The notes beneath the pieces are model-generated. The model searched no databases, had not been told where the DNA came from, and saw only the letters and a list, made by a program, of their open reading frames with translations. A program made the translations under genes and the position numbers. DNA of 63,932 bases, counting the filler, from Lama guanicoe (Eukaryota): assembly GCA_013239625.1 (NCBI GenBank). It is 77 parts of 77 records of this genome, joined end to end, with 100 filler letters (N's around TTAATTAATTAA, not from the genome) between each part and the next. Parts side by side here need not be neighbours in the genome. Positions count along the whole stretch, not along the records: positions 21,770 to 23,034 come from MU057158.1; positions 23,135 to 23,561 come from PNXV01025534.1; positions 23,662 to 24,786 come from MU057161.1; positions 24,887 to 26,011 come from MU057162.1; positions 26,112 to 26,608 come from MU057163.1; positions 26,709 to 27,580 come from PNXV01025547.1; positions 27,681 to 28,584 come from PNXV01025548.1; positions 28,685 to 29,453 come from MU057165.1; 69 more parts are not named here. One strand, 5' to 3'. Position 1 is the first letter of the stretch, and every line of letters begins with the position of its first letter. Of the stretch, positions 1-63,932 are shown in pieces.

Positions 1-446
1 GTACAGTTACAATGATTTATATCCAAGAATATTATGCCTCAAATTCTTCCATTAGAAAAAGAAGAAGAAAAAAAACCCCTGTAAACCAATGAGTTAAGCA
101 TTTATTCAAAAAATTAGAAGAGAGAGTGAAATAAAATTATATATAAAGTGACTTCTATTCTCGTCTATGATGGAAAGATTATATAACATTAATCCTACTA
201 CTGATAATAATTATTCAAGAATAATTATACTGGGTAAAAATTAAAAAAAAACTGCTTGAAGTCATCAGAGATCAGCTAAGGTAGACAGGATGTGAGCATC
301 CAAGATCTTAAAGGGAAGATAAGCCCATTGAGGGCAACATCACATTAGCTTCCATTTCTTTCCCCAAGGGGATTTGCTAATTTGTGGAAAAAGGAAAAGC
401 AGTAGAAAGCAGCAGCTTGTGGTTTCTGATAGTCTCACTGAACTGG

Positions 447-546
447 NNNNNNNNNNNNNNNNNNNNNNNNNNNNNNNNNNNNNNNNNNNNTTAATTAATT
501 AANNNNNNNNNNNNNNNNNNNNNNNNNNNNNNNNNNNNNNNNNNNN
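447..546. other. Synthetic assembly spacer (44 N + TTAATTAATTAA + 44 N); first of about 76 copies separating unrelated contigs, last at 63557-63656
   Basis: Exactly 100 bp each time; the palindromic 12-mer gives TAA in all six frames; sequence on either side is unrelated. Confidence 0.99.
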
Positions 547-783
547 GTGATATGATATGGCATTTTTCTTTCTCTTTCTGGTTTACTTCATGTAGGATGA
601 TGATCTCCGGGTCCATTCATGTTGCTGCCAATGGCATTATTTTATTACTTTTTATGGCTGAGTAGTATTCCATTGTATAAACATACCACAACTTCTTTAT
701 CCAGTCATCTGTTGATGGAAATTTTAGATTCTTCCATGTCTTGGATATTGTATATAGCACTGCTATGAACATTGGGGTGCATT
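547..783 (-). mobile_element. LINE-1 fragment, ORF2 C-terminus and start of 3' UTR
   Basis: Minus ORF 617-802 gives CTPMFIAVLYTISKTWK..PSTDDWIKKLWYVYTMEYYSAIK, the typical L1 ORF2 end. Confidence 0.95.
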
Positions 784-1150
784 TTATAATAACATGTATC
801 AAATTTTCTTTTCTTGCTCTTTTGATTGAGCCAAAATGAATGGATTATTTATTCCCCAAGTGCACACATGCTCACCAGATTTGACAGGTCAAAAAAAACA
901 AACAAATGAAAAAAGCAGTTACAAAATAGGAAAAGAGAGTTTGGTGAACACACTGGACAGTTATGACACGTGAAAAAACAAAGACTTAATCTGGATTCAG
1001 GCTATCTTCAGATAATAATTTTCAAATATATTCCTTTTCAAAAAAGTATTNNNNNNNNNNNNNNNNNNNNNNNNNNNNNNNNNNNNNNNNNNNNTTAATT
1101 AATTAANNNNNNNNNNNNNNNNNNNNNNNNNNNNNNNNNNNNNNNNNNNN

Positions 1151-1352
1151 TCTTGGGCCTTCTTCTCGGCAAGAGCAACCTGAAAAAGTCAACACATCAA
1201 GAAACACCTCATGGTGAGGGGTTCTCAGGGCCAAAGTAACCGTCTGCATCAGGTTCTCAGGACTCGGTGTGTCAGGAGGAAGGCAGGTTACCTGGTGTCT
1301 CCAAGTGATCTCTGCTTCCCGCATTTGAACGTGACATTCTTCAAGCTTTATC
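1151..1352 (-). CDS. Two exons (1292-1352, 61 bp; 1151-1179, truncated) of a divergent MIA3/TANGO1-like (CTAGE-related) coiled-coil gene
   Basis: ctcatag|61-bp exon|gtaacc, 112-bp intron, ctttttcag|exon. Spliced peptide IKLEECHVQMREAEITWRHQ|VALAEKKAQ aligns without gaps to recalled MIA3 [29 protein letters not shown] with the same exon size and phase. Confidence 0.7.
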
Positions 1353-1703
1353 CTATGAGTTACAAATTGTTCCATCAGAGAAGACACAATGCTGGGTATG
1401 CTGTTAAGTAACCTGCCCCAGTCCACGTTATCTGCACTGCACACTCACACATCATCTCACCGCTCAAGACACACTGCACACGGCTGCAGAAGCACAGCAG
1501 GTGCAAAGCTGTCGCTGCAGCCACTCCTTCCGTCACCGTTACTGAACGCCTGCTGGGTTCTGAGCTGACACAATTCCTCCTCCCGTTCTCAGCATTTCCC
1601 TCANNNNNNNNNNNNNNNNNNNNNNNNNNNNNNNNNNNNNNNNNNNNTTAATTAATTAANNNNNNNNNNNNNNNNNNNNNNNNNNNNNNNNNNNNNNNNN
1701 NNN

Positions 1704-2734
1704 TATTTCTCGGACTTCCTCCTAAGAGGGAACACCTGTGACTGAACAGGCTCCGTGGAGTTGTCTCACGAGCTCCCCCACGCACTGAATATTGTTCCGG
1801 AATCCTGAGCGTGGGAAGGTTCCATCAACGATCGGCAGCGCGTGGGTTCTAATGTAATGCCTAACTAAGTCTTCCCTGAGTGTTTGGTTAATGTCTGGCT
1901 GCCAGGGAATGCTGGGGTTTGCAGTGGAATGCCCAGTGCCAGCGGCTGACTCCCAAGTTCAGGGAAGCTATTTCTCGGACTTCCCCCTAACAGGGAACAC
2001 CTGTGAGTGAAGAGAGCTGCGTGGAGATGTCTCTCGAGATCCCCCACGCACTGATTATGATTCCGGAATCCTGAGCGTGGGGAGGTTCCACCAACGGTCG
2101 GCAGCGCGTACGTTCAAACGGAATGCCTATGCTCGCCAGCCCTGACGGTTTTCCTAATGCCTCTCTGCCAAGGAAAGTTAGCGGGGGTTTCAGGAATTCC
2201 CAGTGATAGAGGCTGCCTCCCCAAGTTCAGGGAAGATATTCCGCGGACTTCCCCCTAAGAGGGAACACCTGTGACTGAACAGAGCTGCGTGGAGTTGTCT
2301 CACAAGCTCCCCCACGCACTGATTATGGTTCCGGAATCCTGAGCGTCGGGAGGTTCCACCAATGGTCTGCAGCGCGTNNNNNNNNNNNNNNNNNNNNNNN
2401 NNNNNNNNNNNNNNNNNNNNNNNNNNNNNNNNNNNNNNNNNNNNNNNNNNNNNNNNNNNNNNNNNNNNNNNNNNNNNNNNNNNGCCCCCCTAAGTTCAGG
2501 GAAGATATTTCTGGGACTTCCCCCGAACCGGGAACACCTGTGACTGAAGAGAGCTGCGTGGCGTTGTCTCTCGAGCTCACTCATGCACTGATTATGGTTG
2601 CGGAATCCTGAGCATGGGAAGGTTCCACCAACAGTCGTCAGCACGTGGGTCCTAAAGGAGTGCCTAAGTTCTTCTGCCCTGAAGTTTTTCCTAATGTCTC
2701 TCTGACAGGGAATGTTAGTGGGGGTTTCAGGAAT
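1704..2734 (+). repeat. 267-bp GC-rich satellite array fragment
   Basis: AACACCTGTG recurs at 1731, 1996, 2264 (265-268 bp period); same monomer in four other contigs. Confidence 0.97.
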
Positions 2735-3120
2735 NNNNNNNNNNNNNNNNNNNNNNNNNNNNNNNNNNNNNNNNNNNNTTAATTAATTAANNNNNNNNNN
2801 NNNNNNNNNNNNNNNNNNNNNNNNNNNNNNNNNNACCTTGCACTAAAGAAAAGCTGAATATTGGATGGCAGGCTCACAAGGCAATATACCATGTTCAACG
2901 ATTACTAACCCCAAGATTAAAAAACTAACCTATTACAGTTCCTGTCCCTTACCAAAAGCATACATTTTAATTTTTCTGTGAAAATAAAGCAGTTTTAAGA
3001 TTTGTCTAGTAGATCTATTTCACAAGTTAAAAGATAAAGAATAATAGTATGTTCGCATAAATGAGACCTTCTGTTCTAATTAAGTACTTGCTTTTCGTAT
3101 AACATATAAAATTCAATTAA

Positions 3121-3225
3121 ATCCATATTTATTAAGTGCCTTCAGTGCCAGGCATCATCATGAGCCCTGTAATTATAAAGAGGAAAGAAACATGCCCCCT
3201 GCCTACAATAAGCTCTCCACAGAGC
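3121..3225. mobile_element. Degenerate L2 3'-end fragment
   Basis: ATATTTATTAAGTGCC..GTGCCAGGCA..CATGCCCCCTGCC motif typical of L2 ends. Confidence 0.5.
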
Positions 3226-3486
3226 TGATAAATTAAAAATACTGTGTTTATGTATTTTTAACTAGTGTGTATCTTATTGGTTAGGAGAGTCTAACTTAAA
3301 ATAAATGCTTCTATTTTGGGAGACAGGGTTATAGCTGAAAGCATTCGTCTCTGCTTTTTCTGAGTATTTGCCCTCTCTTCTACTCTNNNNNNNNNNNNNN
3401 NNNNNNNNNNNNNNNNNNNNNNNNNNNNNNTTAATTAATTAANNNNNNNNNNNNNNNNNNNNNNNNNNNNNNNNNNNNNNNNNNNN

Positions 3487-4214
3487 AGGAGTGGGATTGC
3501 TGGACATAGGATAAATCTATTTTCAGCTTTTTAAGTAATCTCCATACTGTTTTCCATAACAACTGCATCAAGCTACATTCCCACCAACAGGGTAGGAGGG
3601 TCCCCCTTTCTCCACACCCTCTCCAGCATTTCTCATTTGTGGATTTTTTTAATGATAACCATTCTGACCTGTGTGAGGTGATGCCTCACGGTAGTTTTGA
3701 TTTGCATTTCTCTGATAATTAGTGATACTGAGCATTTTTTCATGTGCTTGTTGGCCATTTGTATGTCTTCACTGCAGAAATGTCTATTTAGATCTTCTGC
3801 TGAATTTTGATTGTGTTGTTTGTCTCTTGGTTGTTGAGTTGTATGAGCTCTTTGTATATTCTGGAAATTAAGGCCTTGTCAATCACATCATTTGTAAATA
3901 TTTTCTTCCATTCTGTAAATTGTATTTTCATTTTGTTTATGGTCTCCTTTGCTGTGCAGAGGCTTATAAATTTAGTCTTGTCTCTTGTTCAGTCTTTAAG
4001 CCATTTTGAGTTTTTTGTGTGTGTGTATGGTGTGAAAGAGTGTTCTAGTTTTATTTATTTGCAGGCAGCTGTTCTGCCTGTGTTTTCCTCTAGCAATTTT
4101 ATAGTGTCCGGTCTTTCTTACATTTAGGTCTTTAACGCACTTAGAGTGTTTGTATATGGCATTAGAGAATGTTCTAATTTCATTCTTTTATAGGTAGCTG
4201 TCTGGTTTTCCCAG
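3487..4214 (-). mobile_element. LINE-1 ORF2 3' region, degraded, with an internal duplication
   Basis: TACATTCCCACCAACAG..CCCTTTCTCCACACCCTCTCCAGCATT..GTAGTTTTGATTTGCATTTCTCTGATAATTAG are antisense L1 ORF2 landmarks. Confidence 0.95.
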
Positions 4215-4314
4215 NNNNNNNNNNNNNNNNNNNNNNNNNNNNNNNNNNNNNNNNNNNNTTAATTAATTAANNNNNNNNNNNNNNNNNNNNNNNNNNNNNN
4301 NNNNNNNNNNNNNN

Positions 4315-4640
4315 GGTCAAAAGGTTCAAACTCCCAGCTATAATATAGGTACTAGGGATACCATGGGTACCACATGATAAATATAATTACAGTTAACACT
4401 ATAGTATATTACATATGAAAGCTCTTAAGAGATTAAATCCTAAGAGTTCTCATCATAAGGGAAAATATTTTTTTCTATTTCTTTAATTTTGTATCTATAT
4501 GAGATGATTTATGTTCACTAAGCATAACGTGATCATAGTTTCAAGATGGTTGTAAGTCAAATCACTGTGCTGTACGTCTTAAACTTCGATAGTGCTGCAT
4601 GTCAATTTTATCTCAAAGAAACTAGAGAAAAAAAAATAAA
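4315..4640 (+). mobile_element. LINE-1 3' UTR (L1MA-like) ending in an A-rich tail
   Basis: AAGGTTCAAACTCCCAGCTATAA..TCCTAAGAGTTCTCATCA..CATGTCAATTTTATCTCAAAG followed by A-tail. Confidence 0.8.
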
Positions 4641-7290
4641 AGATAATCTCTTCTTACCACATACTCAGGTTGTGTGAATTCACCAGAGGAACTTTTATCT
4701 ATTTGGCAACCTGACTGGTCTTCAAAAATATGGTTCTTGCTTAGATTCACTCCCATCTTTAGGGAAGCACAGAGACTATTAGATTTGATAAACCCATGTT
4801 CACCACATGTTCACCTGAAAACTGTTCTTTTTTTCATTTTTTTTTTATTTTTCCCTATAGTTTTAATTGTGAAAAAAATTTAAACACATTTCATTCAGCA
4901 TTTTTGTGTTTGGAAGAGCTGTGGGGGTGTGTTCCTGGCTTCCACTTTCTAGTGACTGCTTCCAAATCCTTCCTCTGAGCCAACCAACCCGTGTCCACAT
5001 GACAATCCTTTGATTATAATGTAAAGGGGAGACTTTCTATNNNNNNNNNNNNNNNNNNNNNNNNNNNNNNNNNNNNNNNNNNNNTTAATTAATTAANNNN
5101 NNNNNNNNNNNNNNNNNNNNNNNNNNNNNNNNNNNNNNNNTCTTGGATACCAGATGAGGTCTATTTTTCTTCTCTGCTATTTCAGAGGTGTCTCTAATCA
5201 ACACTACAACCAAAACAGTGAACCATGTGGCCACAGTTGCCACCTACTGAGAGCATCACTAATACCCCTGTAGCAATGACCAAAGAGTGTTAACCTCTGG
5301 TCCCAGTGCCTAACATTGAACACAATCACAGGGTCACAGCTGGTATGCCTGACACTGCCAACTACCACTGTAATCACTGCATCCATCATTGCTAATCTCN
5401 NNNNNNNNNNNNNNNNNNNNNNNNNNNNNNNNCCCAGTAATAAACGTGCCTTGCTCTCAGTGTCTCAGGACTGTTGTAGAGCAGCATTTATTTAGCTTCT
5501 GTTTGTCCCTTCATCAACACCTTCTCGCTCTAGTATTCAGTTTTGAGTTCAGTGATGCTGGTGCTAAGGACAATGTCCCATTCTCACAAATATCAATCTA
5601 TTCCAAGTGTTCATTTTCTATCACTTACTTTTGCACACTCTTTTTTTTTTTTGATTGGGGGGCACTGGAGATGATCACTTTGTGATACAAATGAGTTTGT
5701 TTCTAGACTAAATCATTCTTATCAGGATTTTCCTAGCATGGGCACAAAATGGGGCCTTGACATACTAATATCTTTTGCAAAACCATATGGTGGCAAGGCT
5801 AGACATCTCATATATAATTTAAGGGAAAGGGGGAGGGATCAGATATACTTTCTGTATACAAATATAAAATATCACTACATTAAATTATAAAAGCTACCCA
5901 NNNNNNNNNNNNNNNNNNNNNNNNNNNNNNNNNNNNNNNNNNNNTTAATTAATTAANNNNNNNNNNNNNNNNNNNNNNNNNNNNNNNNNNNNNNNNNNNN
6001 CAAGCCCTAATCCCCTTTCTCTCTCTCTGTCTTTACCTATCCTGGAGGTCCCCATCAATGAAATCATATAAATGGTGGCTTTTTTGTTTTTGTTTTTGTT
6101 TTTCTGTCTGCCCATATATCTTAAGCAAGGATGGGTGAATTTTTTTGTTTTTACATGAATTAGCATTTTTGTATTTTGAGAGGAATATCCAGATGGATTA
6201 AAGTTGAGACGTACTAAATGAAGCCCTTTTAGTAACTATGTGCATAATCTCATAGTAGGCACTGCTGTTCTAAGTGTGAAACCAGAGCCACAAGGGAGAT
6301 GTTTAGCTTTTCCAGTGGCAAAATAAAACCAAATAAAACCAGAAAACAAAGGCCAAGAAAGACAGCTGGAAAGACAAACCACAACCTGTAAAAGTGTTCC
6401 TCATGACTCAAGGTCAGAGAAAGGCTTCACATCCATGTGGTCCAAAAACCTCTTGAAACCCAATGTTCTGAAAAGTAACAAAACACACACAGTCAGTTCC
6501 AATGAGANNNNNNNNNNNNNNNNNNNNNNNNNNNNNNNNNNNNNNNNNNNNTTAATTAATTAANNNNNNNNNNNNNNNNNNNNNNNNNNNNNNNNNNNNN
6601 NNNNNNNTCAATAAAATTTTCCATTCCATCTGCCCTTTTTGTTTATTGTTCTTCAGCGTTTCATTTGCTTTCTTTCTCAAAAATATATGATTTTGGTTTT
6701 TGTCATTGAAAATCCTTGCTAGTTTTGCTACCTCATGCTGGAGAGCAAGGCTTGTGACTGTTTTATAGTCACTAGTTTCATGGTATGGAGACCTAATGAA
6801 GTGTGTACATAAAAGGCTTAGTCTACACTGAGTGCAGGGTTAGAGTTCACAGCCCATGTCATCAGTATCATAATTAATCCATTACAATCATCCCCTATTA
6901 ATCAGTGTTATCCTTCTAACGTCTCCAGGAGAGGAAATGTAGTAGTCTAAATGCAATTCTTTGCCAAACTTTGAGTCAATTCAAAACCTTTAAAGCTTTG
7001 CTGTCAATACGACTGTGTGCCTGCTATCCCTACTTCTGCTCCTCCTGACCCAGGACGCGNNNNNNNNNNNNNNNNNNNNNNNNNNNNNNNNNNNNNNNNN
7101 NNNTTAATTAATTAANNNNNNNNNNNNNNNNNNNNNNNNNNNNNNNNNNNNNNNNNNNNAGCAGGCAGAAGAGGAGCCCCTGGGCTGAGGGTGCAGTCTC
7201 AGGGCCCGCCATTCCCTCTCTGGGTCCCTGGGGACTAAGCCCTTCTCTGAAATCACAGAGCCCCTCAGGCCGCCCCCTGGGTGCTGGCTG

Positions 7291-7333
7291 GTTTGCATAC
7301 CCAGCAGCTCTCTCTCCAGCAAGGGGATAAGAG
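7291..7333 (+). promoter_or_regulatory. IGLV promoter: variant octamer GTTTGCAT (consensus ATTTGCAT) and TATA-like GATAAGAG
   Basis: About 100 bp and 65 bp upstream of the leader ATG at 7395, canonical Ig light-chain V spacing. Confidence 0.75.
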
Positions 7334-7394
7334 AGGCCTGGGGGGACACCTGCCCAGCCTCGCCCTCAGGAAGCAGAATCGGGGCACCTCCACC

Positions 7395-8108
7395 ATGGCC
7401 TGGATGCCCCTCCTCCACAGCCTGCTGAGTAACTGGACAGGTGCTGCCCCCAGGATCACATCCACACGTGCCTAGGGCTGGGGACAAGCCTGGCTCTGAC
7501 TAGGCTCAGAAGGGTGCTGCCAGTGGGGGCAGGGGGCTGGTGGTCTGCTGCAGGACGAGGGGCTGGAGGGGATGACATCCCACACTGTGCTCAGAGCTGT
7601 GTGAGACCTGAGGGGCTGCACCTGCCAGAGGAAGGGGGCAGGCTTCTCATTTGTTCAGGGGCTCCATCCACCAGCCAAGCCCGTAGGTCACTGGGGGTGA
7701 GACTGATGGGAGGGGCCTCTGGGGGCCCAGGGAATCCCTGNNNNNNNNNNNNNNNNNNNNNNNNNNNNNNNNNNNNNNNNNNNNNNNNNNNNNNNNNNNN
7801 NNNNNNNNNNNNNNNCTGTGGCCTCAACTGACTCAGTCACCCTCAGTGTCGGTGAACCCGGGATAGATGGCCAAGCTCACCTGTGGCAGGGACAGCATTG
7901 GAAATAAATATGCTTACTGGTACCAGCAGAAGCCAGGCCAGGCCCCTGTGCTGGTCATCTACAGAGATAGCGAACGGTCCTTGGGATCCCAGACCAGTAC
8001 ACACACTCCAACTTGGGGAACATGGCCACCCTGACCATCAGCGGGGCCCAGGCTGAGGCCGAGGCTGACTATTACTGTCAGTCATATGACAGCAGTGTTA
8101 ATGCTCAC
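7395..8108 (+). pseudogene. IGLV: Immunoglobulin lambda variable gene segment (IGLV3-like), pseudogene
   Basis: 46-bp leader exon MAWMPLLHSLLSNWT|gt; V exon [78 protein letters not shown] then CAC (RSS heptamer start). TAG at 7864-7866, 1-bp deletion near 7984, short FR1 start. Confidence 0.95.
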
Positions 8109-9004
8109 NNNNNNNNNNNNNNNNNNNNNNNNNNNNNNNNNNNNNNNNNNNNTTAATTAATTAANNNNNNNNNNNNNNNNNNNNNNNNNNNNNNNNNNNN
8201 NNNNNNNNCAGGCATTATTTTAAAAATAGGCTAATGCAGTATTTCAACGACGCTATGGAATCAAACCCATACATTTATGTTGTTCTCTATGTATATTATA
8301 TGTAATATATGTATATATGTGTGTATATATGCATATATATGCTTCTCTATAAAATATAGTGTTCCTTTTGTGTGTTTCTAAAGGAAAGCATAGAGAAGAT
8401 GCCACACACAAAAGGGAGCAAGGAACAAAACAGCTGAGAGTACATTTTGTTATGATGAGAAAGTGAAATTGCTCTACACAGAGAGGTGATGACTGAAAAA
8501 TGACTGAAATGTCTTAACAATGGATGGTTTGGACATATGAAGAAATTATTATATTCATCAATATTTACTGGTGAGGGCTGAAAAAGATGACGTTTGGAGA
8601 ATGATTTTAGGAAAGAAAAGGAACTGATGCACTTTAAACTTGCAAATATGTGATACAGTAGAAATGTGAGAAAGACTGTGTTAAGAAGTAAAAACATCTT
8701 TCTATGTAACTAGGTACGCTTCANNNNNNNNNNNNNNNNNNNNNNNNNNNNNNNNNNNNNNNNNNNNTTAATTAATTAANNNNNNNNNNNNNNNNNNNNN
8801 NNNNNNNNNNNNNNNNNNNNNNNGTGGTAGACCCGGGACTATTTGACAGGGAAATAGGCAAGGAGGTTAAAAAGAGTTATCCAAAGTCATGGGACCAGAA
8901 AAAGCACAGCTGGAAGTCAAGGCGCCTTAATCTTTCTGTTTACTCTGGTATTCTGGGTTGCGAGGTGGGCGGGGTTGGGGAAGGGTGTGTTGTGCTTGGA
9001 GACT

Positions 9005-9225
9005 AATATTTACTGAGCACTGGAAACTCTGCTAGGCACTTTATGGATTCTGGCACAGATAACTCTCGACATAACTTTGTAAAATAGGTTTTATCATGAC
9101 TTAAAAAAAAAAAAAAGCGGAGAACACAAAAGCTAAGAAAGGTGAAAAATTCNNNNNNNNNNNNNNNNNNNNNNNNNTTGAACTGCAATTTAGACCTATT
9201 TGATTTCAAAGCCTCTGTGCTTCCT
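9005..9225. mobile_element. MIR SINE, degraded
   Basis: ATATTTACTGAGCAC..GCTAGGCACTTT..AAGCTAAGAAAGGTGAA..GATTTCAAAGCCTCTGTGCTT. Confidence 0.65.
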
Positions 9226-9604
9226 TGGGCACTGTATTGATATTTTAAAAACAAAAATGTAACTACTATTTAGTGAATGCCTATTCATTGTCAGGTGCTG
9301 TGGCTATTATAGTCACAGGTCTCACCTCATCTAATGACCTGTAATGTAAAGTTGGAAGAGATATATTTTATAAATGGTTAGCTTCAGAATGATCACATGA
9401 AGGACAGGGTACCTCTAGCTTAGAAGGGCAAGAGAGGTGTGAAGAGNNNNNNNNNNNNNNNNNNNNNNNNNNNNNNNNNNNNNNNNNNNNTTAATTAATT
9501 AANNNNNNNNNNNNNNNNNNNNNNNNNNNNNNNNNNNNNNNNNNNNGAACTAAATTAAGATTACACGTGGGCTGTGACACAGACAAGATAGAACACAAGT
9601 CTTA

Positions 9605-10072
9605 CTCCCTTTTAAACAGCTCTATTGAGGTGTAATTCCCATTCCACAAAATTCATCCATTTTGAATTACAGTTCAATGATTTTTAGTAAATTACCTGAG
9701 TGGTGGAACCATTATCATCATCCACTTTGAAACATTTTTATCAGTACAAAAAGATCTTTTCATGCTCAGTTATAGTTAATCCCTATTCCCATGCCTGGCC
9801 TCAGGCAAACACTGGTCTCTATGGGCTCCTTTCATGAACATCTCATATACATGAAATCATTCACTATGTGATTTCTTGTTGTCTGGCTTTTTCCTTAACG
9901 TAATGTTTTTGAAGTTCATTCATGCTGTAGCATGCATTGGTGTTTAAGTCCTTTTTATTCCTGCATAGTAGTTCATTGGTTAATATACTAAATTTCATTT
10001 CTCCATTCACCAGCTGATGGATTGTTCCCATTTTGTGGCTCTTAGGAAGTATAACCACAAAGTAGGCTCCCA
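9605..10072 (-). mobile_element. Ancient L1M 3' end
   Basis: CAGCTCTATTGAGGTGTAATT..CAGTTCAATGATTTTTAGTAAATT..TAATGTTTTTGAAGTTCATTCATGCTGTAGCATG. Confidence 0.85.
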
Positions 10073-10389
10073 TTATTACACTGAAAACATTTACTGAGCA
10101 TCACAAATGTAGGTGATGAGGCGGATTCCAAACACCATAGACTCCACACCAGACAGGGATGTGTCCTGATTCTTACCCAGCCACTTCCCAGATGTTTGAC
10201 CTCGAGATAATTAANNNNNNNNNNNNNNNNNNNNNNNNNNNNNNNNNNNNNNNNNNNNTTAATTAATTAANNNNNNNNNNNNNNNNNNNNNNNNNNNNNN
10301 NNNNNNNNNNNNNNCTCTGAGCAGCAAAAGAAAGGTCTGCCATGTATCTGTTTGCGCTGTATAGTATCTAGTACCACACTGAGCTGCTG

Positions 10390-10925
10390 TGGAGATGGCA
10401 AAGCATAACATTGCTAAGTTCTGAGCCTCTGTGCTGTGTTAGACCCTGTCTTACTTTTGATACACATCTGTAAGGTAGTGGTTATTTTTCCTTTATTTTT
10501 ATGGGTGAAAAACAACATTGGCTCATGTTAAATACACCATTGCCCAGGTCACAGGAAATGATTAGTAAAGATACTGGAGACCAGATTGGAGCCAGGGTTT
10601 TTCTGAATCCAAACATCATGTCAAGAAAGTTTGCAACTATACAAACTTGTGGGTATATTATCCTAAAAATGGGAGGCACATTCTTGGATTCTATTTCGTT
10701 TGTTTTGAAATAAGAGACTTATTAGAAAAGAATTGTTTTCACCAGTTAGGTTCCCTCTGATCAGAGTCTCGAGCAACTTTCAGAGGCTACTTTAATCCTG
10801 AACAAGTATTAACAATGTGCTAAGCTTCATGCTGAATGCTTTGCATCCGTTATCCCATCTGGTCCTCGTCCATGCGGAGGAGATGATTATAATCCCCAAT
10901 TTGCAGAAAGAGAAATTGATGATTA
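10390..10925. mobile_element. Two degraded MIR SINEs (about 10390-10620 and 10805-10925)
   Basis: TTTTATGGGTGAAAAACAA..TTGCCCAGGTCACAG..GGATTGGAGCCAGG and ATTATAATCCCCAATTTGCAGAAAGAGAAATTGA MIR core motifs. Confidence 0.65.
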
Positions 10926-12634
10926 GGGAATATCTTTATCACCTCCAGATCTCTTCTCTGCATTGTTCTGCCTTGTTCTACACCTGGAGAGTCTGACCCC
11001 GCAGGACTTCTCTTCCCGGGCTCCATGGTGCTTCAGCTTCTGGTTGGGTGTGGAAGTTGGAAGAACTAAGAGGGGATGAAGTGTGAGACAGAGATCACAA
11101 CATTTACTCACCTTCTAAGGTTCTGGCAGGGAAGGCCTCTCCGGGATCACCGCTCAGCTCGGCAGCCGCACTTCCATGCCTCCCGCTGTCTCTGTGACAT
11201 GGTGGCATCCTTCCTCTCCTGTCCCTTCCAGGCCTCAGGTGGAGACAGNNNNNNNNNNNNNNNNNNNNNNNNNNNNNNNNNNNNNNNNNNNNTTAATTAA
11301 TTAANNNNNNNNNNNNNNNNNNNNNNNNNNNNNNNNNNNNNNNNNNNNCCATTGCTTCGGGCTGCACTGAGCGATTGGTAACGGTTGAGATTTTCACATA
11401 GAGGTGCTTGTATGCTCGGTTCATTTAAACTAGTGGCTACCAGAGCATGTTGGAGAACACATTTGTTCTCACCTTCTAGCCAGTGACCCTCCNNNNNNNN
11501 NNNNNNNNNNNNNNNNNNNNNNNNNNNNNNNNNNNNNNNNNNNNNNNNNNNNNNNNNNNNNNNNNNNNNNNNNNNNNNNNNNNNNNNNNNNNNNNNNNNN
11601 NNNNNNNNNNNNNNNNNNNNNNNNNNNNNNNNNNNNNNNNNNNNNNNNNNNNNNNNNNNNNNNNNNNNNNNNNNNNNNNNNNNNNNNNNNNNNNNNNNNN
11701 NNNNNNNNNNNNNNNNNNNNNNNNNNNNNNNNNNNNNNNNNNNNNNNNNNNNNNNNNNNNNNNNNNNNNNNNNNNNNNNNNNNNNNNNNNNNNNNNNNNN
11801 NNNNNNNNNNNNNNNNNNNNNNNNNNNNNNNNNNNNNNNNNNNNNNNNNNNNNNNNNNNNNNNNNNNNNNNNNNNNNNNNNNNNNNNNNNNNNNNNNNNN
11901 NNNNNNNNNNNNNNNNNNNNNNNNNNNNNNNNNNNNNNNNNNNNNNNNNNNNNNNNNNTGAAAATAGCTTGTTGTGTCACTGAGAAAGCCTCCTGGTCAG
12001 CCTTCTAGTTAAACAGCTCGTGTGCGTTTCGGTGGCAGGTGTGCTAAATAGTAGTTTTCAGGCACTTGAGGGATGCCCATCACACCAGCACTGCAGGAGC
12101 CTATTTCTCACCCACGACCAGGTGAGACCCTCCTTTCCTCCGCTGCCTCACCCAGGACCCCACATTCTGGTTCTTTCTCATGACCCATTTTCATAAAGTT
12201 CACCCTGCACCAGCTGAGCAAGTCTTGGTTTCTCAAAGACCAGGATCTTAGTTCTAGGCTTTCTGTTAAAGGACAGTGTATAAAATCAGGCAAATTTATA
12301 TGTCTTCTGAGGCCTCAGGATCTCTGCAATTAAAACAAGAACTTGAGTTACAATAATATTCTTTTCCACTTCTGAATTTCTATAACTCCACACAATAGCT
12401 TTTTTATTAATTAGCTAAAATTTTTTCCAGGATATATTTTCCTAAGATTCACAAACATCTGTTAATTTATATTTAAAAATGCTACATTTAAGAAATGGAA
12501 TAATTATTTACTTTTAAAAAGTAATTTAAGTCAANNNNNNNNNNNNNNNNNNNNNNNNNNNNNNNNNNNNNNNNNNNNTTAATTAATTAANNNNNNNNNN
12601 NNNNNNNNNNNNNNNNNNNNNNNNNNNNNNNNNN

Positions 12635-13470
12635 TATTTCTCGGAGTTCCCCGAGCAGGGAACACCTGTGACTGAAGAGAGCTCCGTGCAGTTATCTCTC
12701 GATCTCCCCCACACAATGACAATGGTTCCGGAATCCTGACCGTGGGGAGGTTCCACCAACGGTCGGCAGCGCGTGGGTTCTAACGGAATGCCTGTGCTCA
12801 ACTCCCCTGAGNNNNNNNNNNNNNNNNNNNNNNNNNNNNNNNNNNNNNNNNNNNNNNNNNNNNNNNNNNNNNNNNNNNNNNNNNNNNNNNNNNNNNNNNN
12901 NNNNNNNNNNNNNNNNNNNNNNNNNNNNNNNNNNNNNNNGTGGAGTTGTCTCTCGAGCTCCCTCACTCAATGACAATGGTTCCAGAATCCTGAGCGTGGG
13001 GAGGTTCCACCAACGGTCGGCAGCGCATGGGTTCTAATGGAATGCCTGTGCTCGTCTCCAATGAGGGTTTTCCTCATGTCTCTGTGCCAGGGAATGCTAT
13101 GGCTGTTTGCAGGAAATCACAGTGACAGAGTCTGCCTCCCCAAGGTCAGGGAAGGTATTTCTCGGATTTCCCCGAGCAGGGAACACCTGTCACTGAAGAG
13201 AGATGCTTGGAGTTGTCTCTCGAGCTCCCCCAATCAATGACAATGGTTCCGGAATCCTGAGCGAGGGGAAGTTCCACCAACGGTCGGCAGCACCTGGGTT
13301 CTAACGGAATGCTTGTGCTCGTCTCCAATGAGGGTTTTCCTCATGTCTCTGTGCCAGTGAATGCTAGGGTGGGTTGCAGGAATTCCCAGTGCAGAGGCTG
13401 TCTCCCCAAGGTAGGGGAAGTTATTTCTCAGACTTCCCGGAGCAGGGAACACCTGTGACTGAAGAGAGCT
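12635..13470 (+). repeat. 267-bp satellite array fragment
   Basis: Same monomer as 1704-2734 (CAGGGAACACCTGTGACTGAAGAGAGCT..GGTTCCACCAACGGTCGGCAGCG). Confidence 0.97.
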
Positions 13471-13885
13471 NNNNNNNNNNNNNNNNNNNNNNNNNNNNNN
13501 NNNNNNNNNNNNNNTTAATTAATTAANNNNNNNNNNNNNNNNNNNNNNNNNNNNNNNNNNNNNNNNNNNNCACGGTCAGACACAGCTGCAGAGAGAGCCC
13601 TCCACCCTCCAGGCTGGGCGGTGGTGCTGGCACATCTGTAAGACAGAACTGGCAGCCTCCACTTCCTGCACCCCGCCGCTTCCTGGCAGCGTTTACTCTT
13701 TGTTGCCGTGACAAACGGAAGGACAGGTTGCTAAAGTCTGAGCAGCTGAGCAATGCTGTGGTGCTCGAGGACCGACCCGCCCTTCNNNNNNNNNNNNNNN
13801 NNNNNNNNNNNNNNNNNNNNNNNNNNNNNTTAATTAATTAANNNNNNNNNNNNNNNNNNNNNNNNNNNNNNNNNNNNNNNNNNNN

Positions 13886-14345
13886 AAATTCTGTGTTCTA
13901 CATTCTATATTCTGCATTCCGTAATCTATATTCTATTTTCTATGTTCTACATTCTATATTCTAAATTCTATATCCAGTATTTTGTATTCTATATTCTAAA
14001 TTCTGTGTTCTACATTCTATATTCTAAATTCTGTGTTCTGCATTCCATAATCTAAATTCTGGATTCTATATTCTGTATTCTATATTCTATGTTATGTGTT
14101 CTACATTCTATATTCTAAATTCTATATTCAGAGTTCTGTATTGTATATCCTAAATTCTGTGTTCTACATTCTGTTTCTAATTACTATGTTTAGAAACTTT
14201 TTTTCTATATTATAAATTCTGTGTTCTGCATTCCACGTTCTAAATTCTGGGTTCTATATTCTCTAATAATATTCTCTATGTTCTATATTCTGTTTCCTTC
14301 ATTCAATATTCTAAACTGTATATTCTATATTCTGTATTCTATATT
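13886..14345 (+). repeat. AT-rich heptamer satellite (TTCTATA/TTCTAAA/TTCTGTG/TTCTACA variants)
   Basis: TTC recurs every 7 bp. Confidence 0.97.
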
Positions 14346-15601
14346 NNNNNNNNNNNNNNNNNNNNNNNNNNNNNNNNNNNNNNNNNNNNTTAATTAATTA
14401 ANNNNNNNNNNNNNNNNNNNNNNNNNNNNNNNNNNNNNNNNNNNNCCGCAGGCACTGTTCTAAGTGCTGTTGTGATCGTAACTGTCCTCGTTAGCAAGCC
14501 AAAGGGTCCATCTTCTTTTCTCGTTTCTGGTGAGAGCTAGATTTTAAAGCTCCTCTCTGCTCTGCTGCTGCTGCTTCGGGTTCTTCAGAGAGCTGTTTCC
14601 CTGAGCCCTCTGCAGGCACCTACACAGCCCGAATACACGACTTACAGCCTGCAGGCTTGGCGGCACCCCAGGAAAGGGGAGAGCCCTCTGGTGATTTCTA
14701 ATCCCTTCTCGGAGCCTCGGACTGCGTCTTCCATCCGAGGACACGTGGCCAGAATCCAACATCAGGTCAGAAAGGAAGCAAGAAAGCAAAACCCCCCCAG
14801 CGAGCTGCTGGGAAATCCTATAAAAGGCTCCCTCCATTGCCCTAGTCTTGAGATGGTGATTTATGGAGACATCGTCCTCCAGCCTAAATCTACTTCCTNN
14901 NNNNNNNNNNNNNNNNNNNNNNNNNNNNNNNNNNNNNNNNNNTTAATTAATTAANNNNNNNNNNNNNNNNNNNNNNNNNNNNNNNNNNNNNNNNNNNNGA
15001 TGACATTTAACATCTATGGTCTTTTTTAAATCAAGTAATTCAATATGAATGTCAAGGACAGCAGTGAAGGTTGTGTGTGGTGATTGCTGCTTCAGAGTCT
15101 CCAGTCCTGCCCCATGATCTTACAGGTGTTTATGCATCTTTGTCTGTGTTATCACATCAGTCTATTAGGAGCTGAAATTAAACTACCTGGATGCTAATTT
15201 TTCTTTTTAAAAACAATAAACTCAATTTCCCCTTCTAATTCTTTAATACTGAGGCTCACCACTTTTCCTAATATATATATTTGGTGGGGAGGGGGGCACA
15301 GCCCTGAAAGCCTGCAGACAGCACCAACTCTATAAGATTAACCAGAGGTGGCCGTGGATATTATGTGACTTCAGCCACTGAGCACGAGCACCTGCTGTCC
15401 CTCCAACTGTTCTGCCTCCATTGTTGACAGCCCTGAATGTCACTGCACCTTATAAAATTCTACAACATTACAGTTCATATATTTTTGAAAGTTATATATT
15501 TNNNNNNNNNNNNNNNNNNNNNNNNNNNNNNNNNNNNNNNNNNNNTTAATTAATTAANNNNNNNNNNNNNNNNNNNNNNNNNNNNNNNNNNNNNNNNNNN
15601 N

Positions 15602-16900
15602 AAGCATCTTTCAGGGGGCACATTTATTCCATGGTTGTGGGTTGTTGGTTTAAATCCCACATCTCATGGATAGGCTCTCTCTAATACTTGGTTTAGAGCC
15701 CAACCCCCACTTTCCCCCACTCTCCAGCCTAGGCATGCCATCAGGGAAGACAAGCTAAGGGATTCTATTAGAACCCAGGCGCTGCTGTCATTTGGAGGAG
15801 CCTCCACACAGTCAGGATACCTGAGCACGTCTCCGAAGGTTGGGAAACAGATTCCACGGATCTTTATGGGGGCACAGGTGTTCCCAGGTAAGGGATGTAG
15901 TTTAAACACCTCCACAATCCATAGAGAGTTCATCGCAAATACTTGGTTTCGGAGCCCAAACCGCACTTTCTCCCGCACTCTCGCCTAGGCTTTCCATCAA
16001 TGAAGACAAGCAAAGGGATTCAATTAGAACCCAGGCGCTGCTGTCAGTTGGAGGAACTTCCCTGCACTCAGAATTGCAGAACATATTCTTAGGTGTGGGA
16101 GAGATGTNNNNNNNNNNNNNNNNNNNNNNNNNNNNNNNNNNNNNNNNNNNNNNNNNNNNNNNNNNNNNNNNNNNNNNNNNNNNNNNNNNNNNNNNNNNNN
16201 NNNNNNNNNNNNNNNNNNNNNNNNNNNNNNNNNNNNNNNNNNNNNNNNNNNNNNNNNNNNNNNNNNNNNNNNNNNNNNNNNNNNNNNNNNNNNNNNNNNN
16301 NNNNNNNNNNNNNNNNNNNNNNNNNNNNNNNNNNNNNNNNNNNNNNNNNNNNNNNNNNNNNNNNNNNNNNNNNNNNNNNNNNNNNNNNNNNNNNNNNNNN
16401 NNNNNNNNNNNNNNNNNNNNNNNNNNNNNNNNNNNNNNNNNNNNNNNNNNNNNNNNNNNNNNNNNNNNNNNNNNNNNNNNNNNNNNNNNNNNNNNNNNNN
16501 NNNNNNNNNNNNNNNNNNNNNNNNNNNNNNNNNNNNNNNNNNNNNNNNNNNNNNNNNNNNNNNNNNNNNNNNNNNACCTGAGCACGTCTCCGTGTGTGTG
16601 CTGGAGGTTGGGAAACAGATTCCACGCATCTTTATGGGGCACAGGTGTTCCAAGGTTGGGGAAGTAGTTTAAAACCCTCCACTACCCACAGAGATGCACT
16701 CGCTAATACTTGGCTTTTGAGCCCATCCTCCACCATCGCTTACTGCTAGTCCTAGGAAAACACTTAGGGAAGTCAACTAATGGATTCTATTAAAACCCAG
16801 GTGCTGCTGTCCGTTGGAGGAACCTCCCACACTCAGAACCCCAGAACCCTACTTCCTGTGTGTGCTGGTCGTGGGGAAACAAAACACACGCATTTTTCAG
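15602..16900 (-). repeat. Divergent multimeric satellite (about 256-266 bp monomers) related to the 267-bp satellite
   Basis: GAACCCAGGCGCTGCTGTCA at 15771 and 16027; reverse complement CAGCAGCGCCTGGGTTCTAATAGAATCCCTTAGCTTGTCTTCCCTGA resembles 267-bp CGGCAGCGCGTGGGTTCTAACGGAATGCCTAAGCTCGTCTCCCCTGA. Confidence 0.85.
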
Positions 16901-17000
16901 NNNNNNNNNNNNNNNNNNNNNNNNNNNNNNNNNNNNNNNNNNNNTTAATTAATTAANNNNNNNNNNNNNNNNNNNNNNNNNNNNNNNNNNNNNNNNNNNN

Positions 17001-17892
17001 CACTCCTGGGCCTGCACACTCCTGTGTCTGCACACTCCTGGGCCTGCTCTTTCCTGTGTCCGCACACTCCTGGGCCTACCCTTTTCTGGGACTGCCCTCT
17101 ACTGGGCCTGCTCCCAACTGTGCCGGCACACGCCTGGGCCTACACACTCCTGGGCCTGCCCTCTACTTGGCCTGCCCACTCCTGTGTCTACACGTTCCTG
17201 GGCTTGCACAATCCTGTGCCTACACGCTCCTAGGCCTGCACACTCCTGGGCCTGCCCTCTCCTGGACCTGCACACTGCTGGGCCTGCTCCCTCCTGTGCC
17301 TCACACTCCAGGGCCTGCACACTCCTGTGCCTGCCTCCTCCTGTACCTGCACACTCCTGTGTCTGCACAGTCCAGGGCCTTCACACTCCTGTGTCTGCAC
17401 ACTACTGGGCCTGCAAACTCTTGGGACTGCACACACCTTGGCCTGCACACTTCTGTACGGCCTGTACACTTCTGTGTCTACATGCCCCTGGGCCTGCCCA
17501 CTCCTGTGTCTAGATGCTCCTGGGCCTGCACAGACTTGTGCCTGCTCCCTCCTGAGCCTGCACACTCCTGGACCTACACACACATGGGCCTGCACACTCC
17601 TGTGCCTGCTCCAACTTGAGTCTGCACACTCCAGGGCTGCACACTCCTGTGTCTGCACACTCTTGGGCCTGAACAATTCAGGGCCTGCCCTCTCTTGTGT
17701 CTGCACACCCCTGGGCCTGCACAGTCCTGTGCCTCCTCCCTCCTGTGCCTGCACTGTCCTGGGCCTGCACACTCCTGTCTCTGCACACTCCTGGGCCTGC
17801 ACACTCCTTTGCACACACCTGTGCCACCACACTCCTGTGTCTACACACTCCTGGGCCTACCTTCTCCTGGGCCTGCTCCCTCCTGTGCCTGC
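17001..17892 (+). repeat. 16-bp minisatellite (CACACTCCTGGGCCTG / CACACTCCTGTGTCTG variants)
   Basis: CTCCTG at 17003, 17019, 17035 and onward; about 55 units. Confidence 0.95.
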
Positions 17893-17992
17893 NNNNNNNN
17901 NNNNNNNNNNNNNNNNNNNNNNNNNNNNNNNNNNNNTTAATTAATTAANNNNNNNNNNNNNNNNNNNNNNNNNNNNNNNNNNNNNNNNNNNN

Positions 17993-18518
17993 TCTATATT
18001 CTGCATTCCGTTTCTCTATTCTTTATTCTGTGTTCTATATTATGTATTCTAAATTACATATTCAATATTGTGTATACTATATTCTGAATTCTGTGTCTTA
18101 CATTCTATATTCAAAATTCTAAATTCAGTATACTGTATTTTATATTCTAAATTCTGTATTCTGCATACCATTTTCTAAATTCTGCTTTCTATATACTCTA
18201 TTCTATATTCTATATTCTGTGTTCTACATTCTATTTTCTAAATTCTATATTCAGTATTCTGTATTCTATATTCTAATTTCTGTGTTCTGCATTCCAATTT
18301 CTAAATTCTATATTCAGTAGTCTGTATTCTATTTTCTGTATTCTGTGTTCTACATTCTATATTCTAAATTCTATATTCAGAATTCTGTATTCTATATTCT
18401 AAATTCTGTGTTCAGCATTCGATTTCTAAATTCAGGGTTCAATATTCTCTTTTATATAAGATTTCTAATTTCAGGGTTCAATATTCTCTTTTATATATTC
18501 CATATTTTGTGTTCTTCA
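17993..18518 (+). repeat. Heptamer satellite fragment
   Basis: 7-bp TTC periodicity. Confidence 0.97.
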
Positions 18519-21003
18519 NNNNNNNNNNNNNNNNNNNNNNNNNNNNNNNNNNNNNNNNNNNNTTAATTAATTAANNNNNNNNNNNNNNNNNNNNNNNNNN
18601 NNNNNNNNNNNNNNNNNNTTAGCACAAGAAAGTTTATGTTTCAGTTTTTAAAAAAATCAATTATTTTGCACTTTCTTAATTTTAAACCTATTATTATTTT
18701 ATAAAGGGAGCTATGCTGCAGATTATAAACCAAATATCTGGCTTCTGCAAAAAAGACCTATATGACTTCACTATTTCAGAGCAAGCTTTAATAATGCTTT
18801 CAAAAGTGGGGTCTAGGGCGCTCACTAACAGCTCTTTAAATACTGACAAAGATGTGCTATTATGTAATGCAAAGGGTCTACCTACACATCAACTCAGAAA
18901 CCAAAGAAATTACACGAAAGCCTTAGTTTATCATTTTAAAATATTCCTATTATTTTGAATATAAATTTCACAAAAGATAAGATTTTTTTTGAGAAAGACA
19001 TCAGTTGTATTAAATTTCCTCTCACCAAGAAAGCAATCTTTATCAAGAATTAATACCCCTATGGAAATCCAAAAGACGGGACGTTTCTAACTAAGTTAAC
19101 CTACAGATCTCAACACAAGACTAAATCCTATCAGATCTCACTTGAACGAGCTCAGCAAAGTCCTGGGCTNNNNNNNNNNNNNNNNNNNNNNNNNNNNNNN
19201 NNNNNNNNNNNNNTTAATTAATTAANNNNNNNNNNNNNNNNNNNNNNNNNNNNNNNNNNNNNNNNNNNNTTATTGGCTGCTTAATAGAATCCAGAAAGAA
19301 TTAGAATTAGAGAAACCTCAAATAGACCATGTAATATGTGCCCTTTCTTGAAGCCAAGAACTGGTGGTAAGTGCTTATCTCTTTTATTTTTCACCATCTT
19401 CATGACAGGTTAAGGGGAAAACAGCCTTTGAGGATGGTGGTTTATAATTTCTTTTCTTTTTGTGACTGAAAATTTCTATACCCAGAAAGACAAAAGCCAA
19501 AGTGTTCTTATGCCAAGTTGAATTTCTTTTCTTATGACTTGAAATTCTTTTCGGATTTTAGTGGCCGTGCGACACACCTAGTCAGTACTTACCATTTAAT
19601 AATTTAATAATTCTTCATATAGTGAAAGATTCTTTTTAGTCTTTTCTTCTTAATTTGTTTCCTATTTATTCATACTTATAACCCTTTTAATCAGACATAC
19701 AGATGTTCCACGAAAGAATCTGTTCATTCAAAACTTCCATGTCTAGGAAGGTTATTTATGAGTTAATCTGATAAGGAGGAATCTCAGTTCCTTTTTTATA
19801 GTGCAGTCTCAGTGTAGCATTTTTGAATCAAATATATATTTTTCCTTCAAGACTGATGAAGCATGTAAAATTCTCGACGCCCTTCCAAGGATTNNNNNNN
19901 NNNNNNNNNNNNNNNNNNNNNNNNNNNNNNNNNNNNNTTAATTAATTAANNNNNNNNNNNNNNNNNNNNNNNNNNNNNNNNNNNNNNNNNNNNCGATGTG
20001 ACCTCGGTATACTCCAAAACATGGTGTGGTTGTACTGGGCTACATGTGTCTTTCATGGACCCTGCAAAGTTCTCTGCTTTGTGAAATGGGGAACTAAGGA
20101 ACTCCCACCCATGCCTGTAGCTCCCAGGGTTTGCACACTTACGTGTTTTGAGGATTTGCTGGCAACTCATTCTTTTTCACCANNNNNNNNNNNNNNNNNN
20201 NNNNNNNNNNNNNNNNNNNNNNNNNNNNNNNNNNNNNNNNNNNNNNNNNNNNNNNNNNNNNNNNNNNNNNNNNNNNNNNNNNNNNNNNNNNNNNNNNNNN
20301 NNNNNNNNNNNNNNNNNNNNNNNNNNNNNNNNNNNNNNNNNNNNNNNNNNNNNNNNNNNNNNNNNNNNNNNNNNNNNNNNNNNNNNNNNNNNNNNNNNAT
20401 GAATGACTGTTACACTCCCCTTTGAAGCATGAGGAAAATGACACTCAGGGAAAGGAGGTAAATTTCATAAGGTTCCAAAGACAAAAAGGGATGAGCACAG
20501 AATAAGATCCCTGCAAATTTCTTGGCTGTCATCAGCCTTTAGGTCAGTGACAGAGTGCTATGTGTAGTAGTAAAGTTGTAGCGTGCTTATAAGAGGGTGC
20601 GGATGTTCTTGTTTCTGTTGATAAAATCACAGTGTTTTTTCTGGGACTCTGAAAAAGAGAAATGGGTTAGAAAATGTTGGTTTCTCATTCTTGGTCCTTC
20701 CTCCCCCTCACAGATATGGACCCTTCCATCTGTAGCAGGAATAAGACAGCCCCAGCTTTCCCATCTCATGAGATCAGTTCTCATTCATTTCATCCCTGCC
20801 TACCTGTAGGTGATAAAGCACAGCATGATTTTCATGTCCTGCTTCACTGANNNNNNNNNNNNNNNNNNNNNNNNNNNNNNNNNNNNNNNNNNNNTTAATT
20901 AATTAANNNNNNNNNNNNNNNNNNNNNNNNNNNNNNNNNNNNNNNNNNNNCAGCATGGTGACTCTAAATGAGCCACAATTCCAAGTCTTCTGATGCCTTC
21001 CTG

Positions 21004-21669
21004 TTACTTGACAGCCAAACACAACTTCTCTGTAATTCTTTTCAGTGCACTTTTTACTTCCTGATTCCTCAAGCTATAGATCAATGGGTTTAACATGGGA
21101 ATCACCACCACATAAAACACCGAAGCAAACTTATCTGTGTTCAGAGAATGGCTTGACTTGGGCAGTAGGTACATTAAAATGATTGTCCCATAAAATATGG
21201 TGATGGAGGTCAGGTGGGAAGCACAGGTGGAAAAGGCTTTCTGTCTTCCTTCAGCAGAATGGATCCTCAGGATGGCAAGGAGGATGAAGACATAGGAAAC
21301 GATCACGACCAGTAGAGAGCACAGCATATTGAACCCAGCGATGGCTAACAACATCAGCTCTTTGACCTGAGTGTCAGAACAGGCCAGCGCAACCAAGGGC
21401 ACGTCATCACAGTAGAAGTGGTTGACCATATTGGAGCCACAAAAAGACAACTGGAATGTCGCCACTGTCTGTACGAGACCCACACTGAACCCATAAACAT
21501 ACGTGCTAGCAATGATTCTTTTACAGAGTTTTTTAGGCATGAGAATGATGTAGAGTAAAGGGCTGCAGATGGCCACATACCCATACCTATCATATGCCAT
21601 GACTGAGAGCAAATACTGCTCACAAACTACAAATGTGATGAAGCAGCACACCTGAAGGGCACATGCATA
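21004..21669 (-). CDS. Olfactory receptor (class II, family 5/8-like), TM3 to stop; 5' part missing at contig end
   Basis: MAYDRY(GY)VAICSPLLY, NHFYCDDVPLVALACSDT, KAFSTCASHL, PMLNPLIYSLRNQEVK; frame open to TAA at 21004. Confidence 0.95.
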   Translation of the reverse strand, partial: YACALQVCCFITFVVCEQYLLSVMAYDRYGYVAICSPLLYIILMPKKLCKRIIASTYVYGFSVGLVQTVATFQLSFCGSNMVNHFYCDDVPLVALACSDTQVKELMLLAIAGFNMLCSLLVVIVSYVFILLAILRIHSAEGRQKAFSTCASHLTSITIFYGTIILMYLLPKSSHSLNTDKFASVFYVVVIPMLNPLIYSLRNQEVKSALKRITEKLCLAVK

Positions 21670-21769
21670 NNNNNNNNNNNNNNNNNNNNNNNNNNNNNNN
21701 NNNNNNNNNNNNNTTAATTAATTAANNNNNNNNNNNNNNNNNNNNNNNNNNNNNNNNNNNNNNNNNNNN

Positions 21770-23034
21770 CCTGCTTTGCCTTCGCCTGCTTCCAGGTGTT
21801 CTGAGGCCTCATCCTGTCCGTGGAAGTAACAGACCTCTCTTCGTCAAGTGTCCTGTGCCAAGGACTGTGTGAGTGGATGTTTCCATTGCTTTGTACATGG
21901 GATCGTGTGAGCGCAGTTTGCACTGCTTCTCTGCCAACTGGGCATCGATGAATCAACACTTTCCAGATACATTTCACAGAAATGTGATTTTTGTTTAGCT
22001 CTTTGTTTCTATACAGCCGTGGTGGGAGGGATTGTCCGAACACTACAGTTTTGACATTGTGTTGATATCTCATTTGCAGTCTTTAAAAAGTTTAATAGAA
22101 TTGATTTACATGTTTTGGGAGTNNNNNNNNNNNNNNNNNNNNNNNNNNNNNNNNNNNNNNNNNNNNNNNNNNNNNNNNNNNNNNNNNNNNNNNNNNNNNN
22201 NNNNNNNNNNNNNNNNNNNNNNNNNNNNNNNNNNNNNNNNNNNNNNNNNNNNNNNNNNNNNNNNNNNNNNNNNNNNNNNNNNNNNNNNNNNNNNNNNNNN
22301 NNNNNNNNNNNNNNNNNNNNNNNNNNNNNNNNNNNNNNNNNNNNNNNNNNNNNNNNNNNNNNNNNNNNNNNNNNNNNNNNNNNNNNNNNNNNNNNNNNNN
22401 NNNNNNNNNNNNNNNNNNNNNNNNNNNNNNNNNNNNNNNNNNNNNNNNNNNNNNNNNNNNNNNNNNNNNNNNNNNNNNNNNNNNNNNNNNNNNNNNNNNN
22501 NNNNNNNNNNNNNNNNNNNNNNNNNNNNNNNNNNNNNNNNNNNNNNNNNNNNNNNNNNNNNNNNNNNNNNNNNNNNNNNNNNNNNNNNNNNNNNNNNNNN
22601 NNNNNNNNNNNNNNNNNNNNNNNNNNNNNNNNNNNNNNNNNNNNNNNNNNNNNNNNNNNNNNNNNNNNNNNNNNNNNNNNNNNNNNNNNNNNNNNNNNNN
22701 NNNNNNNNNNNNNNNNNNNNNNNNNNNNNNNNNNNNNNNNNNNNNNNNNNNNNNNNNNNNNNNNNNNNNNNNNNNNNNNNNNNNNNNNNNNNNNNNNNNN
22801 NNNNNNNNNNNNNNNNNNNNNNNNNNNNNNNNNNNNNNNNNNNNNNNNNNNNNNNNNNNNNNNNNNNNNNNNNNNNNNNNNNNNNNNNNNNNNNNNNNNN
22901 NNNNNNNNNNNNNNNNNNNNGACTATTTGACCTTTAAGGTGTTCACTGATGTTCACAGAGTTTGAAGCTGGAGGAACTCTTACACTAGGAGTGGCTTGCT
23001 CTTCTCGTGCTGGCTTCATAGCAGCTCAGGTAGT
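21770..23034 (-). repeat. Copy of the multicopy >=3.5-kb macro-repeat (piece C)
   Basis: 21770-22010 matches 26366-26608; reverse complement of 22921-23034 matches 62248-62360 and 61941-62010. Confidence 0.88.
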
Positions 23035-24886
23035 NNNNNNNNNNNNNNNNNNNNNNNNNNNNNNNNNNNNNNNNNNNNTTAATTAATTAANNNNNNNNNN
23101 NNNNNNNNNNNNNNNNNNNNNNNNNNNNNNNNNNGTTTGGTCCTCCTTTTATTTGGTGACAAATGCTCCCTTATTAAATTTGTATCATTGTTTTGAAGAA
23201 GTGAGATGCGAATTGATTTATGCAGCTGCTGAGGGATTCTTTTCATGGAGTATTTAAACTTGTAAAGTCAAATTCTGCGGCAACTTGCAAGATTCCTGCT
23301 TTTATACAAACGTGCTCGGCACGTGGTTCCTGGCTGTCGCTGTGTGACGTGCGTGACGGCGCTTCCTGGCCGGCGGTCACTGGTGAGGAAGTGGCCGGCT
23401 CGGGACTGCAGGGGACGCTGTTGGAAGAAACAGTCACCGTTTGGTTCTTTAATTTTTTTTTTTTTGCATTCAAGTTCCCCATGCCATTTACATTACTTTG
23501 CCTTCATAAAGAGGCAGAATTGGGTCTAAAATCCATGCCACTATTTTGTTCCCTTTACGAGNNNNNNNNNNNNNNNNNNNNNNNNNNNNNNNNNNNNNNN
23601 NNNNNTTAATTAATTAANNNNNNNNNNNNNNNNNNNNNNNNNNNNNNNNNNNNNNNNNNNNTCCAAATGGTGTCATCCAGCAGGGACCTTAAGTGAGGCA
23701 CCCAAGCTCCAGGGTTGGTTTCTTCCATCAGCCCTTAAACTTCCTTGGGAGCCAGGACTGTCTCATTGCCCCAAGGATCCCTAATGCCTAGTGAGATTTC
23801 TGATACAGCTGGTACTTAATGAGCGGTCAAATGGAAAAACCTGATTAAAGAAAAGGCCCTCATTTTTCAGACATGCCTACTTGAGTACATAGGGTAAAAT
23901 GACATGTCTTCTTGGATTTGCTGTCAAATACCTCAACAAAGGACAAATAAAAGAACAAAGGTCTGAATAAAGGAAATATGGAAAAGTATGTGAATTCATT
24001 AATCTGGGTGATGGGCTTACTCTACTATACTTACTGATGTATACTTAAGTTAGTTTATAATTTTACTGTCATTAGCTGAATAGCAAGTATTAATACTTAT
24101 TAATTGAAATCCTTAGAACTGACCAAACTTACCCTACACAAAATCCTTAATATCCAAGTAGTCTGTCTTACAGAAATCTTTTCCCACAAAGACAGGAAAA
24201 AGTGGAAAGGCAAATCCGTGCAGTATTTCCACATTGTCAAAAGACCAAAGGCCGACACAAAACAAGAGATTGCAGAAAAGATAAAGGGGCTGAAATCAAT
24301 GTCTGAAAAACCTAGCTAAGAATCCTAAATGGCCGAACTTCACTAACCTCAGCACTGCCGCATCAAGAATGGAGCAAATAGCACCTAGNNNNNNNNNNNN
24401 NNNNNNNNNNNNNNNNNNNNNNNNNNNNNNNNNNNNNNNNNNNNNNNNNNNNNNNNNNNNNNNNNNNNNNNNNNNNNNNNNNNNNNNNNNNNNNNNNNNN
24501 NNNNNNNNNNNNNNNNNNNNNNNNNNNNNNNNNNNNNNNNNNNNNNNNNNNNNNNNNNNNNNNNNNNNNNNNNNNNNNNNNNNNNNNNNNNNNNNNNNNN
24601 NNNNNNNNNNNNNNNNNNNNNNNNNNNNNNNNNNNNNNNNNNNNNNNNNNNNNNNNNNNNNNNNNNNNNNNNNNNNNNNNNNNNNNNNNNNNNNNNNNNN
24701 NNNAGGAAAAGGCAATATATCGCATGGAAAACCGTCGTAAACTGCAACACAAGAAAATGAAAATGACAGTGAGCAGCCCGTGAAGCNNNNNNNNNNNNNN
24801 NNNNNNNNNNNNNNNNNNNNNNNNNNNNNNTTAATTAATTAANNNNNNNNNNNNNNNNNNNNNNNNNNNNNNNNNNNNNNNNNNNN

Positions 24887-26011
24887 ATTCAGTATTCTGT
24901 AATATATATTCGAAATTCTGTGTTCCGCATTCTATCTTCTAAATTGTATACCCAGTATTCGGTATTCTATATTCTATATTCTGTGTTCTTCATTCTATAT
25001 TCTATATTCTGTATTCATTATTCTGTATTCTATATTCTAAATTCTGTGTTCTGCATTCCATGTTCTAAATTCTGTTTTCTATATTCTCTCTCCTATATAC
25101 TATATTTTGTGTCCTTCATTCTATATTCTACATTCTATATTCTGCATTCCGTATTCTATATTCTAATTTCTGTGTTCTACATTCTATACTCTAAATTCTA
25201 TCTTCAGTATTCTGTATTCTGTATTCTAAATTCTGTGTTCTGCATTCCATGTTNNNNNNNNNNNNNNNNNNNNNNNNNNNNNNNNNNNNNNNNNNNNNNN
25301 NNNNNNNNNNNNNNNNNNNNNNNNNNNNNNNNNNNNNNNNNNNNNNNNNNNNNNNNNNNNNNNNNNNNNNNNNNNNNNNNNNNNNNNNNNNNNNNNNNNN
25401 NNNNNNNNNNNNNNNNNNNNNNNNNNNNNNNNNNNNNNNNNNNNNNNNNNNNNNNNNNNNNNNNNNNNNNNNNNNNNNNNNNNNNNNNNNNNNNNNNNNN
25501 NNNNNNNNNNNNNNNNNNNNNNNNNNNNNNNNNNNNNNNNNNNNNNNNNNNNTCTATATTCTGTATTCAGTATTCTGTATTCTATATTCTACGTTCTGTG
25601 TTCTGCATTCCATTTTCTAAATTCAGGGTTCTATATTCTGTATTCTCTATTCTATATTCTGTTTTGTACAGTCTATTTTCTAAATTATATTTTCTGTATT
25701 CCGTATTCTATATTCTAAATTTTGTGTTCTACATTCTATATTCTAAATTCTTTATAGAGTATTGTGTATTCTGTACTCTAAATTCTGGGTTCTGCATTCC
25801 ATGTTTTAAATTCTGGGTTCTGTATTCTGTTTCCCATATTCCATATTCTGTGTTCTACATTCTATTTTCTGTATTCTACATTATGCATTCCTTATACTAT
25901 ATTCTATATTCTGTGTTCTACATTCTATATTCTAAATTCTTTATAGAGTATTGTGTATTCTGTACTCTAAATTCTGGGTTCTGCATTCCATGTTTTAAAT
26001 TCTGGGTTCTG
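24887..26011 (+). repeat. Heptamer satellite showing a 189-bp (27 x 7) higher-order repeat
   Basis: TTTATAGAGTATTGTGTATTCTGTACTCTAAATTCTGGG at 25751 and 25940; 63-aa period in the spurious ORF. Confidence 0.95.
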
Positions 26012-26111
26012 NNNNNNNNNNNNNNNNNNNNNNNNNNNNNNNNNNNNNNNNNNNNTTAATTAATTAANNNNNNNNNNNNNNNNNNNNNNNNNNNNNNNNN
26101 NNNNNNNNNNN

Positions 26112-26608
26112 CCCTCCCTGAACGCTGCCTCTGCTACCTCAAATTAGGCAGCTCGGATCTCCATCTCAGAATCAACTGTTGGGATATTTTGCACTGGATT
26201 CTTTGAGTTCTGTCAGCCAAGCATCTGCTGTGCACTCTTCTAACACTCAGCGCATCACCTTCAGTCCCATGTCTCTTGTCCGCTTGAGAGTGTGCGTCCA
26301 AGTTAAGAGAGTTTCACCTTTACTGCTCCATCAACAGGGCTCAGACCATGCACTGGTATCCATTCCCTGCTTTTCCTTCTCCTGCTTCCAGGTGTTCTGA
26401 GGCCTNNNNNNNNNNNNNNNNNNNNNNNNNNNNNNNNNNNNNGGCAAGTGTCCTGTGCCAAGGGCTGGGTGAGTGGATGTTTCCATTGCTGTGTTCATGG
26501 GAGCGAGTGAGCGCAGGTTGCACTGCTTCTCTGTCAAATGGGCATCGATGAATCATCAATTTCTAGATACATTTCACAGAAATGTGATTTTTTTTATCTC
26601 TTTGTTTC
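26112..26608 (-). repeat. Macro-repeat piece D
   Basis: Overlaps piece C (21770-22010) and piece E (53087-53180). Confidence 0.88.
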
Positions 26609-26799
26609 NNNNNNNNNNNNNNNNNNNNNNNNNNNNNNNNNNNNNNNNNNNNTTAATTAATTAANNNNNNNNNNNNNNNNNNNNNNNNNNNNNNNNNNNN
26701 NNNNNNNNTAAAGTTTAAAGTTTAAACTTAAAGTTTCACGTTTGGGTAAGTGTTTTTTCCAACTTTTCTGCTAAGTGTTACTGTCTAATATTTATGGCT

Positions 26800-27580
26800 G
26801 GAATTTACACTCACCTAAACTTCTTCAAGAATAACTTGACTATCATTGGCTGTGTCTTTTTCCATATAAATTTTAGAGTAAGTGTGTTGAGTACCATTCA
26901 AACCTCTGCCAGCATTTAATCATAGAGATTAAATCTGTGAATCACTTTGGTAAGATTTTATATGGTTAAAATATAGGCTTTCCATATTCATGAAGAAGCT
27001 ATATTTCTCCAGTTACTTTTGTATCTTTAATGCATTTCCACACAGTCATATTTTTTTTCTGACGGCACGCAAGACTTTTATTTGGTGAATTTCTTTTCTT
27101 CGTATTTTCTGTGGTTAAAATTGTATCTGTTTATTGCATTTCAAACATTTTGTTTCTAGGCATAGAAATACACCTGATATTTAGTCTTTGTAAACTACTC
27201 TTTTTATACATAAAACTACTCTTTCTATTTTTTTAACATAAACAGTTTAGATTATTTCTTTAAGATTCTAGTAAATAATACATTTGATTCTGTTTCTTAC
27301 TAAGTTCTTAAGTACCTCCCTTACAATGATGAAATGAAGAGGTCATAGAGGATATTGTTACCTTGTTTCTAATTTTGAAGTTAATGTTTTTACCTTTTAT
27401 GTATTAATCACAGTAGTTTACTTTGGGTGTTTTTTTTCCAGATATTCTTTGTCAGAATAAAGAAGTTCTTTCATTTCTTGTTTTCTAAGAGCTTTTTATC
27501 AAGAATAGTATTGGACTTTAATCACGTACTTTGCATCTTCTGAAATGATCAATTGCTTTTCCCCTTGTAGATTTGTAATC
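26800..27580 (-). mobile_element. Ancient L1M/L1ME ORF2 relic
   Basis: TTCCATATAAATTTTAGAGTAAG..TTCATGAAGAAGCTATATTTCTCC..AGATATTCTTTGTCAGAATAAAGAAGTTC antisense L1 landmarks. Confidence 0.75.
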
Positions 27581-27680
27581 NNNNNNNNNNNNNNNNNNNN
27601 NNNNNNNNNNNNNNNNNNNNNNNNTTAATTAATTAANNNNNNNNNNNNNNNNNNNNNNNNNNNNNNNNNNNNNNNNNNNN

Positions 27681-28584
27681 TGCTGGAGAAACACTTACTC
27701 TGGATTCTCAGTCGGTTTCCTAGTGCCAGCTGGAAGTTCCTGCAGTTTTCACCGTAAAACCGACTTGGAGCTTGTACCTCCACATATATATGTATGGAGT
27801 GTAGTTTGCAAATAAAGAGAAACCTTGTTCTCCCAACAAGGTAGGTGAAGTACGGCTTTCACAAACGCTTAACCCTCAAATCTGAGCATGAGGGGAGACG
27901 TTCGTTCATCTTGTACAAAGGGAACAGTTTGCAGGAGAAACACTTTCTCTTGTTTCTCAGTCTGTTTCCTAGAGCCGGTTTGAAGTTCCTGCAGTTTTCA
28001 CTGTAAAACCGAGTTGGAGCTTGTACCTCCCCATATATATGTATGGAGTGGTGTCTGCAACTGAAGAGAAATTTTGTGTCCCCAACAACCTAGGTGAAGG
28101 ATGGCTTTCACACACACTTATCTCTCAAAACTGAGCATGTGGAGAGACGTTCATTCATCTACAAAAAGGGAACATGTTGCAGGAGAGACAATAACTCTGG
28201 TTTCTCAGTCTGTTTCCAAGTGCCGGTATGAAGTTTCTGGAGTTTTCGCTGTAAAACCGAGTTGGTTCTTGTACCTCCCCATATATATGTATGGAGTGGT
28301 GTCTGCAACTGAATAGAAACTTTGTGTTCCCTTTTTAAAACGGCTTTCACACACGCTTAACTCTCAAAACTGAGCATGTGGAGAGATGTTCGTTCATCTA
28401 GCACAAAGGGAACAGTTTGCAGGAGAAACACTTACTCTGGATTCTCAGTCTGTTTCCTAGTGCCGGTTTGAAGTTCCTGCACTTTTCACCGTAAAACCGA
28501 GTTGGAGAATGTACCTCCCCATATATATATATGGGGGGGAATTTGCAACTGAAGAGAAAATTTGTGTTCCCTACAATCTAGGTG
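27681..28584 (+). repeat. About 249-bp satellite array fragment
   Basis: GTAAAACCGA at 27754, 28003, 28251, 28491 (249, 248, 240 bp). Confidence 0.95.
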
Positions 28585-28684
28585 NNNNNNNNNNNNNNNN
28601 NNNNNNNNNNNNNNNNNNNNNNNNNNNNTTAATTAATTAANNNNNNNNNNNNNNNNNNNNNNNNNNNNNNNNNNNNNNNNNNNN

Positions 28685-29453
28685 TATAGAATACAGAATA
28701 CTGAATAGAGAATTTAGAATATAGAATGTAAAAAAAAGAATTTAGGGTATAGATTAACGAATGCAGAATATAGAATTTAGAATACAGAATGAAGAACACA
28801 GTATATAGAATATTGAATAGAGAATATAGAACTCAGAATTTAGAACATAGAATGCAGAACACAGAATTTAGAATGTAGAATACAGAACACTGAATATAGA
28901 GCTTATAATATAGAATGTAGAACACAGAATATAAAATAGAGGATAGAGAAAATAGAAGCCAGAATNNNNNNNNNNNNNNNNNNNNNNNNNNNNNNNNNNN
29001 NNNNNNNNNNNNNNNNNNNNNNNNNNNNNNNNNNNNNNNNNNNNNNNNNNNNNNNNNNNNNNNNNNNNNNNNNNNNNNNNNNNNNNNNNNNNNNNNNNNN
29101 NNNNNNNNAACACAGAATATAGAATATAGAATAGAGAATATAGAACACAGAATTAAGAACATGGAATACAGAGCACACAATTTAGAATACAGAATACAGA
29201 ATACTGAATATAGAATTTACAGCATAGAATGTAGAACACAGAAATTAGATTATAGAGTACGGAATGCAGAATAAATTTTTTAGAATATAGAATGAAGAAC
29301 ACAGTATAAATAGTATAGCACAGAGAATATAGAACACAGAATTTAAATCATGGGATGCAGAACACAGAATTTACAAAATAGAATACAGAATACTGAATAT
29401 AGTATTAAAATATAGAATGTAGAACACAGAGTATAGAATATACAATACTGAAT
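28685..29453 (-). repeat. Heptamer satellite fragment (GAA strand shown)
   Basis: 7-bp GAA periodicity; 28720-28965 closely matches 54560-54830. Confidence 0.97.
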
Positions 29454-29553
29454 NNNNNNNNNNNNNNNNNNNNNNNNNNNNNNNNNNNNNNNNNNNNTTA
29501 ATTAATTAANNNNNNNNNNNNNNNNNNNNNNNNNNNNNNNNNNNNNNNNNNNN

Positions 29554-29678
29554 TCTATATTCTTAATCCTATATTCAGAATTCAGTATTCTTTATTCTAT
29601 ATTCTGTGTTCTGCATTCCATATTCTAAAATCTATATTCAGTATTCTGTATTCTTTATTCTAAGTTTTGTGTTCTGCA
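29554..29678 (+). repeat. Heptamer satellite fragment
   Basis: 7-bp TTC periodicity. Confidence 0.95.
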
Positions 29679-29785
29679 NNNNNNNNNNNNNNNNNNNNNN
29701 NNNNNNNNNNNNNNNNNNNNNNTTAATTAATTAANNNNNNNNNNNNNNNNNNNNNNNNNNNNNNNNNNNNNNNNNNNNATCTATG

Positions 29786-29791
29786 TTTATT
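29786..29791 (-). promoter_or_regulatory. AATAAA polyadenylation signal of the HSFY copy
   Basis: About 95 nt downstream of the HSFY stop codon on the same strand. Confidence 0.6.
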
Positions 29792-29884
29792 GTTCAAATG
29801 AGAAAATTGCAGATATTTGTGGACATTACCCAACATCAATTTTAATCTTTGTCATCCTGCATAATCTGGTAGTCCTCTGGTAGA

Positions 29885-30266
29885 TCAGTTGTGATTAGGA
29901 TGACGTTCATAAACTGAAGATGGCTGATGAGTTTGCCGTGAAAGAGAGGAAGCTGATGTATCATCTATCACTGGCACTGGAAATCGTGGGTTGCTCCCTG
30001 GTTGAAGTTTAGGAAAACGACCTTCATTGGCATATATGTTGTGATATACATTTGGAAATATAGAAGGCTCCAACATCAGTCCAAAATAAAATAATTGCTC
30101 TTTATGGAAGGCAAGATGCTGTACTGAGAAGTAGAAATTGTTGTTGTAATGAAGTTCACAACACAGCTATTTGCTTCAGTGTAGCTGTTTTGAGAGTGCC
30201 CATAGACAGTGGTCAAATGATTTAAAATAGTACTTTGATCAACTGCAATTTGTTCTGGTGGTCTAA
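29885..30266 (-). pseudogene. HSFY: HSFY (Y-type heat shock transcription factor) last exon, C-terminal part, with a 5-bp frameshifting duplication
   Basis: RPPEQIAVDQSTILNHLTTVYGHSQNSYTEANSCVVNFITTTISTSQYSILPSIKSNYF / GLMLEPSIFPNVYHNIYANEGRFPKLQPGSNPRFPVPVIDDTSASSLSRQTHQPSSVYERHPNHN* matches the recalled HSFY C-terminus (..VNFITTTTSQYHIISPLQNGYFGLTVEPS..PAGNPW..YHPNYN*); AAAAT duplicated at 30083-30092. Confidence 0.88.
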
Positions 30267-30366
30267 NNNNNNNNNNNNNNNNNNNNNNNNNNNNNNNNNN
30301 NNNNNNNNNNTTAATTAATTAANNNNNNNNNNNNNNNNNNNNNNNNNNNNNNNNNNNNNNNNNNNN

Positions 30367-31084
30367 TAGGAAACAGACTGAGAAACCAGAGTAAGTGTTT
30401 CCCCTGCAACGCGTTTCTATTGTGCTGGATGAACGAACGTCTCTCCACATGCTCAGTTTTGAGAGATAAGTGTGTGTGAAAACCGTCCTTCACTTAGTTA
30501 GCAGGGAACACAAAGATTCTTTTCAGTAGCAAATTCCACTCCATACATATATATGGGGAGGTACAAGCTCCAACCCGNNNNNNNNNNNNNNNNNNNNNNN
30601 NNNNNNNNNNNNNNNNNNNNNNNNNNNNNNNNNNNNNNNNNNNNNNNNNNNNNNNNNNNNNNNNNNNNNNNNNNNNNNNNNNNNNNNNNNNNNNNNNNNN
30701 NNNNNNNNNNNNNNNNNNNNNNNNNNNNNNNNNNNNNNNNNNNNNNNNNNNNNNNNNNNNNNNNNNNNNNNNNNNNNNNNNNNNNNNNNNNNNNNNNNNN
30801 NNNNNNNNNNNNNNNNNNNNNNNNNNNNNNNNNNNNNNNNNNNNNNNNNNNNNNNNNNNNNNNNNNNNNNNNNNNNNNNNNNNNNNNNNNNNNNNNNNNN
30901 NNNNNNNNNNNNNNNNNNNNNNNNCCCGTTCCCTTTGTGTTGGATGAACGAACGTCTCTCCACATGCTCAGTTCTGAGAGATAAGTGTGTGTGAATGCCG
31001 TCCTTCACCTAGTTTGAAGGGAACACAAATTTTCTTTTCAGTAGCAAATTCCACTCCATACATATATATGAGGAGGTACAAGCT
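30367..31084 (-). repeat. About 249-bp satellite fragment
   Basis: Reverse complement of the 27681-28584 monomer (GATGAACGAACGTCTCTCCACATGCTCAG, CCATACATATATATG). Confidence 0.95.
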
Positions 31085-31184
31085 NNNNNNNNNNNNNNNN
31101 NNNNNNNNNNNNNNNNNNNNNNNNNNNNTTAATTAATTAANNNNNNNNNNNNNNNNNNNNNNNNNNNNNNNNNNNNNNNNNNNN

Positions 31185-31976
31185 ATGTTTTAATTTCTGG
31201 GTTCTGTATACTCTATTATATATTCTGTGTTCTTCACTTTATGTTCTAAATTCAATATTCAGTATACAGTATTCTATATTCCAAATTCTGTGTTCTGCAT
31301 CCATGTTCTAAGTTCTGTGTTATGATTTCTGTTTACCATATACTATATTCTGTGTTCTACATTCTATATTCTGTATTCTATNNNNNNNNNNNNNNNNNNN
31401 NNNNNNNNNNNNNNNNNNNNNNNNNNNNNNNNNNNNNNNNNNNNNNNNNNNNNNNNNNNNNNNNNNNNNNNNNNNNNNNNNNNNNNNNNNNNNNNNNNNN
31501 NNNNNNNNNNNNNNNNNNNNNNNNNNNNNNNNNNNNNNNNNNNNNNNNNNNNNNNNNNNNNNNNNNNNNNNNNNNNNNNNNNNNNNNNNNNNNNNNNNNN
31601 NNNNNNNNNNNNNNNNNNNNNNNNNNNNNNNNNNNNNNNNNNNNNNNNNNNATATTCTAAATTCAGTGTTCTGCATTCCATGTTCTAAATTCTGGGTTCT
31701 ATATTCTCTATTCTCTATTCTATATTCTGTGTTCTTCATTGTATATTCTACATTCTATATTCTGCATTCCGTATACTATATTCTATATACTGTGTTCTAC
31801 ATTCTATATTCTAAATTCTATATTCGTATTCTGTATTCTATATTCTTAATTCTGTGTTCTAATTTCCATGTTCTAAATTCTGAGTTCTCTATTCTCTATT
31901 CTTTATTCTATATTCTCTGTCCTTCAATCTATATTCTAAATTCTATTTTCAGTATTCTCTATTCAATATTCTAAAT
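31185..31976 (+). repeat. Heptamer satellite fragment
   Basis: 7-bp TTC periodicity. Confidence 0.97.
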
Positions 31977-32076
31977 NNNNNNNNNNNNNNNNNNNNNNNN
32001 NNNNNNNNNNNNNNNNNNNNTTAATTAATTAANNNNNNNNNNNNNNNNNNNNNNNNNNNNNNNNNNNNNNNNNNNN

Positions 32077-32936
32077 TTCTGAGTGTGGGGAGGTTCCTCA
32101 AACTGACAGCAGCTCCTGGGTTCTAATAGTATTCCTTAGCTTCTGTTCCCTGAGTGTTCCTTTAGGCGAGGCCATGAGGGAAAGCTGGGGGTTGGGCTTG
32201 GCGGCCAACTAGCAGTGAGTGCCCCCTGATCCACTGAGGAAGTACCTAGAGGACTTCTCCCTGAACGGAACACCTTTTCCTCCATTCATCTGGGTGCAGT
32301 GGGGCTGCACACCTCTCCCACACCTAAGAATGTGTTCTGGAATTCTGAGTGCAGGGAAGTTCCTCCNNNNNNNNNNNNNNNNNNNNNNNNNNNNNNNNNN
32401 NNNNNNNNNNNNNNNNNNNNNNNNNNNNNNNNNNNNNNNNNNNNNNNNNNNNNNNNNNNNNNNNNNNNNNNNNNNNNNNNNNNNNNNNNNNNNNNNNNNN
32501 NNNNNNNNNNNNNNNNNNNNNNNNNNNNNNNNNNNNNNNNNNNNNNNNNNNNNNNNNNNNNNNNNNNNNNNNNNNNNNNNNNNNNNNNNNNNNNNNNNNN
32601 NNNNNNNNNNNNNNNNNNNNNNNNNNNNNNNNNNNNNNNNNNNNNNNNNNNNNNNNNNNNNNNNNNNNNNNNNNNNNNNNNNNNNNNNNNNNNNNNNNNN
32701 NNNNNNNNNNNNNNNNNNNNNNNNNNNNNTGGGCTCTAAATCCAAGTATTAGCTAGTGCTTCTCCATGGGATTTGGAGGTTATTAACCAAAAACCCACAA
32801 CATGGGAATACCTGTGCTCCTTGAAAAATGCGTTGACTCTGTATCCCCACCTCCAGAACACATATGCAGAAGTGTTCTGTTATCCTAAGTGTGGGCTGGC
32901 ACTTTTAGGTTACAGAAGCGGCTGGGTTCTAATAGA
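32077..32936 (+). repeat. Divergent multimeric 267-related satellite
   Basis: TTCTGAGTG at 32077 and 32343 (266 bp); 32320-32366 matches reverse complement of 16050-16100. Confidence 0.85.
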
Positions 32937-34004
32937 NNNNNNNNNNNNNNNNNNNNNNNNNNNNNNNNNNNNNNNNNNNNTTAATTAATTAANNNNNNNN
33001 NNNNNNNNNNNNNNNNNNNNNNNNNNNNNNNNNNNNACTGTGAAAGCATTTTTTGAACTCTACAGAACTGACAAAACATAACTGAGAATTCCCAGGCTCC
33101 TTTGAGGCTGTCATTTTTGGTTTCTGGCCAACCCCCGTCAATGGGCAGAACCACCCCAATACCAAGCCATGGGACTCACGTGGGGAGGAGTTTTGGAGAA
33201 ATTTCCACGTATAGAATGTAACCAACTATACGTAGAACTCTCACAAAATAAAAGATGCAATACTCTGATTTTGGAAGACACTCAAAATATTCTTCTAAGC
33301 CTAAGTAGCTCAGCCACTTATTTATTTCACAGCCAGTAAGCGTCTCCCACAAGCCCTATATCCCTGTGTCTGCTGGCAGCCTCAGGCACACTCTTGCTGT
33401 CCATCTTGTAAGTCACAGGGAAAAGGCGTGTGTCTCACGCCTACAACCCTCACACAGGCTCGCCTCCTAGCCTCACTGTATGAATTTGGCCCCATTTTCT
33501 CACCTGTTTATTTGATATCGGTTCTTCTGTAAGCTGCCTGAAATGCGTTTTGGAACATGTCAGAAGAATCAGTGGGTAGATAAATGGACAGATTGAGAGG
33601 TAAAAGATGGGCAGACAGACTCCAAGAAAAGGGGAACAAAGAAAATTTCCTATGCAAAACACTCTTCACTCTTCTAATCAGGGAAGGAAACCACCACGGA
33701 AAAGTGTGAAGAGGCAGGTAGCTTAGGACTGTTTCCTGGATTCCATGAAAAGTAACACCAAGAGATGAGAGGGTAGAACTTTAAATAGTAAAAGAAAAAA
33801 AGCACTCATGCTTGAAAAATATATCTACAATATGTACTTTCTAAACAACAGATTAAAATCAGCAGGGCCCAATAACACTATCCTTGTGTATTTATAGAAG
33901 TGAGNNNNNNNNNNNNNNNNNNNNNNNNNNNNNNNNNNNNNNNNNNNNTTAATTAATTAANNNNNNNNNNNNNNNNNNNNNNNNNNNNNNNNNNNNNNNN
34001 NNNN

Positions 34005-34674
34005 TATTTTGCTAATTTGTGCTCTCTCTTTTTTCTTCTTTGTGAGTCTGGCCTGCGGATTGTCGATTTTATTTACTTTTTGAAATAACCAGCTTTTGGT
34101 TTGGTTGATTTTTTCTATGGTCTTGTTAATCTCTATTGTATTTAATTCCTCTCTGATCTTTATTATTTCCTTCCTTCTGCTGCTTTTTGGGGCTTTTTGT
34201 TGTTCTAGTTGTTCTTTTTCTAATTGATTCAGGTGGTGGGTTAAATTGTTTATTTGAGATTGTTCTTCTTTTTTGAGGAAGGCCTGTATCGCTATAAACT
34301 TCCCTCTTAGCACTGCCTTTGCTGTTTCCCATAGGTTTTTAATGGTTGTGCTTTCATTGTCATTTGTCTCAAGATATTTTTTAATTTCAGCTTTGATTTC
34401 CTCATTGATCCATTGTTTTTTCAATAACATATTGTTTAATATCCATGCTTTCCTTTTTTTCTCCTTTGTTTCTCTGTTGTTGATTTCTAGTTTCATGGCA
34501 TTGTGGTCAGTAAACATGCTTGAGATAATTTCTATCTTCTTAAATTTGTTGAGGTTTCTTTAGTGTCCAAGTACATGAACGATCCTGGAAAATGTTCCAT
34601 GGGAACTTGAAAAGAATGTATATCGTATTTTTTGGGGGTGTAATGCTCTGAAAATATCCACCAAATGTAGTTTT
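34005..34674 (-). mobile_element. Relatively young LINE-1 ORF2, endonuclease end and linker, inactivated
   Basis: YTFFSSSHGTFSRIVHVLGH*RNLNKFKKIEIISSMFTDHNAMKLEIN..NLWETAKAVLRGKFIAIQA..KSWLFQKVNKID; one in-frame stop. Confidence 0.97.
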
Positions 34675-35431
34675 NNNNNNNNNNNNNNNNNNNNNNNNNN
34701 NNNNNNNNNNNNNNNNNNTTAATTAATTAANNNNNNNNNNNNNNNNNNNNNNNNNNNNNNNNNNNNNNNNNNNNACTGTCTGGGCCCCTTGCACAGCCTG
34801 TGCACAGGTGACAGCGCAGATGTTCCGAGCAGTCGTCCCAGACAGGGCAGTGGGTTGGAAATGAGTTTGGGGATTTAGTTTCATTACATAGCTTCCTGAG
34901 GGACTTGGCCTGGCATTTTGACTGGGAGCATTCCCTGTCCCACAGACTCATGCTCTGGGCCCGTGCAGGCCTGACGTGGCCTCAGCCTGAGGCTCAGGGC
35001 CCGTGGTGAAGCGGAGCATTTTAGTGCAGGGTCTGCCGGAGGCTCTGACACTTCCGGGCTGTGGGACTTTGTCCAGGATGATAANNNNNNNNNNNNNNNN
35101 NNNNNNNNNNNNNNNNNNNNNNNNNNNNNNNNNNNNNNNNNNNNNNNNNNNNNNNNNNNNNNNNNNNNNNNNNNNNNNNNNNNNNNNNNGTGTTTAAGGA
35201 GCTCGCAGTCACTCTGTCAGCCTCTCACTGTGCGCTCTGTGCTTTGAGAGGTTGTGTGTTTGGTGAAAGTCCAGCCCAGACCCTAGGCTCTAGATGAACT
35301 GTTGTTCCTTTACTTTCCCTTCCTTTTCCTCNNNNNNNNNNNNNNNNNNNNNNNNNNNNNNNNNNNNNNNNNNNNTTAATTAATTAANNNNNNNNNNNNN
35401 NNNNNNNNNNNNNNNNNNNNNNNNNNNNNNN

Positions 35432-36188
35432 GAAGAGATGATATTTTCTCTGTCATAGTCTTGGCTACTCTTTAAAATTTCAACTGAACATAGGCCTGTA
35501 GATTTATTCATAGGCTCTCTATTCTGTTCCATTGGACCATATGCCTGTTTCGGTACCAATATCATTTCATTTTGATTATTGTAGCTCTGCAATACTGTAG
35601 GAAGAACAGGCGGGTTATTGCCCCAGCCTCTTTATTTGTCTTCAATATTGTTTTGGAAATTATGGATCTTTTAGATTCTATATAAATCTTATGATCATTT
35701 GTTTCAGTCCTAAAAAGAAATGTTTTTCATAATTTGATAGGAACTCAGTTTAAGTCTATGTATTCCCTTGGGCNNNNNNNNNNNNNNNNNNNNNNNNNNN
35801 NNNNNNNNNNNNNNNNNNNNNNNNNNNNNNNNNNNNNNNNNNNNNNNNNNNNNNNNNNNNNNNNNNNNNNNNNNNNNNNNNNNNNNNNNNNNNNNNNNNN
35901 NNNNNNNNNNNNNNNNNNNNNNNNNNNNNNNNNNNNNNNNNNNNNNNNNNNNNNNNNNNNNNNNNNNNNNNNNNNNNNNNNNNNNNNNNNNNNNNNNNNN
36001 NNNNNNNNNNNNNNNNNNNNNNNNNNNNGTTTTTGTAAATTAATCTGGCTACCTTACCCAGTTCCTTTTTTAGCCTAAGTATTTTTTTTGTGAAGCTTCA
36101 GAGTTTTCTATATATAGTGTCATGTCTGCATACCATGACAATTTTAACTGTTCTTTTCCATTCTCAATAGTTTTATTTATTTTCCTTG
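35432..36188 (-). mobile_element. Degraded LINE-1 ORF2 fragment
   Basis: CTCTCTATTCTGTTCCATTGG..GTACCAATATCA..TTTGATTATTGTAGCT antisense L1. Confidence 0.9.
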
Positions 36189-36288
36189 NNNNNNNNNNNN
36201 NNNNNNNNNNNNNNNNNNNNNNNNNNNNNNNNTTAATTAATTAANNNNNNNNNNNNNNNNNNNNNNNNNNNNNNNNNNNNNNNNNNNN

Positions 36289-36640
36289 AATGGCATTAAT
36301 TTATCTTTTATGACTGAGCAGTATTCCATTGTGTGTGTGTGTGCGCGTGTGTATATTTGTGTGTGTGTATATATGTATATATATACCACACCTTCTTTAT
36401 CCAGTCATCTGTCAGTGAACATTTGGGTTGTTTCAGTGTCTTGGCTATTGTAAATAGTGCTGCTGTGAACATTGGGGTGCATGTGTCTTTCTGAATTATA
36501 TTTTTCTCCAGACATATACCCATGAATGGGATNNNNNNNNNNNNNNNNNNNNNNNNNNNNNNNNNNNNNNTCTATACTGTCCTCCATAGTGGCTGCACCA
36601 ATGTACATTCCCACCAACCGAGTAGGAGGGTTCCTTTTTC
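36289..36640 (-). mobile_element. LINE-1 ORF2 C-terminus with embedded (TG)n/(TA)n microsatellite
   Basis: KDTCTPMFTAALFTIAKT..DDWIKKVWYIY; microsatellite at 36330-36384. Confidence 0.93.
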
Positions 36641-36887
36641 TCTTAAAAGGTCAAAAATTTTCTGCATTTATATATTTACAGTTTAGGACACAATTTGACA
36701 AAAGCCAGATAGAATTTAATAGCAGTTAATACAGTATATTTTTTAAATGTCCATGCATTATGGATAGATATGTTATTGATGAGTTGGNNNNNNNNNNNNN
36801 NNNNNNNNNNNNNNNNNNNNNNNNNNNNNNNTTAATTAATTAANNNNNNNNNNNNNNNNNNNNNNNNNNNNNNNNNNNNNNNNNNNN

Positions 36888-37784
36888 CTATGTCTGTTTC
36901 TGACGAGGGATTTCTGTCCCCCTGTCTTCACAGTCACTCATGCGTCCCTCTGCATTATGTAGTCTGCTTAGGACTGAATTTTAGCCTTGATATTATCTCA
37001 TCCATTGAGTTTTCTGATATTATTTGGCTCGTCTTTCGACTTTCTCTTCCCCTTTTCTGGTATTCTGCCTTTTGTGATTCTGAGACCCTGTTGTTCTTCA
37101 GTGTTTCCCTCACCTCTGTTTTCAATACTTGCTGTGGTAGCGTTTTTCATTCTAGTTGTTTGAAAGCTTATCTTTTGGGCCTTCAGTCTCTTTGGAACTG
37201 AAAATGGTACTTCCTGTTTCTTTTACTGTACTTCTTCATCTCTACTGGTCAGGTAATATCAGGTATCTAATGCAGAATTCTAGGNNNNNNNNNNNNNNNN
37301 NNNNNNNNNNNNNNNNNNNNNNNNNNNNNNNNNNNNNNNNNNNNNNNNNNNNNNNNNNNNNNNNNNNNNNNNNNNNNNNNNNNNNNNNNNNNNNNNNNNN
37401 NNNNNNNNNNNNNNNNNNNNNNNNNNNNNNNNNNNNNNNNNNNNNNNNNNNNNNNNNNNNNNNNNNNNNNNNNNNNNNCACATTTATTATGCTGATCTCT
37501 CAATTCTGAAAGTGCACAGGACACTTCCTCTTGTGGAAATAAAGCTTCTAAAGTTTCTCAGCTCTGCATTTGGCTCTATTTCATTTTGGAGTGTTACCAA
37601 AACAGCAAACTGAGAGTGTGCTTGTGCTCTCTAGTTCCATGGGAATGTCCCAATGAAACTGGTTCTTCCCAGAGCTTGTCTGTCTACAGAAACACCAGTG
37701 GAAACATACGTATGGATGTCATATATCAGTGCCTTCTGGAATGATCCCGCAGACTGACCTTGGTGTCCTTTGTGCCGTACCATT
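36888..37784 (-). repeat. Macro-repeat piece G (includes L1 ORF1 relic)
   Basis: 36888-37284 matches reverse complement of 50375-50775; 37480-37784 matches 48807-49103. Confidence 0.9.
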
Positions 37785-37884
37785 NNNNNNNNNNNNNNNN
37801 NNNNNNNNNNNNNNNNNNNNNNNNNNNNTTAATTAATTAANNNNNNNNNNNNNNNNNNNNNNNNNNNNNNNNNNNNNNNNNNNN

Positions 37885-38721
37885 GATCTCTTATGTTAAT
37901 GATGTGAAACTATGTGGTTGAAACAACCATACTCCCCTTAGCAATCTACATTTAGTGTAAATCATGTCAAAATACCCATGAGATTTTTGCATTAAATAGA
38001 AAAAATAACTTCAAAATGTATTTGTAACTACAAAGATCATGTGTTGTCAAAATAAACTTGAAAAAGAGTATTAAATCAATTAGTGTAATATTCTCTGATG
38101 TTAAACAGTCCTACAAAGCTTTAGTAATTTAAACAACATGATTCTGGCTCAAAAACAGACACCAATCAATAGAAGAGAATTGAGCAACCAGATATAATCC
38201 GTCACACCTACGATCAATTAACCCATGAAAAATGAAGTAAGAGTATAAAATGAAGAAAAGACATTCTCCTCAATATGTAGTGCTGGGGAGATTGAACATG
38301 TGAAACATAGATTAGAGTATTTCCTCACATTGTATACAATCCATGATCACAGAATATCTTTTATTTCTTTTGTATACTTATATTTATTACACCTTTAATT
38401 TATAGAACTATGTTTAGATCTTTTATTTCACTTATCAANNNNNNNNNNNNNNNNNNNNNNNNNNNNNNNNNNNNNNNNNNNNNNNNNNNNNNNNNNNNNN
38501 NNNNNNNNNNNNNNNNNNNNNNNNNNNNNNNNNNNNNNNNNNNNNNNNNNNNNNNNNNNNNNNNNNNNNNNNNNNNNNNNNNNNNNNNNNNNNNNNNNNN
38601 NNNNNNNNNNNNNNNNNNNNNNNNNNNNNNNNNNNNNNNNNNNNNNNNNNNNNNNNNNNNNNTGAAGCCTTATATAATTTTTCTTGACTAGTTGTTCTGG
38701 CTAGGACTTCTAGTAGTGTAA
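37885..38721. mobile_element. Degraded LINE-1 ORF2 with an orientation switch near 38340
   Basis: Sense L1 (ACCATACTCCCCTTAGCAATCTACA..CAAAAACAGACAC) followed by antisense L1 (CCATGATCACAGAATATC..TGGCTAGGACTTCTAGTA). Confidence 0.8.
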
Positions 38722-38821
38722 NNNNNNNNNNNNNNNNNNNNNNNNNNNNNNNNNNNNNNNNNNNNTTAATTAATTAANNNNNNNNNNNNNNNNNNNNNNN
38801 NNNNNNNNNNNNNNNNNNNNN

Positions 38822-40162
38822 GATCGGCAGCGCTTGGGTTCTAACGGAATGCCTAAGCTCGTCTACCCTGGGATTTTTCCTAATTTCTCTGTGCCAGGAA
38901 ATGCTAGGGGGGGTTGCAGGAAATCCCAGTGACAGAGGCTGCCTCCCCAAGGTCAGGGAATGTATTTCTTAGAATTCCCCCTAACAGGGAACACCTGTGA
39001 TTGAAGAGAGCTGCGTGGAGTTGTCTCTCGATCTCCCCACGCACTGACAATAGTTCCGGAATCCTGAGCGTGGGGAGGTTCCACCAANNNNNNNNNNNNN
39101 NNNNNNNNNNNNNNNNNNNNNNNNNNNNNNNNNNNNNNNNNNNNNNNNNNNNNNNNNNNNNNNNNNNNNNNNNNNNNNNNNNNNNNNNNNNNNNNNNNNN
39201 NNNNNNNNNNNNNNNNNNNNNNNNNNNNNNNNNNNNNNNNNNNNNNNNNNACAGGGAACACCTGTGACTGAAGAGAGCTGCGTGGAGTTGTCTCTCGAGC
39301 TTCCCACGCACTGACAATTGTTGCGGAATCCTGAGCTTTGGGAGGTTCCACCAACGGTCGGCAGAGGTTGGGTTCTAACGGAATGCCTAAGCTCGTCTCC
39401 CTGGATTTTTTCCTATTTTCTCTGTGCCAGGGAATGCTAGGGGGTTTTCCAGGCAATCCCAGTGACAGAGGCTGCCTCACCATTTTCAGGGAAGGTATTT
39501 CTCGCACTTCCCCTTCAGGGAACACCTGTGACTGAAGAGAGCTGCGTGGAGTTGTCTCTCGAGATCCCCACGCACTGACAATGGTTCCGGAATCTTGAGC
39601 GTGGTGAGGTTCCACCAACGGTCGGCAGCGCGTGGGTTCTAACGGAATGCCAAAGCTCGACTCCCCTGGGTTTTTTCCTAATGTGTCTGTGCCAGGGAAT
39701 GCTAGGGGGGTTTGCAGGCANNNNNNNNNNNNNNNNNNNNNNNNNNNNNNNNNNNNNNNNNNNNNNNNNNNNNNNNNNNNNNNNNNNNNNNNNNNNNNNN
39801 NNNNNNNNNNNNNNNNNNNNNNNNNNNNNNNNNNNNNNNNNNNNNNNNNNNNNNNNNNNNNNNNNNNNNNNNNNNNNNNNNNNNNNNNNNNNNNNNNNNN
39901 NNNNNNNNNNNNNNNNNNNNNNNNNNNNNNNNNNNNNNNNNNNNNNNNNNNNNNNNNNNNNNNNNNNNNNNNNNNNNNNNNNNNNNNNNNNNNNNNNNNN
40001 NNNNNNNNNNNNNNNNNNNNNNNNNNNNNNNNNNNNNNNNNNNTCCCCACGCAAATGGTTCCGGAATCCTGAGCGTGGTGAGGTTCCACAAACGGTCGGC
40101 AGCTCGTGGGTTTTAACGGAATGCCTCAGCTCGACTCCCCTGGGATTTTTCCTAATGTCTCT
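38822..40162 (+). repeat. 267-bp satellite array fragment
   Basis: Same monomer, about 267-bp period. Confidence 0.97.
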
Positions 40163-40879
40163 NNNNNNNNNNNNNNNNNNNNNNNNNNNNNNNNNNNNNN
40201 NNNNNNTTAATTAATTAANNNNNNNNNNNNNNNNNNNNNNNNNNNNNNNNNNNNNNNNNNNNCATGCTGGGGAGATGAGGAAAAATTGCCTAATACAATC
40301 AAACCACGACATCTGATTAATGGGGAATAGGAGTCAATTGAACTTTCTGGTCAGCTGACGGTCAAACAAAAACACTTTTACTTTCAAACGTCATTGCTAA
40401 AAACTTTCTTAAAGCACAGGAGCCTGTTTTCCTGCCTTGCTAAGTGTCACATGACACATTCATGCTTCTCTGACTGTGGAACGGGAAAGGCCTTGCTGTC
40501 ATTTTCTGAATATTAGTCTATGTTTTGCAGCACAGTGGGTACTGAAAATGGGGCAATAATTTGAGTGAAATGGACATAAGCTAGCAGTCAGTGACTGTGT
40601 GTCATTTGCCAACTTTCTCCAAAAAGTAGGGGTAGCAAGAAAATCAGATAAATTGAGGGTTCTTGGGGTGGGGATTCGGGTGGGCTGACAGCTGGGTGGT
40701 CCCAGGTAACTTGTTTTACTGTGTAATTTTGTGACTATGATCCAGACAGTGACACATTGTCAAATTCTTGTGCCTGTAGCTTTGATACCTGGCCAAGTCT
40801 GTGCAGCCAATTTTATCGATGTTGCATAATGAAGATAAATAACGTTCCCTGAGGACCAGGTTGTGTGACTTCCATGCAT

Positions 40880-41050
40880 TGACTCACTGAATTCCCTAAA
40901 CACACTTTGTGGTACATAACAGTCTTAAAATATGAAGGAGGGAATTATTCTCTTTGCAGATGATAAAATGAAGCTCTGAAATGTTGAAGCCTGGACCGGA
41001 GTCATGCAGATGGGAAGATACCATGCTGGGAGCTGATCTCGTGCCATTCT
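40880..41050. mobile_element. Degraded MIR
   Basis: TTATTCTCTTTGCAGATGATAAAATGAAGCTCTGAAATGTTGAAG MIR core. Confidence 0.55.
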
Positions 41051-41217
41051 ACAGCACCTGAAGGGCCCAGCAAGTCCCCTCACCCTGGAACCTGGCCCAC
41101 AGCCACTGCCAGGCCCTNNNNNNNNNNNNNNNNNNNNNNNNNNNNNNNNNNNNNNNNNNNNTTAATTAATTAANNNNNNNNNNNNNNNNNNNNNNNNNNN
41201 NNNNNNNNNNNNNNNNN

Positions 41218-41936
41218 AAGCGCACTCACACTATGCTCTTCTGGAAACACTCCAAAATAACATAGAATAGAATACAGAGCTAAGAACCTTTAGAAGCTCC
41301 ATTTCCACCAGAGGAAGTGTCCTGTGCTCTTTCAGATTTTTGAGACAACCGTAATCAAAATGAGGTTANNNNNNNNNNNNNNNNNNNNNNNNNNNNNNNN
41401 NNNNNNNNNNNNNNNNNNNNNNNNNNNNNNNNNNNNNNNNNNNNNNNNNNNNNNNNNNNNNNNNNNNNNNNNNNNNNNNNNNNNNNNNNNNNNNNNNNNN
41501 NNNNNNNNNNNNNNNNNNNNNNNNNNNNNNNNNNNNNNNNNNNNNNNNNNNNNNNNNNNNNNNNNNNNNNNNNNNNNNNNNNNNNNNNNNNNNNNNNNNN
41601 NNNNNNNNNNNNNNNNNNNNNNNNNNNNNNNNNNNNNNNNNNNNNNNNNNNNNNNNNNNNNNNNNNNNNNNNNNNNNNNNNNNNNNNNNNNNNNNNNNNN
41701 NNNNNNNNNNNNNAAATGGAGGTGAGGGAAACACTGAAGAACAACAGTGTCTCAGAATCACAAAAGGCAGAATACCAGAAAAGGGGAAGAGAAAGCCTAA
41801 AGACGAGCCAAATAATATCGGAAAACTCAGTGGATGAGAAAATATCACGGCTAACATTCCGTCCTAAGCAGAATAGATATTGCAGAAGGACGCGTGAATG
41901 ACATTGAAGACAGGGGAACACAAATCCCTCGGTCAG
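41218..41936 (+). repeat. Macro-repeat piece H
   Basis: 41218-41350 matches 50053-50139 and reverse complement of 48815-48940; 41714-41936 matches 50539-50763. Confidence 0.9.
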
Positions 41937-42036
41937 NNNNNNNNNNNNNNNNNNNNNNNNNNNNNNNNNNNNNNNNNNNNTTAATTAATTAANNNNNNNN
42001 NNNNNNNNNNNNNNNNNNNNNNNNNNNNNNNNNNNN

Positions 42037-42186
42037 CCAGACCTTGCCTGCCATGGAGTGAACACTTCCACCAGCCCTCCTTTCCAGCATATTTTGCTCC
42101 AAAATGGTCAGGATGTCTCCTCTGCAGAAAGCCAGCTCGTCAGAGCAGTCAGGGTGGTTGTCATAAAGTGCTCTGGCCAAGAGAGT
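42037..42186 (-). pseudogene. CASS4: CASS4 SH3-domain exon with a 1-bp frameshifting deletion
   Basis: ccccag|TLLARALYDNHPDCSDELAFCRGDILTILEQNMLE / EGWWKCSLHGRQGL matches recalled CASS4 ALLARALYDNCPDCSDELAFSRGDILTILEQHVPESEGWWKCLLHGRQGL; deletion near 42080; intron flank present. Confidence 0.88.
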
Positions 42187-43234
42187 CTGGGGGCCCAGGA
42201 GAAAGAATTCACGGTTATCACCATTGCCAGCCACTGCTACAGTGATACCACGTGCTTAGAACAGCGTCCCAGCTGCTCTGCTGTCCCCTTCCCTCCACCC
42301 CAGAGGCCCTGGTCCCTACTGTTTGCCTGATTGGTTTCTACCCATCCTTGGGGTGAGGAGCTCAGGTGAAATGTCACATCTTCAGGGAGGCCTTACCTGC
42401 ATCCTGAGACCAGGTGCAGCCTCCCAATTACAGTCCCATGGCCCTGATTTAATTTGTGGTGACTATGACACNNNNNNNNNNNNNNNNNNNNNNNNNNNNN
42501 NNNNNNNNNNNNNNNTTAATTAATTAANNNNNNNNNNNNNNNNNNNNNNNNNNNNNNNNNNNNNNNNNNNNATGTTTCACACGTCTTTAAGCTTTCTAAC
42601 AGTTCACAGTACACAGAGACGCACAAAGGGATACTATTGTTCCTGTAATATGGGCACACCCGCAATACATAGCCGTCGGTTGATTTCTGATGAAACACCC
42701 GCATTCACGGGACATCTATCCATTTGTTTCAAGGGGGCTGAAATTCCTAGGAATGATACAATCCCCAATGTGCACTTTACTGCCTGTCTCTTTTGATCTA
42801 TACACTTTTGTGGAGCTAATTTTCCTTGTTATAGGCTTGTGCCATTTCTTCTCGACGTAGTGTAGAAGATGGCATTCATTCATCCTGTTGGAAGACTTGC
42901 AAGTCTATATCATGGTCTAGGAATACATTGGATTCCAAATCGGCATTTGCGTTAGGTCACGATATGCTCCTATGAATCAATATTTACGAATATAAATGCN
43001 NNNNNNNNNNNNNNNNNNNNNNNNNNNNNNNNNNNNNNNNNNNTTAATTAATTAANNNNNNNNNNNNNNNNNNNNNNNNNNNNNNNNNNNNNNNNNNNNC
43101 CACGGCCCTGGCCAATCTTCTCAGTCCCAGCCCCTGAGTGCTGGCACACAGCATCCCTGAGGCTCAGTCTTCTGGCCTCTACTACTGTCTGCTGCCACCC
43201 CCAACAGCCTTAGGGCTTTATGCATTACCTACAA

Positions 43235-43345
43235 GTTGGTAACTTCCAAACTGCTATTTCCAATCCAGACCTCCCCCCTGTATTCCAGACTCAAATACCC
43301 ATTGCCTCTCAACATCATCTCTTGGAAGTTTAATAGGACTTCTCC
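43235..43345. mobile_element. L2 fragment
   Basis: AACTTCCAAAC..TCCAATCCAGACCTCCCCCCTG..TCCAGACTCAAATACCC..TGCCTCTCAACATC..CTTGGAAGT L2 motif. Confidence 0.65.
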
Positions 43346-43840
43346 TAGACCGGCCCTCTCCTGGGCCGGCCCTCCCGTGGGCCTGCCCTTTCCTCATCGT
43401 ACCCTCTTCCTGGACATGCCCTCTCTTGGTCCAGCCCTCTCCTAGGCCTGCCATGACCTGGGTCTGACCTTACCTGGACATGCTCTCACTTGGGCCTGCC
43501 CTCACCTGGTCCTGCCCTCTCCTGGGCCTGCTCTCTCCTGGTCCTTCCCACTATCTCCTGGGCTTCCCCTCACCTGGGCCTGCCCTGTCCTTTGCCTACC
43601 CTCATCTGGTCCTGCCCTCATCTGGTCCTGCCATCTCCTGGTCCTGCTCTCACCTGGTCCTGCCCTCACCTAAGCCTGCCTTCATCTGAGCCTGCCCTCT
43701 CCTGGGCCTGCCCGCACCTGGAACTGCCCACACCTGGCCTGCACTCTCTTGGGGCTGCCCTCTGCTGGGCCTGCCCTCTCCTGGTCCATCCCTCACCTGG
43801 GCCTGCCTTCTCCTGGTCTTGCCCTCTCTCTCCTGGGGAA
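43340..43840 (+). repeat. 16-bp minisatellite (CCCTCTCCTGGGCCTG / CCCTCACCTGGTCCTG), related to 17001-17892
   Basis: 16-bp period; shares CTCCTGGGCCTG core. Confidence 0.9.
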
Positions 43841-43944
43841 ATAANNNNNNNNNNNNNNNNNNNNNNNNNNNNNNNNNNNNNNNNNNNNTTAATTAATTAA
43901 NNNNNNNNNNNNNNNNNNNNNNNNNNNNNNNNNNNNNNNNNNNN

Positions 43945-44806
43945 TATAGAATTTAGAATAAAGAATGTAGAACACAGAATACAGAATATAGAAAAAAGTA
44001 TATTGAACCCAGAATTTTGAACATGGAATGCAGAACACAGAATTTAGAATATAGAATACAGAATACTGAATATAGAATTGAGAATATAGAATGTAGAACA
44101 CAGAATTTAGAATATAGAATACGGAATGCAAAATATAGTTTGTAGAGTATAGTATGAAGTACACAAATTACAGAATATAGAATAGAGAATATAGAAGCCA
44201 GATTTTAGAACATGGAATGCAGAACACAGAATTTCGAATATAAATACAGTATACCTAATGTAGGATTTTGAATATATAATGCAGAATACAGAATATATAA
44301 TATAGAATACAGAAAGCTGAATAAAGAATTTATAATATAGGATGTAGAACACAGAGTATAGAATATAGAATATAGAGTATAGAACCCAGAAATTAGAACA
44401 CGGAATGAAGAACACAGAATTTAGAAATAGCATACGGAATACTGAATATTGAATTAAAATATAGAATGTAGAACACAGAATATTGAATAAAGAATACAGA
44501 ATGCTGAATATAGAATTTAGAGCATGGAATGCAGAACACAGAATTTAGAATATAGAATACAGAATACTGAATATAGAGTTTAGAATATGGAATGCAGAAC
44601 ACTGAATTAAGAATATATAATACAGAATATTGAATATAGAATTTAAAGTATAGAATGTAGAACACAAAATTTAGAATATAGAATACAGAATGCTGAATAT
44701 ATAATTTAGAATATATAATGTAGAACACAGAATGTAGAAAATAGAAAATAGTATATTGAACCCCGAATTTAGAACATGGATTGCAGAGCAGAGAATTTAG
44801 AATATA
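43945..44806 (-). repeat. Heptamer satellite fragment
   Basis: 7-bp GAA periodicity. Confidence 0.97.
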
Positions 44807-44957
44807 NNNNNNNNNNNNNNNNNNNNNNNNNNNNNNNNNNNNNNNNNNNNTTAATTAATTAANNNNNNNNNNNNNNNNNNNNNNNNNNNNNNNNNNNNNN
44901 NNNNNNCTATGTGGGTGTCTTACCATGGAAAATGAGACACACTGAGAAGGATAGGAT

Positions 44958-44979
44958 ACACACACACACACACACACAC
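44958..44979. repeat. (AC)11 microsatellite
   Basis: Seen directly. Confidence 0.95.
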
Positions 44980-45124
44980 CCCTTTATAATTTTCTTCACT
45001 CCTGTCTTTATCAATTGTATGTTTTTTCAATCATTAATTGAAGAAGGTATTATAATAAATATGTGTTGAATAAACAAATAAACTAGTAAGTGTTTGGCTT
45101 AGAGCACAAATGTAACCTAAGATA

Positions 45125-45409
45125 CAGTAGTCCCCACTTATGTACAGGAAATGAACTCCAAGACCCCCAGAGGATGACTGAAACCACGAATACTATCAAA
45201 TCCTAATATACTGTTTTTTCTTTTTTCCCCCTTACACTAAGAGAAGGTTCGAGTATACAGCGAGGATATGCTGGAAAATGGATGATTCACATCTAGGGTG
45301 AGATGGAGCTGAAGGCACAGGCTGACCAAGATTTCACAATGCTACTCAGAATGGCCACAGTTTGAAACTTATGAATTGTTTATTTCTGGAATTTACCATT
45401 CAGCATTTT
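45125..45409. mobile_element. MER44/Tigger7-like non-autonomous DNA transposon
   Basis: TA then TIR CAGTAGTCCCCACTTAT; internal CCAAGACCCCCAG..GAAACCAC and GCTACTCAGAATGGC..AAACTTATGAATTGTTTATTTCTGGAATTT. Confidence 0.8.
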
Positions 45410-45700
45410 NNNNNNNNNNNNNNNNNNNNNNNNNNNNNNNNNNNNNNNNNNNNTTAATTAATTAANNNNNNNNNNNNNNNNNNNNNNNNNNNNNNNNNNN
45501 NNNNNNNNNTCCAGAATTGAATTATGGAGAATTAACTGGATAAATCAATCTGGAAATACATTTTCCACTGGTGCAGCATTTAGCCTGTAATGAAAAGAGC
45601 CAGAAGCAGTCTTTCGATGGAGTCTCAAAGTACGCTCAGTTCTTTCCTGGATTCTTTGACCAAGAAGAGCAGTACTACCTTTCTCTTCCTAAAAAGGAAA

Positions 45701-45771
45701 GTGGAGGAGTAGGAGAAGGTGAAGGAGGAGGAGGAGGTGGAGGAGGAGGAGGTGGAGGAGGAGGAGGTGGA
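45701..45771 (+). repeat. (GGA)n/(GGAGGAGGAGGT)n simple repeat running into a gap
   Basis: Seen directly. Confidence 0.9.
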
Positions 45772-46496
45772 NNNNNNNNNNNNNNNNNNNNNNNNNNNNN
45801 NNNNNNNNNNNNNNNNNNNNNNNNNNNNNNNNNNNNNNNNNNNNNNNNNNNNNNNNNNNNNNNNNNNNNNNNNNNNNNNNNNNNNNNNNNNNNNNNNNNN
45901 NNNNNNNNNNNNNNNNNNNNNNNNNNNNNNNNNNNNNNNNNNNNNNNNNNNNNNNNNNNNNNNNNNNNNNNNNNNNNNNNNNNNNNNNNNNNNNNNNNNN
46001 NNNNNNNNNNNNNNNNNNNNNNNNNNNNNNNNNNNNNNNNNNNNNNNNNNNNNNNNNNNNNNNNNNNNNNNNNNNNNNNNNNNNNNNNNNNNNNNNNNNN
46101 NNNNNNNNNNNNNNNNNNNNNNNNNNNNNNNNNNNNNNNNNNNNNNNNNNNNNNNNNNNNNNNNNNNNNNNNNNNNNNNNNNNNNNNNNNNNNNNNNNNN
46201 NNNNNNNNNNNNNNNNNNNNNNNNNNNNNNNNNNNNNNNNNNNNNNNNNNNNNNNNNNNNNNNNNNNNNNNNNNNNNNNNNNNNNNNNNCAACTATTAAC
46301 AAAGAAAGTAATTGCTGCCAGTCTTCCAGATAGCCTACAAGGCGTTTCAGAATTGAATTATGGAGAATTAACTGGATAAATTAATCTGGAAGTAGANNNN
46401 NNNNNNNNNNNNNNNNNNNNNNNNNNNNNNNNNNNNNNNNTTAATTAATTAANNNNNNNNNNNNNNNNNNNNNNNNNNNNNNNNNNNNNNNNNNNN

Positions 46497-47319
46497 CTCT
46501 ATTGTATATTCTATATTTTGCGTTCATAATTCTATATTCTATATTCTATATTCTGCATTCCATAGTGTATACTCTATATTGTGTGTTCTACATTGTATAT
46601 TCATATTCTATATTCAGTATTCTGTATTCTATATTCTTAATTCAGTGTTCTGAATTCCATGTTCTATATTCTGTCTTCTCTTTTCTCTATTCTATATTCT
46701 ATATTCTGTGTTCTACATTCCACATTCTAAATTCTATATTCAGTATTCCTTATTCTATATACTAAATTCTGTGTTCTACATTCTATATTCAAAACTCTAT
46801 ATTCTGTACACTGTATTCTATATTCTAAATTCTGTGTTCTGCATTCCATGTTCTCAATACTGGATTTTGTATTCTGTTTTCCATATTCTTAATTCTGTGT
46901 TCTACATTCTATATTCTGTATTCTATATTCTGCATTCCGTATTCTATATTCTATATTCTGTTCTCTATTCTATATTCTAAATTCTATATTCAGTATTTTG
47001 TATTCTATATTCTAAATTCTCTGTTCTGCATTCCATGTTCTAAATTCTGGTTTCTATATCCTGTATTCTATTTCCTATATTCTGTATTCTACATTCTAAA
47101 TTCTTAATTCTATATTTAGTATTCTATATTCTACATTCTTTATTCTGTATTACTAAATTCTTTATATTTAGTATTCTATATTCTACATTCTTTATTCTGT
47201 ATTCTTTTTTCAGTATTCTGTATTTTATATTCTTAATTCTGTGTTCTGCATTTCGTGTTATCAATTCTGTGTTTTGTGTTCTGTTTTCCATATTTTATAT
47301 TCTGTGTTCTACATTCTAT
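46497..47319 (+). repeat. Heptamer satellite fragment
   Basis: 7-bp TTC periodicity. Confidence 0.97.
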
Positions 47320-48591
47320 NNNNNNNNNNNNNNNNNNNNNNNNNNNNNNNNNNNNNNNNNNNNTTAATTAATTAANNNNNNNNNNNNNNNNNNNNNNNNN
47401 NNNNNNNNNNNNNNNNNNNTTGTAAATGGAAAGGCTGAGCTTCTTGCGGGTAGGACTATATATCAATTGGAGTATTTCTAGGATTCCTTCACAGCAAATA
47501 CCCTGCTTATATTTGCTACATAAATCTATCCACAACTCTTCCTACCCCCGTGTTATAAGAAACAAAGACCCAGGTTAAGCTACCTGAACACCTATGTGTA
47601 TGTGAGAAATGAGACTCTTGGGTGGGGCTTTGTGCAGATGATAATGAGAGCTTATTTAGGATGGCTTCATCTTAATTTCTTTTAAACAACACTTTTGGTG
47701 TAATCAGATAGATTAAGATCATGCCCTTTTGATGTGCAGAGGAGCTAAGACTATAATTTTAAAATAATTTCTAGTGAGAGTGTTGTACTTGAAATCTAAT
47801 TTGCATCAATCTTTGAAGATTTATATTTCAGGAGCTTTGACGAAAGAACACCTGTCTTTAATCATTAATGACAACTAAATGCTCAAGAAACATGTAAGAG
47901 TTTGTGCAAACTGCCCCCGCCCCATAGTGCTGGGTGGCTGCAGCTGTAACTNNNNNNNNNNNNNNNNNNNNNNNNNNNNNNNNNNNNNNNNNNNNNNNNN
48001 NNNNNNNNNNNNNNNNNNNNNNNNNNNNNNNNNNNNNNNNNNNNNNNNNNNNNNNNNNNNNNNNNNNNNNNNNNNNNNNNNNNNNNNNNNNNNNNNNNNN
48101 NNNNNNNNNNNNNNNNNNNNNNNNNNNNNNNNNNNNNNNNNNNNNNNNNNNNNNNNNNNNNNNNNNNNNNNNNNNNNNNNNNNNNNNNNNNNNNNNNNNN
48201 NNNNNNNNNNNNNNNNNNNNNNNNNNNNNNNNNNNNNNNNNNNNNNNNNNNNNNTCATTATCAATGACGGGAAGTTGTAAGGGAAAAGATATTGATTCAA
48301 CCTGAGATAACAGTTTTCTGAGACTCAGAATTGAAGAGGGTGATCATTGTTCGAGTGAGATGAGCCCCGGGTTGTACGGAGTCAGCATCCCTGTCCGGAC
48401 ATGGCACGTGTAGAGCTACGTGGTGGGTGAGGCAGCGCGGCCGCACAGGGAACGCGGATGCCGGGCCGTTGGGCTGTGCTCAGGCCCGGTGNNNNNNNNN
48501 NNNNNNNNNNNNNNNNNNNNNNNNNNNNNNNNNNNTTAATTAATTAANNNNNNNNNNNNNNNNNNNNNNNNNNNNNNNNNNNNNNNNNNNN

Positions 48592-49179
48592 GTAATATCA
48601 GGTATCTAATGTAGACTTCTATGGCTTTGTTATGTGAAAAGTTTAGACTCTTGCCTCTACGCAATTCCATGGGGTTCCTGTGAGGACTATTTCTCCTAGA
48701 CATTGATGCCATGTCCTGTTCCTGTGTGTGTTGTCTGGTACACCTCCAATTGCTGNNNNNNNNNNNNNNNNNNNNNNNNNNNNNNNNNNNNNNNNNNNNN
48801 NNNNNNTTATGCTTATCTTAAATTTCTGAAAGTGCACAGGACACTTCCTCTTGTGGAAATGAAACTTCTAAAGGTTCTCAGCTCTGCATTCTGTTCTGTG
48901 TCATTTTGGAGTGTTTCCAAAACAGCCAACTGAGAGTGCGTTTGTGCTTTGTAGTGCCACGGGAATGTCCCAATTAATCCAGTTCTTCCCACAGATTCTC
49001 TGTTTACAGAAACACCATTGGAAGCAGATCTATTTATGTTACACATCAGGGCCTGCTGGAATGATCCCGCAGACTTACCTTGGTGTCCTCGGTGCCGTAC
49101 CATTCCGGTGCCTTCGAAAATGTAGCATCAGCTTTTGGGAGATAATGCTGAAGGAAATGCTTCCTCTTCTCACGCTGTG
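48592..49179 (-). repeat. Macro-repeat piece F, containing a 69-bp exon candidate at 49079-49147
   Basis: Overlaps G, H, I and E; minus-strand ttccttcag|69 bp|gtaagt. Confidence 0.88.
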
Positions 49180-49910
49180 NNNNNNNNNNNNNNNNNNNNN
49201 NNNNNNNNNNNNNNNNNNNNNNNTTAATTAATTAANNNNNNNNNNNNNNNNNNNNNNNNNNNNNNNNNNNNNNNNNNNNTAGTCAATACTTTCTGTTGCT
49301 TTTATGTTCCAGCCAAAGACAAGCTTATATCCTCAGGGTGTCTCTTAATGCCTTTACAAATCTAAGACCACAACTCAACTTAGTTTAGTCATTTCTTTAT
49401 AAATCTGGCATCTGACTACCTTGGCATGTCTTTATGTTTCACTGTATCTGGAGATCCATGCAGGCAAATGCTTGTCAGCTATTTTAGCTGCAACCTCACC
49501 ACATTTCAACAACTCATCCTTCGACTTTGGGTGTCCTCCTTTTACCTACTTAGAATTTTTCTGTCACCCTTTCCCTACATGGATACCAGGACACTAAGCA
49601 CAGTACATGCCACGGGATGAATTTTAGTATTTAGTGAATGAAAAACACATGTTGACTTAAAGCAAAATCTTCTTTCCTGAAACAACAAAACTCTCATGGA
49701 TTTCAAACTATTTTCTTATGTTCTTTACTCTTTGCCGCAAACTAGCTGTTTTCATAGCCCTAGGACTAGTCACTCAAGATAGTAAATAGAAGTAGGTAAG
49801 GAGACAAAGTNNNNNNNNNNNNNNNNNNNNNNNNNNNNNNNNNNNNNNNNNNNNTTAATTAATTAANNNNNNNNNNNNNNNNNNNNNNNNNNNNNNNNNN
49901 NNNNNNNNNN

Positions 49911-50976
49911 ACCAAGGTAGGTCTGCGGGATCATTCCAGCATGCCCTGATGTGTGACATTCATTAATGAGCTTCCACTGGTGTTTCAGTAGACAGAGAAG
50001 CTCTGGGAAGAACTGCTTTCATTGGGACATTCCCGTGGCACTACAAAGCACCAGCGCACTCTCAGTTTGCTTTGTTTTAAACACTCCAAAATGACATAGA
50101 GCAGAATGCAGAGCTGAGAACCTTTAGAAGCCTCATTTCNNNNNNNNNNNNNNNNNNNNNNNNNNNNNNNNNNNNNNNNNNNNNNNNNNNNNNNNNNNNN
50201 NNNNNNNNNNNNNNNNNNNNNNNNNNNNNNNNNNNNNNNNNNNNNNNNNNNNNNNNNNNNNNNNNNNNNNNNNNNNNNNNNNNNNNNNNNNNNNNNNNNN
50301 NNNNNNNNNNNNNNNNNNNNNNNNNNNNNNNNNNNNNNNNNNNNNNNNNNNNNNNNNNNTTTTCACTTAACAAAGCCCTAGAAGTCTACATTAGATACCT
50401 GATATTACCTGACCAGTAGAGATGAAGAAGTACAGTAAAAGAAACAGGAAGTACCATTTTCAGTTCCAAAGATATTGAAGGCCCAGAAGATAAGCTTTCA
50501 AACAACTAGACTGCAAAACGCTCTCCAGACCAAGTGTTGAAAATGGAGGTCTGGAAAACCCTGAAGAACAACATTGTCTCAGAATCACAAAAGGCAGAAT
50601 ATCAGACAAATGGAAGAGAAAGTCTAAAGACGATCCAAAAAGTATCAGAAAACTCAATGGATGTGATAATATCAGGGCTAAAATTCAGTCCTTAGCAGAC
50701 TAGATAATGCAGAGGGACGCGTGAATGACTGTGAAGACAGGGGAACAGAAATCCCTCGGTCAGAAGCAGACATAGGAAAGCAAGTGCAAACCAATGAAAC
50801 ATTGCTGTTGAATCCTGGGTTAAGACAGGGCATGAAAGACTAGGGTTCATAAGAGTCCCAGATGGAAAAGCAAGAGATAAAGGAACAAAAATTGTCTGAA
50901 AATATATCTGTAGAAAAATCAGACTGTAACTTGCTGAAACCCAAGAAAGAATCATCTATGCGAATTCAGGAAGTAC
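49911..50976 (+). repeat. Macro-repeat piece I; 50460-50976 is a decayed L1 ORF1 relic
   Basis: GCAGACTAGATAATGCAGAGGGA..GAAGACAGG..AGAGTCCCAGA resembles L1 ORF1 at 56475-56645; overlaps F, G, H. Confidence 0.88.
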
Positions 50977-51814
50977 NNNNNNNNNNNNNNNNNNNNNNNN
51001 NNNNNNNNNNNNNNNNNNNNTTAATTAATTAANNNNNNNNNNNNNNNNNNNNNNNNNNNNNNNNNNNNNNNNNNNNCAGCCTTTGCAGGAGACTCTTCCA
51101 TTCTGGATGTTGAAACGCACCGTCTAGTTTGCTCTCTCGGACTGGAGGATCTAGCGTCTAAAAGAGCAGCCAGCTGACAGCCATTGGCTGGCAACGCTGT
51201 TCAGGGATCGCTCCAGGCTGCAGCACTCTCCCAAGCTCACCCCTTCCCGGAGCAGCCGGCGTCCAGCGACTACTCCACGCGGAGATACATGTCCAGGCTC
51301 TTTCACTCCAGCTCAGGACAGCTTTGAATGCCCAACTCAGTTACAGCTAAATCACTTCTTGATGCTGCCCTGCAGTCTAACTTCACCCTGTGCTCAATCC
51401 GGCGTCTTTGTCTTACCCCACAGGTGTTGTTTATTCTCAGAGCACTCCCTAATCATGTTCCTGAATGTTCCTTGNNNNNNNNNNNNNNNNNNNNNNNNNN
51501 NNNNNNNNNNNNNNNNNNNNNNNNNNNNNNNNNNNNNNNNNNNNNNNNNNNNNNNNNNNNNNNNNNNNNNNNNNNNNNNNNNNNNNNNNNNNNNNNNNNN
51601 NNNNNNNNNNNNNNNNNNNNNNNNNNNNNNNNNNNNNNNNNNNNNNNNNNNNNNNNNNNNNNNNNNNNNNNNNNNNNNNNNNNNNNNNNNNNNNNNNNNN
51701 NNNNNNNNNNNNNNNNNNNNNNNNNNNNNNNNNNNNNNNNNNNNNNNNNNNNNNNNNNNNNNNNNNNNNNNNNNNNNNNNNNNNNNNNNNNNNNNNNNNN
51801 NNNNNNNNNNNNNN

Positions 51815-52223
51815 ATATATATATATATATATATATTCCTTTTCACATTCTTTTTCATTATAGGCTATTACAAGGTATTGAATATAGTTCCCTGTGCTAT
51901 ACAGTGGAAACTTGCTATTTATCTGTTTTTTATATAGTAGTATGTATCTGCAAATCCCAAACTCCCGATTTATCCCACCACACCCACCTTTCTCCACTGG
52001 TAACCGCAAGTTTGTTTTCTATGTCTACCAGTCTGTTTCTGTTTTGTAAGTAAGTTCATTTGTCTCATATTTTTATATTCCACATGTAAGTAATATCATA
52101 TGGTATTTTTCTTTCTCTTTCTGGCTTACCTCACTAAAAATGATTTTAAGGCTGAGTAATATCCCATTGTGTGGGATAACTTCTTTATCCAAGCATCTGG
52201 CAATAGACATTTAGGTTGTTTCC
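51815..52223 (-). mobile_element. Cetartiodactyl-type LINE-1 3' UTR with (TA)n
   Basis: TTTTTCATTATAGGCTATTACAAGGTATTGAATATAGTTCCCTGTGCTATACAGT..GGTAACCGCAAGTTTGTTTTCTATGTCT. Confidence 0.9.
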
Positions 52224-52323
52224 NNNNNNNNNNNNNNNNNNNNNNNNNNNNNNNNNNNNNNNNNNNNTTAATTAATTAANNNNNNNNNNNNNNNNNNNNN
52301 NNNNNNNNNNNNNNNNNNNNNNN

Positions 52324-53180
52324 ATGGGGATGTCCCAATGAAACCAGTTCTTCCCAGAGCTTGTCTGTCTATAGAAACACCAGTGGAAATATATCTATGG
52401 TTGTCATACATCAGGGCCTGTTGGAATGATCCCGCAGAAGTTCCTTGGTATCCTTGGTACCATACATTGTTAATGCCACCCAAAATGCTGCATCTGATTT
52501 TGGGAGATAATGCTGAAAGAAGTGCTTTATCTTCTCACACCGTGGACTTTGACCACTTTTCCTTGTCCTCTCATCCTAGTGGCACGGGTGCACAAAGGCA
52601 ATTACAGAGCTGTTGCACATCCTGTGCCTCAAACCAAACCGTAATCCCAGCCCAGGTTATGAATGTAACAGATCCTAAAACTATTCATTCTGATTTCAAA
52701 CCCAAGGCCCCCTGGATCCCTCAGACCACATGCACGATTCCTCTGATTCAGCCCCACACGTGCTCTATTGGCAAAATGCCAAATTGGTCCCTGGTCCTGC
52801 AGATGCACTGGGTGTGGCCATGGGACATANNNNNNNNNNNNNNNNNNNNNNNNNNNNNNNNNNNNNNNNNNNNNNNNNNNNNNNNNNNNNNNNNNNNNNN
52901 NNNNNNNNNNNNNNNNNNNNNNNNNNNNNNNNNNNNNNNNNNNNNNNNNNNNNNNNNNNNNNNNNNNNNNNNNNNNNNNNNNNNNNNNNNNNNNNNNNNN
53001 NNNNNNNNNNNNNNNNNNNNNNNNNNNNNNNNNNNNNNNNNNNNNNNNNNNNNNNNNNNNNNNNNNNNNNNNNNNNNNNNNNNNNNGTCAGTCAAGCTGT
53101 GCACTCTTCTAAAACTCAGCGCATAACCGTGAATCCCAAGTCTCCTGTCCGGTTGAGAGTGTGCGTCCAAGTAAAACAGA
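52324..53180 (-). repeat. Macro-repeat piece E
   Basis: 52324-52545 matches 48960-49179; 53087-53180 matches 26211-26310. Confidence 0.88.
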
Positions 53181-53280
53181 NNNNNNNNNNNNNNNNNNNN
53201 NNNNNNNNNNNNNNNNNNNNNNNNTTAATTAATTAANNNNNNNNNNNNNNNNNNNNNNNNNNNNNNNNNNNNNNNNNNNN

Positions 53281-54177
53281 TCTAGGCTGCTCTCCCAGGT
53301 AGACAGGCACACAGAGACACTCTAGGCGGTACTCCCAGCTACACAGGCACACAGAGACACTCTAGGCTGCTCTCCCAGGTAGACAGGCACACAGANNNNN
53401 NNNNNNNNNNNNNNNNNNNNNNNNNNNNNNNNNNNNNNNNNNNNNNNNNNNNNNNNNNNNNNNNNNNNNNNNNNNNNNNNNNNNNNNNNNNNNNNNNNNN
53501 NNNNNNNNNNNNNNNNNNNNNNNNNNNNNNNNNNNNNNNNNNNNNNNNNNNNNNNNNNNNNNNNNNNNNNNNNNNNNNNNNNNNNNNNNNNNNNNNNNNN
53601 NNNNNNNNNNNNNNNNNNNNNNNNNNNNNNNNNNNNNNNNNNNNNNNNNNNNNNNNNNNNNNNNNGCACTCCCAGCAGGCACACAGAGACACTCTAGGCT
53701 GCACTCCTATTTAGACAGGGAGGGAGAGAGTCACATAGGACACTCTAGGCTGCTCTCCCAGGTAGACAGGCACACAGAGATACTCTAGGCAGCACTCCCA
53801 GGTAGACAGGCAAACAGACACTCTAGGTTGCACTCCCAGGTAGACAGGCACACAGAGACAGTCTAGGCCGCACTCCCAGGTAGACAGGCACACAGAGACA
53901 CTCTAGGCAGCACTTCCAGGTAGACAGGCAGGGATATAGGCACACAGAGACACTCTAGGCTGCTCTCCTAGGTAGACAGTCACAGAGAGACACTCTAGGC
54001 AGCACTCCCAGGNNNNNNNNNNNNNNNNNNNNNNNNNNNNNNNNNNNNNNNNNNNNNNNNNNNNNNNNNNNNNCACCCAGAGATAGGCTGCTCTCCCAGG
54101 TAGACAGTCAGGGAGAGAGGCACACAGTGATACTGTAGGCTGCTCTCCCAGGTCGACAGGCACACAGAGACACTCTA
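53281..54177 (+). repeat. 40-bp minisatellite TCTAGGCTGCTCTCCCAGGTAGACAGGCACACAGAGACAC with longer variants
   Basis: TCTAGG at 53281, 53321, 53361; some units carry a purine-rich insert (e.g. 53929-53941). Confidence 0.95.
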
Positions 54178-54277
54178 NNNNNNNNNNNNNNNNNNNNNNN
54201 NNNNNNNNNNNNNNNNNNNNNTTAATTAATTAANNNNNNNNNNNNNNNNNNNNNNNNNNNNNNNNNNNNNNNNNNNN

Positions 54278-55175
54278 ATAGAATGTAAAAACAGAATATA
54301 GAATATAGAAAAGAGAATGCAGAATTGAGAATACACAATATAGAATGTAGAAATCAGAATATAGAATATGGAAAACAGAGAACAGAAGCCAGAATTAAAA
54401 ACATGGAATGCAGTACACAGAATTTAAAATATAGAATACAGAATACTGAATATAGAATTTAGAACATAGAATGCGGAACACAGAATTTAGAATATAATAT
54501 ACTGAATATATTATTTAGAACATGGAATGCATAACACAGAATTTAGAATATAGAATACAGAATACTGAATAGAGAATTTAGAATAAAGAATATAAAACAC
54601 AGAATTTAGAATATAGATTAACGAATGCAGAATATAGAATTTAGAAAACACAATGAAGAACACAGTATATAGAATATTGAATAGAGAATATAGAACTCAG
54701 AATTTAGAACATGGAATGCAGAACACCGAGTTTAGAATGTAGAATACAGAGTACTGAATATACAGCTTATACTATAGAATGTAGAACACAGAATATAAAA
54801 TAGAGGATAGAGAAATAGAAGCCAGAATTTATAAAATGGAATGCTGAACAAAGAATTTTGTATATAGAATACAGAATAATGAAAATAGAATTTAGAGTAT
54901 AGAATGTAGAACACAGGAATTAGAATATAGAATACGGAAAGCAGAATATAGAATGTAGAATATAGAATGAAGAACACAAAATATAGAATATACGAGAGAG
55001 AATACAGAACACAAAATTCAGAATATGGAATGCAGAACACAGAAACTAGAATATTGAATTCAGAATAATGAATACAGAATATAGAACATAGAATGAAGAA
55101 CACACAATATAGAATATAGAATACGTAATGTAGAATATAGAATACAGAATATAGAATTTAGGACACAGAATATAG
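54278..55175 (-). repeat. Heptamer satellite fragment
   Basis: 7-bp GAA periodicity; colinear with 28720-28965 and reverse complement of 24970-25250. Confidence 0.97.
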
Positions 55176-56199
55176 NNNNNNNNNNNNNNNNNNNNNNNNN
55201 NNNNNNNNNNNNNNNNNNNTTAATTAATTAANNNNNNNNNNNNNNNNNNNNNNNNNNNNNNNNNNNNNNNNNNNNAATCAGCTTGACATCAAGAAGCAGC
55301 ATTCTGCTTCAAATGCAGATCAAGTATTGGGCAACCCCAGCTGATACAAATGACCAGAGAAGAAACCTGGTTTTAAAAACAAGCACCAGAGCCAACAATG
55401 AGATGGTGGTGAGGAAAGCAGGCGGCCAGATATCTGGAACAGTTTTCTACAAATAATTTCTCCACTGGAAATTCAAAAACAAAATGAATATGATGCAATT
55501 CTGTGCTGGTCTCACGTGAATGGAACTCCGGTGCTCGACAGTTCTGTAACCCCGAATGCAAGACTCAGGAGAATCAGCATGGCTCCTGGGAGTCCCCAAG
55601 TGACTGCCCACCAGCACGCTGACCACCATCACATCTGCCAGTGTTGTATTGTAGAGAAGAGACCAACTTCTAAAAAGCCCAGGAAATGTTGACAAGGGGA
55701 GAAAAGTCTGCGGTCAGTCCTGGGACAGAGTCCCTGAGAGCAGAGGCCAGAAGGCTGCAGGTGAACTGGAGTGGCCCTGGGGCAGGAAAGGACCACGGAG
55801 GAGCAGATCTTAATCCTCTACTCTCACTCCCTCGGGTAGGAGAGATAAAGTCTGCATCCTTCTCACATGGAACTGTGGGTTCCGNNNNNNNNNNNNNNNN
55901 NNNNNNNNNNNNNNNNNNNNNNNNNNNNNNNNNNNNNNNNNNNNNNNNNNNNNNNNNNNNNNNNNNNNNNNNNNNNNNNNNNNNNNNNNNNNNNNNNNNN
56001 NTTTGTATAAAAGGAAAAATTCATTAACAGCTGTGATATAGTAATCAGGAAGCCAACTCCACGAGCCTCTCAATTGCTCCCATATTTATTGTGTATAATN
56101 NNNNNNNNNNNNNNNNNNNNNNNNNNNNNNNNNNNNNNNNNNNTTAATTAATTAANNNNNNNNNNNNNNNNNNNNNNNNNNNNNNNNNNNNNNNNNNNN

Positions 56200-57033
56200 T
56201 CACAGTGCCAGAGAGGAAGGTGCAAGATGATGAAGCAGAGAAACCATTTCCAATTAAAAGGCAAGAGAAATCCTCTGAAAGTACGATCAGTGAAATAGAA
56301 AACAATAGCCTACTAGATAAAGATTTCAAAAGAAGTGTGATCAAATTAATGAAGGAAATAAAAGATAGTGTTTAGAGATNNNNNNNNNNNNNNNNNNNNN
56401 NNNNNNNNNNNNNNNNNNNNNNNNNNNNNNNNNNNNNNNNNNNNNNNNNNNNNNNNNNNNNNNNNNNNNNNNNNAGCTGACTAGATAATGCAGAGGAATG
56501 AATTAGTGACCTAGAAGACAGGACAATAGAAAGCACCCAATCAGAACAGCTATAAGAGAAACAACAAGAAACAAATGAAAATAGCATGAGGTCTTTGGGA
56601 TAATAGAAAGCATGCCAATCTTGGCATGATAGAAGTCCCAGAATGGGAGGAAATATCAAAGGGGATTGCAAAGGTGTTTGAAGAAATCATGTGTGAGAAC
56701 TTCCCAAACTGAAAGAAGAAATCAGATATCCAAGTACAGGAATCTCAGACTGTCCCAAACAGGAAGAACTCAAATAAACCCACAACAAGACATATAATTA
56801 AGATGGCCAGAGCCAAGGATAAAGAAATGATCCCAAAGGCAGCAAGAGAGTAGCAAAGAGTGAGTTACAAGGGAATCCCCAGAAGGATCACAGCTGATTT
56901 CACAACACAAATACTACAGAACAGAAGGGAGTGGCAAGATGTATTCAAAGTCCTGAATGGAAAAAATGATATACCCTAGGATAAATTAACCAGCAAGGCT
57001 ATTGTCTATGGGAGAAGGAGAGAGAAATATTTT
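56200..57033 (+). mobile_element. LINE-1 ORF1 fragment, degraded
   Basis: GAGAACTTCCCAAAC..CAAGTACAGGAATCTCAGAC..CAAGACATATAATT..CAGCTGATTTC..AGAAGGGAGTGGCAAGAT. Confidence 0.92.
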
Positions 57034-57133
57034 NNNNNNNNNNNNNNNNNNNNNNNNNNNNNNNNNNNNNNNNNNNNTTAATTAATTAANNNNNNNNNNN
57101 NNNNNNNNNNNNNNNNNNNNNNNNNNNNNNNNN

Positions 57134-58041
57134 ATATTCTAAATTCTGTGTTCTGCATTCCATGATCTAAATTTTGTCTTCTCTATTCTCTACCCTACAT
57201 TCTATATTTTTTGTACTCCATTCTATATTCTACATTCTTTATTCTCTATTCCGTATACTATATTCTATATTCTGTGTTCTACAATCTATAATCTTAATTC
57301 TATATCCAGTTTTCTGTATTCTACATTCTAAATTCTTTGTTCTGCATTCCATGTCGTAAATTCTGGGTTGTTGTATTCTGTTTTCCATATTCTAAATTGT
57401 GTGTTCTATATTCTATATTCTGTATTCTATTTTCAGCATTCCGTATACTATATTCTATACTCTGTGTTCTACATTCTATATTCTAAATTCTATATTCAGT
57501 ATTATTTATTCTATATTCTAAATTCCGTGTTCTGCATCTATGTTCTAAATTCTATATTCAGTAAAAAGTATTCTATACTCTAAATTCTGTGTTCTGGATT
57601 CCATGTTCTAAATCTTATATTTAGTTTTCTGTATTCCATATTATAAATTCTGTGCTATGCATTCCATGTTCTAATTTCTTTATTCAGTATTCTATATTCT
57701 AAATTCTAAATTCTATGTTCTAAATTCTATGTTCAGTATACTGTATTATATATTCTAAATTCTGTGTTCTGCATTTCATGTTCTAAATTGTGTTTTCTGT
57801 ATACTTTTTTCCATATTCTATAATCTGTTTTCTACATTCTAAATTCTGTATCCTATATTCTGCATTCCTTATACTTTATACAATATTCTGTGGTCTACAT
57901 TCTATATTCTAAATTCTATATTCAGTATTCTGTATGCTATATTCTAAATTCTGTGTTGTGAATTCTATGTTCTTCATTCTGGGATCTATAAACTATATTC
58001 TATATTCTGTGTTCTACACTCTATATTCTAAATACTATATT
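57134..58041 (+). repeat. Heptamer satellite fragment
   Basis: 7-bp TTC periodicity. Confidence 0.97.
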
Positions 58042-58141
58042 NNNNNNNNNNNNNNNNNNNNNNNNNNNNNNNNNNNNNNNNNNNNTTAATTAATTAANNN
58101 NNNNNNNNNNNNNNNNNNNNNNNNNNNNNNNNNNNNNNNNN

Positions 58142-58374
58142 TTCCTGCAAACCCCCCGAGCGTTCCCTGGCACAGAGACAGTAGGAAAATTCTCAGGGGA
58201 GACGAGCGTAGGCATTCCGTTAGAAACCAAGAGCTGCCTCCGTTGGTGGAACTTCCCCAAGCTCAGGAATCCGAAACAATTGTTAGTGCTTGGGGGAGCT
58301 CGAGAAACAACTCCACAGAGCTCTCTTCAGTCACAGGTGTTCCCTGTTATGGGAAGTCCGAGAAATACCTTCCC
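58142..58374 (-). repeat. 267-bp satellite, partial monomer
   Basis: Reverse complement of the monomer (CTCTCTTCAGTCACAGGTGTTCCCTG). Confidence 0.95.
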
Positions 58375-59412
58375 NNNNNNNNNNNNNNNNNNNNNNNNNN
58401 NNNNNNNNNNNNNNNNNNTTAATTAATTAANNNNNNNNNNNNNNNNNNNNNNNNNNNNNNNNNNNNNNNNNNNNCAGCAGGACAGAGTTCTGTAAGGGTT
58501 TGTTGTTGCTTTGTTTACTATTATTATCACCAAGTGAACCGTGAAATGAAGAAGAAAGGCAGCAAGAATTTTTATTTTAAAGGATTTTAAAATCCTCTGA
58601 TGAATGTTTCATTTCATCTATTCAAGTTTGCATTTGACCCTTATTAACAACTACACAATGGATGACTTTTGAGGCAATCTTGCTTCATGTCTTTAATTCT
58701 CACTAATGACCCAGGCTATTTAACAGGCTGCAGTTTCTTTTCCAGGAAGAAGGACAAAAATTTAAAAATGACTCAGTGCCTCTCGGTCCCCAGTGAGTTG
58801 GTTGTGACCTGTCAACCCAGCTTTGGGGAAGTGCCCGCTCCCCCTTGGCTCGCTGAGCTGCCCCGCAGCCTCCAAGGGGCGCTGTACCCCCACACGAATC
58901 CAGTCTCTTGGTTCCTATCTTTGCTTCAGATCCCTCAAGGACTGCCCATGACCCAGGGCCCCATCTGCCCCACCAGCCTTGGCTGCTGGAACACTATCCT
59001 GTCTCAACCATCCTCTGTTCCTATGTCCGCCTCACTACTCTACAGTTTGTCCTTCAACTGTGGGCTCCTGTGGCTCGCCACACAGCAGGGGTCTCCCCGT
59101 CATCCACCTTGGGTAACTGCATTGTCCTGCACGGTGGCTTGTGAACCCGTGTGGACGCAGGAAGAATAGAGAACAACAAGTGCTCAGTGGGGCTGCCTTT
59201 CCCACAGCAGGAGCCCTAGAGAGCTTTCTCCCAGCTTCTTATTCACAGGTGCTGAAACTGTGTAATCTCGATCTCACCAATTTAAAGGGCATCATCACTA
59301 ATTACAAAAGCANNNNNNNNNNNNNNNNNNNNNNNNNNNNNNNNNNNNNNNNNNNNTTAATTAATTAANNNNNNNNNNNNNNNNNNNNNNNNNNNNNNNN
59401 NNNNNNNNNNNN

Positions 59413-59966
59413 TCACCTTGAGTAATTCTTTTGAATAATCATATTTCCCTTGGTAAATGTCCGCCAACCGTAGCATTTTGGTGCTTGTTTGTTGGTTTGA
59501 TTCTTTGTTGGTCGGCTTCTAGCTTGTTTTGCAAACATGTCAGGCCATGCTTTGCGGGGAGCCGCTCGTGACGGAGGGCTGACGAGCACAAAACTTGGGC
59601 GTAAAACCCCAAAGTGCAGGGCGCCAGGCTCTGAGATTGAGGCTGCCGAGCACAAAGGTTGGGCCTAAACTCCCACAGTGCGGGGCGCCCGGCTCAAAGG
59701 TCAATTGAGTATGAGTTAGAACAATCTCTGTCCCGCCACCTCTTTTACTAAAGAATGCACCAGGTGCGCTAATGCCTGAGGAAACATCTTTGAGCTATTT
59801 AGTCACAAAAGACCTTCGGAGGGAGAGATACAATTGGCACACAAATCAGTGATCCTTTTAGAGGAATATCACCTGAGTTGAATATATCACCTGAGTTGAA
59901 TGTATACAAGTCACGAAGTTAGGCTTTATTGCCTACGTGCAGGAATGTATGAGCTAATGGGTTAAA
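59413..59966. mobile_element. Possible ERV/LTR leader-like sequence with 64-bp and 18-bp tandem duplications
   Basis: CpG-retaining; GAGCACAAA..GGCGCC.GGCTC at 59584 and 59648; ATATCACCTGAGTTGA twice near 59866-59900; no coding match seen. Confidence 0.3.
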
Positions 59967-60066
59967 NNNNNNNNNNNNNNNNNNNNNNNNNNNNNNNNNN
60001 NNNNNNNNNNTTAATTAATTAANNNNNNNNNNNNNNNNNNNNNNNNNNNNNNNNNNNNNNNNNNNN

Positions 60067-61237
60067 ATTTATTTCTCGGACTTCCCCCTAAAAGTGAACA
60101 CCTGTGACTGAAGTTTGCTGCGTTCAGTTGTCTCTCGAGCTCCCCCAAGCACAGACAATGGTACTGGAATCCTGAGTGTGGGGAGGTTCCACCAGCGGTC
60201 GGCAGCGCATGGGTTTTAACGGAATGCCTAAGCTCGTCTCCCCTGAGGGTATTCCTAATGTCTCTGTGCCAGGGAATGCTAGGGGTGTTTACAGGAAATC
60301 CCAGTGACAGAGGCTGCCTCCCCATGGTCAAGGAAGTTTTTTCTCGGACTTCCCCGAACAGGGAACACCTGTGACTGAAGAGAGCTGCGTGGAGTTGTCT
60401 CTCGAGCTCCCCCACGCACTGAAAATGGTTCCGGAATCCTGAGCGTGGGGAGGTTCCACCAACGGTCGACAGCCCGTGGGTTCTAATGGAATGCCTATGC
60501 TCGTCTCCCCAGAGGGTTTTCCTAATGTTTCTGTGCCAGGGAATGCTAGGGGGGTTTGCAGCAAATCCCAGTTACAGAGGCTGCCTCCCCATGGTCAAGG
60601 AAGTTTTTTCTCGGACTTCCCCGAACAGGGAACACCTGTGACTGAAGAGAGCTGCGTGGAGTTGTCTCTCGAGCTCCCCCACGCACTGACAATGGTTCCG
60701 GNNNNNNNNNNNNNNNNNNNNNNNNNNNNNNNNNNNNNNNNNNNNNNNNNNNNNNNNNNNNNNNNNNNNNNNNNNNNNNNNNNNNNNNNNNNNNNNNNNN
60801 NNNNNNNNNNNNNNNNNNNNNNNNNNNNNNNNNNNNNNNNNNNNNNNNNNNNNNNNNNNNNNNNNNNNNNNNNNNNNNNNNNNNNNNNNNNNNNNNNNNN
60901 NNNNNNNNNNNNNNNNNNNNNNNNNNNNNNNNNNNNNNNNNNNNNNNNNNNNNNNNNNNNNNNNNNNNNNNNNNNNNNNNNNNNNNNNNNNNNNNNNNNN
61001 NNNNNNNNNNNNNNNNNNNNNNNNNNNNNNNNNNNNNNNNNNNNNNNNNNNNNNNNNNNNNNNNNNNNNNNNNNNNNNNNNNNNNNNNNNNNNNNNNNNN
61101 NNNNNNNNNNNNNNNNNNNNNNNNNNNNNNNNNNNNNNNNNNNNNNNNNNNTCCCCATAACAAACCTGTGACTGAAGAGAGCTGTGTTGAGTTTCTCTCG
61201 AACTCCCCCACGCACAGAAAATGGTTCTGGAATTACA
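60067..61237 (+). repeat. 267-bp satellite array fragment
   Basis: AACACCTGTG at 60097, 60364, 60631 (exactly 267 bp). Confidence 0.98.
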
Positions 61238-61337
61238 NNNNNNNNNNNNNNNNNNNNNNNNNNNNNNNNNNNNNNNNNNNNTTAATTAATTAANNNNNNN
61301 NNNNNNNNNNNNNNNNNNNNNNNNNNNNNNNNNNNNN

Positions 61338-62050
61338 AGAACCTGAAAGGGCAGACAGTGGAAGATCTGCCTTTCATCAGCTTACTAGTCAGGCTCCAAG
61401 GTACTTTCAGAGTTGCCCAGTCCTGGTGAAGTCGACTTTAGGGGAGACACGAAGACAAGCTGGCCGAAAAGCTGGCTGCACGGATTGAGGAGAGATGCGA
61501 ACAGATGGATGAGAGATGTTCTGCTACAATGGAGAATACTGGCGTGGAGACAGCTGTAGAGGATACCAGGCTCAAAAGACATTCATGAGACATATTTAAC
61601 CTCGCTGATACTGGCAGAAACATACGGAGTGCCAACGTAGACTTGAGGAAGTTCCTCAATTCTCTTCTCCAAGAACGGATCCAACGTTTCTGACGTCTGA
61701 AAGAGAAGAGATGGCAGAGATGTTCAAAACGCTACTGCTCTTGGAAGTGGTCGTGAGAATCCACACGTCCCAAGGGGTATTCCCAAGCCATTCAGACCAG
61801 AATTCACCAAGCCCAGGTAAAACTTTTCCCAGGTTGGGCCTAGCTAGCAAGCACTTGCCCTTNNNNNNNNNNNNNNNNNNNNNNNNNNNNNNNNNNNNNN
61901 NNNNNNNNNNNNNNNNNNNNNNNNNNNNNNNNNNNNNAAGCCTAGAATCAGAGTTCCACCAGCTTGACAATCTGTGAACAACAGTGAACTCCTTAAAGGT
62001 GAAATAGTCTCGTCTGAAATAGATAGGAATTGAATACTTAGCTCAAACCT
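61338..62050 (+). repeat. Macro-repeat piece A
   Basis: 61803-61860 and 61941-62050 match piece B; 61941-62010 matches piece C. Confidence 0.85.
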
Positions 62051-62150
62051 NNNNNNNNNNNNNNNNNNNNNNNNNNNNNNNNNNNNNNNNNNNNTTAATT
62101 AATTAANNNNNNNNNNNNNNNNNNNNNNNNNNNNNNNNNNNNNNNNNNNN

Positions 62151-62643
62151 TTCACCAAGCCCAGGTAAGCCTTTTCCCAGGTTTGGGCCTAGCTAGCAGC
62201 ACTTGCACCTGCCTCCCCTCCACTCAGTCATCCATTTGGAAGGATCAGTACCTGAGCTGCAATGAAGCCATTACGAGAAGAGCAAGCCCCTCCTAGAATC
62301 AGAGTTCCTCCAGCTTCACACTCTGTGAACAACAGTGAACTCCTTAAAGGTCAAATAGTCTCGGCTGAAATAGAGAATACTTAGCTCACACCTAGAAACG
62401 ATGGCCTTCCGCTAGATTCAGCAAATGTGGTGTTTATGTCTTCCCTGGGGTGAAGGGAGTGTGGTAAGTGAGGGGAATCTTTGACTGAACTTGAATCTGT
62501 ATTAGGCCTCAGTTTTTCAAGACAGTATAGGTAAATAGTACAAGTGAGAAATTGAATTGTAATGTAAAAGTCACCGATGACATTAAAGACACAACTTATG
62601 TGGATCGTCTTTCACTTGCGTCAAGCCCCCGGGGGCACTATAT
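62151..62643 (+). repeat. Macro-repeat piece B
   Basis: Overlaps A and reverse complement of 22921-23034. Confidence 0.88.
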
Positions 62644-62743
62644 NNNNNNNNNNNNNNNNNNNNNNNNNNNNNNNNNNNNNNNNNNNNTTAATTAATTAAN
62701 NNNNNNNNNNNNNNNNNNNNNNNNNNNNNNNNNNNNNNNNNNN

Positions 62744-63556
62744 ACACCCCTTGAACAAAATGCCTGGATGCCTTCACTAAAACCTCTTTACCTCCAACTA
62801 TTTTCAAAAATGATGGAGGAAGGAAAATTCCCAAAGTTATTCTATGAGGCCACCATTACCCTGATAACAAAACCAGTCAAAACACTAACAAAAAAGAATG
62901 AAAATGAATATCCAATATCCTTGATTAATATACACTCAAAAATGCTTGAAATGCATCTACAAATGAATCCAGGAATACATAGAAAGGATTATACATGATG
63001 ATCACTTGGATTCCTTCCAGAGTCACTAGGATGGTTCAACATACACAAGTCAATCAGCGTGACACATATCTAACAAAGGAAGGACAAAATTCACAAGACA
63101 ATGTCAATACACAAAGAAAAAGCATTTGACAAAATTCAACATACATTCATCATCAGAAATCTCATGAAATTGAGTACAATGGGAACATCTCTCAACATAC
63201 TAAAGGCCATTTATAATAATTTATAATACTCAGGGTAAAAGCTGGAAGCCTTCTGGGTAAATTCGGGAACAGGACAAGGATTCCTACTCTCAGCACTTGT
63301 GTTCAATAGTAATAGAAGAAAAAAGAAAAAGAAAGTAAAAGAAATGCAAAATGGAAAGAAAGAGGCAAAATTGTCACCAGTACTGATGGTATAACAATCT
63401 ACATAGAGAGTCCTTAGGGCTCCACACTGACTATTATGAACAATAAAAAATTTCATCATGGGAGCAGGGTAAAAGTTTAATGTAAAGTAGTCTCTTGCAT
63501 TTCAACGTATTAAACATGAGATACCATATAATGGACCTTGAAAGCAATAATATTTA
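62744..63556 (+). mobile_element. Degraded LINE-1 ORF2, reverse transcriptase region
   Basis: KLFYEATITLITKP..YPISLINI; AAAAGCATTTGACAAAATTCAACA; GGAACAGGACAAGGATTCCTACTCTC. Confidence 0.93.
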
Positions 63557-63932
63557 NNNNNNNNNNNNNNNNNNNNNNNNNNNNNNNNNNNNNNNNNNNN
63601 TTAATTAATTAANNNNNNNNNNNNNNNNNNNNNNNNNNNNNNNNNNNNNNNNNNNNCATTAGGAACCTCTCCTCAGTGCAGCCCCTCGCACAACACTGAC
63701 AAGATACAACAGCCATTGGGGATGGCAGTTACCGGTTGGATTCCAGGCGGAATGTTGGTGTGTACCGCGAGGCTTGTTGTGGCTGTTGGATCCTAGGACA
63801 CCGGGCAGAGTTCTATGGGTGGATCAGTGTGATGGAGGGGCTGCCGCCCTCTGTGGAGCTTGGCTTAGTTGTTTGGTCCGGGAAGCTGTGTAAGTTCGAG
63901 ATACTGCTGCTGCCCAAAGACCTGAGTTCACA

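What the first reader, a model, noticed from the sequence alone, without database searches (positions are those of the whole stretch)
21770..62643. Nine scattered contigs tile into one >=3.5-kb high-copy macro-repeat
Seen: pairwise overlaps give the order A 61338-62050(+), B 62151-62643(+), C 23034-21770(-), D 26608-26112(-), E 53180-52324(-), F 49179-48592(-), then G 37784-36888(-), H 41218-41936(+), I 49911-50976(+). Copies are roughly 80-90% identical by eye and end in the same L1 ORF1 relic. The rest matches no transposon I recognise. Nine of about 77 pieces implies very high copy number. Inference: an old, massively amplified complex unit (macrosatellite or heterochromatic-arm segmental repeat) that captured an L1 piece and gene-like sequence before amplification. 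This is the best candidate for an undescribed system in the window.
Basis: partly seen in the sequence, partly recalled or inferred. Interest (0 to 1): 0.75.

Follow-up and report, generated by a model that had tools for sequence, protein, structure and literature searches.

The report
Known camelid satellite hides dead gene
These fragments are copies of a large satellite repeat recently described on the short chromosome arms of alpacas and their relatives; its repeat unit turns out to be a former piece of ordinary genome, holding a broken cTAGE-like gene and a scrap of an L1 retrotransposon.

Summary
The tiling is real: 21 of 21 overlaps among the nine contigs are colinear, at 79-96% identity. 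The repeat is not undescribed. It is the alpaca ~5.3-kb satellite family VpaSat08/09/11/12 (PMC13751797), mapped by FISH to the short arms of 16-20 chromosome pairs. Seven of 8 published primers land on family contigs, two amplicons come out at 552 and 741 bp against the published 543 and 734, and AT content matches. A tenth contig, 63657-63932, joins upstream of A.

What that paper's text does not mention is the anatomy. The unit holds an intronless, broken gene of the cTAGE/MIA2/TANGO1 kin (profile E 8e-34) and, about 2.6 kb downstream, a decayed L1 ORF1. All 3 copies seen share the same early stop and have lost the membrane helix.

Best reading: a genomic segment carrying an already dead gene was tandemly amplified, before the camel-llama split, into structural heterochromatin. 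Known repeat, new anatomy. Surviving intact, expressed copies are not excluded (about 10%).

The parts
63657..63932 (+). Tenth contig of the family (cut by the window end), directly upstream of A at tile -286 to -11; holds the 5' flank and the start codon (63832) of the cTAGE-like gene relic
   Evidence: VpaSat08 forward primer at 63853, 1 mismatch; VpaSat11 consensus motif, 2 mismatches; profile positions 2-34, E 2e-4; database protein P0021 bridges it to A
61338..62050 (+). Contig A, tile 1-713; 61340-61860 is the body of the broken cTAGE-like ORF (stops at read-through codons 30, 34 and 83; frame change near 61680)
62151..62643 (+). Contig B, tile 466-958; end of the gene relic and its 3' flank
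   Evidence: VpaSat08 reverse primer exact; VpaSat09 consensus motif exact
21770..23034 (-). Contig C, tile 562-1826, with a 798-N gap
   Evidence: VpaSat09 and VpaSat11 primers; VpaSat08 consensus motif exact
26112..26608 (-). Contig D, tile 1587-2083
   Evidence: VpaSat09 reverse primer exact, VpaSat12 forward primer 2 mismatches
52324..53180 (-). Contig E, tile 1884-2740
   Evidence: VpaSat11 reverse primer exact, VpaSat12 forward primer 3 mismatches
48592..49179 (-). Contig F, tile 2520-3107; ends just before the L1 ORF1 start
36888..37784 (-). Contig G, tile 2595-3491; includes the 5' part of the L1 ORF1 relic
41218..41936 (+). Contig H, tile 2756-3474; includes part of the L1 ORF1 relic
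49911..50976 (+). Contig I, tile 2615-3680
   Evidence: VpaSat12 consensus motif, 1 mismatch
50420..50976 (+). Decayed L1 ORF1 (roughly codons 1-180), same strand as the gene relic; frameshifted, with stops
   Evidence: DNA against the L1 at 56475-57033: 66% over 265 nt, z 17.7 against 200 shuffles; tblastn 36% over 99 aa, E 2e-5; profile E 1.7e-6. The 5' edge is approximate

Best explanation
The contigs are separate, diverged copies of the ~5.3-kb camelid satellite monomer VpaSat08/09/11/12, which a short-read assembly could not place (shown). The monomer is a former stretch of ordinary genome: an intronless cTAGE/MIA2-like gene of about 210 codons, about 2.6 kb of downstream DNA, a piece of L1 ORF1 on the same strand, and about 1.3 kb not seen here (order and homologies shown). 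The gene was already disabled in the founder of the copies seen (inferred from a shared stop and shared loss of the membrane helix). The segment was duplicated in tandem, expanded by unequal exchange or rolling-circle-type amplification, and spread between the short arms of non-homologous chromosomes before camels and South American camelids split. Homogenisation since then has been only partial, leaving subfamilies 80-92% alike (mechanism inferred; location and species range from the paper). Today it works as bulk constitutive heterochromatin, not as a transposon or a coding array (inferred).
For: Seven of 8 published primers found at 0-3 mismatches, in the right orientation; 0 hits for 40 shuffled primers at up to 4 mismatches; the missing primer's predicted site lies in unsequenced tile 2084-2234. 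Amplicons 552 vs 543 and 741 vs 734 bp. 4 of 4 motifs from the published consensus starts match at 0-2 mismatches, with 0 expected by chance. AT 55.0% vs 54.2-55.6%. The 603-bp VpaSat08 amplicon predicts 11 missing bases between the last contig and A; database protein P0021 supplies exactly that spacing. Gene relic: 20 proteins at E<=0.001, best 2.9e-22; a profile of 17 of them hits only 3 of 462 window frames, all in A and the last contig; the member named cTAGE8 scores 221 bits on a profile built without it, shuffles at most 4.8 bits; atlas neighbours of two relatives are named TANGO1 homolog (0.93) and MIA2. The same early stop is seen in A, P0021 and P0039; best 19-residue hydropathy is 0.8-1.1 in these against 2.1-2.75 in 6 of 7 relatives, and 1.54 in the seventh. 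8870, 4716 and 1326 contigs of three public DNA-type runs lie on contig I, with depth of the same order over its L1 and non-L1 halves.
Against: The whole monomer could not be aligned: supplement cells are cut at 400 characters, no genome is held, and no longer contig was found. Tandem layout and chromosomal position rest on the paper alone. Only three copies of the gene's 5' part and one copy of its 3' part were seen. The family name rests on one named member of the 20 hits and on automatic atlas names; Pfam gave no cTAGE family. The protein-level L1 signal is modest: the 7-bp satellite gives spurious ORF1 hits with whole-frame E down to 2.6e-5.
Confidence: 0.85

Rival explanations
1. The array began as, and partly remains, a gene-coding macrosatellite like D4Z4/DUX4, RS447/USP17 or CT47: some copies keep an intact cTAGE-like ORF that is expressed in the germ line, and the broken copies are its decayed majority.
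For: A nearly complete intronless ORF with its start codon and 5' flank is in the unit. Human macrosatellites of 3-5 kb carry such genes, some with transposon relics (PMC5687341, passages). Only 3 copies were sampled from a family with thousands of variant contigs.
Against: 3 of 3 copies share the early stop and the lost membrane helix. No full-length protein closer than 47% identity appeared among the 20 hits, though clustering at 50% could hide one, and the 90%-cluster search covered only proteins of 306-2000 aa. The one run guessed to be RNA laid 3 contigs on contig I at depth about 3.5, which shows nothing about transcription.
Confidence: 0.1
2. The tile is the long 5' UTR plus ORF1 of a dispersed camelid L1 or half-L1 (HAL1-type) family.
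For: ORF1 lies on the tile's strand at its downstream end.
Against: The upstream part is a cellular gene relic with relatives in deer, squirrel, bat and tree shrew. Eight upstream pieces show no similarity to the window's ordinary L1 ORF1: none beats the best of 200 shuffles. The paper found continuous tandem arrays and block-like FISH signals. ORF1 is frameshifted in the copies seen.
Confidence: 0.03
3. The tile is a chimera of two or more related repeat families, falsely joined by the N gap in C or the short D-E overlap.
For: 515 tile positions are unsequenced and D-E is an 80-bp overlap. The paper lists four names and reports only 25-50% pairwise identity between its consensus sequences.
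Against: Published amplicons span C/D-E and D/E-F/G/I at the predicted lengths. Both sides of the C gap match consensus starts of this family. The paper found collinear dotplots and co-localised FISH, and calls the four one major family.
Confidence: 0.02

Closest known systems
Alpaca satellite family VpaSat08-5290 / 09-5280 / 11-5308 / 12-5280 (Mendoza-Cerna et al. 2026, PMC13751797)
   Same: Primer sites, amplicon lengths, consensus starts and AT content match. This is that family.
   Different: The paper's text has no mention of LINE-1, transposons, cTAGE, MIA2 or TANGO, and reports no match of the monomers to known satellites. The gene relic and L1 relic are added here.
Human gene-bearing macrosatellites D4Z4/DUX4, RS447/USP17, TAF11-like, CT47 (PMC5687341, passages seen)
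   Same: A 3-5-kb unit built around one ORF; the TAF11-like unit also carries transposon relics.
   Different: Those arrays have 4-103 copies at one or a few loci and keep an ORF. This one lies on 16-20 chromosome pairs, its copies are 80-92% alike, and the ORF is broken in the copies seen.
Common cetacean satellite (Kapitonov et al. 1998; seen only as cited in PMC9659126)
   Same: A large heterochromatic satellite of a cetartiodactyl whose monomer contains L1 sequence.
   Different: The cetacean monomer resembles the L1 3' end. Here the L1 part is ORF1 and only a minority of the unit (at least 0.55 of 5.3 kb); no homology between the two was tested.
cTAGE / MIA2 / TANGO1 family, short intronless mammalian members of about 200-290 aa
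   Same: Homology along profile positions 2-205 of 211: N-terminal segment, membrane-helix region, coiled coil.
   Different: The satellite copy has in-frame stops, a frameshift and charged residues in the helix region. It is 30-47% identical to the full-length relatives found.

Membership tests
VpaSat08/09/11/12 | Published primer sites, in amplifying orientation | tested here: met
   7 of 8 found at 0-3 mismatches; 0 hits for 40 shuffles; the eighth is predicted in an unsequenced gap
VpaSat08/09/11/12 | Amplicon lengths | tested here: met
   552 vs 543 and 741 vs 734 bp; the 603-bp product agrees with the P0021 bridge; the 493-bp product could not be measured
VpaSat08/09/11/12 | Sequence of the consensus monomers | tested here: met
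   Only the first 400 nt of each could be read; one motif from each, 4 of 4 match at 0-2 mismatches
VpaSat08/09/11/12 | AT content 54.2-55.6% | tested here: met
   55.0% over the ten contigs
VpaSat08/09/11/12 | Monomer length 5.28-5.31 kb | tested here: inconclusive
   The tile spans about 3.97 kb without closing on itself; compatible, not measured
VpaSat08/09/11/12 | Tandem arrays on short arms of 16-20 chromosome pairs | not testable with these tools
   No genome held; taken from the paper
L1 / half-L1 retrotransposon, as the whole unit | ORF1 homology | tested here: met
L1 / half-L1 retrotransposon, as the whole unit | Sequence upstream of ORF1 is an element 5' UTR | tested here: not met
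   It holds a cellular cTAGE-like gene relic; whether the part nearest ORF1 is old L1 UTR was not testable without a repeat library
L1 / half-L1 retrotransposon, as the whole unit | ORF2, poly(A) tail, target-site duplications | not testable with these tools
   The 1.3 kb after the relic is not in the tile
cTAGE/MIA2/TANGO1-like gene | Sequence homology to the family | tested here: met
   E 8e-34 to a 17-member profile; named member and atlas names
cTAGE/MIA2/TANGO1-like gene | Open frame with a membrane helix before the coiled coil | tested here: not met
   Stops and frameshift in A; hydropathy 0.8-1.1 in 3 of 3 copies
Protein-coding macrosatellite (D4Z4/RS447 type) | Intact ORF in the unit | tested here: not met
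   Broken in 3 of 3 copies seen; other copies unseen
Protein-coding macrosatellite (D4Z4/RS447 type) | Transcription of the unit | tested here: inconclusive
   One run guessed to be RNA, 3 contigs at depth about 3.5, laid on contig I and not on the gene part

The most novel reading that the evidence does not exclude
A major heterochromatic satellite of camelid short arms is a cTAGE-like gene amplicon: a germ-line gene array that expanded to thousands of copies over many chromosomes, with a minority of intact, expressed copies (or a small-RNA output aimed at the live cTAGE/MIA2 genes) still maintained. That would be a D4Z4-like array grown to the size of whole chromosome arms.
Probability: 0.1. 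Interest if true: 0.75.

Novelty: already known. Interest (0 to 1): 0.35.

Why it matters
The repeat is catalogued, so it is not a new system. The anatomy still answers something the describing paper leaves open: where the monomer came from. It looks like a case of an identifiable gene locus plus an L1 scrap turning into bulk heterochromatin. The gene relic gives a reading frame for dating the amplification against the gene's death, and a handle for finding the progenitor locus in pig or cattle. It also warns annotators of spurious cTAGE-like and L1 calls in camelid genomes. If intact copies exist, it would be a coding macrosatellite on an unusual scale.

Tried and rejected
No whole genome is held for this window. 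A 22-nt motif shared by copies gave 0 exact matches in metagenome and viral contigs, so the missing 1.3 kb and 515 nt stay unseen. Four 15-nt terms found nothing in the supplement, whose cells are cut at 400 characters; uninformative.

Rfam: 0 matches. Pfam on 73 of 80 stop-free frames of the nine contigs and J gave nothing credible except two L1 ORF1 domains in J. The read-through of A found 0 proteins among lengths 306-2000 aa; that length window excluded nearly all the true relatives. The 168-aa open frame at 52326-52829 (+) has no relatives and is not open in F or G; treated as chance.

My first DNA alignment test used scores too lenient to separate signal from shuffles and was redone. Summed contig depth (1e5-2e6) is not a copy number and is not used as one. 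Runs with small word shares (X16-X20) and the 2026 targeted RNA runs were not used as evidence; only X17 was laid. Earlier-scan look-ups by words and sequence returned nothing. Rejected: ERV or LINE end to end; tRNA or structured RNA; chance similarity.
Full report
VERDICT. The tiling is real, but the repeat is already described: it is the alpaca satellite family VpaSat08/09/11/12. What I add is the make-up of its unit, a broken cTAGE-like gene and a decayed L1 ORF1.

THE WINDOW. It is a concatenation of 77 small contigs separated by an artificial N44-12 nt-N44 linker. It is rich in tandem repeats and has no Rfam match. No whole genome is held. The camelid origin follows from the matches below; unchecked notes on the same genome agree.

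THE OBSERVATION. All-versus-all BLASTN of the 77 contigs puts the nine in one component, together with 56200-57033 (J). The other 3 of the 24 alignments involve J. Sequenced bases cover 2977 of 3680 positions; the gaps are 959-1473, 2084-2234 and 2907-2943. The weak joints are the 798-N gap inside C and the 80-bp D-E overlap. In the best-sampled stretch, copies are 79-91% alike, so they are different copies and not misassembled alleles.

IDENTIFICATION. A paper search gave PMC13751797. I read parts 1-5 of 8 (the whole main text and the start of the references) and its spreadsheet supplement, whose cells are cut at 400 characters. The slide supplement and the GenBank records could not be seen and may bear on what the authors knew. 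[quoted passage not shown]

Seven of the 8 primers for these four satellites fall on family contigs at 0-3 mismatches (12 sites); 40 shuffled primers gave 0 hits at up to 4 mismatches. The VpaSat11 pair spans 552 bp of the tile (published 543) and the VpaSat12 pair 741 bp (published 734). These amplicons cross C/D-E and D/E-F/G/I, which independently supports the weak D-E joint. The missing VpaSat09 forward primer is predicted at tile 2157-2176, inside an unsequenced gap. One motif from the start of each published consensus matches C, B, the last contig and the end of I, at 0, 0, 2 and 1 mismatches, with none expected by chance. AT content is 55.0% against 54.2-55.6% published.

A TENTH CONTIG. 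The VpaSat08 forward primer lies at 63853. The 603-bp product places contig 63657-63932 just upstream of A, with 11 bases missing between them. The tile then spans about 3.97 of 5.3 kb. The ten contigs make up 5394 of 47839 sequenced bases (11.3%); unplaced contigs over-represent repeats, so this is not a genome share.

ABUNDANCE. Fifteen of 24 listed public runs, under four coded organism labels, hold 0.32-0.68 of A's sampled words. Three DNA-type runs lay 8870, 4716 and 1326 contigs on contig I. Summed depth is of the same order (1e5-2e6) over its non-L1 and L1 halves, and loose ends at the N gap continue as in F, G and H. This is not a copy number, but it fits very many variant copies in which the L1 piece travels with its flank.

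THE L1 RELIC. J is an ordinary L1 ORF1 (Pfam Transposase_22; human ORF1p structures). I aligns to J at 66% over 265 nt (z 17.7 against 200 shuffles), and G and H at z 6.6 and 6.4. None of eight upstream pieces beats its best shuffle. ORF1 proteins match 50685-50972 at 36% over 99 aa (E 2e-5); a three-sequence profile gives E 1.7e-6. The 5' part of ORF1 is weaker: z 2.8 in I and 5.4 in G, and colinear in the alignment. Against over-reading, the 7-bp satellite yields spurious ORF1 hits with whole-frame E down to 2.6e-5, so the DNA test carries the weight. By eye, the published VpaSat12 consensus runs on in ORF1-like sequence past the end of I.

THE GENE RELIC. Reading A through with X at stops and searching 1.84 billion representatives gave 20 proteins at E<=0.001, the best 2.9e-22 at 41% identity over 160 aa. 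Those with a recorded source are from muntjac, ground squirrel, bat, tree shrew and wild camel. [quoted passage not shown] A profile of 17 of the 20 (P0011, P0016 and P0021 left out) hits 3 of 462 window frames: the last contig (positions 2-34, start codon 63832), A in one frame (40-194, E 8e-34) and A in the next frame (160-205, E 6e-6). So a nearly whole ORF of about 210 codons is present, with no intron in the part seen.

The named member scores 221 bits on a profile built without it; shuffles reach 4.8 bits. Atlas searches with two relatives return a TANGO1-homolog cluster at 0.93, and MIA2 as first structure row at TM 0.50, under the tool's naming bar. Pfam names no such family. I therefore call it cTAGE/MIA2/TANGO1-like. 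cTAGE5 retrogenes are known in primates (PMC2394760, passages); a retrocopy origin here is inferred from the lack of introns.

P0021 is 90-91% identical to both the last contig and A, and bridges them with five residues, which is exactly the 11 missing bases predicted from the amplicon. P0021, P0039 and A all stop at the same codon. Their best 19-residue hydropathy is 0.8-1.1, against 2.1-2.75 in 6 of 7 relatives and 1.54 in the seventh. The gene was thus dead in the ancestor of these three copies.

MECHANISM. Shown: the order gene relic, spacer, L1 ORF1 relic; many diverged copies; identity with the published family. From the paper: tandem arrays, short-arm location, presence in all camelids. 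Inferred: a euchromatic segment with a dead gene was duplicated in tandem, amplified and exchanged between short arms before the camel-llama split (11-25 million years ago per the paper), has been partly homogenised since, and now serves as constitutive heterochromatin. CpG observed/expected of 0.35 fits long methylation. Rivals: a still partly coding macrosatellite (0.10), a dispersed L1-type element (0.03), a chimeric tile (0.02).

COMPARISON AND NOVELTY. The repeat is known. Gene-bearing macrosatellites are a known kind (PMC5687341, passages), as are L1-containing satellites (PMC9659126, passages). The gene and L1 content is absent from the describing paper's text: 0 occurrences of LINE-1, transpos, retro, cTAGE, MIA2 or TANGO. 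PMC6598621 has no mention of satellites or cTAGE (term search). I saw no other report in the listings. These cover open-licence papers only, and one search was swamped by veterinary papers, so absence from print is only weakly shown. Interest 0.35: an ordinary identification with a useful, testable addition on the origin of a major satellite.

Noticed in passing
1704-2734, 12635-13470, 15602-16900, 32077-32936, 38822-40162, 58142-58374, 60067-61237: Seven contigs share a GC-rich tandem repeat of 267-268 bp. Probably the NOR-associated SAC-SAT; the 267-bp length of SAC-SAT is recalled, not from a call.
   Followed up: partly
13886-14345, 17993-18518, 24887-26011, 28685-29678, 31185-31976, 43945-44806, 46497-47319, 54278-55175, 57134-58041: Ten contigs of an AT-rich satellite with a 7-bp subunit and a 63-bp higher period. 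Its translation mimics the L1 ORF1 coiled coil and gives false hits.
   Followed up: partly
17001-17892, 43100-43844: GC-rich 16-bp tandem repeat; by eye it resembles the start of the published VpaSat04-5242 consensus.
   Followed up: no
27681-28584, 30367-31084: A 249-bp tandem repeat shared by two contigs; not matched to any named satellite.
   Followed up: no
53281-54177: 40-bp minisatellite.
   Followed up: no
21007-21669 (-): Open 221-codon olfactory receptor fragment (Pfam 7tm_4, E 8e-33).
   Followed up: partly
42037-42255 (-): Frame with the first half of an SH3 domain (E 2.5e-5), probably an exon.
   Followed up: no
56200-57033 (+); 62744-63556 (+): An ordinary decayed L1 ORF1, and a contig that looks like L1 ORF2 by eye (recalled; its two frames scanned had no Pfam hit).
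   Followed up: partly
547-1050, 3487-4214, 36289-36787, 51077-52223: Four contigs share another repeat, probably an interspersed element.
   Followed up: no
P0011 and P0016 (wild camel database proteins): P0011 joins a cTAGE-like N-terminal part to an aminotransferase domain and is flagged low quality; P0016 repeats the cTAGE-like N-terminus. Both may be gene-model artefacts over camelid cTAGE-like copies, and are leads to the progenitor locus.
   Followed up: no
whole window: 76 identical N44-12 nt-N44 linkers are an artefact of concatenation, not biology.
   Followed up: yes
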